Positions 1 through 64,000 of a stretch of 64,000 nucleotides of DNA are shown piece after piece. How positions within the stretch are numbered: position 1 is the first letter of the stretch; every line of letters begins with the position of its first letter. Position numbers and translations under genes: made by a program. The DNA comes from Somniosus microcephalus. Lineage: Eukaryota. The stretch is taken from positions 71,300,001 to 71,364,000 of the forward strand of contig CM126217.1 in assembly GCA_052327205.1 (NCBI GenBank), read 5' to 3'. The notes below the pieces were generated by a model, which worked only from the letters and a program-made list of their open reading frames with translations, had not been told where the DNA came from and made no database searches.

Positions 1-788
1 CTAAGTGCACATTTTCTTAACTTAACAACGAAGAATATTTATTTCTGATTTATTGTGTATAATTTTATACACATTGTATTTACTTACAGTAAGTTATGTG
101 TAGCAATCAGCATTGCTGATGGACACTTGTCATATTACATTGTTATACGTGTTTGGCAGAAAATTGAAGATTGTGTCTTTAAAACTTTAAATAAATATTT
201 TAATAAAACAGGCTCATTAATGAGTTCATTCTTTGTCAGTTATGGAGTGGAACTGTTTTCTGCAGAAAATGCTCTCTACGCAGCAAAATATGGCTTGTGA
301 AGCATTATGGTTTTTGTTGCAAGCTCAAAACTCATTCCTATGGAGAACAGTTTATTGTAATAATTTACAAATAATAGTAAATTATCACTGCAAAATATAA
401 ACTGGAATACAATTTTCTCTTAAAATTGGAAGGCACTATGATACTGAAATCCGGTTGAATTTAGAAATGATCCCATTTTTTGTATTTGCTAAGTTTAAAG
501 GCAAATATCCACTAAAACACCTAGGTTATGTCAAACACAGGTTAACAAGGTGAGAAAAGGGCTCACAACTGTCCCGTTAAACCTAGCCGATGAAGACACG
601 TATAAAGCGAATGGTTTCAACTGTTTTGAACTGACCCTTCATTTTCTTTAACGAATTAATTTTTTTTCGATGTAAACGTTCTCCATGTGATCGGAGTCTT
701 AAAAGAATGATCCCTTCCTGTATACATCATTTTTTTAAAAACCCAGAAGAGCCAGTTAATCAGAAACTGTAAAAGTACCAGGCAATTT

Positions 789-1550
789 GGGCCAGTAATT
801 CCTGTCCCAACGCGTGAGTACGGTCGGGGTACTCGCACGTCTGGCCGGAGGAAATGCCGGTTTTCAGCATGCACAGCGCATGCGGGGAAAACTGGCATTT
901 CCTGCCCTCTGAACGAAGGAGTTCAGAGGCAGAACGCGCGCGACTGCACAGGCAGCGCGTGCGCAGTAAAATTCCTTTTTTTTTCAAAGTTGCGCGCGTG
1001 TAAAGGCCTCCGGTCTTTACGCGTGGAAAAAGAAGACGTAAGTATTTAGTTTTTCAGGTAAGTGGGCTTTTAGTACAATGTAGAATTTTTTTTTCCACAG
1101 GTTTGTTATTTTTAAAGAATTTACAGGATGGTAAGTTTAGTTTTAGACCCTTTTTTTTTAATTTATTTTTTTCAAAAAATTGATTAATTGTTTATAACAT
1201 TTTTAAAAACTTATTTATAGTTATTATAATCAGTGGGATGTTTTTTAAAATTTTATTTAAAGTTAAAGTAGTATTTTGGCAGCCCATACTTTTCATGAGT
1301 TTGACAGCTCTTACTGTCAAACTCATGAATGAGTTTCCCCTCCCCTGATTGGCTGCACAGTGCTCACCTGGTCCCAGCCGGCACATCGCACTAACTACGC
1401 CGCTGGATCAGGTTAGCACAGCACGCCGACAGCTGAACCGGGCCTGTGACAGGAAATGCAAGCAGGCCCGGGCTTCAGATGTCGGCGCCCAGGGTGAGTG
1501 CACATCGGGGGCTTGCACACGCGGCAAGCCCCCGATCTAATTTCAGGGCC
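789..1550. mobile_element. GC/CpG-rich non-autonomous DNA transposon (Harbinger-type MITE), ends degenerate
   Basis: Right end aatttcagggcc and left end gggccagtaatt resemble the TIRs of other MITEs in the window; internal 16-bp hairpin at 1292-1329. Confidence 0.5.
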
Positions 1551-2129
1551 AATAAATAATGGAAACAGAGTTGAACTTCGGTTTTCAGGTCACACAACAC
1601 GCAGAAACCACATAGACCCCAATAGGATGAACTTATCTTCATTCATGTGTGCAGAAGGAAGACAGGACACTGAAAGCAGATGGGGAGGTTTATCATGACT
1701 GTTATAGAGTGCATTTAAAATATTTTAAAGGACATCATCTTCATTATGAAGTGTTGGGCAAACATTTTTTGTATTTAGTAATTCAAAAATCTGAATCGTG
1801 CAGGTACATATCCTTCCATTACTTGTGTAAAGTTAACCAAGATGATGCACAACTCTTCTGACTATTCTCTAAGCAAAAATGTTTGCCACTTTTTCATGAA
1901 GATGGTGTTCCTTTAAGACTACGTATCCGTTTTGTCTTACAATTTTTGAGTGGGTCAATTACTACAATAAAAAAGAAGTACTGGATTATTTTTCAGCTAT
2001 ATTAGTGTGGGAAGTTTTTAATAAATCCATATTTTTCAATAGGAAATTTTACGAGCAGACAAATCCAGATCTTGGCATCATGAGCAAACTGGGAGCTGTT
2101 AGGTTAATTTGGTCACGTTGCACATTGGT

Positions 2130-2500
2130 TATAGATGGTGAATGGGGAAATGCAGTGCTTGTGAAGTACACAGACTTGCAGAAAGCCTTTGACAAGGTAC
2201 CACACAGGAGACTATTGGAGAAGATTAAGTGGTATGGAAATAGGGGTAGGATAGGAAACTGGATTGAAAACTAGTTCAAAGGAAGTAAACAGAGAGTAGG
2301 AGTTAAGGGCAGTTTCTCAGAGTGATTGGAGGGAGGTAGTGAGATCCCATAGGGCTTTGTTCTGGGACTGCTTCTGTTCACTGTGTACATCAATGATTTG
2401 GATATAGGGATAGAGGGAGTGGTGTCCAAATTTTCAGACAATACTAAAATAGGAGGCATAGTAAATAATTCAGAGGACCAAAGGAAGCTGCAAGGAGATC
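2130..2500 (+). mobile_element. CR1/L3 LINE RT fragment
   Basis: DLQKAFDKVPHRRLL and YINDLD..SKFSDNTKIGG motifs, with stops. Confidence 0.9.
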
Positions 2501-2665
2501 AACCTCAGTTTAATATCTCATTTGAAAGACAGAAGCTCTGGAAATGTGATATTCACTCAGTACTGCACTAACGTGTCATCCTAGATTATTTGTACAAGTG
2601 TGGAGTGGGGCTTGTACCCGTGACTTTCTGATTCAGATGTTAGAGTGCTACCACCGAATTAGGCT
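2500..2665 (-). mobile_element. tRNA-head Deu-type SINE fragment
   Basis: Reverse complement matches the 5' part of the SINE at 55115-55550. Confidence 0.65.
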
Positions 2666-4047
2666 CACTTCTGATATAAGTTCTGTGTTTGAGTGAGTGA
2701 GTGTAATTATACAATATTCTATAACACTTACTAAGATATATTTCTCTCCTTGTGTTAATTGTCCTAGCTCCTAAGTCCTCTCTATATATATTCATTATAG
2801 CTTTCTCATTGAGCTTTAATTTCACTCCTTGGTATTTTCTCCAGCTCTCCTATTTCTGCAGAGTCTTGAAGCAAATACAGTGACCAATCTCTGATTCATG
2901 GATTGAACTATAGGTTATGTTATAACATAACAAAGCTGTGCACAATGTGAACTAATAGCTAACACAGTTTTATGCACTGAATGCTGTACTCTTTGTGAAA
3001 TAAATGATTATTTTTTATCTGACATTCAGTAAAAAGATTAGATCAGAATGCATAGGGGAGCATAAAACAAAATAGTAAAATATTTTACAGGCACATCAAT
3101 AAAAAATGGAATGGGTATAGGGCCATTAAGGGATAGACAGGATAATACCACACGTAATGATAGAGAGATGGCAGAAATATTAAATAATTTTTTTGCTTCA
3201 GTATTTACCAGGGAGATAGAATAGGTGGACATGACATTAGATGATGAGATGAGTAATGACATAAATGCATTTAAAATAAAGAGGGAATATATTAAATAAA
3301 CTAATCAAACTCAAAGAGGATAAGACCCCTGGTCCAGATGGATTGCATCCACGCATTTTTAAAAAATCTAGTGAAGAGATAGCAGAGGCTTACTGCACAT
3401 ACTTAATAATTCGTTAGAAAAAGTTGTGTCTGAGGACTGGTGGATAGCTAATATAATACCTATATTTAAGAAGGGGGATAGAACATGTCCAGGGAATTAT
3501 AGACCAGTCAGTTTAACATCGGTGGTAGAAAAAATAACAGAATCCCTAATAAAGGAGAAAATAGAAGACCATCTAGAAACCAAAAACCTAGTAATGAATA
3601 GTCAGCATGGATTTCAAAAGGGAAAGTCATGCTTGACCAACCTCTGAATTTTTTGAAGAGGTAACAGAGTGAGTAGACAATGGTAATGTAGTAGATGTAA
3701 TTTATCTAGATTTTCAAATGGCCTTCGATAAGGTACCTCATAATATGAACAAGGTCAGACAATGCGGAGTCAGGGGACAAGTAGCAGAATGAATAGTTAG
3801 CTGGCTTCAAGACAGAAAGCAGAGAGTAGGAGTAAAGGGTAGCTATTCACAGTGGCAGAAGGTGGGAAGTGGTGTTCCACAAGGATCAGTGCTGGGACCA
3901 CTGTTGTTCACAATTTACATTAATGATTTAGAATTTGGAATCAAAAACACAATTTCTAAATTTGTGGATGATATCAAATTGGGGGAATAGTCAATACTGA
4001 GGAGGACTGCAACAAATTACAGGAGGACATTAATAAACTTGCAGAAT

Positions 4048-5465
4048 TGTAGGGGGTGGCGCGTGAGCCCAGTCAGTTATGCCTCTGACTGCCCGTGAGC
4101 AGTTCGAATCGCTCCCACGCCCCTGAGATTCTCGACACCGGACTTAGGTACAGGTAGCGATACAGAAAAGACTCGAGTAGACAGGTGGTTTGGGTGTAAG
4201 CAAGACTCAGGATTTTATTAAACAGGAAAAGCTAATACAGTCTTAAGAGAAGTTACCAGTATATAGAATTACAGGCAAATACAAATAACTATACTTATAC
4301 AGGGAATGGGGAACACACGGCACATCGAGGGAAAACAACGATCTTAACAATCCCCTTATCCTTATCCCACCCCCTATACCTAACTAGATTAAGCTATGAG
4401 GGGCCAGAATTTATGCTCACCAATCAAAAGGGTTTGTTGGACTCAAAACAGTGGTGGGGCTCGGGGTTCGCTCTTGGTGCTCTCTGGAGCCTGCCGTCAT
4501 CACGTGGTCTCCGGGTGCTGCAAGGGCGTTGTCCAGGTTCGAGTACCCCAAAATTAAAGTCTCTGTTTGGGTACTTTACCTTGCAGGGATGGATTCCTCT
4601 TCTTCGACCGACAGTTTGAGTTTGCATGAAGATAGTCGCAGGTTGGCTGAGGCTGAAGGCCCGATGATTCGAAGCCTACCCTCAGTTGGTCTCCTCAGTT
4701 GGTCTTCCTCAGTTGGTCTTCCCTCCTCCCCTCGTCGCGTCCCGCCTCGCCTGGCCTGAATTGTCCGTGTCCGCCCGATGCAGTGCCGGGGCGATTTCCA
4801 GATGGAGTGGCAAAAGGCACGGGCAAAGGCCAGGGGGTAAGCGCGGGATGGGGAAAGAGCGACAGCCACGAGGGCGAGGGGCAGAAGAGCCGAGCAGAGC
4901 AGAGAGCAAGATTGCTACCCGGGGCCTTCAATTATACTCTTTTCGAAAACCCTTATCTGCGTGCCAAATCAGGTTAGTTCTTTGCCTTAATCTTGGCGGG
5001 CTATTTTAAATAATGGTAGCAAGCTATACTAACTGTTTTTAGATGGCTGGTAATCGCATCTACCGGCCCGATAATTGACTTGTTTTGTTATGAATGTTCC
5101 TTGATGGGCCTGTCCAGCCTCAATGGCTTTCTTAATCTGTTGCTGATTATATATGTAAACTGCTTGATGGCCTTAACTATAGGCCTAACTGGATTTAGAT
5201 TTGTCTCCAATTCGATCGAATACATAATTCAAAGCCCTGTCTGGTTTCAAAATACAAAGTCTCTCTTCACAGAAACTGCAGCTTTGGTTTCGATTTTTCC
5301 ACAAGCTGCCTGCATTGCAGAGTCCAAGTTTTAAAATCTCACAGGCTTTCTGCCACGAGGCACGGACACCATCTTGGGTACCCTTTTTGATTTAAAATGC
5401 CCACGCAGGGTCCTGTTTATTAATAACAACCTTTGGGGAAATGTAGAAATTTTGCAAATTTTACA
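4048..5465 (-). repeat. 3' LTR of provirus (1418 bp)
   Basis: Direct repeat of 13227-15457 without the MITE. Minus-strand TATA-like box at ~4932-4938 and AATAAA at ~4214-4219. The PPT (cagggggg ag on minus) abuts it at 5466-5475. Confidence 0.95.
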
Positions 5466-5808
5466 CTCCCCCCTGTGATACTAAAACTTGCTTGAAGTAT
5501 CATACTTTTAAGGTGAGCAAAATTTTTCTGACCCTCCATAGTCAACCTTCCCCTGTAATTACCTATCTAATATACCCATGACACATGCACTTCCCATTCC
5601 GCGAAAATGTAGTGTACATCAGCATACAGAGAGTAAAATTACAGACTTTTACACACACATCCAAGCATGGAGGGGTCCAACACCACTGCACCACTTGGTA
5701 CACATATCTTTATTAAACCGCGTTGCAAAAAAAACCAAAAGAAAAACCTTTATTAAAAATAACAAACACAAAGAAATGATCCTTTAATCAAAATACAGGG
5801 AAAAAGAC

Positions 5809-7650
5809 TTAAACCGGCATATCTCCCTCCACCTTTACATAATGTTCCTTCCAAATCCTCTGGTTTCGGAATTCTGACCACCGACCTTTTCCCTTACACT
5901 GAATACAAACTAAATACAACACTATCCCTAACTGACAAACCACGAGAATGTGGGAAGCCAGTCTGATCCACGAAGGGACCTCTATGTTATTGAAAATGTT
6001 CCACCAGGGTGGAGTCACTATATTCAATATCTTAGTCCCTATCTCTACTGTTTTCTGTTCGAGAGTGTAAAAATGTTTCTGTGAAACTATAACGGCTTTG
6101 AGTATTTTAGTAAGGTGTTCAGGGAGAGGGGGAATTTCCTAGCCAAAGTGCGCTACGTACTTTTGCAAATTCGTAAAATTCTCCTTCACAGTGAGGTGAA
6201 CAGTGGAGGGTTCAGGAATGGGGACAATTCACTCCTGGGCCACTTGAACTTCTGCCTCGGGTTTAAAACAGAAACTGCTGTCACTAACCGGACACCAGCT
6301 ATGCTGTCCATACTGGTAGTGGGACGCGCCGGTTGTGACACAATATGTCCTACCCCCTATATATGCTACCTGCGGGGGAACATGGCCTTGTGTCATTGCC
6401 TCCATGGTGCAATTTATAGGCTTCGTGCCAGCAGCTCTGAACCCACACAGCGGTTTCGAATAGGCATTCAAGTGCTGGGGACACAGGATTATGTGTGCTC
6501 CCCGGCTCCGGCACCCTGAGAGGTCAATACCTGTCATAGCGTGCTCCCACTTTATGACGTAAGGTGGGACCGCTGTGAAACGAATGTGTGCACCCCCCTG
6601 AATGACTCCAATGTTCTCCACCCTGTATACCGGTGCGATCGAGCCGTCCTACACATGACTGGCATCCTAACTACTACTCCCATGATTGTGTGGTTGGACC
6701 GCCCACAATCCACAGGGACTGGGTAGGCTTCGGAGGCTACCGGAGTTGGCATGGGCTCAATGCATTCTCAAAAGGGTGGAGGGCTGCGAGGTGCTTGTTG
6801 CTAATCCAGGAGGGGACCAAACCCTGTTTTAAATCCTCCAGATTACTGCGGCCCTCGCCCAGTAACCACGCCCTGTATAACACGCACACCTCATTCTGCG
6901 CAGCCTAGTCAGAAGCATTTTTGTCCTCCCTTATGAGAGCATTTACCGTCTTTGCGTGCTTTTCCAACTCGGCTATGATCTCCTGTAAATGGACCGTCAT
7001 GGCCTGGTCCTCATGCAACTCCGAGCCCACTACCTTGTTCTCGTCCAGTAATATTTTCTTTAACTGTGTTTTTAAACCGTTTATCTGGGTCTGCAGCTCT
7101 ATGTCATCCAAGCTGTTGATGACAGAGGACCCAGTATTAAACGCAGTAAAAATATCATTCCATACACCCCTTCTTTGCCTCCCTGCATTACCCAAAAATT
7201 CTCGGTGTGTGGTGTACAGTTCGGTCTTGTCCACGTGGGCAAAATCGAACTCGTAAAACTTCTTGAACATGTCCTTTAATAGGGCCTGGTATAACTGCTC
7301 TGTTTCTTTGGGGCACCACTACGGTAAATGTACCTTGGTGAGATTTAAAATCACTGAGGCTACCGCGTAGTGTACCCCCTGGTACAGCATCTGAACGGTG
7401 GGGACTAATACCAACCCATTCCCTGGTCCCTTGGTGGCGGTGGGGCAACCTTCCCTGGATAACCTCGCCACCTGCGCCGTGGGCGGGGGCTTACGGGGGC
7501 GGGTTACCAGCTCAGTGGCATTGACTGGGATCGGGGAGAATGGGACTGCACACGCCTTCAGGCTGGTATCCCACCTCATCCCATCCCCTGCGTCTTGCCA
7601 CTGCCGGTGGAAAATAATGGATACGCCTGTGGGGCAGACCTTCTCTGACC
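5809..7650 (-). pseudogene. env: env, class I fusion glycoprotein similar to Mononegavirales F; 4 internal stops and 2 frameshifts
   Basis: GLVLVPTVQMLY..ILNL..P*WCPKETEQLYQALLKDMF (F2-like); furin site RQRR; fusion peptide GVWNDIFTAFNTG; heptad repeat; Cys-rich DLSGC..IILCP region; TM ASHILVVCQLGIVLYLVCI; tail ends 5809. The 5' boundary is approximate. Confidence 0.8.
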
Positions 7651-10600
7651 CCAACATATCCTCGGACCTTACCCCAACTGGCTGCTTTCCCCTTTCCGGT
7701 GTAAACAACTTACACTGGTTGATATGGAACCATTTTGTACGCCGGGGCATCTTCACGGCGTATACCATGGGGCTGGCTTTATCTACAATACTGTAGGGCC
7801 CCATGTATAATGGCTCCAAACTACCTACTCGGGCATAATTCCTCACCATAACCTGATCTCCTATTTCCCACTCATGGTGCTTTCTCGGTTCGAGCAGCAA
7901 TCGGTTACTCCGATGCTGCCTTCCCATGTTCCCAGCCGCCTGCTCATGGACCTGCTTCAGGTGCTCAAAGAGGTTTCGGGCAAGCCTGTCCCGGTTTACC
8001 TCCCTGAGCTGACCCTCCGTGAGCACCGGGGCTAGTACATGGGTGGGGGTCTGCATAACCCAGCCAGTCATTAGCTCGTACGGGGAATACCCCGTGCTTT
8101 TAGACTGGCTGGCCCGGATCCCCATCAAAACCAACGGTAGGACTTCGGCCCATTTACGGGGCGAGTCCGCCGTTTCCTTTCTTAACCTTTCTTTCAGGGT
8201 CCGATTCATGCGTTCTACAATCCCCGATGACTGGGGGTTGTGGGTTACGTGCCATTTCCCCTCAATGCTTAGCAGCATCAGGGTGTTCTGCATCACCTGT
8301 CCACTGAAGTGGGTCCCTTGGTCGGACTCCACAAACTGTGGTAGTCCCCACCTCGAGAACACTTCCCGGACTAGGATCCTGGCAGTACCCAGAGCTGTGG
8401 CAGTTCTGCAGGGAAAGGCTTCTACCCACTTGGTAAACACGTCCACCAGGACTAGGCAGTACTTATAGCCTCCCTGAGCAGTGGGCAGGGGCCCGATGTA
8501 GTCGACTTGTATCGACTGTCATGGTCCCTCTACCCTCTTGATGTGTCCCATAGGGGCCTTCCTTTTGTGGGTGTCAGGGTTGTTCGCAGCGCACACAAGA
8601 CAGCCTGCGCAGAACTCGCAGACATCGTCCCTGAGTCCCGGCCACCATCCCGCCTGTTCCAGCCGTTGCCAGGTGGTCTCAGGCCCAGGGTGTCCTGCTC
8701 CTGGACCCTCATGGGCCAGTTGAAGGAATTCCCTCTGGTGCTGCTGCGGCACAACCCACTGTTCCCCCCGGAACAGCATGCCCTCTTTAACGGAGACGGT
8801 CGCTGTGCCGTACGGACCTTCTACTCCTTTTCCCTCAGCTACAGCGCTGAGGACTGCTTTGAGGACGGGGTCTTGGGCTTGGACCGTCTTAAGGTCTGGG
8901 GCTAACGCTACCCCTACACTCCCTTGGGTCCCGTCCCTACCTCTGACCGCCGCCATGGGCCTGGACCCAAATGGGTCCCAGAAAATGCCTGCGCGGGCAC
9001 CCTCCTTGGCGAGCAAGTCAGCCTGCTGGTTGCCTTGGCCGCGGGGTTCTGTGGAGGAATGGGCTTTCACCTTGTGGATGAAAACCTCCCCTTCCTCCCC
9101 CACTGCTGCCAGGATCTTTTCCAGCAGGGGCTTTACTGTGAGGGGTCTCCCGTCAGCGGAGGTGTATCCGCGGCGGGACCAGATGGCCAGGTACTCCGTA
9201 CACGAATTGCACATAAACATGCTGTCTGAGCAAATTGTGTAGGGGGTGGGGAAGATTTCGGGGTGTGTAACAACGTACACCACCGCGGACAGTTCAGCCT
9301 GCTGGGCGCTCATGGTGCTGGGGAGCTTAATTGCCAGGGCAATGTTTGCCGCTGGGTCGTAAACTCCACACCCCGTGAGACGCTTGCCAGCAGATACCGT
9401 GCTGGAGCCGTCCACATAGATTTCGCGGCCTGTGGGATGTATCCCGGCCCATAAACCTATGTTTACTTCCCAAACCCCTTCAATGGAACACCGATGGGCT
9501 GTTCCAGGATATACCATGTTGGCTGCGAGCTTTGGCTCACAGAGACCCTTCACCTTCAGATCCATCTGTGAGAGGAGCAAGGTCCAGCGGGTAATGCGGG
9601 CACTGCTCACTGTCCCATCCTTGATCCTCCCGTCCAGAAGAATCTGGGTGGGTGTGTGATGGGTGAGGAGGGTGATGGGAGAGGTGCCTGTGAAGATCAA
9701 TGATCTTTTCACAGCCCAATGTGTGGCCAAAAGATGCCGCTCACAATTGGAATAGCTCCTTTCCACATCTGTGAGTATCCTGGAGGAGTAGACCACCGGC
9801 CGCAGCCGGCCGTGCCGCTCTTGGAGCAGCACAGCACTGAGGCTGTCTCCGCTGGCTGCTACCTCCAGGAAAAACTCTTTCCCCCCATCTATGGCCCCTA
9901 AAGCTGGCGCGGTCTGCAAGTCCTTCTTGAGCCTGACAAATGCTGCCTGGCAACCCTCATCCCAAAGCCACTCCACTCCCTTGTGTAGGAGTCGGAGCAG
10001 AGGGGCTGCGGTGGCTGCATAGTCCTCAATAAAGTTTCTACAGTACCCGGTCAGCCCCAGGAACGAACTCACACCCGTTACTGTGTTAGGGACTGGTAGT
10101 TCTTGTACTGCCTCCCTCCTAGCCTTATCTATGGCCCTTTCTCCAGCGCGCACGGTCAGACCGAGGAATTTCACCTCCTGCTGGCCGATCTGCGCTTTCC
10201 TGGGATTTACCTTGAAGCCCTTCTGTCCTAGCAGCTCCAGCAGTTCGGCCAATAGCGGGCCATGCTCCTCTTTCGAATCAGTGAACAGGAGCAGGTCATC
10301 TACATATTGAACCAACTGTCTGGGCTGGCTAAAATCCTTCAAACTGTCGGCCATGCACTGATGGAAAATGCTGGGGCTGTTGTGGAAGCCCTGTGGCAAA
10401 CAGTTCCACGTGTACTGTTGCCCTTTAAACGTAAAGGCAAACTTGTACTGATCCTCCCTCCTTAAAGGGATGGACCAAAACCCATTTGAAATATCCAGCA
10501 CCGTAAAAGTGGTTGCGGATGCGGGAATACTCCCAATGAGGTCGGCAACTGCTGCTACTGTGGGTGCGCAGGCTGGGATGTTGTTGCTATTGAGCACCCG

Positions 10601-11377
10601 ATAGTCCACCGTGGCCCTCCAGGAATTGTCCGGCTTTCTGACCGGCCATAACGGAGAAATCACGTGGGTAGCTATCGGTCTCAGAACTCCCTGCTGCACT
10701 AACGAGGACATGGCTGCTTCCATGTCCGGCTCTGCTTCCCTGGGGAAGTTATACTGTTTCTGTGGTCGGGCCATGGGGTCCCCGTCTACGCTGACCTCAA
10801 ACCCTGTGACCCTCCCGCAGTCGTGTTTGTGAGTGGCAAATGTGGCCAGGTGGGCCTGCACAAATGCCTGGAACTCTGGTGGGGTGTTGCTGACCATGAG
10901 CCCGAGGTTATAATCCTCTTTGGGCTTCATGGTGCAGAGGGTCCCCTTCCCTTCCTTTCCCGGGATTACTACGATCTCACCGTTCTTTACTGTACCTGCC
11001 CCCCAAAGGCAGTGATTCCTCAAATCCACTAGGATCCCGTGACCTACGATAAAGTCGGCCCCCAGGACCCCTCTTCCACCCTCCACGTCCCATTTCATCA
11101 GGACACACGTCCACTTAGAGCAGAGCGGTCCTATCCGAATGGTGAGCGGGATGGAAAACGAGCCGGCCTGTTCCCTACCCGTGTACCCCGATAGACTGTA
11201 TGGGACCCCTCTGGAGAGAGGTGAGGCGATGGGGTTAGCTGAGAAGACCACGGTGCATGGTGCCCCCGTGTCTAACAGATAGGTCCTCGTCACCTTCTCC
11301 ACCTCCATCTCCAAAAGGGGTCTTTTCCACTCATCATATCGGAGCGAACACAGATAAACAGGCTGCGCTGGCTCTAG
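7650..11377 (-). pseudogene. pol: pol: protease, RT, tether RNase H, RNase H, integrase; one internal stop (8519-8521)
   Basis: LLDTGA; LPQGF..YVDD; degenerate FLEVAAS RNase H; intact YVDGS..AQQAEL..SDS..GNQQAD RNase H; HHCC (H..H..CLVC); VDYIGP..SDQG..VERMN; GPY motif. Confidence 0.93.
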
Positions 11378-13152
11378 TCACAGCTGTGGGTTGGATGGGG
11401 CTGACGGAGTGATAGCACCAGTGGCGGCTGCTACTCTCCCCTGGCCAGTCAGTAAGGACCTCATGGCGTCCAAAAGTGACTCGACCTCTGCGGAAGGGGT
11501 CCCTGCCCCCGCCTTTTGGGCTGGGGCTGTGGGATGCTTTCCCTTGTTATCCTTCCAAGGGTGTTTGCACTCCTTCCGCCAGTGACCATCCTTTCCACAC
11601 CCGTAACAATTGGTCTTTGTGCTGGGGGGGTTACTCCCTTCCTGGTGCCACTCTTTCCTACCCGGTCCGGGTTTTATCTCATGCACCTTCCCCTTGGGTG
11701 GGTGTGCATCAGCTCCCCTACCATTTTTGTAAGCCAGAGTGAGCTGCCTAATTACCGTGATCTCTGTGGTCTGGGGATCTTTGGGGTTGAACCAGGCTTC
11801 TGCCTTGGCCCGGACCTGTGGCAGGCTGTTCGCCACCAGGCAATGGAGCCAATGGGCCAGGAGGTCCCTGTTCAGGAACACTCGGTCCGGCGTCCCCGGG
11901 CAGGCCCTCCGGTACACCGGCCACAGCCGGTCCGCAAAAGCCTTCGGGGTTTCCTCAGAAAGCTGGATCGTCTTCTCCAACTGGGAGAAGGGACTTCCCT
12001 CATCCATCCCCATGGCCTCCAGAACCGCATCTCTAAGGTCCTCGTACTCGCTCTGCCCCCTTTTACACTCGTCAGAGAGGGATTGGAGGAGATTACTCTC
12101 CAGGGAGAATAGCAGCATCTTGGCCTTCTCAGCGTCATCGCAGTCGTTGACGCTGGCGGTCTGCTCTATTTCCCTGAAGTGGATCGAGGGGTCTCCTTTT
12201 GCGGAAAGCTTCGGGATATGGTTGACCATAACCCTGAGCTGCTAGGTGTTAAAGGGTAACACGAACTGGTTTTGGAGGGGTCCCTCATTGTCACCATTGG
12301 CGGGTGGGCCGAACCTCTGATGCCGCGCTGGGCACATCGGTCTCGGCTCCGACCTCTCGGGCAGGGTTTGCTCTACCTCCGCCTCCACCTCTGGCTCCAC
12401 TTTGGGTTCCACCCCCGGTTCCACCCCGCCTTGCTGCCAAACCTCGCTGAAACTTGGCGCTACGGGTGGTGGCCGTGAGGTCTCCTCTCTCTCAACCGGG
12501 TTGTCCCTAAGCACTACCGGTGACGTTGGAACTGTCCTCCCCTTGTTCCCCATTAAATCTGCCTGACCTGCCTTTGGGCTTATGAGGCATACCATGCCTT
12601 TTGCCTTCCGGAGGGCCCGGCTCAGATTTTCTATCCTCTCTCTACAGGGGCCGTGATCTGCCTTCTCAAACCCCTGTTCACTTGTGAGCTTGTAAGCGGC
12701 TTTTACCTCCTGCACTTTCTCTTCCTGTTCCCTAATCTGCCTTGCCAAGCGGGCGTTTTTCTCCCGCAACCTTAACTCGTTTTCCTTGGCCTCGGTGACT
12801 TGGCACCGTAGGTATTCCAACTGGGCCTTGTGTTCTCCCACTAAATGCACTCTTTCCTGGTTTAAAGCCTGCAAAGATACTAATAAGTTCTCCCCTGCAA
12901 GAGCCTTATCCTGGATCTCCAGGGCTGACTCCCTTAACTCGACTGCCTATGCTGCAACGAGCCTGTCCAAAAGCTGGACCTGCTTTTTAAAGCACATCAG
13001 CCAAACTGCCTTCTCTAAGGACTTCATGTGTTCCTTTCCCTCTGTCCACTTAGCTGCTGCATCTACCGATGCCCAGCCTTTAACAGAGTGGTGATCCACT
13101 TCTTAGTGATATTCACCTTGCTAAACACATAATCAGAAATCCTTTCCTCCAT
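11378..13152 (-). pseudogene. gag: gag with N-terminal coiled coil, capsid-like region and one CCHC knuckle
   Basis: ATG at 13152; one frameshift and two stops; heptad-rich 12242-12874; CYGCGKDGHWRKEC; ends TGA at 11378-11380. Confidence 0.88.
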
Positions 13153-13205
13153 CAAGGTTTGCTCATCTGAACCATTGTCTACTGTATCGCAACCCTGTTG
13201 CCGGG

Positions 13206-13223
13206 GTCCTGCCGCGGTCGCCA
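13206..13223 (-). promoter_or_regulatory. Primer binding site, tRNA-Arg(TCG)
   Basis: The + strand GTCCTGCCGCGGTCGCCA matches the 3' 18 nt of vertebrate tRNA-Arg-TCG as I recall it; it lies 3 nt from the 5' LTR. Confidence 0.85.
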
Positions 13224-13226
13224 TTA

Positions 13227-15457
13227 TGTAGGGGGTGGCGCGTGGGCCCTGTCAGTTATGCCTCTGACTGCCCGTGAGCAGTTCGAATCGCTCCCACGCC
13301 CCTGAGATTCTCGACACCGGACTTAGGTACAGGTAGTGATATAGAAAAGACTCGAGTAGACTGGTGGTTTGGATGTAAGCAAAACTCAAGATTTTATTAA
13401 ACAGAAAAATTAACACAGTCTTATGAGAAGCTACCAGTATATAAAATTACAGGCAAATACAAATAACTATACTTATACAGGGAATGGGGAATACATGGCA
13501 CATCGAGGGAAAACAACTATCTTAACAATCCCCTTATCCTTATCCCACCCCCTATACCTAACTAGATTAAGCTATGAGGGGCCAGAATTTATGCTCACCA
13601 ATCAAAAGGGTTTGTTGGACTCAAAACAGCGGTGGGGTTCGGGGTTCGCTGTTGGTGCTCTCTGGAGCCTGCCGTCGTCACGTGGTCTCCGGGTGCTGCA
13701 AGGGCGTTGTCCAGGTTCGAGTACTTTACCTTGCAGGGATGATTCCTCTTCTTCGGCCGACAGTTTGAGTTTGCATGAAGATAGTCGCAGGTTGGCTGAG
13801 GCTGAAGGCCTGATGATTCAAAGCCTACCCTCAGTTGGTCTCCTCAGTTGGTCTTCCTCAGTTGGTCTTCCTCAGTTGGTCTGCCCTCCTCCCCTCGTCG
13901 CGTCTCGCCTCGCCTGGCCTGAATTGTCCATGTCTGCCCGATGCAGTGCCAGGGTGATTTCCAGATGGAGTGGCAAAAGGCACGAGCAAAGGCCAGGGGG
14001 TAAGCGCGGGACAGGGAAAGAACGACAGCCATGAGAGCGAGGGGCAGAAGAGCCGAGCAGAGCAGAGAGCGAGATTGCTACCCGGGGCCTTCAATTATAC
14101 TCTTTTCGAAAACCCTTATCTGTGCGCCAAATCAGGTTAGTTCTTTGTCTTAATCTTGGCGGGCTATTTTAAATAATGGTAGCAATCTATACTAACTGTT
14201 TTTAGATGGCCGGTAATCGCATCTACCGGCCCGATAACTGACTTGTTTTGTTATGAATGTTCCTTGATGGGCCTGTCCAGCCTAGATGGCTTTCTTAATC
14301 TGTTGCCGATTATATATGTAAACTGTTTGATGGCCTTAACTATAGACCTAACTGGATTTAGATTTGTCTCCAATTCAATCTAATACATAATTCAAAGTCC
14401 TGTCTGGTTTCAGAATACAAAGGGCTAGATTTTCCTGGACCCGTCAGGCGGGGTTTCAGTCGTGTGGGGGGGGAAATCCCGAATTTGGGGGGCCCGACAC
14501 CATCCCGCCCAAAACCCCGCCCCACGTAAGTTTTAGGGGCAGCAGGTACCCGCCCCGCACTGGGACCCGCTGAAACCAGGCGGGAAGGGATTAGTGCCAA
14601 TTAACTGCCCAACAGGCAGCTTTTAGCCTAATCCCTATTTTGAGGGGTTTCATGTGGGTTTCCCGACGGCTCCAAACCATGCCAGGTTAGAGCAGGCGGG
14701 CCGTCGGGTTGAAGGAGTTGGAGGGGTCGCGATGTCGGCGCTCAGGTGAGTGATGAGTGCATGAGTGTAAAGGTAAGTGTGTTTGGTGTGTCTAAAGTGT
14801 GTAAAGAACTTTTACTTACCTGTACTTACCTTAACAGCCTTTCTTCCTGGAGCTGTCGGGAGCCCATCACTCAGCTGGCACTTAAAGCTGAATGGCTGCG
14901 ATCTGTGAAAAGTGACAGCCTTCAGCTTTGAGTGCCGGTAAGAGTTCTAACTGAGTCTGTGCAGAAGGACTCATGTCAGAACTCAGACTGTCAGTGTTTC
15001 ACAGCTTCAAACAGCTGTCAAACACTGATATTTCATCTGTCAAGAACTCTTGACAGATGAAATTGCAGTCTGTGACGTCACCTGTTGCCGGGTGGCCCTT
15101 AATTGGCCTGCTGAGCCCGCTGGACGGGCTCAACAAGGTCAATCAAGGGAAAATCGCGTGGATTGGCCGGACGTCGATGTAGGCGGGTCAAAAACCCGAA
15201 AGGGGAAGTCCCGCCTTCTTCCCGACAGGTTTGGGAAAATCTACCTCAAAGTCTCTCTTCACAGAAACTGCAGCTTTGGTTTCGATTTCTCCACAAGCTG
15301 CCTGCGTTGCAGAGTCCAAGTTTTAAAATCTCACAGGCTTTCTGCCACGAGGCACGGACGCCATCTTGGGTACCCTTTTTGATTTAAAATGTCCACGCAG
15401 GGTCCCGTTTATTAATAACAACCTTCGGGGAAATGTAGAAATGTTGCAAATCTTACA
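13227..15457 (-). repeat. 5' LTR of provirus, interrupted by a MITE
   Basis: Colinear with 4048-5465 apart from substitutions, a ~28-bp indel, 4 vs 3 copies of ctcagttggtct(t)c and the MITE. Confidence 0.95.
14422..15247. mobile_element. Harbinger-type MITE inserted in the 5' LTR
   Basis: 14-bp imperfect TIR gggctagattttcc / ggaaaatctacctc; 3-bp TSD AAA; the empty site is visible in the 3' LTR (tacaaagtctc). Confidence 0.9.
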
Positions 15458-17115
15458 GAATGGGCATATCATTGGCAAATGAAGTTCAACACAGATAAAT
15501 GTGAGGTCTAACATTTTGGTAGGAAGAATAGGGAGGTCACTTATTACTTGGAGGATGCAAGTCCAGGTGGGTTGAGGAACAAAGGGATCTCGGAGTACAA
15601 ATACACAAATCACTAGAAGTTGCGACACAGGTTAGCAAGGCCATAAAAAAGCAAACCAAGCACTACGGTTTATTTCTAGAGATATAGAATTGAAAAGTAG
15701 GGAAGTTATGCTAAACCTGTATCGAACCTTGGTTAGACTACACTTAGAGCACTGCGTACAGTTCTGGTCGCCATATTGTAAAAAGGATATAGAGGCACTG
15801 GAGAGGGTGCAGAGAAGATTTACAAGGATGATACCAGAAATGTGAGGGTATACATATCAGGGAAGGATGAACAGGCTGGGTCTCTTTTCTCTTGAAAAAA
15901 GAAGGCCGAGGAGTGACCTAATAGATGTCTTTAAAATTATGAAAGGTTTTGATAACGTGGATACAGAGAGAATGTTTCCACTTGTGGGGAAGAGCATAAC
16001 TAGAGGCCATCAATATAAGATAGTCGCCAAGAAATCCAATAGGGAACTCAGAAGAAACTTCTTTACCCAAAGAGTGGTGAGAATGTGGAATTCGCCACCA
16101 CAGGGAGTGGTTGAAGCGAAAAGAATAGATGCATTTAGGGGAGACTAGACAAGCATATGAGGGAAAAGGGGAATAGAGGGTTATGCTGATAGATTTAGAT
16201 GAAGAAAGACGGGAGAAGGCTCGAGTGGCATAAATGCCGGCATGGGCTGGCTAGGCTGAATGGCCTGTTTCTGTGCCGTATATCCTATGTAACCCTATGT
16301 AAAGGTTTGGGGAAGCCTAATTTCTGATTCAAATTCGCAACCAGCAACTGTGTCACTTCATCTTTCATGCTACTGCACCAGTTATTCATCAAAAGAAACC
16401 ACCTACTGTGCACAAACTGCTTATGCTAACAGGTTGAAAGAAGATGCGCCCACTTATGGAAGCTGAGTGTTGATTTGAATAAGACAGCTCATAAGGCAAC
16501 TTGCTTAGTAATATCAGAAGTAGTGGGGGAACAGATCATGTCCATATAAAAATCATTTTGTAAAAATGTGTTACTCAGAGTAAAACTGTAGTGGACTTGA
16601 TATCTGTTGACTACTGTTGCAATATTTTTATTAGCAGGCTGCTCTATTAACAATCAAGCCTTACAATCAGAATTCTATCAACAGATATTCTTAATAGCAG
16701 TGGGGCAACACAACAAGCAGCAAGGCTTCACCATATAGCGATGAAAGATCCTACCCATCTCTATAAAGTAGTTGTCCACTGCTTTCAGGTAAGTGGAAAT
16801 ATTGACTTTGAAATTACCTTACTGTGTCAGTATAACAATAAGAATGAATTAGTGCCATGAACCAGATGATGGGAGGCTGTTCTGTGTATTAATTACATAA
16901 AATACAGTTTTTTTTGGAGGTTGAGGTTATTCTATATATGATCCAATATTAAAGGGTTTGAATGTACTGAACGATAACATGCTTTGTAGAGGCTGATCAC
17001 TTTTTGCAGATTTATAGAAAAGATGTATGGAAAATAACAAGAACTTTGTATGTCCATAGCATACAGAAAACAAGAATGAGCAAAATTTTGTATTTTAGTG
17101 GCCCACAGAAATATT

Positions 17116-17245
17116 CATGGTGTGGTGATGCCGGTGTTGGACTGGGGTGGACAAATGTAAGAAGTCACACAACACCAGGTTATAGTCCAACAGTTTTATT
17201 TGAAATCACAAGCTTTCGGAGTGCTGCTCCTTCGTCAGGTGAAGT
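17116..17245 (-). mobile_element. Penelope-like terminal fragment with minimal hammerhead (17207-17241)
   Basis: Minus strand cac-CTGACGA-aggagcagcactcc-GAAAGCTT-gtg; same family as 31841-32048. Confidence 0.75.
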
Positions 17246-17415
17246 CATGCCATTTAATTTAATATATGGGGCAATTTCCCCACACCTAATGTATGTTCTC
17301 ATGAGTGGAACTAATATTTCTTATGTTGTCAACAATACTCCATTACTTAAGAAGGCAGAAACCAGAAAACTACAGACCTGTCAGTTTAACATCACTGTGG
17401 GGAAGTTATTGGAAT

Positions 17416-18220
17416 CTCATAGAGTCATAGAGTTATACAGCACAGAAAGAGGCCCTTCGGCCCATCGTGTCCACGCCGGCCATCAAGCCCTGTCTATTCT
17501 AATCCCATTTTCCAGCACTTGGTCCGTAGCCTTGTATGCTATGGCGTTTCAAGTGCTCATCTAAATACTTCATGAATGTTGTGAGGGTTCCTGCCTCTAC
17601 CACCCTTTCAGGCAGTGAGTTCCAGATTCCAACCACCCTTTGGGTGAAAAAGTTTTTCCTCAAATCCCCTCTAAACCTCCTGCCCCTTACCTTGAAACTA
17701 TGCCCCCTGGTTATTGACCCCTCTACTAAGGGGGAAAGTTCCTTTCTATCTACCCTATCTATTCCCCTCATAATTTTGTACACCTCAATCAGGTCCCCCC
17801 TCAGCCTTTTCTGCTCTAAGGAAAACAACCCCAGCCTGTCCAGTCTCTCTTCATAGCTGAAGCGCTCCAGCCCAGGTAATGTCCTGGTGAATCTCCTCTG
17901 CACCCTCTCCAATGCAATCACATCCCTCCTATAGTGTGGTGACCAGAACTGCACACAGTATTCCAGCTGTGGCCTAACTAGCGTTTTGTACAGCTCCATC
18001 ATAACCTCCCTGCTCTTATATTCTATGCCTCGGCTAATGAAGGCAAGTATCCCATATGCCTTTTTAACCACCTTATCTACCTGTCCTGCTGCCTTCAGGG
18101 ATCTATATACATGCACACCAAGGCCCCTCTGATCCTCTGTCCTTCCTAGGGTCCTACCATTCATTGTGTATTCCCTTGCCTTGTTAGTCCGTCTAAAATG
18201 CATCACCTCACACTTTTCAT
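17416..18220 (-). mobile_element. CR1 LINE 3' part
   Basis: ORF 17499-18227 LVRPQLEYCVQFWSP...RKNFFTQRVV; (ctctatga) tail. Confidence 0.92.
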
Positions 18221-18294
18221 CTATCATCAGATACTGAGCATTTGGACAAGTGTGAGCTGATCAAAATGAGTTAGCATGAATTTGTGAAGGGTAG

Positions 18295-19612
18295 TGTAAG
18301 GGGTCGTTTTAACGAGCTTATGGTGTGCTAGATCGGTTTTGATTTCGCACTGTTCGTGAGCGGTTCCGAAGCGCTCCCCCCTCACCGGTTCTAGACACTG
18401 GGCTTATTGCCAGACAACCTTGATGTGTGGCCCAACTTGTGACTCGGAAGACAAATGGATCAGGTGAGACAAGGTGAGTTTTAAATCAGAAATATCTTTA
18501 TTTTCAAGGAGAATAAACACAGAGAATGCAAGAATCAATTTAGACAAAAACCATTAGCACGTCTCCCAATGGGAACTAAAATTTAACACACAAGGAATAA
18601 CTTTGACTACCTTAAATCATACAACAATTCTTAATCAGCGGTATACTAAAACGGGGGTGGGAAAAGCGCACGGACACATCGAGGGATAAATCACACTCCT
18701 GAATTACAAAACCCTTAATGTTACAAACCCTCCCGTTGCTAAAATATACCTCAACTATGTGAGTTAGGTAGAGTTGGGCCTTTATGCTCACCAGAATTTT
18801 AAAACCCTCCTGGACCTTGGTACTCCTTGTTACGTCCGCGATCTCCAATCTTCCTTATGGGACCGGCTCCTGGACCCGCTCTCCTGCACAAACTTGGAAG
18901 TCCTCCGAACTCCTCGAGCCGTCTACTCTTCCGCACGGTCTTCGAACTCCTGATGGTATCTGGACTTGGACTTCACTGCTTCTGGTGAATCTTGTGGATC
19001 TGTCTGAGTCTGGCTGAATCTCCTCTCCTGCACAATCTTGTGGGTCCTCCTCGCTCTGTCCTTGACATCGTGTCTGTGTGAATCTGTGATGGATCTGTCT
19101 GAATCTCACTGAATGACTGAATGCTGTCGATTTTCCTTCAACAGTTATACTGCTTCCTTGCCCTTATCTCGGCGCCAAGTCAGGGGTTTTCTTTTGTCAA
19201 GATAATGGGCAGGCTGCTTTGACAAAAGCAAGTACTTTAATTTAATGTCTTGTAAATGAAACTGATGGGATCTGTCCTGTGTCCCTCTGAGTTTGGTACA
19301 GATAATGTTTTTTTTCTCTGTGCTCAGCGATTTCAGAGATGGGTTTGCGTTTTGCTAGCAATTAGCGCACCTCCAGGTGCAAATACTTTTGTTTACGAGT
19401 TCGTTACTGCTGTAACCATATTATCATATCAATAGCAGTAAGTTCTGGAATCTTCTAATCGGTGATGACTCAGGCTGCTGTAAGATACTGCTGGTGTGTC
19501 CTTTTGAACTGAGCCATGAGAACTGCCAACTCCATCTTGTGTTCTCACAATGTGGCCATTTCAGGGGTTTTACCAATCTAGACTGTATTTTCTGGATTTT
19601 GCAAATCCTACA
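18295..19612 (-). mobile_element. Solo LTR (1318 bp) related to the lokiretrovirus-like LTRs
   Basis: TGT...ACA ends; 4-bp TSD GTAG (18291-18294, 19613-19616); termini and several internal motifs shared with 4048-5465. Confidence 0.85.
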
Positions 19613-22600
19613 GTAGGTCATGTCTGATTAATCTAGTTGAACTTTTTGAGGCAGTCACTAGCATGGTGTATGGGGAGTGTCTATGGATATTGTCTATATG
19701 AACTTCCATAGGAATTTGAGAAGAAATTATTAGCAAAAATAAAAGCATACAGAATTGGAGGTAACCTTTTGACATAGGTTGGTAATTGGTTGGAAGGTAG
19801 GAGACAGAGAATAGGGATGAAGGGAACATTCTCTGATTGGCAGGATGTGATAAGTGGTGGTCCCAGGGATTTGTACTGGGGTCTCAGCTTTTCACCATAT
19901 ATGCAAATTACTTGGATGAATGAATACAGAGTTGTATATCCAAGTTTGAAGATTACACTAATTTAGGAGGCACATGGGAGCAGGAAGTTACAAAAGGACA
20001 TAGACAAACTCAGAAAGTGGGCAAAACTATGTGTTGGGAATTATGAGATAATCTACTTTGGATCCAAGAAAAATGAATCAGAATATTTTATTAATGGTGA
20101 GAGATTAGGAACTGTGGAGGAGCAAAGGGATTTAGGTGTCCACGTACACTTAAAGCTAGTACACAGGTACAAAAAGTAATCAAAAAGGCTTATTGGAACA
20201 TTGGACTTTATCTCAGGGGCGGTTGGAATACAAAACTGAGGAATTGCTACTTCAGTTGTACAGAGTCTTGGTCAGACCCCAGCTGGAGTATTACATTCAG
20301 TTTTGGGCACATAACCTCGGGAAAGATATATTGGGCTTGGAGGGTGTATAGTGCAGATTCACCAGCTTAAAGGGTTAAATTATGAAGACAGGTTGCATAA
20401 ATGTGGCTTTTATTCCCTTGCGTTTAGTAGGTGGAGGAGTGATATATCAAGGTGTTTAAATGATAAAGGGATTCAATAGAGTAGATATAGAAAAACTATT
20501 TCCTTTAGTGGAGAATCCAGAACAAGGAGACCGAATCTTAAAATTAGAGCTAGGCCATTAAAAAAAAATAGGAGTGAAGTCAGGAAGCACTTTTTCACAG
20601 AAAGGGAAGTGGAAATCTAGAATCCTCTCCCCAAAAGACTGTGGATGCTGAGCCAATTGAAAATTTCAAAACTGAGATCAATAGATTTTTGTTGGGTAAG
20701 GATGTCAAGGTTTATGGAGCAAAGTGGAGATGAGGTACAGATCATCCATGATCTAACTGAATGACAAAACAAATTTGAGTGCCTGAATGGCTTATTCCTG
20801 TTCCTATTTTTATATATTTCTTATGTTTCCTAAAAACACTGGTCAGTAACTATTCCCTAGTTCCCAAATGAACAACCACATATCCATGAACTTCTTTGTT
20901 CAGTGCACAAGTTAGATATTGGATACCATTTCTCATTTTCATCTCAACGGTTTGATATTGTCTTTGTCAGATTTCTTCACAAAGGCATAGACTTAACAGA
21001 GGCAAAGCCGTTGTGTGCACATGGGAAGGGGAGAGAAAGTGAGTCAGCCCCATTTGTTCTCATGCAACCCCAAATAGCTAGTTCAAGAGTGGCATCATCA
21101 CCAGAGACCTGGAAACATGTCATTTGAGCACCACCTTGGTCAAGATTGGTGTGTGATGAAGCCAAGCAGGATTTAACAAAAGGAGAGGTTATATATGGTT
21201 CAGACATTAGAACCTATCGTAATTATTAATACAGGCCACTATTTATTGCACAAGCATTATGACCAGTATTTATTCAATGGTTTCCAGTTGCAGTATTTGT
21301 GTTTTATAATATAATAAATGGATGCACTTAGCTATTTTCTAGAACAATTTGCAGCTTTAAATGCGGTGCACCAGACAATATCAAATGCATCTAACACTGC
21401 TAAGCATGGCCAGGATAAATGCAGGCTGGGTGGCTCCAGGGCGCAGCGACTCTCCACTGAGGGCATCAAGCTTATTTGGTCATTCAATCACATGCATTAA
21501 AAGAAATAGAAAAAAATGTTTCTCTCCCAAATTATTTACTACTCAATAGTTAGTTTAGTTGGCAAAAGAGAAAATATTGATGTGAACGAAAGGCAATTTA
21601 AGTCCCATTAGACCAGGAAATTATTGATTTTATATAATTCATCTTCTAAAACACTAAAATGCAATCGTAAAATACAGCGATCAAATCTATGGTATTTTCA
21701 TAATCAGAACAGTTCTGATGATTGCTAGCTGCGAGTTATATAATGAAGTCACGTCAATGTTTTTTTGACACACTATATCTGGTTTTGTTGAAAATACAAA
21801 AAGTGTTTACAAACACAGACACTTCCCCGTCCTCAGCCTTAGTTTGTGACTCGGGATATTGATCTTGACAAACAGTGTACAATTTGTGATTATGTCAGTC
21901 AGAAACTTCTGTCTGCTATGTAAATTACAGGGAGGAACTGGGAAGGTTTTTTTTAAAGGAAGTAAATGATATATCTAACAGAATGGAATATTTTGGAACT
22001 GGCACTCCCTGTCCGTGAAATTCGAGAATTCAAATATTCCGAAGGACATAGACAGATAATTTCCAAGTTTGGTGACATCATCGGGGCGTAGATATATTGC
22101 CAGTTCTGCGTGGCTGTGAAGCAGTTTCGGGAAAGTTGCAGCATAACTCAAGTGACTGATCTGCAGCATGGGTGCACTAAGACCAAAAGGCTGAGATTCT
22201 GAAGGCAGTCACTCACTGCTTTAAATTATGTTGATGGAAAGCTCGAATCTGGCGCAAAGTGACATTTTAAAAGTGCTCAGGTGGATCATTCGACCAGCTG
22301 ATAATCTTTTACATTTTGCATCACATCTTTTAAATGTTATGAGGAAACCAATATTCCCACTGCTCTTTCCTAATATTAAGAAAAAGCTGCATCTAGGGTA
22401 ACTCCAGCCTAAATCCAGAGATAGGGCCCATCCTGACGCTGGAACAAAGGAGAGTGAGAATACCAGTGGAGGGAAGGCATTCCACTCCACTTCCCTGTGA
22501 AGCCAAGATGTTAGATTTACACAATGGTAAATGCAATCTCAAAGTTAAATAGAATTTAGCAGTTGGGCTGGGAAATGACATAAATGTTGCAGTTATACTC

Positions 22601-23797
22601 TGAGTAATGGCTTTACACTGGCTCTTCCCTTAACAGGACAGAAGTGTATGCTTTCTCCCATCTTTAAAAGCATCCAAAAATAGCTTTATACCTGGATGAT
22701 GGACTGCCTGGGTACATTAGGCCTGTGGCATCACACTCACCATGTAATGCTGCACAATATGAGACTACCTACTAGAGATTATACTGACGCTATTGCTTTG
22801 ATGCGCACTTAAAGCCATTTCATATCACCAACAATAATTACTTGTATTTTTTTGCGCCTAAATGGAGAAAAATATTCCGAGGCATAAGGAAAAAGGTGAA
22901 CACTGAGACAAACAATGAGATATTAAGAGTGGTAAACAAAAGCTTAGTTATATTACTGAGTTAATTTACTGTGCTCTCTATGAACTTTACATTGTAAACA
23001 TATCAATCATATACTAACATTTTTACAGGAAATACATATCATTTATATGGAAGACATACATTATTTATGCAGCTGCTGTACCCACCTGAAATGTCTGAAA
23101 AATAAATCAGCTTCTATAGTGACAGCATAGTTTACTATGCTTTCAAATGACAGTTCCTCTTCCATGGTAGGGTATAAAACCTGCCTTGTTTGCACCATAT
23201 AGTAGATACTGATAAGTACAGTAACAAATTGAATAAATAATCTTTATCACAGTGTGAACTATACACATTGCAAATAGAGGAGGAAAAGGTATAATCTGAC
23301 ACTCCTAATACTCACATGCTTATCAGATACAAATCTTCAGCTAAACCCACCACATACACATTACTTTGAGATATTTATCTTGGTTCTTAGATGTGTCAAA
23401 CATGCACATTACTGTGCTAGTAAATCTTATCAAATTTACAGTGGATAGACGTTCAAACAAAAGTATCATTAGACATTATGATAACTTACAAACCTAAATT
23501 GCAGCATAAGAATTTGTTCCTCACACATGATGTTGGAAACATTTTAAATGGCTCTATGACCAGGAATTACAATTCCTGTGCTTACTGTACAAATGTGAAA
23601 ACTAGCCCAGCTATGTATTAGTATTATTGCTGTTATTATATAGGGTTTTATGACATGTCATTTCTAATAATACTGAACATTGGATGCACTTGACAGTGAA
23701 ATGGATTGTGTTTGAATTTTTGATTCTTGTATTAATTCATTGACACATGTACCTATTGTTGAGATCAATCACTAGCATTTTCCCTATAGCTTTAGCA

Positions 23798-25570
23798 CAT
23801 AAGAACATAAGAAATAGGAGTAGACCATTTAGCCCTTCGAGCCTGCTCCGCCATTCAATAAGATCATGGCTGATCTTCTACCTCACCTCCACTTTCCTGC
23901 ACTATCCCCATATCCCTTAATTCCCTTAATATTCAAAAATCTATCGCTCTCTGTCTTGAATATACTCAATGACTGAGCCTCCACAGCCCTCTGGGGCAGA
24001 GAATTCCAAAGATTCACCACCCTCTGAGTGAAGAAATTTCTCCTCATCTCAGTCCTAAATGGCCGACCCCTTATTCTGAGAGTGTGACCCCTGGTTCTAG
24101 ACTCCCCAGCCAGAGGAAACATCCTCCCTGCATCTACCCTGTCAAGCCCTGTAAGAATTTTGTATGTTTCAATGAGATCACCTCTCATTCTTCTAAAATC
24201 TAGAGAATATAGGCCTAGTCTACTCAATCTCTCCTCATAGGACAATCTCTCCACCCCAGGAATCAGTCTGGTGAACATTCGTTGCACTCCCTCTATGGCA
24301 AGTATATCCTTCCTTAGGTAAGGAAACCAAAACTGTACACAATACTTCAGGTGTGGTCTCACCAGGGCCCTATATAATTGCAGTAAGACGTCTTTACTCT
24401 TATACTCAAACCCTCTTGAAATAAAGGTCAACATACCAATTGCTTTCCTAATTGCTTGCTGTACCTGCATGTTAACTTTCAGTGATTCGTGTACAAGGAC
24501 ACCCAGGTCTCGCTGAACACCAACATTTCCCAATCTCTCACCATTTAAAAAATACTCTGCTTTTCTATTTTTCCTACCAAAGTGGATAACTTCACATTTC
24601 TCCACATTATATTCCATTTGTCATGTTCTTGCCCACTCACTTAGCCTGTCTTTCTCTCCTTGAAGCCTCTTTGCATCCTCCTCACAACTTACATTCCCAC
24701 CCAGCTTTGTATCATCAGCAAACTTGGATATATTACATTTGGTCCCCTCATCCAAATCATTGATATAGATTGTGAATAGCTGAGGCCCAAGCACTCATCC
24801 TTGCAGGAGCCCACTAATTACAGCCTGCCAACCCGAAAATGACCTGTTTATTCCTATTCTCTGTTTTCTGTCCGTTAACCAATCCTCAATCCATGCTAGT
24901 ATATTACACCCAATCCCATGAGCCCTAATTTTGTTTAATAATCTCTTGTGTGGCACCTTATCGAATGCCTTCTGAAAATCCAAATACACCACATCCACTG
25001 GTTCCCCCTTAGCTATTCTACTAGTTACAACCTCAAAAAACTCTAACAGATTCATCAAACACGATTTCCCTTTCATAAATCCATGTTGACTCTGCCCAAT
25101 CATATTATTTTTTAAGTGCCCTGTTACCATGTCCTTAATAATAGATTCTAGCATTTCCCTACTACTGATGTCAGGCTAACTGGTCTGTAGTTCCCTGTTT
25201 TCGCTCTTAAATAGTGGGGTTACATTTGCTAGCTTCCAATCTGTGGGAACCATTCTAGAATCACTTATTCTGAGACTGTGACCCCTGGTTCTAGACTCCC
25301 CAGCCTGGGGGAACATCCTCCCTGCATCTATCCTGTCAAGCTTGTAAGAATTTTGTATGTTTCAATGAGATCACCTCTCATTCTTCTAAACTCCAGAGAA
25401 TATAGGCCTAGTTTACTCAATCTCTCCTCATAGGACAATCCCCCCATCCCAGGAATCAGTCTGGTGAACCTTCGTTGCACTCCCTCTGTGGCAAGTATAT
25501 CCTTCCTTAGGGAAGGAGACCAAAATTGTACATAATACTCCAGGTGTGGTCTCACCAGGGCCCTATATAT
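23798..25570 (-). mobile_element. CR1 LINE (23798-25260) plus a second CR1 fragment (25260-25570)
   Basis: ORFs 23883-24617, 24795-25154 and 25328-25555 carry CR1 RT motifs; (ttcttatg) tail. Confidence 0.92.
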
Positions 25571-25827
25571 GGTAGTTGTGTTGATATAAAGGCAATTTGT
25601 GCTTGGCTGTAGTACAGAAAAATTTGTTTATTGCTAACCATGCAATTACCCTCCTTTCAGTCCATGTTACAAATCTACTATGACTTAACCAAGGAGGTGC
25701 GCTAAGCTACACTTGATACTCCAGCAGCCTATCACTAAATATCCCCCTTGTGATGCTACAGGTAGTCATGAAGTTATATCCAGATTAAAATTGGCCTCAA
25801 CTGTGTGTTTTATGTTCATTTCAAATT

Positions 25828-27130
25828 GGGCACTTGGAGAGGTTTAAACTAATTAAGGAGAGCCAACATGGATTTGTAAAAGGCAGATCGTGCTTAACTA
25901 ATCTAATTGAATTTTTTGATGAAGTAACAGAGAGGATTGATGAAGGGAATGCAATGGATGTCTACATGGATTTTCGGAAGGCATTTGACAAAGTACCACA
26001 TAGAAGGCTGGCTAACAAAATTGAGGCTCATGGAATAGGTGGGTCAGTGGTAGCTTCAATAAGGAATTTGCTTAAGGACAGAAAACAGCAAGTTGTGGTA
26101 AATGGCTGTTTTTCAGACTGGAGGATGGTAGACAGTGGTGTTCCCCAAGGGTCAGTGCTGGGTCACTGTTTTTTAAAATATATATAAATGACCTGGATAT
26201 TGGAATACAGAGTAGAATTTCTAAATTTGCCGATGACACCAAACTTGGGGGTGTGGCAAACAGTGATGATGATACCAATTGACTGCAACAGGACATAGAA
26301 AGGCTAGCAGAATGGGCAGACAAGTGGCAGATGGAATTTAATACAGAGAAATGTGAGGTGATGAATTTTGGCAGAAGGAACAGGGAGAAGCAATATACAC
26401 TTAATGGCACAGTTTTAAAGAGTGTGCAGGGATAGAGGGACCTGGGAGTTAATGTGCATAGGTCCCTGAAGGTGGCAGGACATATTGAGAGAGTAGTTAG
26501 CAAAGCATCTTGGGCTTCATAAATAGGGGTATTGAGTACATAAGTAGAGAAGTTATGCTGAACCTTCTTAAAGTGCTGGTTAGGCCACAACTGGAGTATT
26601 GTGTCCAGTTCTGGTCACTACACTTTAGGTAGGATGTGAAGGCCCTTGAGAGGGTGCAGACCAGAATGGTTCCGGGGATGGGGATCTTAGCTACAAGGAC
26701 AGGTTGGAGAAGCTGAATTTGTTTTCATTGGAGCAAAGGAGGTTGAGGGGTGATTTGATGGAGGTGTACAAGATTATGATGGGTTTGGATAGGCTAGACA
26801 GGGAAAGGCTGTTCCCACTAGTTGATGGCACAAGGACTAGTGGACACATATTTAAGGTTTTGGGCAAGAGATACAGGGGGGATGTAAGGAAAAACTTTTT
26901 TACGCAGCACGTGGTGATAACCTGGAATGCGCTGCCGATGGAAGTGGTGGAAGCGGAGACACTCAATGTTTTCAAGGGGAGACTGGATAGGCACTTGAGG
27001 GAAATAAACTTGCAGGGCTATGGGGATAGAGCGGGGGAATGGGACTGACTGGATTGTTCTGCAGAGAGCCGGCACGGACTCGAGGGGCTGAATGGCCTCC
27101 TTCTGTACCGTTATTACTCTATGATGACTC
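25828..27130 (+). mobile_element. CR1 LINE, 5'-truncated
   Basis: [30 protein letters not shown]; tail actctatg. Confidence 0.92.
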
Positions 27131-27859
27131 TATGGTTATTGATTCCACTTTCTCCATTCTCCAATTTTCTTTCCAATTTCTTTCCTTTTCTCTCCTGCCA
27201 TCCAGCAAATGAGGTGGATATAGACATCCAGGGTCAGTCAGTGCTTCAAACCATGTAGAGCATTGGAGGAGATTGAACCATGAATTGGCATGAATACAGA
27301 ATAAGAATGCCGTGTGGTTCAGTTTCTTTTTATAACTGGTTAACTGCACAGAGTTAAATATTACGTTACAATATTTGTTGCTATGCTAAGTTAGCTCAGT
27401 TCTGGTATTTAGATTTCATAGAACCTTAAAGAAGGAGAACTTTCGTACCCTTTTGAAATTAATTAGTTAAAAGAATTATGATTAGGGCAGTGTGATAAGG
27501 CGTAAGGAAATTCTGTTAACTATATATTATTCACTCATTTTAACAAAAATATCTGCAAAACTGACACAAACAAAACAAGATTAAAATTATTCTTTTTTTA
27601 AATTTTGGATTTTCCAATAAATGTTGAAGTCCTTCCTTCCTCATTTTATTTTTCAATTTTGGTTCAAATCTGTGCTCATCAAGATAGAAGATATCAATAC
27701 TTCAAAATATTAGAATCATAGAGCACAGAAGGTCACCATTGTGCTGGATGACCTATCCATTTACTTACATTCCCCTTCCTTTTCTACTTTTACACTCAGG
27801 ATCAACACTTCTCACTCCCAGTTCAGGTATCGCGTGGATAAAATGCACAATAAAGGTAC

Positions 27860-29310
27860 ATGGGCCCAGCAAAAAAGTTGTAATCCAGCTTCTGAAGAGC
27901 ACTCTACATCTCACCAGTGTAGCATTTCCACTTCCTCTTCCAGCTATTTTAAGACGACTCTGAATGAGATTGATAAATTAGTGTAAAGTATGACCAGTTC
28001 AATGCTAATAACTTGCTCTCATTTGGAACTGAATTGAGGCAACCAAAAATGAATGTAATTGAAGATTTTTACCCCTTTCAGAGAGAGCTTTCATCATAAC
28101 CAGTGAAGATGTAGAAAAAAATGGATTTGTATAGTGATAGGTTAGAAATTAGACATAAATACATTGCCAGGAAAGATAGAAAGCTGACATGCTCTGAAGG
28201 GTCCCCATTAGTTGATGTCATTGGACAGTATCCATTGCATTGTTTTACTGAAGAAATTAGGGACATAGTAGGATCTATTGTGGAGCTCTCTAAATGCTGT
28301 TACTTTAAAACAAATAGCTTAAAAAAGAAAGTAACTACCTGGGTTGCATCTAGGGATGGATATTTAGTTTTCCCTTGAGTTACCTGTAATTTGCTGCCTT
28401 ACAAACTCAACTGTTAGTTATAATCTAGGTCAGAGGCTCTGAAACTGTTGATATGTGAGTACTAGCAAGCCTGGTTCAAATGAAATTGATGACTAAACTA
28501 CGTAATGAAGTTGGAGTTTGATTTCCTGTTTTCAGGTCATTAACTTTTGGATTGATGCAAAACATCTGCATTTTACATGTATATATGTAATATATAGTCA
28601 GCATTTTTAAGTTCAAAACCGCACGAGTGAAATATTCTTTTTGAGTGAAGATTGTTTTCCACTTCCAAACATGACTTTCAGACGCTTCATTAGATATCTA
28701 AATTCCATTTCGATATATAGTGATATAATTATGTGAACTTAAAGGTAGGCAGTGGTACCTGAGAGTTTCTGGTAGAATGATTTGTTTGAAAGCATATTCG
28801 CTTCACGAATTTTGTTTTTTCTCACTTTTCTCCCCTTTTCTTCTGAAGGCACTGAGTCATGCTGGGATATGATTCCACAAGCACTGGCAGATCTCCAATA
28901 CCTGTTCCAAATTATTTTTCATGCACAAACCCAGACCATGTGTGTTGACAGGCTATTTAACCATAAAGAACATTACAGCCAAGTCTGACTTTGTATTCAC
29001 TCAATGTTCAATGCATGTGTAAAATCCATCATAAGTCCTTGGATTGTAGTCTGGTGTGGGAACCCTAGCTGATTTTTCACTTTTGTAGCTCAACGGCCAT
29101 TTGTTGTGCCCCAACCCCAGGTTCTGTTTTTTGAACTATCATTTTGTGATGTCAAATAATATAACTGCCTTTAAGGGGAAGGAACAACTGAGTAGGCAAA
29201 AAACAAGGCTACATGATGTCAGTCCTGAGGGATACAATATGGAAGATAATCTGTTGAAACTATTCATTAACAGTTTGGATTTCTTCATTTATTATCTCGA
29301 GTATTTTTAG
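27860..29310 (+). pseudogene. Decayed IL-10-family cytokine gene remnant 3
   Basis: HQCSISTSSSSYFKTTLNEIDKLV (~27912-27983); LHCFTEEIRDIV...KKK|gtaact (~28220-28330); GKEQLSRQKTRLHD|gtcagt; MEDNLLKLFINSLDFFIYYLEYF* (29239-29310), ungapped against IL-10 [23 protein letters not shown]. Confidence 0.35.
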
Positions 29311-29504
29311 ATATTAAAATTATTGAACAATAAAGATCAAAATTTAAAAATCAGCATATTCAACAACTGTTTCCAATCCTATATCCAAGCCTATGGTAAC
29401 ATCACTCTAAAAGCTCCACTGTGCATATTATAATGGCCCCAATGTTGTAAGGAAAGAACAGTATTCACTCTTTTGAATGAAATAAATTAAGAAAATATGT
29501 CAGA

Positions 29505-30235
29505 CATAATTGTCAGAATTTGCCAGCGACCATTTTGGGTCGCTAACATTGCCTGGGCACTAAATTTAGCGGGCAGCGAAAAAAAGCACCGGCAATCGGT
29601 AAATTCAGTTTTAGCCCCCAAGAGGGAGGTGGAGCTAATTCAAGTGCTCCACTTCCTTAGAGCGCTAACCCCAAATATCAGGGCAGTGCGTTCTGCAGCG
29701 CTATGCACTGGGCCACGTAACACTGCTGCATGGAAGGGCTCTTCCCCTCATTAAAGGGGAGGGCCCAAGCCCACAACTCTGCAGGGCCCGACCTGGACCA
29801 CCAGGGAGTGGGGTGCCGTGCCAGCAGCCAGGCACATAAGAAGAGTGCCGGGCTGCCAGATCATGGCACGGATCCCTCGTTCAAAGAGGCAATGGGCCGC
29901 GACAAATAGGTCAGCTGATTTTTTTTCCCCCGCCTGCCACCTCCCCTTTACTTATTGCCCTGCGAGCCTCCTGCTGCTCCGTTCCCACCCCCTGAATCGG
30001 TTGCTGTCATCGCCCAGTGCAGATTCAGGGGGCGTGGGCCAATTTTGCAGGCGGGGCGAAAACGGGACGCTGTGCACGGTGATGATGTCGTCAGCGGAAT
30101 GGGGCACTACTGGTTACCGCTGCCGCTACACTCCTGCTGAATTTAGCGGGAGTCGTTAGCGGCGCCGCGCCCGGGCAAAAAGTCATTTGCGTCCCGTTAA
30201 CACCCCCCGGGGCACTAATGCACCGAATTTCTAAA
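29505..30235. mobile_element. Harbinger-type MITE, degenerate ends
   Basis: Internal similarity to 38150-38860 (aaatttagcggg, gatgacgtc-like motif, gggcgctaa); right end gaatttcta. Confidence 0.65.
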
Positions 30236-31840
30236 TGTATCCATGAATCTTTCCTCAACTAGCTTTATACTCATTTCATTGCTCTGAATGCATTGACCGC
30301 CATGTAGCAGCAGTTATCATTAATTATGTGAGACTAGTGAAAAAGCACAATATTATATAAAAACTTTGAATTTCAGTCCCCCAAAATTAATTTTAATTAA
30401 TTCAAAAAACATTTCTATGAAACGTAATTAAAAAATAATCAGTCTCCAGTTATGTTAGTTGTTGAAATACTGCAATGTAGAGCTCATTTCATTTGGTTGT
30501 CTACAGAGCTGTCATGTAGGTGTGGCTTAGACTTCAGCCAGGTATCAATCAGCAGTCTGTCTTGCTCATGACCATAAGGTGGAGGGATATATAGGAGTCG
30601 AACCAAAACTGCTTGATTAAGGGAATTAAGTCTCATTTTAACGGTCTAGTACGTTATTTACATACAATTATATATAACGGTTCAAGTTCGGGTTAATTTG
30701 GAAAGTGTGTTCAAATTAAATAAAAATATACGTCCACCTATTACAGGCTATGGTCTATGATTGGATGTGAGTTACTGTTTAGTACTGGTAATGTAATACT
30801 GGAAGCTTGATGCTTTGGATTAAATTAAAGTGCTTATCTATTTCTTACCTAAATTGATAAAGCCATTATATTTTACCCCTTCAATTTGCATCATTCAGAT
30901 TTGAAGGATATTGGAGATTGGAGAGAGGCTGCTTTGTGGGAGTGAGATCTGGAGCAGACCCGTTGCTGTGATTTGGTGTGCTTTGAATTTTGGAATTATG
31001 TAACTGGATTTGTCCATATTCATATGGAAGGCTTTTATTTTTATTGACTTGGCTTAAGAATTATTTTATTAATTTGTTGCAATACGTTGATTCGGTGTTT
31101 AAGTAAGTTCATTCAGGCATAAGGCATTTTAATTTGAATAGCAGTAGGAATATCAATACCATTAGTGCCTGTCGAGCAGGATAAGATGAGGTTTTGGGAG
31201 CGGGGTGGGAGGGGGGTTGGAATTGAGGAACTATGCAAAAATCTGATCATGCAACATCATGATCTGTAGGGTTATTGAGTCTGAGGTAGTCACAAGCACA
31301 AATTTAGGAAAAACTGGGGAGGGGGAAACTACTGTACTCCTCCAATGGTAATTTTGAGGGTGCAATGTACTATTCATCTGAGCAACATTCCAGATCCCGG
31401 CCCATTATCTCATGACTGCCTTGCTCTCACTTGTTTATTGGCAGATCATGGATAGGCAGAAGGGAAATCAGGGCTTTGCTACTCTCTTTTTACATCATGA
31501 CGGGGCACATACATGGACTGTGATGTTTCCTAGCAGCTGTGATGTTGCCTAGCTTTCCCACTTCATCATCTTTGCATCAGTCAACAGGCTTTCAAACCTA
31601 TATTGATCTTTAAGTGTTGTCCAATAGAGACCTGGAAAGTGCATTAACTTTCCATTAATTAAGATAAATTGCTACTAATAGGGAAAATACTGGTGGGTTG
31701 AGTCTGAGAGCACATGCTTTTGTCTTAGGCTTGCTTCCCCAATGTTGCACAAATATCGATCCCTATTGGGGACATGAGAGACCAAGGGTTGCTTTCTGAT
31801 GTGTGGACCCATATATACAGTATGATGATATATATACTAG

Positions 31841-32048
31841 CCATGGTGTGGAGATGTCGGAGTTGGACTGGGGTGGACAAATGTAGGAAGTCACACAACA
31901 CCAGGTTATAGTCCAACAGCTTTATTTGAAATCACAAGCTTTCGGAGCGCTGCTCCTTCGTCAGGTGAAGTGACGAAGGAGCAGCGCTCCGAAAGCTTGT
32001 GATTTAAAATAAAGCTGTTGGACTATAACCTGGTGTTGTGTGACTTCC
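31841..32048. mobile_element. Penelope-like mini element forming a 78-bp inverted repeat; minimal hammerhead on minus (31933-31967)
   Basis: Arms 31886-31963 and 31971-32048 with a 7-nt loop; flanked by a gatatatatact duplication. Confidence 0.85.
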
Positions 32049-32570
32049 GATATATATATACTGTGATTGTCCAAAGTTGTATATGTGAGTTTCTCACTAG
32101 ATCGGCTGAGAGGTTTTTTCTCCACCAGTGTTTGTTTTATACTATTATTACTAGCTCTGACCCAGCTTATCACCTCAGACCTACACATCTCTACAAAAGT
32201 CAAAAGGCGCATTTTTAATTGCAGTGAAATGAAAGTGCAAACTTAATGTGCCAACTTTTGTGGTTATAGATGTTAAAATCTAACCAGAAAGCACTAATTC
32301 TAGGAAAGTGTTAACTGCATGATGAGTAATCTTTGGCTTGCTATTGCATACATCACATAGGTTTCACCACATTTGCAGTCTTACGGATATATTTTTATCT
32401 TTAAAGTTCTTAGTTAAAAGAATATCCTTGTCCTAAATACATTAGGGACTAGGTTTAGCTAGTGCCTACTGCCATAGGTGCTTAATTAGTGGATAACAGG
32501 GGAAATTGAGTAAGTAGCAGTATATCGCACTTCCAGTGGAAATTGCAGATGGCTCCAAAGTGGAGTTAAA

Positions 32571-34172
32571 GGCCTAGAAGTTCAATTAAGCCCAAAGACA
32601 GGAGGTGCCACCACAGGCCAATGTTAACAGTTGCCTACAAGGAGAGCAAGGCAGCACTGGTATTTTAGTGCCGCCTGCTGATTGAAATGAGTGCAGTGCA
32701 GAAGCTCCTGTGCAACGCGCTCTTTCCATCATTAACATCAGCAGGAGGCCAAAGGTCGGGTCTAAAGGATCGGTGTGGCGTCCTCGGGCAGTCATGTTAT
32801 TAACAGTTACCATCTCCACCACCCCCCACCCCACCTCCTCCCAATTCCTCAGACAATACAAATTGCTATATCCCGTCTTTATGAGATATGGGGGGAAAAA
32901 TTCAGTATCACCCCATTTGGGGCACCATTATCGGCCGTGCGCAAAGTTTAGCGCCTGCCGCTAATTATCGCCTCCGACGGCAAACTTGGCTTTTATCGCC
33001 CCTGGAGGTGATTGGAGCGCTAAATCAGGTGCTTCACACCTGTCTTAAGGCGCAAAGGCTGAGCAGCGAGGCGCTACCTCAGAGCGCTGGCGAAGCAAGG
33101 ACAATCAAAATGAACCTGCAAAGTACTGCTCAGTACCCAAAACCCCTTCACACAGCAGCGTTGAATCTCTCCAGAAGTCAGTCTCTCTCTCTCAGAATGC
33201 ATGGTGCAAAAATGTCACCAACAAAAAAAGGCAGGAAGTGGTCATCTTTAAATAGCGCTCCCCCAGTCCCTTTCTGACTGCAAAACGCTCCCCTTAACCT
33301 GTCGTTGCTAGCGGCAGGCGGTAAGGCAGGGGGCGCCACTCAATATCCGGTCCCGGGCGCTACTGGGGCGTTGCGCACTCAACTGACGTCACGATCTGCC
33401 GGCGCAGGAGATCGTGGCGGTATTGTTTAGCGTCGCTGAAAAATATCTAGTTAATTTTGCGAGCGGCGCAAATATCGCCGCGCCCGGGCGCTAGTTGCTT
33501 TGTGCCCCATTAGCGCCCTCTTAAGGTGCTAATGGGAGGCGCAAACAACTGAATTTTTCCCCCATGGGGCTAGTTGAAAAGTTAAGATTTTCAATAAGAA
33601 TAAAAAAAACTTCTAAGTCTTAATATTTCATTGTTTAGTGGGTTCATCAGCATTTTCTTGATGTAAACTGGATCTTGATGAAAAGATCCAAAAAAAATTT
33701 AATTAAGCAACAACGAAAAAGAAGCCAGCTCGATCTGGATCATGTTAAAGAATTTTTGCAATAAACTGAAAGACAATTGAAGTCAGTTATTTGGGTGTAA
33801 TTTATTTAAAAGTAGCACGGTAAATGTGAATTGTACTGAATAGTTACTATGTTATAAGTAAGTTTATAGCTCACTGCCGCTTTCTCCCGGCTCTACGCGC
33901 TGTCAACGGCTGCACGCATGGGCGTGCTTTGGAGAGAGCGGCGACGTCCAAAATCGCTGAGCGTGCATCAATTCGGTGTTGCACAGCGACTGACGTCATG
34001 GTCCTGGTAATTAAAATACTTGCAGAGAGCTTAGGCAATGGCAGCGCTGCTGACCTGCCCAATGTGGCAGCTGCAGCGTTCCACGCCAGAAGTGGGCGGA
34101 AGCGAGGCGGCCGCCATTTTTTCTTCAAAACCAGCCTTAACGGCCGGCGCTAAAGGTTCCAATTTCTAGGCC
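32571..34172. mobile_element. Harbinger-type MITE carrying a nested MITE
   Basis: TIRs ggcctagaagtt / aatttctaggcc; TSD AAA on both sides. Confidence 0.7.
32891..33563. mobile_element. Harbinger-type MITE (nested)
   Basis: Perfect 15-bp TIR gggggaaaaattcag; TSD ATG. Confidence 0.9.
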
Positions 34173-34419
34173 AAAGTGTCTAACATGAATTTACTTTTGT
34201 TCATGCTTGTACGCTTGTTCAGGCCAGTCAAGGTCTGCGTGAAACATCATTTGCTCCAGTGACACTTCCCTCTGCTAATTTTTACTTACTTACTCCACTT
34301 GTTTGTTCCTACTTTGGACAGGAATTAAAATAACAGGAGTGCAGCACATGCTAGACAGTTTTCAGCATGAGCAGCATTGCTCCTGTTTGTTTTTAGTGCA
34401 TAAGCACAGAGGGCAAAGG

Positions 34420-35510
34420 GCGGAATTAGAGTGTGCAATGCATAGAAGTCTCACAGCCTCTGCCATTAGACACTCATGGCAACATGGCTACCATCTCAGG
34501 TCCCACCTGACTACAGACCACTGCATGGGACACCTACATTCAATCAGGGAGAAAGTCAGCTCAGGACAATCTTGGTGAACCCCAAGAGTAACTAACCACC
34601 GTGAGCATGGCTCTGCCTGGGACCATAATCCGACATTTGTTTTTGTTTCTCGGTCCTTGCATAGGGGATTTTACAGCAGCTAGCTGGTCCGTGGTGCAGC
34701 AATGCATCCACAGTCACCGAGGATCTGCTATGTGCACTTTGGCACTGAGCCACAGCAGCAGAGCCCCAGGCACCAAGTCTTCTTTGATACTGACAGTTTC
34801 CAAAGGTTGCAAGGCATGATCAGTTACACACAAATGCCATTTGGGCTCTGTCAGGCCAAACCATTCTAACAAATGTAGAAAAGGCGATTACTCAGTCAAT
34901 ATGCAGATATTTTCTGACATCAACCTTAGCGTCCTCTATATTACATTATTGGGGATAGTGCGGGAATGTGGAGATGAGGTAGAAGATTAGCCATTATCTT
35001 TATGAATGGCGGAGCAGGCTTGACGGGCCAAATGGCCTGTCACTTATGTTCTTAATACCAGGTATCTGGGAATTGCCATCTGCACATTCTGCGACAGTCC
35101 AACATTCAAAATCTTTTTACACAGGGATAATAAGCTGGATGGATGGGTACTTGGTGATTCCAGTTATCCTCATTGACTTAGATTGATTACATCATGTTGC
35201 CATTGCATCCAGCAGGAAAAGCACTACAATAAGGCCCATGCTAAAACCTGGAATATTAAAGCAAAGATTCTGTTACCTGGCTCAATCACAGCACTCTTAC
35301 AGCACTCATGAAGGTGTGCAAGATAGCGATGGCATGCTGTATACTGCATAATATAGCAATCAAGAGAGGCATCAGCAGGCATGACGTTAATGAGCTGATG
35401 CCTCCAAGGAATAATCAGAAGAAAGAAGCATCTGAGGATATGGCTGCAGTGAATGAAACTTTATTGTCTGACACCACAGCAGCATGAGGAGATACTTGCC
35501 ACATTCTTTA
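34420..35510 (+). pseudogene. Decayed Harbinger (HARBI1-like) DDE transposase
   Basis: Ordered motifs RKGDYSVNMQIFSD, HILRQSNI, GWVLGDSSYP, HYNKAHAKT, KQRFCYL, ACCILHNIA; a small CR1 tail is inserted at ~34945-35053. Confidence 0.8.
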
Positions 35511-36499
35511 GCTGAGCCCCAACATGTCCATTTTTAAGATGTCCGAGGGCAGTGATGCTTGCTTATTTTGCTTGTCCTTTTCAACACTATTGCTGCCCTG
35601 CAGCTTACACCTGATGGCTGATAGTGTTTGAAAATATTTGAAGACAAGATTCCAATATAAAATGGAGTTGATCTTGTTGTTTCCTGCTTGCTTCTTGCAT
35701 TCTGACAGATGCAGGTTAGCTGTGTGTGCAGCCCTAACTTAGCATATGCCAGAACTGTGTACTCGGAGATTGAAGATGCAATGTGCATCCTGTCAGCATG
35801 TATTTGGCGGAACCACTGCTCCATGGTGCTAGCCAGTTGTCCGATACTAGTGGTCATCTGGGTCATGCACTCCCACATAGCACTTAGATGTTCACTCTCA
35901 CTGTGCTCAATGGAGCGGAATGACTTTTTAGTGTCAACGGTATGTTACAGCATTCTCCATTCCAATGATTCTACACTGAGGTCTCCATCCATTGGCAATA
36001 CAGGAGTGGTAGCATGTAACATGGTTCTCCATTTTGATTCTACTGCATTCTTCTATTCTGGTCCTGGATGTACCTCAGACCTTGTTCTGTATGACTATCA
36101 CTGGATGAAGAATGCTCTTGTTCAGGGTGTAGGGTGCTCATGGGGAATGCTAAGGGGAATGCTCCATGAAAATGATTGTGAAGATGACTGTAGTTTAATG
36201 GATGTGTGAGGCTTTTCCATCTCAGCCCTCATGGCACTGGGCCAATGTTTTCATCTGCAGAGAGAATATAAAGAGAAAAATAAGCAGTTGTTTACATGCT
36301 GCAATGAACTAACACTCACAGCAATGCTATTGATATAGAGAAGAGGGTGGGTGCTATATAAATTTGAAGGCTACGTAGACCTACAATCCTCATATCACGT
36401 ACCATTGATACACAAGCAGATACCTCTTTATAGTGGGAGCTGAACTTTTGGGAGCCAATTCCAGAGAACAAGTTCTCCCAGGGGGTTCTCCCTCAAGTC

Positions 36500-37525
36500 G
36501 TCTTCTTATCGTGTCCACGGACAGTCTATACATAGTACAGCCAGAACTGGACACATTTTTGCGCCTTGTTGTTGAATTCGGCAAGATCTGCAACAGTGCA
36601 GGGTTCCTCTAATGATGGATATTGCAGGAGATGTTGCATAGTCTGTGCCTCAGTTCCACATTCACAAGTTGTCGGGCTGGTTGAATATCCCCATTTGCTT
36701 AGTGGCACCTTTGAGCAACTTACACCGGTCCTAAGTCTGTTAAGGCACTTCCAGGTTGCCCAGTTGCAATTAGCTCCTGGGGGAAGGCTTTCATCAAGTA
36801 AAATTTCCATCGCTGGGGGTTGTTCAAGACTGGCGAGCCGGTCTTTCCACAAGGCGATGCGGGCTTCAGATGAGGTTGATTGTAATGGAACAACACTGTT
36901 CATGAAGCTCTTTCTTGACTTTAGGCGGCTGGGTGTAGGTGTATGACAATGCAGAGGGTGTCTCTCATCTGATGTTTGACGGAGTCATTCTTTCTTGCTG
37001 GCTACCGTTCTTCTTATATCAGGGGGAGCGATACCCGCCAGGATATATAGGCTGTTGGTGTTTGTTGGTTTTAAGCAACCTGTGATAAATCGGCAGCTTG
37101 CATTCAGAATGGCATCCATCTTCTTGGCATGAGTAGACCTTTCCCATGCAGGGCAGGCGTATTCGGCAGTGGAATAGCAAAGAGCAAGTGCACTGGTTCA
37201 CAATGTTTTCGGGCTTGTTCCCCATCTTGTGTTAGTGAGCTTATTCAGGAAGTTGTTTCGTACGCTCGCTTTTGCCTTTGTCTTCTCAATGTGGTTCTTA
37301 AAGGTGAGGCATCGGTCAAGGGTGATTCCTAAGTAGATAGGGTGCTCGCAATGCGTCAGTGTTGCTCCACACCAGGTTACTTTCAGCTGGTGTTTGGCTT
37401 CATGGTTTCTGAGGTGGAATGCACAAACTTGCGTCTTTGATGGGTTTGTGCGAAGGTGGTTTTCTTCATAGTAGGATTTTAGTCCCTCCAAGGCCTCAGA
37501 AAGCGTTTTCTCCACGGTGTTAAAA
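36500..37525 (-). mobile_element. Vingi/Ingi-like non-LTR retrotransposon 3' fragment
   Basis: FHLRNHEAK..YLGITLDRCLTF..RNNFLNKL..WG and WKCLNRLRTG..CECG..QTMQHLL; short 3' tail acacgataagaag. Confidence 0.7.
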
Positions 37526-37720
37526 TCAAAAACCTATGCAATCTGGCATTATTTGACATCTTGTTCTGCAATAAGCAAATTGATGGAAAATTTCCTTTTA
37601 TACATATTTTGACAAATGCATAATATTTGGTATATCTTCAGTTACATGCCTATTGCTTTGGTTCAATGACCAACTTCTTACATGGGTGAGAAGTTGGTCA
37701 CTGAACCAAAGCAATAGGCA

Positions 37721-37940
37721 CAAAGGGTGGTAGAAATTTGGAACTCTCTACTGCAAACGGCAATTGGTGCTAGATCAATTGTTAATTTTAAATCGGAGAT
37801 TGATAGCTTTTTGTTAACCAAGGGTATTAAGGGATATGGGCCAAAGTCAGGTACATGGTGTTAGGTCGCAGATCAGCCATGATCTCATTGAATGATGGAA
37901 CAGGCTCGAAGGGCTCAATGGCCTGCTCCTGTTCCTATGG
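37721..37940 (+). mobile_element. CR1 3' end fragment
   Basis: QRVVEIWNSL frame and CR1 3' UTR. Confidence 0.85.
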
Positions 37941-38149
37941 CTAAAGTTTCCAATTTATAATACTGCGAAAGCCATACAGATATTTGCAGTTTCCCTGCCC
38001 TTGCCCACTTTTATCCTTAGCTTTATCATCACATCAGTTTTTTTCTATCTAAAGGCACACAGTTGTCACAATATCAAAATTACTTTCCTAAGCCTGTTGG
38101 CTGTGTTTAAAAAGAATGCCTGTACATGATGTAAAACAGTAAAGATTAT

Positions 38150-38860
38150 GGCCTAGAAATTCAGTGGCACCCCGTTTGGGGCGCCAGTCTCGCCAGGGCG
38201 CCGGAAGTACCGCCCCGGAAGGAGTCGCGAGCGCCCGCCGGAAATTCAGTTTCAGTGCCCCAAATGGAAGCGCGGCGCTACTCGAGGTGCCCCGCATCCC
38301 TCTTGGGGCGCTGTAACTGAAAATCACAGCGCAACGTGCCGCAGCGCCACACGCTGCGGCACGGTGCGCTGCGGTACTGCAAGCCTTCCTCCCCTTCTTA
38401 AAGGGGAGGGGCCTGCTGCAGCGTGATCGGCGATCGCAAGTGCTGGCAAAAGAGCCCGGCACCAAGGAGAAGTGCTGGGCTCTTGGGACACAGCCGGCAC
38501 AACGCGGAGGGAGGGCTCAGGAGGCCGGGGACGGCGGCGCGAAGAGGTGCTGGCAGGTGGCCAGCAAAAAAAATGGCCGCCGCGCACCTCAGCGCCTCTA
38601 CTGCCGCAGGTAGGCTCCCCTGAACCGGTCGCAAATTGCGACCAGTGTTACAGCAGGGGGCGCTACCAAATTTGGTGATCGGGGTGGTAGCGGGGTGCTG
38701 CGCACACCGATGACGTCATCGGTGGCGGCGCAGCGCTAACGGCTAGTGCCGCCATTAGCGCCCTGCTAAATTTAGCGGGAGGCGTGGCCAGTGGCGAAAA
38801 ACCCACTAAGTGCCCTCTTTGGGCGCTAACGGGTGGCGCAGCCCACTGAATTTCTAGGCC
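38150..38860. mobile_element. Harbinger-type MITE
   Basis: Perfect 18-bp TIR ggcctagaaattcagtgg; TSD TAT. Confidence 0.92.
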
Positions 38861-39559
38861 TATAAGTTTAAAATAAATGCATTTACTTTGGTGACCTTCT
38901 TGATGCCAGTGAATGTCTGCTGGACCTACTTGACTGTTCTTCTGGTTTGTGACACAGCATTTACTTCGCGTGTCACCTCACCTTTCAGTGAGCTTATGTA
39001 ACCCACTGATCCAAAGATAAGGACTTCATCCTCAAACACCTCTGTTGCCGGAGCAGACTTTTTTCTGACGAGATTCAGCCATAATGCTACCGAGTCTAAC
39101 GTCTTTGCTTCCCACTGCTGTTTTAGCCGCCACACCTGAGTTAATTCCAATTATGATAGGCACTTGACATCTCTGCTTCTCACTGATTGTTTTTCTGCCC
39201 CTAAAACAGAACAGTACAGAGAGAGTTATATGATCACAAAATGGAGGTCAGGAGAGGGATCCCGTTGCCACTAGCTGGTGCGAATTATTTTATTTAATGG
39301 CACATTGATACTGTTGTCTCCAGATGCAGAGACATTAGCCCAAGATAAGGAATAACTGGAGAAAAATACAAGATTACATTTTGCAAGATGCCATTCCTGG
39401 TGCAGAGCCTTGCTCGATGAGAGTGTAGAGTTGAGAATTAAGTGCAGAGGTCAGCATTTCCCATTCATGGTGATTCCAATTTTCCAATGATTAATTTTAA
39501 TCACCAGAAAATCAGAAGCACTACAAATTGGGCACATTGTAACTAGGAGGGGCAATTAA

Positions 39560-40210
39560 ATCTGAGGAGGCAACTTGGAAATTAAAAAATATGTTGGACA
39601 AAGTATATAAGTGAGTAGAAAAATGGCAAATTAAATTTAAGAAGGGTACATGTAAGGTACTGGACAGAAGTAAAAAAAATATGGGTGACATAAATACCCC
39701 ATGTATGGTGTGAAGTAGCTAACGATAAAGTTGAAGAAGTTTTAAGGTTTTCATAGACTCAGCACCTCCTACCATTACAAAGCAGCAACCAGCAAAGCAA
39801 AGATAAGGCTGAACCGTATAACCAACACAACAGAATACAGGTCAGAGGAAGTCATACTCAAACTGTATAGTATTCAGATCAGGCCATACCTTAAGTACTA
39901 TATCCTGTTCTGGTCACCAAGACACAAGGTAGGGATTCAAGCCCTGGAAACAGTTCAGACCTCGTGATCCCCAACATGAGTGGACTGAGGTATGAGTAAA
40001 GACTGGGTAAACTTGTGCTTTTCAGCCTCAAAATGGAGTGCTTGAGAGGTGACCCTATGCAAATATATAAAATAGTAACAGTATGAAAAAAACAGGTCTG
40101 GGAAATTACGTCAACTTCAGAGTTGGGCAAAAGCATTCAACCTAGTTAAAGTACTGATGCCAGAAAGTTCTTCACATAAAGAGGGATCAACAAATGGAAT
40201 GGACTTCTAG
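39560..40210 (+). mobile_element. Highly decayed CR1 fragment
   Basis: Remnants of WQIKF, RPYLKY..FWSP, LRGD and FFT motifs. Confidence 0.7.
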
Positions 40211-40714
40211 ATGGAACATTACTTTTTGATATTGTGACCTCTGCAGCCATTTCTACTATCTGCATTCCCATTGAATAAAGCCCTGCACTGGCAGTCTCAC
40301 AAGATTTACCATTTAAAGATACATTAGTTGAGCCTTTGAGCAGCTTAATGTCTTGACTAGTCTTTAGGACTGGAAGTGACCAAATCACACCTCAAGAAGA
40401 AAACATTTAAAGAATCTAGATATTTGCAATCTTTTTGTGGCATTAATTATCCAGACCAATGCAGATTTATTGCTGGGTTATATTTATGTGTGGGTAGTAT
40501 CTAGACTTGGTATCTGCCTTTCAATGAGTTTTTGTAAATTAGAAAATTAGACTTGCTCGTTATAAGACAGCAAGGTTTAATAAACAGAATTTTAAACAGA
40601 AGTTCAATAAAGCAGCAGAATTTTTTTCTGACCAGCACCTAACTCAGCAGATACTTTATCACCAAAGCTAGCTGAATCGAGTTTATTATACTTCAAATGT
40701 GGATTAGATTACAG

Positions 40715-40852
40715 ATGTAATAGCAAAATACTGCGGATGCTGGAAATCTGAAATAACAACAGAAAATGCTGGAAATACTCAGCAGGCCAGGCAGCATCCG
40801 TGGAGAGAGAAACAGAGTTAATGTTTCAGGTCTGGGACCCTTCATCAGAACA
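40715..40852 (-). mobile_element. Penelope terminal fragment with mutated minimal hammerhead (40817-40851)
   Basis: Matches 55660-55795; gtt-CTGATGA-agggtcccagacct-GAAACATT-aac. Confidence 0.8.
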
Positions 40853-40989
40853 GATTACAGATGGCTCGTTATGTGGCGATGAATTGAAAACAGTGTACTC
40901 TTTTGGTGACCTTGGGCCGCATTACAGTATTTGAAAATTAAATGTGGTCTTCTGAAGCACCTCTGATGTGGCGATGAATTGAAAACCTC

Positions 40990-41135
40990 ACGGTTCTTGG
41001 AAGCATGAAGCAGTTGAACAGTTCCAGTAAGTTTGCAGGTGAGACACATCACAGGCCCAAAAGGCGGATTTTTTTCAAAAGTGAAACCGGAGGCACATAG
41101 AACACCAACAGAACGGACTACATGGAAAGTTTTGA
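40990..41135 (+). promoter_or_regulatory. Candidate cytokine promoter motifs upstream of the IL-26-like ATG
   Basis: GAS TTCTTGGAA 40994-41002; GAS-like TTCCAGTAA 41022-41030; IRF-E AAAAGTGAAACC 41077-41088; GGAAAG at ~41124. Confidence 0.45.
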
Positions 41136-41454
41136 TTGTATCACCTCACAAAAAAAAGTCTGTGAACAAGGTATTTTAGAGACAGAAACACAGACAAGTT
41201 GTTAAACGGTGCACATGACTGGACTTGAGTCTGAAAGCAGAAAAGAGCAGCATTGGTATGATGCAAGTTCGAGCTTCGGGTTTCTTCACTGCGCTGCTCT
41301 TGCTCAACGTTTGCTTTTCTTACTGTGCAAAGAAAGATTCAAATAGACAAAAAACATGCTTCAAAAACACATCAGTCTCCACACTCAAACAGCTGAGCAG
41401 CATGGTTCGCACTGTGACAGCGTCAGTTCCAGTGAGTGGCTTCTTGCACATTTT

Positions 41455-41700
41455 GACTTTCTGTTGCCTAGGCCCTAAACTCTGGAACTCCCTCCCTAAA
41501 CCTCTCCGCCTCTCTTTCCTCCTTTAAGACGCTCCTTAAAACCTACCTCTTTGACCAAGCTTTTGGTCACCTGCCCTAATTTCTCCTCATGTGGCTCGGT
41601 GTCTTTTTTGTCTTATAATACTCCTGTGCAGCGCCTTGGGACGTTTTATTATGTTAACAACAACAACTTGTATTTATATAGCGCCTTTAACGTTTTATTT
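41455..41700 (+). mobile_element. L2 LINE 3' end with a short inverted tail
   Basis: ctctggaactccctccctaaacc...ctttgaccaagcttttggtca; same family as 62700-63430. Confidence 0.75.
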
Positions 41701-41871
41701 TATTTTTATATAGAGCTTTCCAATGTGTGCCCTCCCCTCTCCCTATAGCCCTGCAAAGAAAGGTGTTGACATCCCTTTGCGAGAATGGAATACAGTCAAA
41801 CCGACTTTTTAACAAAGGAAAATAGATCAGGTTAAGAGCTTTGAATGTTGACGTTCAAAGTTGTTCTCTTT

Positions 41872-42070
41872 AGAAACATATAGAATCATAGAAGATAGGA
41901 GCAGGAGTAGGCCATTCGGCCCCTCGAGCCTGTTCCGCCATTTAATAAGATCATGGCTGATCATCCAAATTCAGTACCCTGTCCCTGCTTTCTCCCCATA
42001 TCCCTTGATCCCTTTAGCCTTAAGAAATATATCTAACACCTTCTTGAATATATTTGATGAATTGGCCTCA
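41872..42070 (-). mobile_element. CR1 3' end
   Basis: Reverse complement of the family at 48020-48203. Confidence 0.9.
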
Positions 42071-42149
42071 TTTATGTAAAGATCAATTTATAAAAAGGCT
42101 TTCTTACATGCATTCTGATCTAAATTCTTTATGAAAACCGCCAATGTTA

Positions 42150-45100
42150 CGTTACAAACAGTTCCCATGGATTGGCGGGTAGCTAATGTTACCCCATTAT
42201 TCAAAAAAGGTGGTAGAGAGAAAACGGGGCATTATAGACCGGTAAGCCTGACATCGGTAGTGGGGAAAATGCTAGAGTGTAGGAATGCCTAGTCCCTATC
42301 CAAAAGACTGAGGTCCACTCAGGCGATCAAATCAACGAGGTTTAATAAAAAGTAACAGAGTTTAACAGCTAACTACAGGAGAACATCGAATATAGGTCTA
42401 GTCAGTTCGGAGGCTCCACGAGGACTGCTAGGGCGGTCCCATGGCTGACGTCATGACGTCATCACGTTTTTCCCGCCGGTGGGGGATCACGTGATGAACG
42501 GCGTGACGTCATCGCGTTTGCCCGCGCTATTAAAGTGATCGCGCTCTGTACATGTAAACAGTGAAAATAAGATACAGACTCAGGCTGCAGCCAACATATT
42601 ATTAAAGGGAATTATATACAATTGATTGGAGCCCCTTAGTGGCTCCACCACATGTGCCCCCCCAGAATTGTCCTTAATAGCAAAAGTAAAATGGCGAGAA
42701 GGCCTGACAAGCCTGTCAGATCGACTTCTGTAGCCTTGAAGTGGAAGCTGATGGATGGCGGGCGAGCTGGCGGGCAGTTGCTTTTGATCTGGCACAGCGA
42801 CTGTGGGCGGTCGGCCACGTTTCGGCAGTTGTGCGATCTCGACTGGGCGGTCAAGGTCCAAGTGAGCAAGCTTCAACCGGTCAACCGAAATGTGGTCCGG
42901 TTTACTTCCAACATCGACTGAAAAAGATTTGTCTCCCGGCTCTATCACACGGAAAGGACCAGTGTAAGGGGGTTTGAGCGGGTCCCGATGAGCGTCGCGG
43001 CGGATAAACACATAGTCGGCGTTCTTCAGCTCAGCTGGGACGTGGGAGCTTTGCAAGCCGTGATGCGACGTAGGCACTGGAGTGAAACTTCTGGCTGCCT
43101 CCTGGTGGCTGATGAGCTACTGGGACGCGGACCATGGCTTTGTTGGAGATGGAAGGAAATCCCCTGGTACGCGTAGCGGCTGGCCATACACGTGCTCCGC
43201 CGAGGACGATTGAAGATCTTCTTTAGGTGCCATACGAAGACCCAAAAGGACCCATGGAAGCCTGTCCACCCAGCCCGCGCCTTGAAGGCTGGCTCGCAGT
43301 GCGGCTTTGAGCGACCTGTGGAATTGTTCGCACAGGCCGTTCACCTGTGGATGGTAGGCAGTGGTGCGATGTAGCTTGACGCCGAGCCCCTGAGCCACAG
43401 CGTTCCAGAGCTCCGAAGAGAACTGCGGCCCACGATCGGACGAGATGTCTGCCGGTACCCCGAAGCGGGCGACCCAAGAGGAGATGAATGCCCTGGCGAT
43501 GTCTGCGGGAGTGGTGGAAGACAGAGGAACCGCCTCCGGCCATCGAGTGGTGCGGTCCACCATTGTAAGAAGATGAGTAAACCCGTGCGAAGGCGGAAGT
43601 GGCCCCACCAGGTCCACATGCACATGATCAAACCGACGTTCCGGAACGGCAAAACTGGCCAATGGAGCCTTAACATGACGCTGTACCTTGGCCTTTTGGC
43701 AGACCACGCAGGTGTTGGCCCAGTCGCGAACATCCATGTGCATGCCCTGCCACACGAATTTGGACGACATCAACCATTGCGAGGCCTTCATGCCAGGGTG
43801 CGACAACCCGTGTATGGCGTCAAAAACTTTTCAGCGCCAGGCGACCGGGATGATAGGGCGAGGATCTCCTACGGAGACGTCGCAGAGTAGCGTAGTGCCC
43901 GCGGCATGGAATTTGACGTCAGCCGCTTGGAGGCTAGAGGGGTTGGTTCTGTAAGATTGGACCTCCGGATCCGAGGCTTGACCCGCAGCCATGAGGGCAT
44001 AGTCGATGCCGAGCTGGACTGCATGAACGGTTGCGCGGGAGAGGCAATCCGACACCAGGTTGTCCTTACCGGACACATGCTGAATGTCAGTGGTGAATTC
44101 TGAGATAAACGTCAGCTGACGTTGTTGCCGAGCTGACCACGGTTCGGCGGTCTTGGCCATAGTGAACGTTAGTGGCTTATGGTCCACAAAAGCCGTGAAC
44201 GGACGTCCTTCTAGCAAGAACCGGAAATGGCGGATGGCCAGAAAAAGGCCCAGCAACTCCCGGTCAAACGTGCTGTACTTTCGTTCGTTTCGCCGCAGTT
44301 GACGGCTGAAAAACGCCAGCGGTTGCCACGTCCCATGCACCCACTGTTCCTGCACTGCGCCGATGGCGTAGTCTGACGTGTCGGTGGTAAGGGCAATGGT
44401 GGCACCTGGCAGCGGGTGTGCCAGCATGGTTGCATTGGCTAAAGCGCCTTTTGTGTCGACGAACGCCCGGTCCATTTCGACCGTCCAGCTGATCGGATCC
44501 TTGCCGGACTTGCCCTTGAGGGCCTCGTACAGGGGCTGCATGAGCCGAGCTGCATTAGGGACGAACTGGTGATAAAAATTTACCATCCCGAGGAACTCCT
44601 GCAGGGCTTTGACGGACTGCGGGCGCGGGAACGAAGTAACTGCCTCCACCTTCATTTGCAGGGGAATTGTGCCGTCTGATGTGATGCGATGGCCTAAAAA
44701 ATCAATCTGCTGCAGGCCGAACTGGCACTTGGCCGGGTTGATGAGGGTGCGCAAATGGCAGATGTGCTCTTTATTAGGGCTGGCGATGAGGATGTCGTCG
44801 AGGTAGACGAATAGAAACTTGAGGTCGCGAAGTACGGAGTCCATCAAGCGCTGGAAAGCCTGTGCAGCATTCTTCAATCCAAACGGCATCCGCAGAAATT
44901 CAAACAAGCCGAATGGGGTGATGACTGCAGTTTTCAGGACATCTTGCGGGTGTACGGGGACCTGGTGGTAGCCACGGACAAGGTCGACTTTTGAAAAAAT
45001 GGTATTTCCCGCCAAATGTGCAGAGAAATCCTGAATATGAGGGATCGGGTACCGATCAGGAGTAGTGGCATTGTTCAGGCGTTAGTAGTCGCCGCAAGGC

Positions 45101-48100
45101 CGCCATCCGCCGCCGGGTTTCGGAACAATGTGGAGAGGCGAAGACCAGGGACTATTCAACCGGCGAATAATCCCTAGCCGCTCCATCGTGTCGAACTCCG
45201 CTTTCGCAGGCGCGAGCTTGCCAGGTTCGAGGTGCCGGGCCCCTGCGTAGACCGGGGAGCCAGTAGTGGTGATGTGATGTTCGACACCATGTTTCGTGGC
45301 CGTGGAAGAGAAAGTGGGTCTGGTCAGGTCTGGGAACTCTCCGAGGAGGCGAGTGAAGTCATCCGGAGGTGGGGACATGCAGGAGACAGTGCGCGCCACG
45401 GTGTTACCGCGGTCGCACGGGATGGAGTGAAAAGTGGCCGCATTGATCAACCGGCGGTGCCGTACATCCACCAGGAGGCTGTTGGTGCACAAAAAATCCG
45501 CCCGAGGATGGCTTGAGAGACTTTGGCCGTGATGAAATCCCAGTAAAACCGCTGGCCGCCGAAGCACACCTGGACCCGCCGGCTTCTGAAGGTTCGAATG
45601 GCCCCGCCATTAGCCGCCTGGAGGGAGGGGCCGTGCCCCCCAACTTGTAGATCAAGATTGGACGCGGGTAGGATGCTACACTGCGCCCCGGTGTCGCAAA
45701 GGAAACGTCGACCAGATAGGGAATCGTTGATGAAGAGGAGTTTTCCCGAATTACCGATTGCCATCGCAGCCGCGGGGCGCTCGTTATAACCGGTCCTCCT
45801 TCGACAGGGTGGCTGCTGGGTTTTTTTGAGCGAAAAGCTGCAGGGAGTGCGGCAGCATCTTGCTTTCGCGCCAAAACGGGCATGGTAGATGCACAACCCC
45901 GCAGGTTGAGGGACTGGAGCAGCGTCTGTGGGGGATGGGCGCCTCGTGGCAGCGCAGCACTGCTGTGTCACCGCGAAGATCTTGTCTGCATCGGCAGCCA
46001 GCTCTGCGCAGTCGGTGACTTCCGACCTGGCTAGGGCAGCTTGAACTTGCTCCGGAAGCTGGCTGAGGAATAGCTCCCTGAAGAGGAAGCATTCCGGTTT
46101 GGAGCCCAGGAGCGTGAGCATTTGGCTCATGAGCTCGGATGGCTTGGAGTCCCCGAGGCCGGGCAGATTGAGCAGCCGGCGGGCGCACGCCGACTTCATG
46201 AGCCCGAAGACCTGTAACAACCGCGCCTTTATCGTATCATACTTGCGGTCCTCTGGTGGATTACCAAGCAGGCTGACGATCTGCGAGGCTGTGGCGCTGT
46301 CGAGGGCGGAGACCACGTGATAATAACGGGTCTGATCCGCAACGATGTTCCTGATGGCGAACTGGGCTTCAGCCTGGATGAACCACGCGGCTGGCTGTTG
46401 CTCCCAGAACTGTGGTAGCTTTAAAGCAAAGGCGTTCGATTCCATGTTCGGTAACTTTTGCGCAAACCGTTCGCAAAAGTCGGGGTCACCAATGTAGGAA
46501 TGTCTAGTTCCTATCCAATAGGTCCACTCAGGCAATCAAATCAACGAGGTTTAATGAAAAGTAACAGAGTTTAACAGATAACTACAGGAGAACATCGAAT
46601 ATAGGTCTAGTCAGTTCGGAGGCTCCACGAGGACTGCTAGGGCGGTCCCATGGCTGACGTCATGACGTCATCACATTTTTCCCACCGGTGGGGGATCACG
46701 TGATGAACGGCGTGACGTCATCGCGTTTGCCCGCGCTATTAAAGTGATCGCGCTCTGTACATGTAAACAGTGAAAACAAAGGTACAGACTCAGGCTGCAG
46801 CCAACATATTATTAAAGGGAATTATATACAATTGATTGGAGTCCCTTAGTGGCTCCGCCACAAGAGTCCATTATAAAAGATGTAATAGCAGAGCACTTGG
46901 AAAACAGTGACAGGATCGGACAAAGTCAACATGGATTTACAAAAGGTAAATCATGCTTGACTAATCTACTGGAATTTTTTGAGGATGTAACTGGTAGAAT
47001 AGATAAGGGAGAACCAGTGGATGTGGTGTATTTGGACTTTCAAAAGGCCCCGCATAAGAGATTAGCGTGTAAAGTTCAGGCACATGGGATTGGGGGCAAG
47101 ATACTGACTTGGATAGAGAACTGGTTGGCAGACAGGAAGCAAAGAGTTGGAATAAACGGGTCTTTTTCCGAGTGGCAGGCAGTGACTAGTGGGGTACCGC
47201 AAGGATCGGTCCTAGGACCCCAGCTATTCACAATATATATTAATGATCTAGATGAGGGAACTAGATGTAATATCTCCAAGTTTGCAGATGACACAAAGCT
47301 GGGTGGGCGTGTATGCTGTGAGGAGGATGCCGAGAAACTCCAGTATGATTTGGACAGGTTGGTGATTGGGCAGATGCATGGCAGATGCAGTATAATGTGG
47401 ATAAATGCGAGGTTATCCACTTTGGTGGCAAAAACAGGAAGGCAGATTATTATCTGAACGGCAATAGATTGGGAGAAGGGGAAGTGCAACGAGACCTGGG
47501 TGTTTTTGTGCACCAGTCGCTGAAGGTAAGCATGCAGGTGCAGCAGGTGGTTAAGAAGGCAAATGGTATGTTGGCCTTCGTAGCGAGAGGGTTCGAGTAC
47601 AGGAACAAGGATTTCTTGCTGCAGTTGTACAGGGCCTTGGTGAGACCACACCTTGAGTATTGTGTGCAGTTTTGGTCACCTTATCTGAGGAAGGATGTTC
47701 TTGCCATGGAGGGAGTGCAGCGAAGATTCACCAGACTGATACCTGGGATGGCAGGAATGACGTTTCAGGAGAGATTGGATCAATTGGGCTTATACTCGCT
47801 GGAGTTTAGAAGAATGAGAGGGGATCTCATTGAAACTTATAAAATTCTAACAGGACTAGACAAACTAGATGCAGGAAGGATGTTCCTGATGGCTGGGGAG
47901 TCCAGAATCAGGGGTCACAGTCTAAGGATAAGGGGTAAGCCATTTAGGACAGAGATGAGGAGGAATTTCTTCACCCAGAGAGTGGTGAACCTGTGGAATT
48001 CTCTACCACAGAAGGCAGTTGAGGCCAATTCATTAAATATATTCAAGAAGGAGTTAGATATATTTCTTAAGGCTAAAGGGATATGGGGAGAAAGCAGGGA

Positions 48101-48203
48101 CAGGGTACTGAGTTTGGATGATCAGCCATGATCTAATTGAATGGCGGAGTAGACTCGAGGGGCCGAATGGCCTACTCCTGCTCCTATCTTCTATGTTTCT
48201 ATG
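42150..48203 (+). mobile_element. CR1 LINE split by a Gypsy insertion (42150-42277, 46867-48203)
   Basis: The reading frame GKMLE|SIIKD continues across the AGAG TSD; ORFs 46849-47457 and 47385-48131. Confidence 0.93.
42278..46862 (-). mobile_element. Full-length Ty3/Gypsy LTR retrotransposon, CsRn1-clade-like
   Basis: LTRs 42278-42652 and 46493-46862; TSD AGAG; PBS TGGTGACCCCGAC (tRNA-Trp, 46479-46491); gag from ATG 46445 with LPQFW and CIYHARFGAKARCCRTPC (CHCC); DTGA, YLDD, RNase H, IN with GPF; several stops and frameshifts. Confidence 0.93.
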
Positions 48204-49021
48204 ATCCCCCCCACCTCGGAACCCTACATAAGCTGCATTATAAACCTGGTGCTGCATTCTACCTGAAGAATGTTTCCCCAAAGTCCACAGAACCTAAGTC
48301 TTAGGGCTCACAACAGCGTCAGTTCTCTTGCCCCTCTCCACACCCACCTGAAAATAATGTGCAAGTAACTGAACAGCAAATAAACCGCAGCACCAGGCAG
48401 ATTCCGGGTCACTCCCGGACTGATATCGATCACAATCTACAGATTACTCGACAGCTTTTTTTATATATATATCGAGAACCAGCTCTTATCGCATACAGGA
48501 AGTGATAGGGATCACACATCGGAAAGAGTATTGTTTGTGTACTACCGGGTCTGCGTGGAATACAAGCCTTTCATGTGTGTAAGATAAAGTACAATAAGAT
48601 CAAATCAGATTGGTGAAAGGAGAGAGAACCTGGGCATTGGTATGAACCCGTTACAACACGCCTGCGCCTTTAAAACTGGCTGTTGTTCTATCAGCGGTGA
48701 CTTTGCGAGGGCTCCACCACAGAGTGAAAGTTAACACTGCAGCATCTTTCCCCGGTGAAAGGCCGATATATATTTTAAAATATATGATAAAAGCTGGTTC
48801 CAAGTGTGTAGGTAGTAGTAGCAACTGGTGATCTGGTTCTCAGTTGCGTAAACTCATTTAAATTGATAGCTAACTTATTCGAAAACTGTGCAAGAGGCCC
48901 AGAGGCTGGCTTGCATTGTAAAACACGACGGTCATTACGGAATTACCGATGGAGTTAACTGTGAAGCAATATCGATCACATCATTAAAGGTGTGATTTAC
49001 ATCTGAAACAGTGTTACTTAC

Positions 49022-52000
49022 TGTAATGTCCGTGTGTAATTGAGACACGGACTGCAGAAGTTGGTTATAACAGGTGTTTACTGAATGGAGACAAAACTGG
49101 AACTATTATACAAAGTTACTACACAGGCTTATATACAGGGGTGGTCACTACTGGTACTGCAGTATACAGGGGCTGCAGAATATAGTTCCTTCTTCAAGGT
49201 ACATACACTACAATTCCACCCCTTTTAGCTAAACAGTACATAACATTCGATTAATAATTAAATAACATATTTACAATTACAGTTGCTATATACATTAGCT
49301 GAAGTTAATCAATTATAAATTCAGTCTTTGAGGAGGCTTCCTGATTCTGTCCGGATAACGCCTGTTTCGGGTATCAGGTTCTTCTGGCAAAGTTGATTCG
49401 GGATCAACGTCATTGTTTGGTTCGTCTGCTTCCAATATCACCGATTTCTGAGGTAGATGCAATTGGTACTTCGGTTTCATCACCAGGTGTATAGGATCGT
49501 GGTGTAGATTTGACGTTTTCCAGTGACTCTAGAATCTGGTCAGCATGGCGTCTTACAATGCTCTCTCCAACGTCCATGGTATACATTAGAGGTCCTTGCC
49601 GTGTGCAGATCGTTCCTGGCTGCCATTTCTCTGTGCAGTAGTCCCAGGCCAAAACTGGTTGACCTATCTTGAAACTCCTGGTTGGCCTTTCATTCATATT
49701 CTGAAACTGCCTGTTCTCCACATCTCTTCTGATGTTTGGCTTAACCAAATCCAAGCGGCATCTTAGTCTTCGATTGAAGAACATCATGGCTGGAGTTTGG
49801 TTGGTAACCGCATGTGTCGCTTTCCGGTAGGCAAACAAGAAGTTATCCACCTTGTGTTGTAGGGGTATGTCTTAATTACACATTGCCTTGATAGCCTTCT
49901 TGAATGTTTGAACGAACCTCTCAGCCAATCCATTGATGGGTGGATGATATGGGGCGGATGTGTAATGCTTAACCCAATTGTTCTTTAAGAACCTCCGGAA
50001 CTCTTCAGACACAAACTGTGGTCCATTGTCGGAGCAAATCTGTTCAGGCAGCCCATTTCTGGCAAATATGGTTCGTAAGACTGTGATAGTTTTTTCTGTG
50101 GTAGTTGAGGACATTTTTATTACCTCTGGCCACTTTGAATGTGCATCCACCGCAATTAAAAACATCGAGTCCATAAATGGACCAGCAAAATCAATGTGCA
50201 CCCTTTGCCATGGAGATGAGGGCCACTCCCATGGATGTAGAGGGGCTTGTGGTGGGGCGTTTTGGACCTTCTGGCATCCTGTACAGCTCTTGGTCATCTC
50301 TTCGATTTCTCTATCGATTCCCGGCCACCACACAAACGCTCTGGCTAAGTTTTTCATTTTTACCCCTCCCAGATGACCCTCATGAAGCTCATTGAGCACT
50401 CTATCCTTCAATTTGGGTGGAATTACTACTCTGGATCCACACATCACGGTACCTCGGCACACTGACAGCTGTTCTCTTCTCGGCGAGAATGCTGGCAACA
50501 GTGGTTCACCATGTGCTGGCCATCCCTTCACCGTTAAATCATAGACCCTGGAGAGTGCCGGGTCATTTCGTGTTTCCTTTTCTATGTTTGCATTCGTCAC
50601 AGGTAAACATTCGACTATGGTCGAGTGGAATATCTCCACAGGATCCACTGCAGGTGCTTCTTCCACCGTCGGCAACGGTAGGCGCGACAATCCATCAGCA
50701 TTCCCATGCTGTTTAGTTCCTTTGTACTCGATGTCATATTGGTGTGCCCCTAGGAAAAGGGACCACCTCTGTAGCCGTTGTGCTGTCATTATCGGGACGC
50801 CCTTCTTAGGGTTGAAAATGGAGACAAGAGGTTGATGATCAGTTAGTAGAGTAAATTTCTGTCCGTGCAGGTAGTGATTGAACTTCTTCACCCCCCACAC
50901 CAGGCTGAGGGCCTCTCTGTCAATCTGGGCATAGTTACGCTCGGCTGCAGTTAACGAGCGTGACGCAAAAGCTATCGGCCTCTCTGAACCATCAAGGGAT
51001 TTATGTGACAGTACCGCTCCAGCGCCGTAGGGAGACGCATCACACACCAGTCTTATCGGCAGTGATGGGTTGTAGTGAGCCAATACTTCTCTTGAAGTGA
51101 TCAGGCCTTTACACTTCTGAAAGGCCCGCTTACATTCATCGCTCCATTTCCATGCTACTCCAGTTTGTAGCAGGGTGTTCAGTGGGTGCAGAATTGTGGA
51201 AAAATTCAGCAAAAACTTATGGTAGTAATTCACCAATCCGAGGAATGACCTCAGTTGCGACACATTTTCAGGCGCTGGAGCCTTAACTACCGCTTTAATT
51301 TTGTCAGGGGACTTATGTAACCCCTCTTCATCAATCACGTGGCCACAATACGATATTTGTTTCTTTAAAAACTCGCACTTGGGGCGATTGGCTCGTAGCC
51401 CATGTTCTCTTAGTCTAGTGAGCACCTGCTCTAGGTTGGCAAGGTGTTCACTGTCATTTTCACCTGTCACTAGGATGTCGTCCAAGTAACACTGAGTCCC
51501 CGGAATCCCTAGCAGGACTTGTTCCATCGCTCTTTGCCATATAGCCGGAGCTGATGCTACTCCGAATACCAGTCGATTATACTGGTAAAGACCTTTGTGA
51601 GTGTTTATCGTGAGATATTTCCTAGAGGATTCTTCAACCTCCATCTGCAAATATGCTTGCGCTAGGTCAATTTTTGTAAAACGTTTCCCTCCAGATAGTG
51701 AGGCGAAAATATCTTCTATCCTCGGAAGAGGATACTATACTGTGTGAAGGACTGGGTTCACAGTCACCTTGAAGTCCCCACAGATGCGAACCTTCCTTGG
51801 CTCCTCAGACTTATTGTTTAACGTTTTCTTCATGACAGGAACGATGGGTGTCGCCCACTTGCTCCAGTCTACCTTAGATAACACGCCTGCATTCTCCAGA
51901 TTCTCCAGCTCTGCCTCGACGGCTGGGCGAATTGCATACGGTACCGGTCTTGCTTTGAAAAACTTGGGAATTGCATCCTCTTCTATTTTTATCGAGGCGG

Positions 52001-54200
52001 TTACGCCTTTAAGAGTTCCCAGTCCTTGTTGAAATACCTCTTTGGCGTTAGCTAAGATTTTTGACAATCATCCAGGTGTGACGTCGTCATCCTTTTTACC
52101 AGCCACAGTCAGTGCCTGAATGGAGTGCCAGTCTAAACTTATCTTTCTGATCCATTCACGTCCCAATAATGGTGGTCCACCATCTTGCAGTATGTACAGA
52201 TACAATTTCTGTATTTCCTTGCTGTTGTATTTGACAGGCACCCTTATTTTCCCTCTGGGGTATACTTTCTGCCCCGTATATATCTTCAAGACAATGGATG
52301 TGTCTTTCAAGGGTATGTGTGAGAATAGCCGCTCGTAGTCTCGTCGATTCATGACGGTCAGGGCTGATCCTGTATCCAATTCCATTTTGACTTGGGACCC
52401 TGCTATCGTGAGGGTGACCCAAATGGTTCGGTGATCCTCTTTTGCGATTACGTTGTGTAGTTTGAGACAGCTTAGTCTCTTGTTCCCGGATTCACTATCG
52501 CTCTTCTGGTCTTCGGAACTACTGTCCGTCATCTTTTGTACTTTCCTGTACTTTTCCTTAGTAGCCTTTTTGTTGTCGTTAGTCTTCTTCCCGGACCTGC
52601 AAACTCGTGCAATGTGTCCCATTTTTCCGCATTGCCTGCATGTTTTGTCCTTGGACCAGCAGTCCTTCTGGTCATGGGTTGTTCTGCCGCAGCGATAACA
52701 TTTTTCAAATCCCCGTGTCATTTCATGGGTGCCGTATTCCTGTGGCTTTTGCTGTATTTCTGCAGCTCCCCTTGCTGCTGCTTCGTACGATACTGTCATG
52801 CTGAAAGCCTTATCTAGCGTCAGCTCTTTCTCTGAGAGTAACCTCTTCTGGGTTCCTTCACTCAGGAGTCCACAGACAAATTTGTCCCGTAGGGTATCTA
52901 CCAGTCCTGCTCCGAACTGGCAGTGCTTTGATAGCTTGCGTAGTTCCGTAAGGTAATCAGCATTGCTCTCATCTTTATGCTGATTTCTCTTGTGGAATTT
53001 AAATCTTTCTGCTATCAGCAGCGGTGTAGGATTTAGGTGTTCCTGTAGGATATCAACAATTTCGTTAAAACTCTTCTCCATCGGTTTGACTGGAGTGATC
53101 AAATTCCGCAATAGACCGTACGTTCTTGCGCCCATTAAGTTTAGTAGTACCGATGCCTTTTTCTCATCGGCTACTTCATTTGCCTTGCAATATACTTCGA
53201 CTCTTTCCACATACGTGGTCCAGTCTTCTATTGCATTATCGAAGGCAGTGATATTGCCAGTCTTCGGCATCTTGGAGATCTAAGATGGCGCCTCCCGCGC
53301 TTTGCCTTCTTCCCCGATTGAACAAAATGGCGCCTCCCGCGCTTTGCCTTCTTCCCCGCTGGATTAAGATGGCGCCTCCCGCGCTTTCTGCCTTTTCCGC
53401 TGCTGCCAGCGCTGTTGGTGGCGTTTTTATGCCTTGATGGCAACGCCCTATGGTCTTCGCGCGCTTCCCCCCGCGCTGCTGCCAACGCCGCTCTCCACGG
53501 TTCCCGTGGCAAACTGCAGCTCCTCGCGGCTTTCTGTGCTTCTAATTTCTTTTTCTTTTATTACTGTTCCCGTCGTCAGAGCAGACCCTGTGGGACACTT
53601 CCCTCCCTCTTCTCGGGTCTGTTCGCTGCCCGGTTTCGTAGCACCGGCCGCGCCCTGTGTGCTCCACCCTCTCTCTCTCCTCTTCCCGACAACGCTGCTC
53701 GGCCCCGTTGAAAAGCCACCCGATCGAGCTCTAGCCCGCCGCAGCCCAGGAAGGATCAGTGTACTACCTGCCACCAGCCCGATTAGCTGGAACACCATAG
53801 ACTGGAGAACCAAGCCCAGCTCTCGACAGCCTCTCCTGCAAACCTTCGAATTCGATGAATCAGAGGGCGGTTGCCCACGGTCGACGCCCGTTTCTTCTGT
53901 TTGTTTGTTTTTTCTTTTTGGATTTCTTCCTTCTGGCTTCGACCTCTAATAACTTCGCTTCAGGGATGGCTCCCCGTGAGGTGGTGCAGAACTGTAGGTA
54001 AGTTCGGATCTGTTCGTCGCCAATGTAATGTCCGTGTGTAATTGAGACACGGACTGCAGAAGTTGGTTATAACAGGTGTTTACTGAATGGAGACAAAACT
54101 GGAACTACTATACAAAGTTACTACACAGGCTTATATACAGGGTACTGCAGTATACAGGGGCTGCAGAATATAGTTCCTTCTTCAAGGTACATACACTACA
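49022..54200 (-). mobile_element. Full-length Ty3/Gypsy LTR retrotransposon, Mag-clade-like
   Basis: LTRs 49022-49212 and 54024-54200; 5-bp TSD CTTAC; PBS TGGCGACGA; gag from 53270 with two CCHC knuckles; DTGS, YLDD, DAS RNase H, IN; a few stops and a frameshift. Confidence 0.93.
53281..53398. repeat. Three ~42-bp tandem repeats in the Gypsy 5' leader
   Basis: aa(g/a)atggcgcctcccgcgcttt unit x3. Confidence 0.85.
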
Positions 54201-54234
54201 CTTACGGTCCCAGGTAGCCTGTACTGGTCTTTAT

Positions 54235-55112
54235 AAGAACATAAGAATTAGGAGCAGGAGCAGGCCATACGGCCCCTCGAGCTTGCTTCGCCAGTCAATG
54301 ATCTTCGACCTCAACTTCACTTTCCCGCCAAAACCCCATATTGCTAGATTCCCCTAGAGTCCAAAATCTATCTATCTCAGCCTTTAATGCACTCAACACA
54401 GCCTTTTGGATTAAGTTAAAGAATTCCAAAGATTTATAACCCTCTGAGTGAAGAAATTCTTCCTCATCGCAGTCTTAAATGGCTGACCCCTTATCCTGAG
54501 ACTATGCCCCCTAGTTCTAGACTCTCCAACCAGGGGAAACAACCTCCCAGCGTTCCCCTCAGAATCTTATATATTTCAATGAGATCACCGCTCATTCTTC
54601 TAAACTCCAGAGAGTATAGGCCCAATCTACTCAATCTCTCCTCATAGGACAACCCTCTCATCCCAGGAATCAATCTAGTGAACCTTCATTGCACCGCCTC
54701 CGAGGCAAGTATATCCTTCCTCAGATAAGGAGACCAAAACTGTGCACCGTACTCCAGGTGTGGTCTCACCAAGGCCCTGTACAATTGTAGCAAGACTTCC
54801 TTACTCTTATACTCCAACCCCCTTGCAATAAAGGCCAACATGCCATTTGCCTTCCTAATTGCTTGCTGTACCTGAAAGCTAACTCTCTGTTTCCTGTACG
54901 AGGACACCTAAATCTCTCTGAACACCAACATTTAATAGTTTCTCACCATTTAAAAATTACTCTGTTTTTCTATTCTTCCTGCCAAAGTGAATAACCTCAC
55001 ATTTCCCCACATTATACTCCATCTGCCACCTTATTGCCCACTCATTTAACCTGTCTATATCCTTTTTCAGGCTCTTTGTCTCCTACTCACAGCTTACTTT
55101 CCCACCTAGCTT
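54235..55112 (-). mobile_element. CR1 LINE 3' part
   Basis: [15 protein letters not shown]; CR1 tail. Confidence 0.9.
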
Positions 55113-55114
55113 TC

Positions 55115-55552
55115 TGCTCAGTGGGTAGCACTCTCGTCAGAAGGTCGTGGGTTCAAAGTCCCACTCCAGAGACTTGAGCACAAAAAACTAGGCTGACACT
55201 CCAGTGCAGTGCTGAGGGAGTGCTGCACTGTCGGAGGTGCCGTCTTTCAGATGAAATGTTAAACTGAGGCTCTGTCTGTCCCCTTTGGTGGACATGAAAG
55301 ATCCCATGGCACTATTTCGAAGAATTATCCCATGTCCTGGCCAATATTTATCCCTCAACCAACATCACTGGTCACTGATGATCTGGTAATGATCACATTG
55401 CTGTTTGTGGGAACTTGCTGTGTGCAATTTGGCTGCCACGTTTCCTACATTACAACAGTGACTACACTTTAAAAAAAAGTACTTCAATGGCTGTATAGTA
55501 CTTTGGGACGTCCGGTGGTCGTGAAAGGTGCTATATAAATGCAAGTCTTTCT
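55115..55552 (+). mobile_element. tRNA-derived Deu-domain SINE (SacSINE1-like) with L2-like tail
   Basis: A/B-box-like gctcagtgggtag / ggttcaaagtcc; gaggtgccgtctttcagatga and aaagatcccatggcact core; tail gctatataaatgcaagt. Confidence 0.75.
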
Positions 55553-55756
55553 TTTTATCTTCAGCAATATGCATTGATATGTAATCATGCCCTTTTATTA
55601 ATATTTATTTTAGTTAGTTACATCATTACAAATAAACAGGCAGCTTTAACTTTATGGAAAAAAGAAAATACTGCAGATGCTGGAAATCTGAAATAAAAAC
55701 AGAAAATGCTGGAGATACTCAGCAGGTCAGGCAGCATCTGTGAAGAGAGAAACAGA

Positions 55757-55791
55757 GTTAACGTTTCAGGTCGATAACCTTTCGTCAGAAC
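55757..55791 (-). ncRNA. Minimal type I hammerhead ribozyme (Penelope-associated)
   Basis: gtt-CTGACGA-aaggttatcgacct-GAAACGTT-aac. Confidence 0.7.
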
Positions 55792-57516
55792 TGGAAAAAA
55801 GCAGGAAATGGAACAGATTTTTAAGCAAGTGTAGGAGCTGGGAAAGGGGGGAGGGGATAAAGAACAAAAGGGAAGGTCTGTGATAGGATAGAAGGCAGGA
55901 GAGGTTAAGAGACATTAAGAGATATTCAACGCAAAAGGAGATGGTAATGGGACAGGTTAAGAAACAAAGGATGGCTCTAGATGAAGTGTAAATTGCGCTG
56001 GCAGAATGAAAGACAGCTGCCATGTGAGAGAGAAGAAAAGAAAACACAAACAAAAAAATAGGGTGGAAAAAAATATATATTGTAGGGGCCGAGGTTATGA
56101 TCTGAAATTGTTGAACTCTATGTTGAGTCCAGAAGGCTGTAAAGTGCCTAGTCGAAAGATGAGGTGCTGTTCCTCGAGCTTACGTTGAGCTTCAGTGGAA
56201 CAATGCAAGAGGCCGAGGACGGTGAGGTCTGAGTGGGAATGGAGCGGTGAATTAGTGACAGGCAACCGGAAGCTCGGGGTCCCCCTTACGGACTGAACAG
56301 AATAGGTTATTGACAAACATTCACTACAAGCCCACTGACTCCCACAGCTACCTGGACTACACTTCCTCCCACCCGCCTCCTGTAAGGACTCTATTCCATT
56401 CTCCCAGTTTCTCCGTCTCCGCTGCATCTGCTCTGACGATGCCACCTTCCATACCAGCGCTTCCGACATGTCTTCCTTTTTCCTCAACCAAGGATTCCCC
56501 TCTACTGTGGTTGACATGGCCCTTGACCCTGTCCGTTATATCTCCCGCACTTCTGCCCTCACCCCTGCCCCTCCCTCCCGGAGCCACGATAGGGTTCCCC
56601 TTGTCCTCACCTTTCACTCCACCAGCCTCCACATTCAACAGATCATCCTGCGCCATTTCTGCCACCTCTAGCGTGATCCCACCACCAAACACATCTTCCC
56701 CTCACCTCCCCTTTCAGCATTCCGAAGGGACCGCTCCCTCTGCGACACCCTGGTCCACTCCTCTATCACCCCCGACACCCCTTCCCCTTCGCCCGGCACC
56801 TTCCCGTGCAAGTGCAGGAGATGCAACACATACCCTTTTACCTCCCCCCTTCCCACTGCCCAGGGCCCCAAACACCCCTTCCAGGTGAAACAGCGATTTA
56901 CTTGTACTTCTTGCAATTTAGTATACTGTATTCGCTGCTCACGATGCGGTCTCCTCTACATTTGGGAGACCAAATGCAGATTGGGTGACCGCTTTGCGGA
57001 ACACCTCCATTCAGTCCATAAGGGGGACCCGAGCTCCCGGTGGCCTGTCACTAATTCACCGCTTCACTCCCACTCTGACCTCACCGTCCTCGGCCTCTTG
57101 CATTGTTCCACTGAAGCTCAGCGTAAGCGCGAGGAACAGCACCTCATCTTTCGATTAGGCACTTTACAGCCTTCTGGACTCAACATAGAGTTCAACAATT
57201 TCAGATCATAACCTCGGCCCCTATCATATATATATTTTTTTCCACCCTTTTTTTTGTTTGTGTTTTTTTTTCTTCTCTTCAACATGGCAGCTGTCTTTCA
57301 TTCTGCCAGCGCAATTTACACTTCATCTAGAGCCATCTTTTGTTTCTTAACCTGTCCCATTACCATCTCCTTTTGCGTTGAATACCTCTTAATGTCTCTT
57401 AACCTCTACTGCCTTCTATCCTATCACAGACCTTCCCTTTTGTTCTTTCATCCCCTCCCCCCTTCCCCAGCTCCTACACTTGCTTAAAAATCTGTTCCAG
57501 TTCCTGCATTTTTCCA

Positions 57517-57551
57517 GTTCTGACGAAAGGTCATCGACCTGAAACGTTAAC
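57517..57551 (+). ncRNA. Minimal type I hammerhead ribozyme (Penelope-associated)
   Basis: gtt-CTGACGA-a-aggtc-atc-gacct-GAAACGTT-aac: intact core, 5-bp stem II, palindromic stem III. Confidence 0.75.
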
Positions 57552-58404
57552 TTTGTTTCTCTCGTCACAGATGCTGCCTGACCTGCTGAGTATCTCCAGC
57601 ATTTTCTGTTTTTATTTTTAACTTTTATGAAATGTCACCGAGAGTATATTTTTTAAATTTTAGACTCAGTCACATCCATGTAAAACACTGGGGTTTACAA
57701 AGCAATCGGGGAACTTGAAATCCTCATTGACTGGATACACATGTATGCACAGTGAACAGGAAGGGGATGAACAGTGCGCCCCAGCGAAATAAATCCATTG
57801 GACAAAAGGCCACACATCTGAATTAGATGGCATTTCTTCCAATTGTTGCAATGGTCATTGTTTCATTGGAATAATTATTTAACCAAGACACAAATTGCCG
57901 CTGCTCAGCTCTCTGAACTGTTCTCTTTTCCCAAAGTATTATGAGCTAACAGTGTGTGCACAACGTGTTTATTTAAAATCATTTACGCAGAACCTATTTG
58001 ATTTATTTTTCCACATAAATGATCTTAATTGTAATAATATGTTCTTAAACGTAAACTTGCCAGAAATGTATGAATAAATACATACAACAGCATCCATTGC
58101 TATATAGCTAAAAATAAGCAACAGTGCTCAATTTGTTTATTGTTTTAAATACGAGAAAATAACCTAAACCCAATACACTAAGGGTGTAATACCGTAATGT
58201 AGAATATATCCATTTTTACTAAGGCATTAATCAAAAGATCTGCAACTCCTTGTAAGAAAAATGAAACATAAATAAAGGGGGCAATTATACTGTCACTGTT
58301 GTATTAAAGCAATGCCAAGTTGACAGTAAAAATCAAGAGTCAGGTCCTGATCTGACTTTGGAATACAGAGGTGTGAGATTCTCTTGGGAAGACCACCTTA
58401 TACT

Positions 58405-61032
58405 TTTCTTCTTAGGCAGTCCCTCGGAACCGAGGATGACTTGCTTCCACACTAAAAATGAGTTTGCAGGTGACTGATGAGTCCAATGCGGGACCTACAG
58501 TCTCTGTCACAGGTGGGGCAGACGGTGGTTGAAGGGGCGGGTGGGTGGGGTGCTTGGGTTGACGTGCGCTCATTCCGCTGCTTGCGCTTGGCTTCCGCTT
58601 GCTCCCGGCGAAGAGACTCGAGGTGTTCGGTGCCTTCCCGGATGCTTCTCCTCCACTTTGTGCGGTCTTGGGCCAGGGATTCCCAGGTGTCGGTGGGGAT
58701 GTTGCACTTTTTCACGGAGGCTTTGAGGGTGTCCTTGAAGCATTTCCTCTGCCCACCTGGGGCTCTCTTGCCGTGTCGGAGCTCCGAGTAGAGCACTTCT
58801 TTTGGGAGTCTCGTATCGGGCATGCGACCGATGTGGCCCGTCCATCGGAGCTGATCAAGCATGGTCAAAGCTTCGATACTGGGGATGTTGGCCTGAGTGA
58901 GAACACTGACGTTGGTGCGCCTATCCTGCCAATGAATTTGCAGGATCTTGCGGCGGCATCGTTGGTGGTACCTCTCCAATGCTTTGAGGTGCCTGCTGCA
59001 AATGGTCCATGTCTCTGAAACATACAGGAGGGCGGGTATCACTACTGCTCTGTAGACCATGAGCTTGGTGCTGGGTTTGACGTCCTGGTCTTCAAACACT
59101 CTCTTCCTCAGGCGACCGAAGTCTGCACTGGCACACTGAAGGCGGTGTTGGACTTCGTCATCGATGTCTGCCCTTGTTGACAGTAGGCTCCCGAGGTATG
59201 GAAAGTGGTCCACGTTGTCCAAGGCCTTGTCACTGATTTTGATAATTGGGGAGCAGTACTGTGTGGTGGGGGCAGGTTGGTAGAGGACTTTTGTCTTACA
59301 GATGTTTAGTGTAAGGCCCATATTCTCGTACGCTTTGGTGAAGGTGTTGATGATGGTTTGGAGTTCGACCTCAGAGTGTGCGCAGACGCAAGCGTTGTTT
59401 GTATACTGTAATTCGATGACAGAGGATGGGACGACCTTGGATCTGGACTGGAGACGACGGATGTTGAACAGTTTCCCGTTTGTTCTGTAGATTAGCTCCA
59501 CTCCAGCGGGGAGCTTACTGACGGTGAGATGGAGCATTGCAGCCAGGAAGATCGAGAAGAGCGTTGGTGCGATGACACAGCCTTGCTTGACCCCGGTCCA
59601 TACATGAATTGGGTCTGTGGTGGATCCGTTGGTCAGGATCACGGCTTGCATGTCGTCGTGAAGCAGGCGGAGGATGGTGACAAACTTTTGAGGGCAGCCA
59701 AATTTGAGGAGGACACTCCATAATCCCTCACGGTTGACCGTGTTGAAGGCCTTTGTGAGGTCAAAGAAGGCCATGTACAGCAGTTGGTGCTGTTCCCTGC
59801 ATTTCTCTTGTAGTTGACGCGTGGTGAAGATCATGTCCATTGTGCCCCTTAGTGGGCGGAATCCACATTGCGACTCTGGGAGGAGCTCTTCAGCCACTGG
59901 GAGAAGGCGATTAAGGAGGATTCTTGCGATGACTTTCCCTGTGGCAGACAGCAGGGAGACTCCTCTGTAATTACCGCAATCAGGCTTGTCACCTTTCTTG
60001 AAGATGGTCACGATTACGGCGTCTCTGAGATACCCTGGCATGCTCTCCTCTTTCCAAATAAGAGAAATGAGCTCATGTATCCGCGCCAATAGTGCTTCTC
60101 CGCCATGTTTTAGCGCCTCGGCAGGGATTCCATCTGCTCCTGAGACCTTGTTGTTCTTCAATTGTTGGATGGCCTTTTCAACCACATGCCAGGTTGGGGT
60201 TGCGTTGAGATGGTGGTGGGTAGCATGCTGCGGGATGGAGTTGAGGACACTTGCATCGAAGGCAGAGTCTCAGTTAAGGAGATCTTCGAAGTGCTCCTTC
60301 CAGCGGGCACTGACTGCCTCTCTGTCCTTGATGAGTACCTCATCATTCTTGGCCCACAGTGGGGTCGGTGTCATAACCAACACCTTGTTCCATCAGAGAG
60401 ACAAGTACAAGGCTTCATGGCAACACCCCCGCTCCAAGCACTGGCATCTGCTGGACTACGTCATCGACCAAGCGAGAGACTGCAAGGACGTCTGCATCAC
60501 CCACGCCATGGAGCTGACGACTGCTGAACAGACCACCGCCTAATCCGCTCTGTCATCTCCATCAATGTAGCCCCAAAACAGCGGCGGAAACAGAAGCAAT
60601 GCCGCAGGAAAATTAACGCTGGAGCACTCAAAGACCCTGCTAAGAAAGCCCTATTCAGCCTGCACCTCACAACCAACCTGACGACTTCCAGTGATTCAGA
60701 GACCCACAGCGCCTGGTCTGCACTCAAGGCCTCCATAATCAGCACCTGTGAAGAGACGCTTGGTCACTCAACCAAGAAACACCAAGACTGAACGACCAGG
60801 AGATCCAGGAGCTAATAAGCCGCAAGTGCAAGGCATTCCTGATCTGGAAACAGCAACTGAACTCGACAGCAAGAAAGCAGCTCTACAGACGCCGGAAGGC
60901 CGAGGTCCAACAAAAAACTCGCGACCTAAAGAACAGATGGTGGGTGGAGAAAGCGCAGGAGATCCAGCAGCTAGCCGACAACCACGACGTGCGTGGATTC
61001 TTTAGCACAGTCAAGACCACCTACAGCCCAAG
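58405..61032 (-). mobile_element. RTE-clade LINE with inverted 5' segment (~60369-61032 on +)
   Basis: 577-aa RT ORF 58452-60185 (QCGFR, GVKQGCVIAP, YADD decayed to YTNN, C-terminal CPTC..H); the upstream SWQHPRSKHWHLLDY segment is on the opposite strand; TSD caccttatact at 58394-58404 and 61033-61043. Confidence 0.92.
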
Positions 61033-62699
61033 CACCTTATACTGCTTGGGCACTGTGACACCAGGAGTATAATTCCAGTGCAATGCCAAGCCAGGTTTAA
61101 GGAGTAAGTGCTCAGAGGACCATTGAACCTCCTTAGAAACTGAAACAGCTTTTAAATTGTTTTGAGAGTGTGGATGCTGCAACCCATGCTCTAAAAACAT
61201 GCAAAATTTACCAGCATGCATGAACAGACTTCTCTCCTGCTGCCCAGTGTATGATATTCAGCTCGGACAGCCCAATGGCATGTCAACTGTACTGGTGTTA
61301 GAATGATTGCACCGTTGAACTGCAGCAAACGAGTGATATGGTAACTAACCTTAATAAATAGGAATAGGTAAAAAGCTGAAGTAATCAAACACTGGAAGCA
61401 CCATTCTCTTGCACAAAATACAGCTCCACCACGTTACTGCAATTCATTCTGGACTTTACAAAAATCATGTTGAATTATTCCAGCAGAATTTAATAACATA
61501 GATGTATTACTGTAACAGTCACTACCACAACATAAATAACCTGTCCATCAACAAGACAACAGAAATATATTTTAAAAAGTAACAGTTTGTACTGATCTGA
61601 AAATTTATCTGAAATCTACCATGGTATATATTATCTCTCCATAAACCTGTATCAGTGATAGTATTAATACCATTATATACATGTCCTACAGCATTGCTCT
61701 TAACTGTAAATCCAGAACCTCATAAACCAAAAATAGGCAAACAGTACCTCAAATGAAAACAGTAGAAAAAATAAGAATTTGGTTACATTAACAGAATTGT
61801 TCCGTGTTTATTATACTTTGAAGGCTGTAATCTATTCTTGGGCTTCAGGCTCAAATTGATTAATCACTCATTTCATACTTGTGCGTAAATGCCCCAATTA
61901 AACGACAGTATTGCAATTCACTTTATGGGTTCCATTATTTTATAATTAAAGTCAAAGCTGTGACAACAATTAAAGCCAGATGAACTGTATGTTTGAATAA
62001 CCATGAGCTGAAAAATACTCCTATTTCAAGAGTGTCTCCATCCAACAAGATTTGTTGGATTATTCAAATTACAGAAGCCCACTTTCAAAATAAATAAGTG
62101 TTATTATGTGTACAGAAAATCAATGTTGGATGATGGTTCTTCTTTGATTGATGAGAAGATTCTATTTTCAACTCCATTGCACTCTGTGCTTAATAAAGAT
62201 TCATATACAAGTTACATTCTACCTGATGCCACTGAAGATAAATGAAAATTCCTCTTATCTCTTAAAGTGATAAATTTTCATTATGAAAGATATACATTTT
62301 GGCATGTAAATTGATCAGTTTTTATGAATCATAATATTATTGGTCTAAAGTTCCATAAAATACATTATTACAATAGCAAGAAGACTTTTAAATATAATGG
62401 ATGTGCTTATTACCACTGGAGACTTGTCAATGGAACCTTACCTAATGTGAATCTATTAACAATAACAAGTACTTGAGGAAGCATTATGAAATACTGCAAT
62501 AACAATGAAATATTGCAAATTTAAACTAATTAGGCATTATAATCCCCAAATATCACTTTGTTTTTGATTCCTTTAAAATGACAATCTGAGTATCTTCAAT
62601 CTTTTGAGAACACACAAGGCACCAAAGCGTAGTGTCTCTATCAGGTTTACTTCCACATTTAAGGTGAAACAATTTGTTAATGGATAGAAAACATAGGAG

Positions 62700-63430
62700 A
62701 AATTAGTGCAGATGACCAAAAGCTTGGTCAAAGAGGTAGGTTTTAAGGAGCATCTTAAAGGAGGAAAGAGAGGTAGAGAGGCGGAGAGGTTTAGGCAGGG
62801 AATTCCAGAGCTTAGGGCCTAGGCAACAGAAGGTACGGCCACCAATGGTTGAGCGATTTATAATCAGGGATGCTCAAGAGAGCAGAATTAGAGGAGCGCA
62901 GATATCTCAGGGGATTGTGGGGCTGGAGGAGATTTCAGAGATAGGGAGGGGCGAGGCCTTGGAGGGATTTGAAAACAAGGATGAGAATGCTGAAATTGAT
63001 GCGTTGCTTAACCGGGAGCCAATGTAGGTCAGCGAGCACAGGGGTGATGGGTGAACGGGACTTGGTGTGAGTTAGGACACGGGCAGCCGAGTTTTGGAAG
63101 ACCTCAAGTTTACGTAGGGTAGAACATGGGAGGCCAGCCAGGAGTGCATTGGAATAGTCAAGTCTAGAGGTAACAAATGCATGGACGAGGATCAGCAGCA
63201 GAAGAGCTGAGGCAGAGTGGAGAGGAGCGATGTTATGGAGGTGGAAATAGGCTGTCTTAGTTATGCTGCGGATATATGGTCGGAAGCTCATTTCAGAGTC
63301 AAATATGACACCAAGGTTGCAAACAGTGTGGTTCAGCCTCAGACAGATGCTAGGGAGAGTATTGGAGTCAGTGGCTAGGGAACGGAGTTTGTGGTGGGAT
63401 CTGAAAGCAATGGCTTCGGTCTTCTGGAGT
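62700..63430 (-). mobile_element. L2 LINE 3' fragment
   Basis: AFVTSRLDYSNALLAGLP..HWLPVKQRINF. Confidence 0.88.
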
Positions 63431-63489
63431 CATACAGGGTTTAATCAAACTTATGCATAACATTCATTCGGAAACTTGTATGGATCACA

Positions 63490-64000
63490 AGAGAACCAGT
63501 GGATGTGGTGTATTTGGACTTTCAGAAGGCTTTCGATAAGGTCCCGCATAAGAGATTAGTGTGTAAAGTTAAGGCACATGGGATTGGGGGCAAGGTACTG
63601 ACTTGGATAGAGAACTGGTTGGCAGACAGAAAGCAAAGAGTTGGAATAAACGGGTCTTTTTCTGAGTGGCAGGCAGTGACTAGTGGGGTACCGCAGGGAT
63701 CGGTCCTTGGACCCCAGCTATTTACAATATATATTAATGATCTAGACAAGGGAACTAGATGTAATATCTCCAAATTTGCAGACGACACAAAGCTGGGTGG
63801 GCGTGTGTGCTGTGAGGAGGATGCCGAGAAACTCCAGTATGATTTGGACAGGTTGGGTGATTGGGCAGAAGCATGGCAGATGCAATATAACGTGGATAAA
63901 TGTGAGGTTATCCACTTTGGTAGCAAAAACAGGAAGGCAGATTATTATCTGAATGGCAATAGATTGGGAGAAGGGGAAGTGCAACGAGACCTGGGTGTCC
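63490..64000 (+). mobile_element. CR1 LINE fragment (runs off window)
   Basis: Near-identical to 47010-47500. Confidence 0.92.

Follow-up and report, generated by a model that had tools for sequence, protein, structure and literature searches.

A decayed IL-10-family gene, likely an interleukin-26 orthologue, between intact IL22 and IFNG in Somniosus microcephalus

The window analysed here, a stretch of 64,000 nucleotides from the genome of Somniosus microcephalus, contains a dead IL-10-family gene at 41,258–57,755. It is probably what is left of the shark's interleukin-26 orthologue, disabled where it stood. Three other ranges of the window had been taken for cytokine remnants; their resemblance to exons is likely due to chance, in DNA that is AT-rich or consists of old repeats. 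The dead gene lies between intact IL22 and IFNG, its exons 3 and 5 are damaged, mobile elements have inserted into it, and its nearest matches are IL-26 proteins.

The MDM1-IL22-IFNG locus

A first-pass annotation, made from the letters alone, proposed a decayed class II cytokine cluster in a shark-like genome. The kind of genome is borne out by IL-22 exon 3, whose identity with seven proteins from sharks and rays is 74–86%, and the cytokine synteny sought in the flanks is present: the order is MDM1, IL22, pseudogene, IFNG, all on the + strand, and the window lies within this locus. MDM1 ends 37 kb upstream of the window, the stop codon of intact IL22 is found 56 bp before the window start, and intact IFNG begins 54 kb past the window end. 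The 3′ end of IL22 occupies positions 1–230 (+ strand), with three ATTTA motifs and AATAAA at 190 and 202. No DYRK2 was seen in a scan for long open reading frames that extended as far as 360 kb beyond the window end. Passages on the locus in two published accounts put the IL26 slot of bony vertebrates between IL22 and IFNG (PMC8863823; PMC5033493), and the dead gene occupies that place, on the same strand and with MDM1 nearby. In the 122.6 kb of unique DNA within a 264-kb stretch, only IL22, the dead gene, IFNG and an IL-26L-type gene stand out over the reverse-strand level. The cluster is not decayed as a whole, as had been supposed: beside the window, IL22, IFNG and the IL-26L-type gene remain intact, and one gene is dead.

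Exons and lesions of the dead gene

Genes of the IL-10 family are characterized by five coding exons with phase-0 introns. Exons 1, 3 and 5 of this layout are recognizable here in order, and the donor of exon 1 is in phase 0. The annotation had rated this member as strongly supported, a judgement that holds for a broken IL-10-family gene with an open exon 1 and an exon 5 that matches Pfam IL10; of its proposed five-exon order, exons 1, 3 and 5 stand, exon 2 is weak and exon 4 is unsupported.

Exon 1 (41,258–41,431, + strand) forms a single open frame from the ATG to a phase-0 gtgagt donor, free of stops and shifts over 174 nt, with a signal-peptide-like start, the helix-A Cys and a terminal ...SVP. 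On the IL-26 exon-1 profile the mature part reaches 22.8 bits, a score that beats every one of 100 shuffles, and the exon-1 profiles of the other five families peak elsewhere in the interval, at 11.6–17.3 bits. Taken alone, exon 1 reaches 24.0 bits, which is below the whole-window reverse-strand maximum of 24.5. Its full intactness is slightly odd for an old pseudogene. The likely remnant of exon 2 (41,781–41,830, + strand) is recognized by its position and as the second step of the IL-26 chain computed without exon 5 (9.7 bits); the acceptor AG is absent at the expected place, a TAG stands at 41,823 and the donor GT at 41,831 is out of frame. On its own, exon 2 has no significant score against shuffles.

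Exon 3 is represented by single-copy DNA at 48,228–48,360 (+ strand), found at one place genome-wide, with the helix-C motif FYLKNV and a terminal Cys. The exon-3 profiles of four families all have their maximum here (p 0.01–0.11), and gar IL-26 exon 3 matches the same stretch with p 0.017–0.050 (300 shuffles). The frame is broken three times, at 48,255–56, 48,287–90 and 48,354–57, and the donor reads GC in place of GT. An eye-catching Cys-ending segment of 150 nt at 48,865–49,013, with an LTR element in its donor, was also considered as exon 3; it is unsupported and was replaced by the profile-supported stretch. The possible exon 4 region (55,614–57,643, + strand) is split by a 2-kb insertion, and its identity as an exon is unsupported, gar exon 4 giving no significant match (p 0.33–0.37).

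Exon 5 (57,678–57,755, + strand), GVYKAIGELEILIDWI, encodes helix F and carries the family signature KAxxExxxxxxW/Y. It matches model positions 144–167 of Pfam IL10 with an E value of 0.0095, short of the curated cut-off, and all nine of its matches in the PDB are IL-10, viral IL-10 or IL-20 (E 0.075–1.4). No AG precedes the first codon, and an in-frame TAA lies at 57,681. Because exon 5 lacks an acceptor and has a stop ahead of helix F, production of the cytokine is no longer possible. A putative 3′-UTR-like tail follows at 57,788–58,276 (+ strand), in which ATTTA occurs four times and AATAAA at 57,788, 58,073 and 58,271. In sum, the TAA, the TAG, the three breaks of exon 3 and the lost splice sites leave no intact frame for a secreted cytokine, and the gene is therefore filed as a pseudogene.

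Self-comparison identifies 78% of the dead-gene span as repeat. Intron 2 contains an LTR retrotransposon (42,278–46,862, − strand) whose two LTRs show 11 differences over 369 sites, followed by a LINE fragment (46,860–48,206, + strand), presumably of CR1 type, whose 3′ end is 22 nt short of exon 3. Another LTR retrotransposon (49,022–54,203, − strand), with LTRs differing at 2 of 180 sites, sits in the intron after exon 3. The 2-kb insertion in the possible exon 4 region, which we take to be Penelope-like, is flanked by a duplicated target of ∼15 nt at 55,646 and 57,618.

Interleukin-26 is endowed with cationic antimicrobial activity. The product of the ancestral gene may have been a six-helix cytokine, secreted and some 175 residues long, which would have signalled like IL-26 via IL-20R1/IL-10R2, the receptor pair given for IL-26 in the title of a published paper. 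A first disabling hit would have ended selection; indels, stops and splice-site losses would then have accumulated, and LINE, LTR and other elements would have filled the introns.

The exon-5 lesions are not artefacts of assembly. Runs X2 and X3 yield short-read contigs that agree with them letter for letter, and exon 1 is intact in the X2 contig, with two substitutions and no indel over 627 nt. As X2 and X3 represent one sample, near-identical and possibly the source DNA, their agreement excludes an assembly error and not a private allele. Run X4, from organism C, covers only 137 nt, which are identical, and offers no distant comparison.

Family assignment

The decayed gene scores 45 bits on the IL-26 profile, 41 on IL-10, 36 on IL-20 and 24 on IL-22. 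Exon 5 accounts for 45.1 bits on the IL-26 profile, above 100 of 100 shuffles, with a lead over IL-10 of only 4.5 bits; exon 5 is itself a row in the profile used to gather the reference proteins. Among 149 IL-10-family proteins, gar IL-26 (P0128) is the top match of exon 5 at 41.5 bits, the reverse-strand maximum being 27.0, and two IL-26-clade proteins, at 25.4 and 21.9 bits, are the top matches of exon 1. When gar IL-26 is searched against the whole 6.4-Gb genome, one match emerges from nine candidates and it is exon 5 of the dead gene (E 0.14). IL-26 is thus the best match in both directions. The IL-26 profile chain over the dead gene scores 60.2, whereas the null never exceeds 28.4, and without exon 5 it retains exons 1, 2 and 3 in order at p 0.02. 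Of the ten columns that are invariant among 11 IL-26 proteins, the dead gene still shows eight (start M, L-FY, exon-3 Cys, K-A, E and W), the exon-3 Cys being subject to the choice of frame.

Phylogenetic trees favour this assignment, though other placements survive AU tests (p-AU 0.15–0.28). The dead gene is sister to 11 bony-vertebrate IL-26 proteins with support of 89/84; the frames of exon 3 were picked with gar IL-26 in view, and therefore its read-through score of 58 bits and this first tree are biased towards IL-26. A tree confined to the two exons that are free of frame choice again shows the dead gene as sister to IL-26 (89/71).

Searches for annotated intact relatives gave weak negatives: none of 15 candidates matched exon 1 at E≤10, for exon 5 there was no candidate, and the protein atlas gave no usable match. 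None of 144 representatives, including shark-type IL-10, IL-20 and IL-22, fell within the IL-26 groups close to the pseudogene; because IL-26 proteins lie near the E-value limit, this set does not show that shark IL-26 is absent. Genome-wide Pfam searches were insensitive, IL10 having missed both IL-20-like genes of this genome as well as exon 5 of the dead gene, and IFN-gamma having returned no match.

Three further exon-like ranges

The annotation had described up to four IL-10-family remnants in tandem. One dead gene is supported, and remnants 1–3 are at null level. As only ranges had been given, exon-like segments found in each range were tested and each range was also scanned blind. Beyond a few nominal values, no profile score stands out from the shuffled background, the yardstick set beforehand, and the claim falls for all three. 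None of 20 segments matches Pfam IL10, IL22 or IFN-gamma, in an insensitive scan that also missed exon 5 of intact IL22. Ordered five-exon chains on six family profiles, which included the genome's own IFNG and IL-26L, give p 0.04–0.98 in 18 tests (100 shuffles); the best values, 0.059, 0.059 and 0.040 for remnants 1, 2 and 3, belong to scattered short matches. The recurrent exon-sized segments with splice sites are as frequent as chance predicts: 7,749 bp of gap DNA harbour 12 short and 15 long AG...GT segments on the + strand, 12 and 14 on the − strand, and 9.9 and 11.7 in shuffles. DNA-level paralogy to IL22, IFNG or IL-26L was found for none of the three.

In remnant 1 (269–2,910, + strand), 1,708–1,916 belongs to a dispersed palindromic repeat that recurs on contig C9 (64% over 232 nt), and the rest is at null level; read as an IL-26-like gene, the range reaches a chain p of 0.059 and has its 'exon 2' within this repeat. 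Position 269 falls just behind the AATAAA signals downstream of the IL22 stop. In remnant 2 (16,303–21,400, + strand), 16,733–16,892, including its GTAAGT donor, is dispersed repeat DNA found again on contig C3 (67% over 165 nt), and as an IL-26L copy the range reaches a chain p of 0.39. Remnant 3 (27,900–29,300, + strand) owes its 'helix-F exon' at 28,807–29,019 to a high-copy repeat, matching 39 other places among 40 scored, and as an IFN-gamma copy has a chain p of 0.62. A 72% match links 27,915–27,980 with DNA lying 194 kb further along; it is weak and does not recur at E≤0.001 in a larger set. Two further gap scans yielded one nominal chain each, at p 0.032 (30 shuffles, 12 tests), with exons dispersed over 6–8 kb.

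Alternative explanations

It is distinctly unlikely that the dead gene represents some other IL-10-family paralogue (a duplicate of IL-10 type, or a lineage that bony vertebrates have lost) which came to lie in the IL26 slot by chance. AU tests leave other groupings unrejected (IL-10 p 0.152, IL-20 0.278, IL-22 0.254), the branch of the dead gene is long (1.09–1.46), its nearest row by path length in the two-exon tree is the genome's own IL-10, and helix F is common to IL-10 and IL-26. Against this, exons 1 and 3 are closer to IL-26 than to IL-10, with 29.6 versus 17.9 bits once exon 5 and the signal are left out, a figure subject to the choice of frame, and position and strand equal those of IL26, whereas IL-10 resides on another contig. 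A locus that is still partly alive, with exon 1 transcribed and joined by splicing to some other sequence, so that it yields a small secreted peptide or acts as a regulatory RNA, is very improbable. The open exon 1, with ATG and donor kept and intact in the X2 contig, would suit such a role, but there is no TATA-like box within 258 nt upstream, exon 1 lacks an annotated relative (a weak point), and exons 2, 3 and 5 carry several lesions each. In RNA runs X5 and X6, of which 24% and 31% were read, depth over exon 1 is zero and no read covers the exon-5 stretch; as the tissue is unspecified and no unique stretch shows the organism in these runs, the zeros carry no weight against expression.

One or more of remnants 1–3 might instead be real and much older class II cytokine pseudogenes, decayed past the sight of profiles, which we regard as unlikely. 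The power of the chain test does leave room for them: in simulated decay, cross-family genes were found in 10–20 of 20 cases at 10% change, 5–10 at 20% and 0–1 at 30%, so that decay past about 20–30% is invisible, and IL-26L- or IFNG-type genes are hardly detectable with IL-26 or IL-10 profiles. A few nominal matches point the same way, namely the remnant 3 chains, an exon-2 match in remnant 2 at 16,660–16,701 (p 0.01, among 174 single tests) and KKEVLDYF, readable by eye at 1,945–2,101. However, no remnant passes after 18 chain tests, three key 'exons' fall within dispersed repeats, AG...GT segments occur at chance frequency and paralogy at the DNA level is lacking.

Significance and comparison with known systems

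The orthologous reading, if true, would place a canonical IL-26 remnant in a shark, trace IL-26 back at least to the ancestor of all jawed vertebrates and give a repeatedly lost gene one more independent loss; IL-26L would be a different cytokine deserving its own study. We lean slightly towards a scenario in which the jawed-vertebrate ancestor harboured four class II cytokines here (IL22, IL26, IFNG and IL-26L), of which this shark lineage retained IL-26L while true IL-26 disappeared. In elephant shark, the gene named 'IL-26L' would then not be IL-26 but an ancient cytokine in its own right on the downstream side of IFNG; bony vertebrates may have lost it, or it may have escaped notice there. 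The pseudogene would be a fossil that separates the two. This is evolutionary bookkeeping at a known locus, of modest interest for cytokine evolution, and involves no new mechanism.

Elephant-shark IL-26L is described as an IL-10-type five-exon gene in the IFNG locus with a tentative name, and as devoid of the C-terminal IL-10 signature that is present in the dead gene (PMC4690019). The intact IL-26L-type gene of the present genome, which resembles it by eye from the printed sequence, does not group with IL-26 in the tree and has a long branch; it lies 34 kb downstream of IFNG and is therefore distinct from the dead gene. The genome's own IL-10 and two IL-20-like genes are located on contig C18 at 26.60–26.73 Mb, and the dead gene is therefore none of these. 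They share with it the helix-F motif and, as far as its supported exons show, the phase-0 exon layout, and differ in contig, in intact splice sites (in the exons checked) and in lower scores against the pseudogene.

According to reviews, IL-26 occurs in bony fish and tetrapods, and the elephant-shark locus contains IL-22 and IFNG. Like bony-vertebrate IL-26, of which spotted gar XP_069048074.1 is the nearest, the dead gene lies between IL22 and IFNG, ends exon 1 with ...SVP after the helix-A Cys, and contains LxFY in exon 3 and KAIGELExxIDWI in exon 5; in contrast, the dead copy is a cartilaginous-fish pseudogene with an unrecognizable exon 4 and with introns that insertions have swollen to 16.5 kb. 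IL-26 pseudogenes are known in several mammalian lineages, according to a statement in PMC3894449 citing Shakhsi-Niaei 2013. The same gene has been lost in place there with IL22 and IFNG intact, as here, whereas the loss in the shark lineage would be independent and far more decayed.

The IL22–IFNG interval

The window spans positions 71,300,001–71,364,000 of contig C16. MDM1 exons lie upstream of the window on the + strand (C16:71,249,341–71,262,952), and a complete, intact five-exon IL22 gene, found through a match to the IL22 model and displaying GT–AG, phase-0 introns, stands directly ahead of it (C16:71,297,338–71,299,944; x −2,662 to −56, x being the window coordinate extended past both ends). 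Exon 3 of this gene shares 74–86% identity with seven proteins from sharks and rays, of which five are named IL-22 or IL-22-like. Downstream is an intact four-exon IFNG (C16:71,418,372–71,419,309; x 118,372–119,309), whose exon 3 matches Pfam IFN-gamma (E 0.06) and whose product has a basic C-terminal tail; the genome-wide Pfam search did not pick it up, and a long-ORF scan up to x 424,000 did not find DYRK2. With MDM1 and IL22 on one side and IFNG on the other, the window is thus the IL22–IFNG interval, which in bony vertebrates is occupied by IL26 according to passages of PMC8863823, PMC4929537 and PMC5033493. In elephant shark MDM1 and IFNG could not be linked, as stated in a passage of PMC5033493, unlike PMC5332411, a passage of which does link them. 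Four database models of this locus (P0001, P0044, P0076 and P0136) are, on inspection of their sequences, mis-joined: they combine IL-22 with IL-26, with MDM1 or with exons derived from repeats.

The genome measures 6.4 Gb and, by self-comparison, about half of the 264-kb span around the window is repeat; retroelement genes account for the long ORFs in the window. A retrovirus-like LTR element on the − strand (4,048–14,422) has 1.2-kb LTRs with 51/1,182 differences and encodes a gag zinc knuckle, a reverse transcriptase followed by two RNase H domains, and an integrase; its env-like region is broken and has no Pfam match.

A single decayed cytokine gene

The first-pass annotation had proposed a decayed cluster of up to four IL-10-family genes. 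The cytokine-cluster synteny holds, and one decayed gene (41,258–57,755, + strand) is retained: the canonical IL26 slot contains a single pseudogene, likely of IL-26, and not four remnants.

A search profile made of six shark IL-22s, supplemented by exon 5 of the window and by parts of IL-10 and IL-20-like exons, yielded 144 representative proteins; a quick 145-row tree resolved IL-22, IL-10, IL-19/20/24 and two IL-26 groups. Ten proteins were checked by name: five are directly called IL-26 or IL-26-like, two more have such a name as a second name or in a member of their cluster, and three are IL-10-like or hypothetical. Non-repeat DNA was scored with a purpose-written protein-to-DNA aligner tolerating frameshifts and stops, against reverse-strand and dinucleotide-shuffle nulls.

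Taken as an ordered chain, the exons reach a score of 60.2, where the highest null score is 28.4 (p 0.02 when exon 5 is omitted). Exon 5 (57,678–57,755, +) gives 45.1 bits with IL-26, 40.6 with IL-10, 35.7 with IL-20 and 23.9 with IL-22, each exceeding 100/100 shuffles. It carries a TAA at 57,681 and lacks the AG before its first codon; these lesions are not assembly errors, since short-read contigs from X2 and X3, two runs of one sample (possibly the source DNA), agree over the exon and cover 57,620–58,400 unbroken with one substitution, far downstream. Exon 3 (peak 48,234–48,332, +), single-copy in the genome, is where the exon-3 profiles of all four families score highest (p 0.01–0.11); translated across three breaks, each written as X, it can be aligned with spotted gar IL-26 (XP_069048074.1) from LxFY through the terminal Cys (p 0.017–0.050), and its donor position reads GCAAGT. 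Exon 1 (41,258–41,431, +) is intact and was chosen by the IL-26 profile only, with 22.8 bits and p 0.01 in a 2.6-kb stretch; over the whole window it reaches 24.0 bits, below the reverse-strand 24.5. A weak exon 2 (41,781–41,830, +) contains a stop and has lost its acceptor, and profile tests gave no support for exon 4. Lesions occur in each exon except exon 1 and would have killed the gene.

Repeats make up 78% of the pseudogene span. Two intronic LTR elements are young (2/180 and 11/369 LTR differences) and give no date for the loss, which the indel count suggests is much older than they are. Just behind the pseudogene lies a − strand non-LTR retrotransposon (58,452–60,543) whose 605-residue RT frame ends in a C2H2 finger.

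The other proposed remnants

The three other proposed genes (269–2,910, 16,303–21,400 and 27,900–29,300) score at shuffled or reverse-strand background and are unsupported as cytokine genes. When 149 proteins were aligned to 11 candidate segments, best scores were 17.7–22.1 bits (reverse-strand median 19.8, maximum 27.0). The smallest p values of 18 region-by-family chain tests were 0.040, 0.040, 0.059 and 0.059; among 174 single-exon tests p 0.01 was reached three times outside the real gene's expected exons, two of them nonsensical. Exon-sized AG...GT segments are no commoner than chance, and three of the most convincing 'exons' fall in dispersed repeats. At 1,708–1,916 lies a decayed, palindromic MITE-like element with TTAAAGG ends and copies on contigs C9 and C6, which we take to be Kolobok-type; 28,807–29,019 is an old high-copy repeat, 68–92% identical to 39 other places. 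The 20,850–21,500 segment is single-copy, yet scores at the null level. Across 122.6 kb of unique DNA, exon-3 and last-exon profiles signal only at IL22, the pseudogene, IFNG and the IL-26L-type gene described below. In simulated decay, the test ceases to find cross-family genes as change rises from 20% to 30%, and it hardly detects class II cytokines that are very divergent; given this limit of power, very old remnants may exist, although they are unsupported.

Relationship to IL-26

Gar IL-26 is the pseudogene's top match among the 149 proteins and, used as a genome-wide query, matches only its exon 5. The pseudogene is sister to 11 bony-vertebrate IL-26 sequences (support 89/84; 89/71 when the tree is restricted to exons 1 and 5), the placement expected for a cartilaginous-fish orthologue. 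Alternative placements with IL-10 (p 0.152), IL-20 (0.278) or IL-22 (0.254) all survive AU tests; the tree hence agrees with IL-26 orthology without deciding the matter, and the assignment is argued from position and best match.

Downstream of IFNG, another class II cytokine gene, intact and with five exons (C16:71,453,481–71,466,511; x 153,481–166,511), resembles by eye the tentatively named elephant-shark 'IL-26L' as printed in a part of PMC4690019. The nearest protein-atlas matches of its exon 3 are IL10- and IFN-gamma-family clusters (0.90 and 0.79); in the tree it forms a very long branch not joined to IL-26, and its identity to any family row is 19% at best. On contig C18 the genome also carries IL-10 (exons 2–5 checked) and, ∼90 kb away on the opposite strand, two tandem IL-20-like genes (C18:26,701,701–26,729,220).

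Besides elephant-shark IL-26L, the accessible portions of the full-text literature report no shark or ray IL-26 gene or pseudogene, figures, supplements and subscription journals lying outside this scope; the terms searched do not occur in the text of PMC6238376. The supplement of the elephant-shark genome paper and Figure 2 of PMC4690019 may hold evidence on gene order and novelty. In mammals IL-26 has been lost repeatedly, according to a passage of PMC3894449. On balance we lean slightly towards true IL-26 and IL-26L being two ancient genes that met different fates in sharks and in bony vertebrates.

What the first reader, a model, noticed from the sequence alone, without database searches (positions are those of the whole stretch)
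4048..15457. Near-complete lokiretrovirus-like provirus with a paramyxovirus-F-like envelope
Seen: both LTRs, TSD, an 18-nt tRNA-Arg PBS, gag-pol-env. Env has an F2-like segment (C-x6-Y-x3-L helix), an RQRR furin site, fusion peptide, heptad repeat, Cys-rich domain and TM, and no retroviral ISD/CX6CC is evident. Known: lokiretroviruses are a sister lineage of retroviruses with Mononegavirales-F-like Env. Inference: this is a shark member that can be reconstructed by repairing a handful of lesions.
Basis: partly seen in the sequence, partly recalled or inferred. Interest (0 to 1): 0.8.

Follow-up and report, generated by a model that had tools for sequence, protein, structure and literature searches.

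The report
Shark provirus bridging retroviruses and lokiretroviruses
This is a broken endogenous retrovirus copy, likely from a shark, whose reverse transcriptase groups with ordinary retroviruses rather than lokiretroviruses, while its envelope is predicted to fold like a measles-type fusion protein and its integrase and envelope resemble those of lokiretroviruses, so it likely marks an early retroviral lineage that kept ancestral parts.

Summary
The provirus is real (minus strand; LTRs, 4-bp TSD, perfect tRNA-Arg(TCG) PBS, gag-pol-env), but it is not a lokiretrovirus and not near-complete. Its RT sits inside canonical Retroviridae (100/96; grouping with three true lokiretroviruses rejected, p-AU 0.0005); the nearest named virus is snakehead retrovirus (43%), the nearest relatives are shark, frog and coelacanth ERVs. 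The Env is F-like (model of a sister copy: Foldseek 7e-11 to hPIV3 F), but so are snakehead, walleye and foamy Envs, so this does not define lokiretroviruses. This copy lacks about 1.33 kb (integrase tail, Env signal peptide and an Ig-like domain) found in 20 of 20 sister copies and has ten further breaks. At least 1,469 LTR-PBS junctions exist genome-wide; LTR divergence is 4.4%. What remains interesting: integrase (48-49%), tether, RNase H, UGA-CUAG gag stop and Env are all closer to lokiretroviruses than to snakehead retrovirus, at odds with the published view that the two Env types are unrelated. SnRV-like ERVs in a cartilaginous fish are published (2015), and this scan reached a similar reading twice on other genomes.

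The parts
15458..15461 (.). target-site duplication, 4 bp (upstream)
   Evidence: 4-bp TSDs also in 3 other copies whose two ends were printed (L031, L037, L053)
13227..15457 (-). 5' LTR (TG...CA), 2,231 bp including the insertion below
   Evidence: K2P to 3' LTR 0.044 over 1,393 columns
14423..15246 (.). 824-bp foreign insertion in the 5' LTR, short imperfect terminal inverted repeats and a short duplication at its edges; likely a non-autonomous DNA transposon
   Evidence: absent from the LTRs of the 20 other copies, 76% match to flank DNA of one locus
13206..13223 (-). primer binding site, 18 of 18 complementary to host tRNA-Arg(TCG)
11378..13152 (-). gag: coiled-coil region, capsid-like region, one CCHC zinc knuckle; broken by one frameshift (near 13.07 kb) and two stops (12949, 12244); natural UGA-CUAG stop at 11380-11378
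   Evidence: gag stop shared by 13 of 13 copies covering it
7658..11377 (-). pol in frame with gag: protease, RT (YVDD), tether (degenerate RNase H), RNase H, H2C2, integrase core, GPY/SH3-like end; one premature stop (8521); integrase tail lost in the deletion
7657..7658 (-). junction of a ~1.33-kb deletion that joins integrase to the middle of env
   Evidence: 20 of 20 other copies carry extra sequence here
5809..7657 (-). remaining env: F2-like segment, furin site, fusion peptide, heptad repeats, Cys-rich beta domains, TM, short tail; four stops (7321, 6907, 6231, 6141) and two frameshifts (near 6740 and 6639)
   Evidence: fold from a sister copy
7169..7180 (-). furin-type cleavage site RQRR
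   Evidence: R-x-K/R-R in 16 of 21 copies
5466..5474 (-). polypurine tract
4048..5465 (-). 3' LTR, 1,418 bp
4044..4047 (.). target-site duplication, 4 bp (downstream)

Best explanation
This is a dead, internally deleted copy of a high-copy endogenous retrovirus family whose RT belongs to canonical Retroviridae, likely an early-branching lineage of the snakehead-retrovirus grade, and whose envelope is predicted to be an F-type class I fusion protein with an N-terminal Ig-like domain. Shown: tRNA-Arg(TCG) PBS, PPT, 4-bp TSD, gag and pol in one frame split by a shared UGA-CUAG stop, dual RNase H, a separate env frame with signal peptide in sister copies. Inferred: the parent virus primed on tRNA-Arg, made Gag-Pol by stop-codon readthrough, made Env from a spliced RNA, was cut by furin into a surface part (Ig-like domain plus F2-like segment) and an F1-like TM part, and fused membranes by the paramyxovirus-type refolding; it spread in the germ line by reinfection, since env was kept in many copies. 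The likeness of its integrase, tether, RNase H and Env to lokiretroviruses is most simply read as ancestral parts kept in both lineages (inferred).
For: RT tree, 43 of 69 extracted rows: window RT inside a 30-row canonical-retrovirus branch 100/96, three lokiretroviruses outside; family+loki rejected, p-AU 0.0005; family+frog/coelacanth+SnRV not rejected, p 0.13; RT identity 52-54% frog/coelacanth ERVs, 43% SnRV, 34-35% loki, 33-35% foamy, 27-34% Gypsy. Shares with SnRV a coiled-coil Gag, one zinc knuckle and in-frame gag-pol (passages of PMC2717909) and a PBS 13 of 18 alike. Env: HHalign to loki Env E 2.9e-15, to SnRV Env 2.9e-6; F part against references: loki 3.6e-13, 12.7-kb epsilon-type 5.8e-8, SnRV 4.9e-5, foamy 5e-4 and 8e-3, gamma-, beta- and two other epsilon-like Envs 0.04-0.77, shuffles scoring 14-26. 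Model (pLDDT 62, 80-94 in the core): Foldseek 7e-11 hPIV3 F, VIA Z 12.1 NDV F (rmsd 20, 383 aligned), Z 8.8 foamy Env, Z 5.6 Ig domains over residues 31-178 (rmsd 3.0, 80-85 aligned). Env relatives in six shark/skate genera, three frogs and coelacanth.
Against: The RT tree does not resolve a family+SnRV clade (open fork), so 'SnRV-like' is a grade, not a shown clade. Gag has no significant BLAST match to SnRV Gag beyond the zinc knuckle. RNase H groups with loki and foamy and not with SnRV (96/97, long-branch warning); integrase is 48-49% to loki against 40% to SnRV. Only three loki RTs (two for IN/RH, one Env), all of the teleost type, and no Odin, ERV-L, fish foamy-like or CmiERV sequence were in the trees. 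The Ig-like call is weak (Pfam E 0.28, Z 5.6; pLDDT 50-59). The SnRV Env model was built with shark and loki Envs in its alignment, so one search is not independent. No expression or function was tested.
Confidence: 0.78

Rival explanations
1. The lineage is an old recombinant: a canonical-retrovirus gag-PR-RT joined to a tether-RNase H-integrase-env 3' half exchanged with lokiretroviruses (either direction).
For: Everything 3' of the RT core is nearer loki than SnRV: tether 82-84 bits against 29, IN 48-49% against 40%, best IN tree found holds family+frog/coelacanth+loki together (lnL 5.7 higher than the free search, p-AU 0.70, group named after seeing the tree), Env E 3.6e-13. Domain swaps are documented in this group (PMC7947760).
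Against: An IN tree with canonical retroviruses held together without loki is not rejected (p 0.149); tether scores to Gypsy RNase H are nearly as high (78 bits), which points to slow divergence from the ancestor; the loki-like UGA-CUAG gag stop lies 5' of RT; foamy, SnRV and walleye viruses also keep F-type Env; Odin RH and IN are reported as sister to loki (PMC9040795 abstract).
Confidence: 0.14
2. It is a true lokiretrovirus, the first from a cartilaginous fish (0 of 6 such genomes had one in the 2020 screen).
For: F-like Env with RxKR-type site, dual RNase H, loki-like IN, same gag stop context; PMC7947760 supplement Fig. S1.
Against: RT monophyly with loki rejected; 34-35% RT identity to loki while loki rows are close to one another (93% L109/L112); loki PBS differs; the genome's best matches to a loki RT are only 36-41% among 149 scored and a loki RT motif pattern has 0 hits.
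Confidence: 0.03
3. It is a foamy-like (clade Tu) ERV.
For: Long LTR, YVDD, 4-bp TSD, RNase H groups with foamy and loki, foamy Env is a structural match (Z 8.8).
Against: RT 33-35% to foamy and not joined to them; Gag has a CCHC knuckle and is in frame with pol; no accessory frames 3' of env. Fish foamy-like ERVs were seen only as published rows, not placed in my tree.
Confidence: 0.04
4. It is a Gypsy/errantivirus-type element with a baculovirus-F-like env.
For: Baculovirus F and errantivirus Env clusters score as high as paramyxovirus F in the Atlas (0.92-0.93) and baculovirus F appears in BFVD at 2.6e-10.
Against: RT is separated from ten Gypsy rows by two starred branches; dual RNase H. 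The baculovirus hits reflect one shared F superfamily.
Confidence: 0.01

Closest known systems
Snakehead retrovirus (SnRV) and SnRV-like ERVs: clade Huo of Xu et al. 2018 (PMC6001957), CmiERV lineage I of elephant shark (Han 2015, PMC4422223)
   Same: Nearest named RT (43%); coiled-coil Gag with one zinc knuckle; gag-pol in one frame; arginine-type PBS (13 of 18 alike; SnRV's assignment to Arg is recalled); Env homologous and F-like.
   Different: Different PBS sequence; UGA-CUAG against UAG-G gag stop; IN, RNase H and tether nearer loki; shorter Env (783 against about 1,100 aa); no 3' accessory frame; 1.4-kb LTR; clade with SnRV not resolved. CmiERV-I itself was not compared.
Lokiretroviruses (Wang and Han 2020, PMC7947760; renamed lokiortervirus in PMC9040795)
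   Same: F-like Env (best sequence match), dual RNase H, IN 48-49%, RNase H in the loki+foamy group, UGA-CUAG gag stop.
   Different: RT outside the loki clade, different PBS, extra N-terminal Ig-like Env domain, no separate smc frame seen.
Unnamed 'NYNRIN-like' ERV proteins of Heptranchias, Pyxicephalus, Rhinophrynus and Latimeria in NCBI
   Same: Same lineage: RT 52-54% (frogs, coelacanth), 91% in the RNase H-IN stretch (Heptranchias); grouped 92/87.
   Different: Database gene models without viral annotation; I found no paper describing them in the searches named.
Foamy virus Env and paramyxo-/pneumovirus F (PDB 8rm0/8rm1, 1ztm, 3maw)
   Same: Predicted fold of residues 245-714.
   Different: 9-13% identity; N-terminal part is Ig-like rather than a foamy RBD or absent.
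ERV3/ERV-L and ERV4 (Chong et al. 2014, PMC4299795)
   Same: Non-class I/II retroviral grade.
   Different: Those have 5-bp TSDs, no zinc finger and no GPY/F motif; this element has a 4-bp TSD, one knuckle and a GPY motif.

Membership tests
Lokiretrovirus | RT falls in the loki clade, sister to canonical retroviruses | tested here: not met
   (p-AU 0.0005; three loki rows)
Lokiretrovirus | Env with signal peptide, RxKR site, fusion peptide, coiled coil, TM and similarity to Mononegavirales F | tested here: met
   signal peptide only in sister copies
Lokiretrovirus | dual RNase H (tether plus new RH) | tested here: met
   shared with all retroviruses
Lokiretrovirus | RNase H groups with foamy viruses (group I) | tested here: met
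   96/97 with long-branch warning
Lokiretrovirus | integrase of the loki/CGIN1 type | tested here: inconclusive
   48-49% to loki; both groupings pass the AU test; CGIN1 not in the set
Lokiretrovirus | optional smc gene | tested here: inconclusive
   no separate frame seen; coiled coil lies within gag
Canonical Retroviridae | RT inside the retrovirus clade | tested here: met
   100/96
Canonical Retroviridae | LTR-PBS-gag-pol-env-PPT-LTR with TSD | tested here: met
SnRV-like (clade Huo) | RT forms a clade with SnRV | tested here: inconclusive
   nearest named RT, open fork; not rejected p 0.13
SnRV-like (clade Huo) | coiled-coil Gag, one zinc knuckle, in-frame gag-pol with readthrough stop | tested here: met
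   readthrough itself inferred
SnRV-like (clade Huo) | arginine tRNA primer | tested here: met
   SnRV PBS is a different sequence, its Arg assignment recalled
Foamy-like (clade Tu) | RT clusters with foamy viruses; Gag without CCHC; separate pol | tested here: not met
   (mammalian foamy rows only)
Gamma-type Env | ISD and CX6CC in TM | tested here: not met
ERV3/ERV4 | 5-bp TSD, no zinc finger, no GPY/F | tested here: not met
Metaviridae (Gypsy/errantivirus) | RT within Ty3/Gypsy, single RNase H | tested here: not met

The most novel reading that the evidence does not exclude
This shark-frog-coelacanth lineage is the bridge between lokiretroviruses and canonical retroviruses: a canonical RT carried together with the ancestral tether, RNase H, integrase, UGA-CUAG readthrough and F-type Env that lokiretroviruses also have. 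Env was then acquired once, as an F-type protein, before the two groups split (Odin lost it; gamma- and beta-type Envs are later replacements), overturning the published preference for independent origins; the lineage also added an Ig-like domain as its likely receptor-binding part.
Probability: 0.35. Interest if true: 0.75.

Novelty: new variant of a known kind. Interest (0 to 1): 0.5.

Why it matters
As a locus it is one dead copy among more than a thousand. As a lineage it bears on where the retroviral envelope came from. Wang and Han (PMC7947760, PMC9040795) argued from the lack of detectable similarity between loki and canonical Env that the two were gained separately. Here a retrovirus with a canonical RT has an Env alignable to loki Env over about 355 columns, and the same profile reaches SnRV, a walleye-type and foamy Envs but no gamma or beta Env. 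That makes a single F-type origin testable with ordinary trees. It also shows that an F-like env is no marker for lokiretroviruses, which stay unreported from cartilaginous fishes in what I searched.

Tried and rejected
Pfam finds no fusion-protein family in the window's env pieces or in three unbroken sister frames; a true loki Env reaches PF00523 only at E 0.002. Profile search of PDB sequences with the Env alignment gave nothing under E 0.1. Plain BLAST and a 5-sequence profile missed the SnRV Env homology; it appeared only with the 35-sequence profile. The apparent single gag-pol-env frame in the window suggested a Pol-Env fusion; rejected, it is made by the deletion. The extra 824 bp in the 5' LTR is not the long-LTR variant of L025/L027 (no match). 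A search for longer Pol relatives gave 58 hits, nearly all Gypsy, no named retrovirus. First IMG/VR scan with the single Pol found nothing. The SnRV genome paper (Hart 1996) is not held; its features come from passages of PMC2717909 and from L065. No look-alike among earlier scan findings by sequence. No reads were laid, no complex predicted, no Env tree built (17-19% identity). Papers seen: PMC7947760 parts 1-3 of 4 of the text and supplement parts 1, 8, 67, 68 of 82 plus two searches (last 18 PDF pages not read by the tool); PMC4422223 part 1 of 2; passages only of PMC9040795, PMC6001957, PMC2717909, PMC4977317, PMC9967133, PMC13709493, PMC10435555, PMC12583693, PMC11521997, PMC10699275, PMC4299795 and bioRxiv 2023.10.26.564294 (its supplements are closed). 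Calcraft 2024 and Fernandez 2024 seen only as cited in PMC12583693. Searches for prior description: (0 papers); none listed a paper stating that SnRV-grade Env is F-like or loki-related, but subscription journals are mostly missing.
Full report
Anatomy. The element lies on the minus strand, 15457 to 4048, inside a CR1-type LINE whose reading frame continues across the insertion. The LTRs (2,231 and 1,418 bp) begin TG and end CA and are flanked by a 4-bp duplication; three other copies whose ends were printed also show 4 bp. The length difference is an 824-bp insertion with short inverted ends in the 5' LTR, absent from the LTRs of 20 other copies. The 18-nt PBS is the exact complement of a host tRNA gene end plus CCA; the gene pattern occurs 378 times in the genome and ARAGORN calls tRNA-Arg(TCG) in 2 of 4 loci scanned. 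Pfam gives RT, tether, RNase H, H2C2 and integrase core, and a weak zinc knuckle in gag.

State of this copy. I compared it with the 20 best of 42 env matches (40 of 7,417 candidates were scored), each read as it lies. The gag stop at 11380 is shared by 13 of 13 copies and the env stop at 5811 by 20 of 20, so these are natural; stops at 12949, 12244, 8521, 7321, 6907, 6231 and 6141 are shared by 0-3 copies, and there are frameshifts near 13069, 6740 and 6639. All 20 copies carry extra sequence at 7657/7658, 1,319-1,331 bases in the three measured. In them this stretch holds a low-complexity integrase tail and the start of a separate env frame: signal peptide plus about 195 residues. The copy is therefore dead in all three genes and not near-complete. 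LTR-LTR K2P is 0.044 (0.027-0.059 in 11 copies with both LTRs in reach): about 10 My at the mammalian rate used in PMC7947760, about 100 My at the shark rate assumed in PMC4422223 (my arithmetic). Two exact LTR-end/PBS patterns match 1,380 and 89 places, reversed controls 0, a floor that may include a sister family.

Host. The assembly has 6.45 Gb. Nearest Pol is from Heptranchias (91% over 19% of the query) and nearest Envs from Pristiophorus and Rhinoraja (60-69%); a Pristiophorus Env piece matches a second family here at 78-86%. A shark is likely, inferred from ERV relatives only; no host gene was tested.

RT placement. The loki paper defines the group by RT and found it in 0 of 6 chondrichthyan genomes. 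The published RT rows show loki-specific motifs (PFG[Y], RG.L.YVDD, QWC) that the window lacks, while the SnRV row resembles it. I fetched references by motif: L065, whose RT reads as the paper's SnRV row; gamma, epsilon, foamy and beta-type genomes; and three contigs whose RTs read as teleost-type loki rows (L109, L112, L115). Of 69 extracted RT rows I kept 43, leaving out three frameshifted or partial rows and 23 near-duplicates. The window RT lies within a 30-row canonical branch (100/96); loki rows lie outside; it groups with four frog and coelacanth ERV proteins (92/87) in an open fork with SnRV, foamy viruses and the orthoretroviruses. Holding family and loki together costs 41.9 log units, p-AU 0.0005; holding family, frog/coelacanth and SnRV together is not rejected, p 0.13. 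A loki RT query finds nothing above 41% in this genome (149 scored).

Other domains disagree with RT. Integrase core: 48-49% to loki, 44-50% to the frog/coelacanth proteins, 40% to SnRV; loki IN groups with the frog/coelacanth proteins at 89/92 (39 rows). The best IN tree found has family, frog/coelacanth and loki together (p-AU 0.70; group chosen after seeing the tree), but keeping canonical retroviruses together without loki also passes (0.149). RNase H: family, frog/coelacanth, loki and foamy form a 96/97 branch without SnRV, with a long-branch warning, and plain identity is higher to SnRV (32%) than to loki (27%) (28 rows). Tether scores: loki 73-84 bits, best Gypsy 78, SnRV 29. The gag stop context is UGA-CUAG in the window and in loki L112, UAG-G in SnRV; the two loki PBSs differ wholly from the window's, SnRV's differs at 5 of 18. 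UGA-CUAG as a readthrough signal is recalled knowledge.

Envelope. For searches and the fold I used unbroken natural env frames of two other copies. A profile search of 1.84 billion proteins gave 49 hits; 20 were looked up and are from Mustelus, Chiloscyllium, Heterodontus, Scyliorhinus, Pristiophorus, Heptranchias, Pelodytes, Mantella, Xenopus, Latimeria, or unnamed. The 35-row profile aligns to loki Env (98.5%, E 2.9e-15, 354 columns, 18%) and SnRV Env (88%, 2.9e-6). Restricted to the F part: loki 3.6e-13, the 12.7-kb epsilon-type genome 5.8e-8, SnRV 4.9e-5, two foamy 5e-4 and 8e-3; four other Envs (gamma, beta, two epsilon-like) 0.04-0.77 (9 of 9 shown). The model (mean pLDDT 62, pTM 0.44) matches hPIV3, RSV, henipavirus and NDV F (Foldseek 7e-11 onward; VIA Z 12.1-9.8, foamy Env 8.8), and in BFVD also lispivirus glycoproteins, baculovirus F, WEHV1, WDSV and feline foamy Env. 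Residues 31-178 match Ig domains weakly (Z 5.6, rmsd 3.0), in line with sub-threshold Pfam Ig hits in relatives and a UniRef 'Ig-like' name. A model of the SnRV Env C-terminal half also matches F proteins (E 1e-5), but its alignment held shark and loki Envs.

Comparison with what is known. SnRV-like ERVs are published for the elephant shark (PMC4422223) and clade Huo spans all vertebrate groups (PMC6001957). That foamy Env shares ancestry with F is published (cited in PMC12583693). PMC9040795 states that canonical and loki Envs share no detectable similarity and prefers independent gains; my go against the premise. My nine literature searches listed no paper making this link for SnRV-grade ERVs. 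Two earlier scan notes on other genomes reached the same 'SnRV-type, not loki' reading; I read them.

Verdict. Observation partly confirmed; interpretation partly supported. It works like a lokiretrovirus in entry and in several Pol domains but is not a member. New variant of a known kind; interest 0.5; bridge-lineage reading probability 0.35, interest 0.75 if true.

Noticed in passing
G000 genome-wide: A second F-Env ERV family, 78-86% to a Pristiophorus protein and only about 60% to this family's Env, with at least 66 matches, many in long stop-free frames; likely younger than the window's family.
   Followed up: no
G000:C35, about 1.58-4.38 Mb: Large tandem arrays with ~1.62-kb period carrying the tRNA-Arg(TCG) 3' end; 378 matches genome-wide.
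   Followed up: no
window 14423-15246: 824-bp insertion in the 5' LTR with short terminal inverted repeats; 76% match to flank DNA in L037; likely an unnamed MITE.
   Followed up: partly
L025/L026 and L027/L028 3' LTRs: About 760 extra bases at LTR position ~207-211, almost the same place as the window's insertion but not matching it; possible longer LTR variant or insertion hot spot.
   Followed up: partly
window 42580-46535 (-) and 49410-53279 (-): Two different Ty3/Gypsy elements with gag, PR, RT, RH and IN frames broken by few stops.
   Followed up: no
window 58452-60269 (-); 56259-57211; 46816-48131; 17499-18260; 23883-24620: RTE-type LINE, a Penelope-like GIY-YIG piece between inverted repeats (55691-57617), and several CR1-type LINE pieces; family names from motif recall. 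No host gene exon was evident among frames of 150 aa or more.
   Followed up: no
L109, L112, L115: Near-whole lokiretroviruses sit in metagenome contigs; L112 has gag and pol in one frame with a UGA-CUAG stop.
   Followed up: partly
L065:6131-9535: SnRV Env N-terminal half has repeated Ig-like-looking motifs by eye (D/N-x-Y-x-C-M-W) similar to the shark Env's; Pfam gave no Ig hit.
   Followed up: partly
P0222 cluster: Sixteen near-identical 677-aa Env relatives in Mantella aurantiaca suggest a recent expansion of this lineage in a frog.
   Followed up: no
Walleye epsilonretrovirus Envs (WEHV1 2.9e-10, WDSV 7.5e-7) match the F-like model, whereas two other epsilon-like Envs tested by sequence did not.
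   Followed up: partly

Follow-up and report, generated by a model that had tools for sequence, protein, structure and literature searches.

The gag-pol junction of a decayed elasmobranch endogenous retrovirus is very probably a site of alphavirus-type (type II) UGA readthrough, and we lean slightly towards a form of readthrough in which a predicted RNA stem 3' of the stop has a role. The element lies in the window, by which we mean the whole 64-kb stretch of DNA analysed here. A sequence-only reading of this DNA had proposed that the lineage makes Gag-Pol by UGA readthrough. This proposal is supported, as the probable mode of expression, by an inherited stop, an in-frame pol, a protease that begins upstream of the first ATG and a predicted hairpin.

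The provirus and its gag-pol junction

A full provirus runs from 15457 to 4048 on the minus strand, with two LTRs, a target duplication and a primer-binding site. The 5' LTR lies at 13227..15457 and the 3' LTR at 4048..5465 (both minus). The two are 92.2% identical over 1226 columns and 96.2% over 211, and about 0.8 kb of the 5' LTR (14423-15246) is missing in the 3' LTR. The target duplication has 4 bases and lies at 4044-4047 and 15458-15461. The primer-binding site (13207..13223, minus) resembles that of CmiERV lineage I and is presumably one for tRNA-Ser. At 13820-13880 (minus) the LTR contains a 15-base unit with a GAAGACCAACTGAG core, three to four times in tandem, and its number of copies is not the same in the two LTRs. 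The U5 end (13265-13300, minus) has a stretch with a GTTCGAAT core in reverse complement, and we take this reverse complement to resemble a tRNA T-arm. ARAGORN called no tRNA genes in the 64-kb window.

Gag (11381..13180, minus), delimited by its frame and a CCHC knuckle, is decayed and its start position is uncertain. Its N-terminal half appears coiled-coil-like by eye, its zinc knuckle matches Pfam zf-CCHC with an E of 0.015, under the curated cut-off, and its frame has stops at 13165, 13135, 13123, 13105, 12949 and 12244. Pol (7690..11377, minus, 3' end approximate) contains, in order, a protease with DTG at codon 36 after the stop, an RT (YVDD), an RNase H-like tether, RNase H and integrase, and carries one stop at 8521-8519. 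The tether and second RNase H (PF17917/PF17919, then PF00075) are shared with all retroviruses. An env-like gene in pieces (5809..7690, minus) has an RQRR cleavage-like site and a transmembrane-like end. At 7600-7760 (minus) the integrase frame continues stop-free into env-like sequence; this run-on is probably a deletion in this copy, because additional N-terminal sequence is present at the integrase/env joint in the skate relative P0243. The gag-pol frame, from 13180 to 6905, holds 10 stops in total. With such decay a single copy proves nothing, and decay as the origin of the TGA was checked separately.

Other elements lie elsewhere in the window. Two Gypsy-type LTR elements (42311-46779 and 49022-54142, minus) have mostly open gag-pol frames and direct repeats that are 98-99% alike. 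A non-LTR RT frame of 605 codons with a C-terminal C2H2 finger lies at 58452-60269 (minus), and many further non-LTR fragments are presumably CR1/L2-like.

The gag stop codon TGA (11378..11380, minus) is in frame with pol and is followed by CTAG (11374..11377, minus), so that the first pol codon is CTA (Leu). The minus strand at the junction is CCA CAG CTG TGA CTA GAG CCA, with CTG TGA CTA GAG at 11383-11372. Downstream of the TGA the pol frame runs for 952 codons without a stop (11377-8519, minus) from protease through RT and RNase H to integrase, and the post-stop translation is LEPAQPVYLCSLRYDEWKRPLLEME...LLDTGA. Both the letters and the translation confirm the earlier description of a TGA (11380-11378, minus), then CTAG and an open in-frame path to LLDTGA. 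The TGACTAG heptamer itself is common by chance, with seven occurrences in the 64-kb window against 7.28 expected; it is its placement at the gag end that is beyond chance. Within 7.7 kb of the element there are 10 CTAG sites, or 0.0013 per position (0.0038 from base composition). Among the nine in-frame stops with a listed 3' context only one, the gag-end TGA, has CTA directly 3' of it.

The junction has two features of type II readthrough, a UGA in frame between two coding regions and a CUA directly 3' of the stop. Type III (gammaretroviral) readthrough is marked by UAG and a G-rich 8-nt spacer, and the junction has UGA-CUAG instead. Two XXXYYYZ-like heptamers (11520 and 11319) were considered for frameshifting and rejected, since frameshifting is superfluous where gag and pol frames agree. 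Another TGACTAG, at 6905-6911, does not fall in the env frame and was set aside as chance.

Relatives and known readthrough systems

The RT tree contained 45 rows selected from 120, none of them named SnRV, and six Loki rows were labelled by the RT motif from the Loki supplement and not by name. The window RT falls within Retroviridae. Its group there has 32 rows (99/92) and also includes feline foamy virus and WEHV1 relatives. A three-row clade with feline foamy virus (99/96) leaves it out, and it also lies outside the WEHV1 group and outside a bird/caecilian YIDD group, whose rows we take to be ERV-L/S-like. A 13-row group of frog, coelacanth and window sequences had an SH-aLRT of 95 in one RT tree and collapses in the 45-row tree. 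On its RT, the element appears to belong to an unresolved basal grade of Retroviridae. Classification as a lokiretrovirus was rejected, since uniting its group with the six Loki-motif rows gave a p-AU of 0.009. Among named Pol proteins, gene models of frog and coelacanth come closest, at 43-46% identity. The term SnRV-like expresses a likeness only, drawn from the available parts of PMC4422223 (CmiERV lineage I) and PMC4977317.

The env relatives are skate and sawshark proteins with 65-73% identity (three hits among 1146 candidates), and for this reason the family is, judged by its env, elasmobranch. Env had no Pfam or PDB match, and leads from the Atlas were 0.91 (Fusion_gly on 23% of members) and 0.88 (Baculo_F), with low recognition. 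Env looks F-type, and a relation to Mononegavirales F is a lead only. The env of CmiERV lineage I has a motif that we take to be the gamma-type immunosuppressive domain. Given an F-type-looking env with a Retroviridae RT here and a gamma-type env in CmiERV, exchange of env among deep aquatic retroviruses is possible.

CmiERV lineage I of the elephant shark, which clusters with SnRV, is similar to the window element by eye in its primer site, its coiled-coil CCHC gag and its RT motifs. Between its knuckle and protease motif it has a single in-frame TGA, then CAT (supplement of PMC4422223, in the part available, by eye). It differs from the window element in having CAT and not CTA after the TGA, and in a gamma-type and not F-type-looking env.

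UGA at the end of gag has been recorded in other retroviruses. In the parts of a review that were available (PMC13517186), UGA gag stops are given for SSSV (UGAAGA), ZFERV (UGACGA) and the toad ERV RMEV (UGAAGU), and XtERV-S has an in-frame TGA between gag and pol (PMC8278194). In these four, as in the window element, a UGA divides gag from pol within a shared frame, and readthrough is presumed. They differ from the window element in that no downstream structure is given for them and they belong to other RT clades; the contexts of SSSV, ZFERV and RMEV, moreover, are not UGA-CUA. The retroviral contexts in the accessible parts of the review are UAG-G, UAGGGC, UGAAGA, UGACGA and UGAAGU, with UGA-CUA absent, and a word search of these parts did not find 'loki' (PMC13517186). 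There, retroviral readthrough is described as verified only in gammaretroviruses, and the cis signals of the fish and frog viruses as unknown. MoMLV, WDSV and SnRV (UAGGGC) have their stop past the CCHC knuckle and before DTG, as the window element has (PMC13517186), but gammaretroviruses and epsilonretroviruses use UAG, a purine-rich spacer and a pseudoknot, in contrast to the UGA-CUAG and predicted rod of the window.

The alphavirus nsP3-nsP4 opal codon (SINV, VEEV; type II) shares UGA-CUA with the window junction and has an extended 3' stem-loop, as is predicted here. Stem-loops of 126-177 nt increase alphavirus readthrough 3- to 9.5-fold, the alphavirus polymerase is a C-terminal extension past the stop, as the window pol would be, and alphaviruses have CGA variants at the same site (PMC13517186, in part), as the lokiretrovirus Pfl does. 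The window differs from alphaviruses in its gag-pol setting and in a predicted continuous rod of about 220 nt in place of two short arms 101-154 nt apart. In fission yeast, the Gypsy elements Tj1, Tcry1 and Tosmo1-3 separate gag from pol by an in-frame TGA that is followed by CTA or CTG; this has been interpreted as programmed readthrough, and the stop is essential in Tj1 (PMC10085805, in part). Unlike the window element, these are Metaviridae without env and without a tether domain. The gag-UGA-pol junction of Tca2 alone failed to direct readthrough in a yeast reporter (PMC2194720, in part), and UGA-CUAG is a validated human readthrough motif (10.64898/2026.07.14.738498, in part).

In the literature searched (few subscription papers; no Repbase), no paper was found that describes readthrough at UGA-CUA for retroviruses or for lokiretroviruses. 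TGACTA is absent from the Odin supplement, which seems to consist of protein alignments and tables. The accessible parts of PMC8310308, PMC12440569, PMC4131045, PMC12193657 and 10.1101/2023.10.26.564294 contain nothing on such a junction, nor do those of PMC9040795, where a word search found neither readthrough nor stop codon. The sequence-only reading had held the mode to be undescribed for this lineage. This stands, within the literature searched, for UGA-CUA(G) together with a long predicted hairpin in retroviruses, but not for UGA junctions as such, in view of SSSV, ZFERV, the toad ERV and XtERV-S.

The lokiretroviruses were compared through a search of the 24 consensus entries in the supplement of PMC7947760. 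In ten, the label gives gag and pol as one frame, and 14 have a separate pol. Among the 14, all seven inspected junctions with a gag stop have TGA-CTA, in the form TGA-CTAG-G in Ofa, Cne, Pyo and Sau and TGA-CTA-A in Bsp, Dcl and Lro. By eye, the annotated pol or its protease motif shares the frame of the junction in six of the seven; in Bsp a conserved leader frame is held for about 50 codons, and then the consensus slips. Tfu has X-L-S at the site, known from protein only, Ape and Lch start at or just before pol, and Aro, Bpe, Lca and Rca are outside the inspected junctions. A TGACTAG at the start of Lch is out of the pol frame and was set aside as chance. Pfl, the only fused entry inspected, reads CGA-CTA at the corresponding position. 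In Ofa, Pyo, Sau, Bsp and Pfl a hairpin of about 70 nt was seen by eye, with its start near +7. In the seven TGA-CTA entries the annotation places the start of pol at a later ATG, CTG or TTG, and a word search of the available parts of the main text found no mention of a stop codon or readthrough (PMC7947760). The same parts give no cartilaginous fish among the hosts. Lokiretroviruses resemble the window element in the tether and RNase H, in an F-like env lead and, in seven entries, in TGA-CTA; they differ in that the window RT is outside the Loki-motif clade and the window has a CCHC knuckle.

Inheritance of the stop, start of the protease and predicted hairpin

Four runs from three organisms, two of contigs and two of RNA reads, were aligned to 10900-12400 at 80% likeness, and the in-frame stop at 12244-12242 served as a control for decay. 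This control stop differs in 98.8-100% of the depth in both contig runs, where depth is not equal to copy number. The two RNA runs show a difference there in 28-33 of 29-33 reads. The control stop is a private decay of this copy. At 11374-11381 (TGA-CTAG and the base before it) no difference was among the 40 listed of 638 in the four runs, a sample in which minority sense codons are still possible. At position 11382, where coverage is 88 and 33 contigs, most of the depth differs in each of the two contig runs. One subfamily (21 contigs) has a changed gag end that still runs into TGA-CTA, as seen in the loose ends of the alignment, and for two divergent gag ends (4 contigs; 18 RNA reads) the match stops at 11380; both of these are open in frame, by eye, as far as the stop. 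Because the control stop is private while TGA-CTAG is not listed as variable, and because divergent gag ends meet there, the gag-end TGA is shown, within the limits of this sample, to be inherited and not a product of decay. The check that the sequence-only reading had proposed, conservation of TGACTAG across copies, came out in its favour to the extent that the 40 of 638 listed differences include none at the site and 21 contigs keep TGA-CTA. As for relatives' DNA, the viral contigs yielded none and the metagenomes two distant, uninformative loci, and no gag homologues were found at near lengths.

The protease bears on where Pol starts. The first in-frame ATG after the stop is codon 24 (11308), and codons 16-23 align with HIV-1 protease residues 5-12 (WKRPL), with a best E of 1e-4 for tethered dimers and weak matches for single chains. 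A protease model from 37 sequences has strands at residues 7-11 and 20-26, with a pLDDT of 78-97 for the block; a single-sequence model (pLDDT 32) was uninformative. RT matches filled the listing of the fold search, which hence has no bearing on the protease. Since the WKRPL strand (codons 16-23) precedes codon 24, the protease is shown to begin upstream of the first ATG, and initiation at that ATG would cut its N-terminus.

It is highly improbable that the TGA arose by decay within a single fused gag-pol frame, or became fixed early, when non-autonomous copies multiplied in a burst. The copy has 10 in-frame stops, 10 of 24 lokiretrovirus entries are labelled fused, one with CGA-CTA at the matching site (PMC7947760, in part), and the coelacanth gene model P0005, known from protein alone, passes from gag to protease unbroken. 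Such an origin is opposed by the private control stop next to a gag-end TGA that is not among the 40 of 638 listed differences, by the divergent gag ends that meet at the TGA, and by the position of the TGA, which is where gag ends in CmiERV. CTAG would also stand behind a random stop with a chance of only about 0.001-0.004. That the stop is inherited but Pol is made apart from Gag, in a foamy-like manner on a message that is spliced or starts internally and has an AUG of its own, is improbable as well, if less so. An in-frame ATG (11308) and a weak AG (11385-11384) are present, several database proteins of the clade begin at Met near DTG, though these are automatic gene calls, and the Tca2 junction contains a minor promoter (PMC2194720, in part). 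The ATG, however, sits within the protease, past the WKRPL strand, and the AG lies upstream of the stop, so that a splice there would retain it. No GT-AG joint was listed in the two RNA runs, which cover 10900-12400 at a depth of tens of reads. A separate Pol would need neither the shared gag/pol frame nor the CUA context, and the window RT falls outside the foamy clade.

Readthrough of an inherited UGA remains our preferred reading, and behind this stop RNA folding predicts an unbranched hairpin (11156..11374, minus) that spans +7 to +225 from the U of UGA with 83-86 pairs. In a fold of 230 nt it forms one unbranched stem of -102.7 kcal/mol (z -4.27, 0/200 shuffles). Pair probabilities are mostly >0.9 from +18 to +95 and only 0.55-0.68 at +7 to +16, and the firm part of the predicted hairpin begins at +18. 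None of 300 synonymous resamples reached its energy or length. With 83 pairs it is the longest rod in a scan of the element by 498 windows, where the next two have 67 and 64, and it is outside the 15 lowest window energies. Other strong folding occurs in the element, with 5 of 69 coarse windows at z <= -4.5, and pol has two further long predicted unbranched stems, at 8240-8429 and 9894-10064 (minus; 67 and 64 pairs). Folding of 60-150 nt downstream gave z of -0.37 to 1.62, no better than shuffles, and the rod appears only with 200-250 nt folded. The 100-150 nt proposed in the sequence-only reading therefore miss the structure. Rfam gave five weak matches (E 1.8-4.5), all well under gathering scores.

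A doubtful but real possibility is that readthrough, common to both views, rests on UGA-CUAG alone, and that the hairpin is an unrelated genome structure, for instance for packaging, dimer formation or protection from nonsense-mediated decay, or an artefact of prediction. Eleven listed differences fall inside the hairpin; three are unpaired, four keep a pair, one adds a pair and three break a pair unless the partner base differs too (from the 40 of 638 listed differences). These pair changes are about what transitions give by chance, and together with the other long stems in pol (67 and 64 pairs) and a CHIKV downstream structure that has no confirmed effect (PMC13517186, in part) they speak for an unrelated hairpin. 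On the other side, the longest rod of the element begins four bases behind the stop, and lokiretrovirus junctions show, by eye, hairpins of about 70 nt that start at +7 to +13.

Gag-Pol control in deep retrovirus lineages

In an active ancestor, most ribosomes would stop at the UGA and release Gag. In the weak UGA-CUAG context eRF1 would compete poorly, and the predicted stem, starting four bases behind the stop, may further favour a near-cognate tRNA, so that a few percent of ribosomes would insert an amino acid at the UGA and make Gag-Pol. Neither the mechanism nor readthrough between gag and pol is new; UGA junctions had been recorded from fish and frog retroviruses, and UGA-CU from yeast retrotransposons. 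New, within the literature searched, is the probable use of the alphavirus-type form by a basal family of retroviruses and, so far unremarked, by lokiretroviruses.

We consider it unlikely, yet worth stating, that UGA-CUA with a 3' hairpin is an overlooked ancient control of the Gag:Gag-Pol ratio at the base of the retrovirus tree, present in the elasmobranch family and in many members of the sister group, the lokiretroviruses, with lineages switching between UGA and a sense codon as alphaviruses do. If this were true, the classic genera would have acquired their UAG-pseudoknot and frameshift signals later, as replacements. Because similar junctions occur in unrelated retrotransposons, convergence between the window element and the lokiretroviruses is likelier than common descent.

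The junction is a concrete, testable candidate for a retroviral readthrough signal of another type than the gammaretroviral one. It would add two deep lineages to the users of type II readthrough, would correct gene annotation and would bear on the evolution of Gag-Pol control.

Follow-up and report, generated by a model that had tools for sequence, protein, structure and literature searches.

A decayed IL-10-family gene between IL22 and IFNG in a shark, probably the orthologue of IL26

We found a decayed gene of the IL-10 family on the forward strand of shark contig CM126217.1 (C16), between IL22 and IFNG. It occupies positions 41258-57755 of the window, which is the whole 64,000-nucleotide stretch that was analysed (71,300,001-71,364,000 of the contig, in a 6.4-Gb genome) and within which feature positions are counted; its exons 1, 3 and 5 are statistically detectable and exon 2 was recognized by eye. 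The locus is almost certainly a single-copy dead gene, that is, a pseudogene, and we consider this pseudogene probably to be the orthologue of IL26. The original prediction had proposed the IL-26 name because the last exon combines GVYKA with a Trp. The name is probably right by synteny, but the reason given for it is wrong, since IL-10 of the same shark genome, reading GVYKAMGELNIFIDWL, also has GVYKA and the Trp; position, not motif, therefore carries the name.

The tetrapod order is IL22-IL26-IFNG beside MDM1 (PMC5033493), and the neighbours predicted from it are in place. MDM1 lies at 71.249-71.263 Mb (+) of the contig, IL22 at 71.2973-71.2999 Mb (+) with five open exons that end just before the window, the dead gene at 71.341-71.358 Mb (+), and IFNG at 71,418,372-71,419,309 (+) with four open exons, two of which give weak Pfam IFN-gamma matches (E 0.06 and 0.17). 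The dead gene thus lies between these two cytokine genes, shares their strand and has MDM1 adjoining. A genome-wide Pfam search for IFN-gamma found nothing, a false negative given the IFNG gene on this contig. A CAND-type gene is on the same contig at 72.39 Mb (-); no DYRK2 motif was found within 71.26-71.724 Mb. The span 71,249,341-71,419,309 thus joins MDM1, IL22 and IFNG in this shark, a linkage left open for sharks by PMC5033493; in the elephant shark IL22 adjoins IFNG, according to the available part of PMC5332411.

The gene does not sit in the IL10 cluster, a placement that would have spoken for IL-10 or IL-20L. That cluster is on another contig (C18), where IL10 is intact at 26.604-26.610 Mb and stands head to head with an intact five-exon IL-20-like gene (IL-20L; L072, 26,701,701-26,705,686, +), so that the places of both are already taken. 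A degenerate second copy of the IL-20L last exon lies near 26,706,150 of C18. Both IL-10 and IL-22 of this genome have matches among named shark proteins. Since IL10, IL20L and IL22 are all present, the dead gene fills the IL26 slot with none of those three missing. IL-19/20/24 are traced only to gar in the accessible part of PMC12652433.

Table 1. Remnants of the dead gene and repeats in its introns (positions in the window)
Feature	Positions	Strand	Remarks
Exon 1, intact	41258-41431	+	58 codons, ATG 41258, hydrophobic leader, phase-0 GTGAGT donor
SINE-like high-copy short repeat, intron 1	41456-41693		very high depth; masked
Probable exon 2 remnant, 50 nt	41781-41830	+	by eye; in-frame TAG 41823-41825, no canonical acceptor
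LINE (CR1-type) 3' fragment	41874-42070	-	inverted match to 48020-48202
LINE (CR1-type), tail abutting exon 3	42157-48203	+	RT match; loose contig ends at 42157
LTR retrotransposon, Gypsy-type layout, nested in LINE	42280-46860	-	LTRs differ at 12/366 aligned bases
Exon 3 remnant	48216-48362	+	profile score; two small frame breaks, no acceptor
Second LTR retrotransposon	49022-54200	-	LTRs differ at 1/175 aligned bases
LINE (CR1-type) fragment	54232-55130	-	inverted matches to 47526-48202; right end approximate
Penelope-like element, inverted ends	55691-57617		label by eye
Exon 5 remnant, helix-F signature	57678-57755	+	TAA 57681-57683, no in-phase acceptor, stop TGA 57753-57755
AU-rich 3' tail	57756-58078	+	four ATTTA and AATAAA

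The exon remnants (Table 1) were scored with a frameshift-aware profile for each exon, built from nine shark paralogue sequences, against 300 length-matched unique null windows; the test took in eight target windows, picked by eye, and two profiles. Exon 1 (27.6 bits), exon 3 (23.5 bits) and exon 5 (45.3 bits) each scored above all 300 nulls, although in an 818-nt window the margin for exon 3 is just 23.5 against a null maximum of 23.2. Exon 5, whose translation from 57690 is GVYKAIGELEILIDWI, bears the helix-F signature that marks the IL-10 family. Its Pfam IL10 match is weak (E 0.021, below the curated cut-off), and frameshift alignments to single paralogues gave support for exon 5 only. Exon 2 had no statistical support in the profile test (p 0.35-0.5). 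Exon 4, which the original prediction could not place with confidence either, was not found in three candidate windows of the same test (p 0.03-0.48). Candidate readings are a remnant near 48490-48590 and a deletion that joined the start of exon 4 to exon 5 after the strong AG at 57663; a tblastn row hints at a third, with exon 4 in frame immediately before exon 5. Of a layout with five phase-0 exons, the parts observed are the phase-0 donor of exon 1, the supported exons 1, 3 and 5 and the by-eye exon 2.

Exon 1 ends in TVTASVP at its donor after 58 open codons, just as predicted, and its mature part is basic (net +6). The prediction of pseudogenisation also held, on the strength of the exon-5 TAA, the lack of an in-phase acceptor and the exon-3 frame breaks. 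Both AGs upstream of the last exon (exon starts 57664 and 57670) are out of phase. In exon 3 the frame breaks flank an FY-like core, the continuous frame has a stop, there is no phase-0 GT donor, and a LINE tail occupies the expected acceptor site. The AU-rich 3' sequence expected past exon 5 was found, with ATTTA at 57877, 57971, 57981 and 58001 and AATAAA at 58073, counted without a chance control. Upstream of exon 1, positions 41060-41180 hold AAAGTGAAAC and a weak TATA-like TATTTTA, likewise without a chance control; AAAGTGAAAC resembles what we take to be the consensus of an interferon-factor site. A GTGAAA motif resembling that upstream of exon 1 also precedes IL22.

DNA searches found exons 1, 3 and 5 each in single copy in the genome. 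Genome searches for the family found IL10 and IL22 only and give lower bounds; within those bounds no working copy was seen, which, together with real exon-5 lesions, makes this a unitary pseudogene.

Exons 1 and 5 are separated by 16,246 bases, 91% of them repeats. Exons 1, 3 and 5 follow one another in order along one strand, and the interval from exon 1 to exon 5 yielded no second leader exon, in keeping with the prediction that these two belong to one gene. The intron content foreseen from the sequence was recovered as two LTR elements (both with reverse transcriptase, RNase H and integrase), LINE pieces and a Penelope-like element, with two of the labels qualified: CR1 is our presumed label for the LINE pieces, and the Penelope-like element, named by eye, had no Pfam match. 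Elsewhere in the window, an LTR element at about 4100-13900 (-) carries reverse transcriptase, an RNase-H-like tether, a second RNase H (PF00075) and then integrase, which is a retrovirus-like double RNase H layout, and directly past the 3' tail of the dead gene a non-LTR element has a 605-codon open reverse-transcriptase frame (58452-60269, -). An open frame of 678 codons in a provirus-like element (L022:5431-7464, -) matches retroviral envelope (PF00429, E 8e-11).

The last exon of the dead gene matches Heptranchias IL-10 at 15/19 residues and, by eye in the available part of the alignment in the PMC6640115 supplement, IL-26 of human at 12/23, of chicken at 13/23 and of Xenopus at 9/23. Over exons 1, 2, 3 and 5 the identities to paralogues are 40/135 (IL10), 34/140 (IL20L), 33/131 (IL22) and 28/132 (the gene beyond IFNG, described below), the same level as between intact shark paralogues. 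A recent copy of IL10 was considered and ruled out. First, exon 5 is identical to IL-10 at 13 of 25 residues, with differences at 8/12 shared degenerate codons and 5/5 four-fold sites. Second, the maximum likelihood distance from the dead gene to four shark IL-10s is 1.9-2.2, as against 0.11-0.22 among those IL-10s. Third, in a ten-row tree the IL-10 clade leaves the dead gene out at 98/88. The deeper nodes of this tree, which covers shark paralogues only, have support of 80 or less. The kept protein together with saturated silent sites suggests that the gene was long under selection in its own right before it died.

Orthology to bony-vertebrate IL-26 is argued from position and from a few residues compared by eye. 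In the accessible, trimmed alignment QKTC precedes the first helix in the dead gene as in Xenopus IL-26; the dead gene has Pro followed by E-x-x-I-x-x-x-R-L as does human IL-26; and the third position of exon 5 is Asn in the dead gene and in human and Xenopus IL-26 alike. The Pro site in the human protein is, we assume, the junction of exons 1 and 2. The last residue of exon 1 is F, I, E and K in shark IL10, IL20L, IL22 and IL-26L, respectively, and the E-x-x-I-x-x-x-R-L pattern also occurs in exon 2 of IL-20L, two residues in. We read the QKTC and the Pro-Glu junction as leaning towards IL-26, few as these residues are.

The cluster contains a further cytokine gene. About 35 kb past IFNG, at 71,453,481-71,466,511 (+; L019-L021), lies an intact five-exon gene of 176 codons whose product is basic (net about +12) and lacks the family's helix-F signature. 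By eye it matches the printed elephant-shark IL-26L at 12/20, 13/20 and 10/11 residues in exons 1, 3 and 5. That protein was named 'IL-26L' by Yamaguchi et al. in 2015 'despite the minimal similarity' (PMC4690019). The gene beyond IFNG would be its orthologue and a separate lineage. The dead gene shows no match to the printed IL-26L, its summed score is -8 against the IL-26L counterpart and 107 against IL10, and the gene beyond IFNG is its least similar shark paralogue. From the location of that counterpart beyond IFNG and this low similarity, it follows that the dead gene differs from the published IL-26L. The original prediction held IL-26 to be poorly documented in cartilaginous fish; an IL-26-like claim was in fact already known, and what is new is that it concerned a gene other than the present one. 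This would make the true IL-26 of sharks a separate gene that had been overlooked, and the gene beyond IFNG, if the dead gene is IL26, is an orphan lineage.

A possible objection is that the dead gene is instead a paralogue specific to cartilaginous fish, an ancient copy of IL10 or IL20 or a local duplicate that came to lie in the IL26 slot, with IL-26L, or nothing, as the IL-26 orthologue. We consider this unlikely, but it is the most serious alternative: the best sequence match is indeed to IL-10, a Ser-Cys pair ahead of the FY core is reminiscent of the Cys-Cys in IL-20L, and the cluster has one cytokine more than the human cluster. Yet it requires a move from another chromosome to the exact position and strand of IL26, the dead gene is as distant from IL-10 as IL-20L is, with saturated four-fold sites, and IL-26L neither carries the family signature nor stands on the side of IFNG where an IL-26 orthologue is expected.

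Under the IL26 interpretation, the ancestral gene would have consisted of five exons, all phase 0, with a secreted helical cytokine as its product, which may have signalled as IL-26 does through IL-20R1 and IL-10R2 (the receptor pair given in the available part of PMC12652433). It would have been under selection for long as a lineage of its own, been inactivated before the split from organism D, and later have accumulated the LTR insertions. Somewhat at odds with this interpretation is the lesion-free exon 1 beside several lesions in the other exons, an outcome that by a rough estimate is somewhat unlikely under pure neutral decay. The mechanism of decay is ordinary gene decay.

The exon-5 lesions recur in other samples. 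In three of four runs a single contig of the short-read assembly covers 57620-58400 (X1, possibly the source sample; X2, organism B; X7, organism D), and all three have the TAA and no in-phase AG. The differences over this interval number 0 in X1, 1 in X2 and 30 substitutions/776 bases in X7 (about 4% divergence). In organism D the signature Glu is changed to Gly at 57712, along with one silent change; these are 2 changes in 69 coding bases, compared with 28 in the remaining 707 bases. The exon-5 stop and the missing acceptor are real and found alike in a species about 4% divergent. Exon 1 is identical in X1. In both X1 and X2 the contigs break off over 41820-41865 and do not bridge exon 2, an interruption to which we attach no meaning.

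It might also be supposed that the gene is partly alive, with exon 1 transcribed, its DNA regulating the IL22-IFNG cluster, or a short peptide made by other splicing. Exon 1 does retain its ATG, frame and donor, and mammals with broken IL26 still produce IL26 transcripts, as stated in the accessible part of PMC3894449. Against this, the sole coding difference in exon 1 of organism B (X2), at 41367, is non-synonymous, and neither the AG at 57664 nor that at 57670 opens an in-frame path to helix F; we regard such residual function as improbable. Two organism B RNA runs (24% and 31% read, tissue unknown) yielded no reads on exon 1, a result to which we give no weight because they have no inducible-cytokine control.

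The idea that errors of assembly account for the lesions and the gene is intact, or that exons 1 and 5 come from different genes, is very improbable and largely refuted by the exon-5 contigs: the exons are 16 kb apart and read support covers the lesions of exon 5 rather than those of exons 2 and 3, but the exon-5 lesions recur in three short-read assemblies, two of them from other organisms, the neighbouring IL22, IFNG and IL-26L counterpart are open, and the collinear exons are separated mostly by repeat.

An Atlas search for an intact orthologue gave no usable match. A search with exon 1 for longer proteins matched 0 of 15 candidates; HMMER, run in full against 1.84 billion representatives, gave two matches, both unrelated tandem-repeat proteins; an exon-5 alignment search had 46 candidates, of which six matched, each of them a shark IL-10 or IL-22; and a search with the IL-10 tail region returned 1/1, the query itself, which marks the word filter as insensitive. 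These protein searches do not show that an intact orthologue is absent. In the PDB, IL-10, 19, 20, 22 and 24 are present and IL-26 is not among the 21 matches; the exon-1, HMMER, exon-5 and IL-10-tail searches likewise returned no IL-26 sequence. In a search mostly of non-subscription literature, with weak coverage of database annotations, we found no mention of a gene or pseudogene lying between IL22 and IFNG in any shark. The parts of PMC8863823 and PMC6640115 available to us do not name a shark IL-26. Reviews, in their accessible parts, follow IL-26 back to teleosts or reptiles at the deepest: PMC4929537 notes teleost IL-26 and PMC12652433 traces IL-26 to a turtle.

Bearing the signature and sitting exactly in the IL26 slot, the dead gene makes a better candidate for IL-26 than does the published IL-26L. 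If it is IL26, it would take the complete IL-10/20/22/26 set back to the gnathostome ancestor, and it implies a shark cluster with one cytokine more than the human one. The intact orphan cytokine beyond IFNG would need a name and receptor of its own, and the exon coordinates given here can be used to look for a functional copy in further sharks and rays.

Among known systems, bony-vertebrate IL-26 (human, chicken, Xenopus, teleost) is like the shark gene in its slot and strand between IL22 and IFNG beside MDM1, its phase-0 leader exon, its helix-F signature and its basic mature exon 1; the shark gene differs in being broken in exons 2, 3 and 5, and its orthology is argued from position and a few residues. 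Elephant shark IL-26L shares the IFNG locus, the proposed name and an IL-10-type exon layout, but its counterpart here is intact and lacks the helix-F signature. Shark IL-10 (P0003-P0005, on C18) is closest in sequence, above all in exon 5, and differs by contig, by an identity of only ~30% and by saturated silent sites. The mammalian IL26 pseudogenes, independent losses according to work cited in the available part of PMC3894449, are alike in being single-copy losses of the gene in the IL26 slot with the neighbours kept; the shark loss is independent of them and parallels these repeated losses in mammals.
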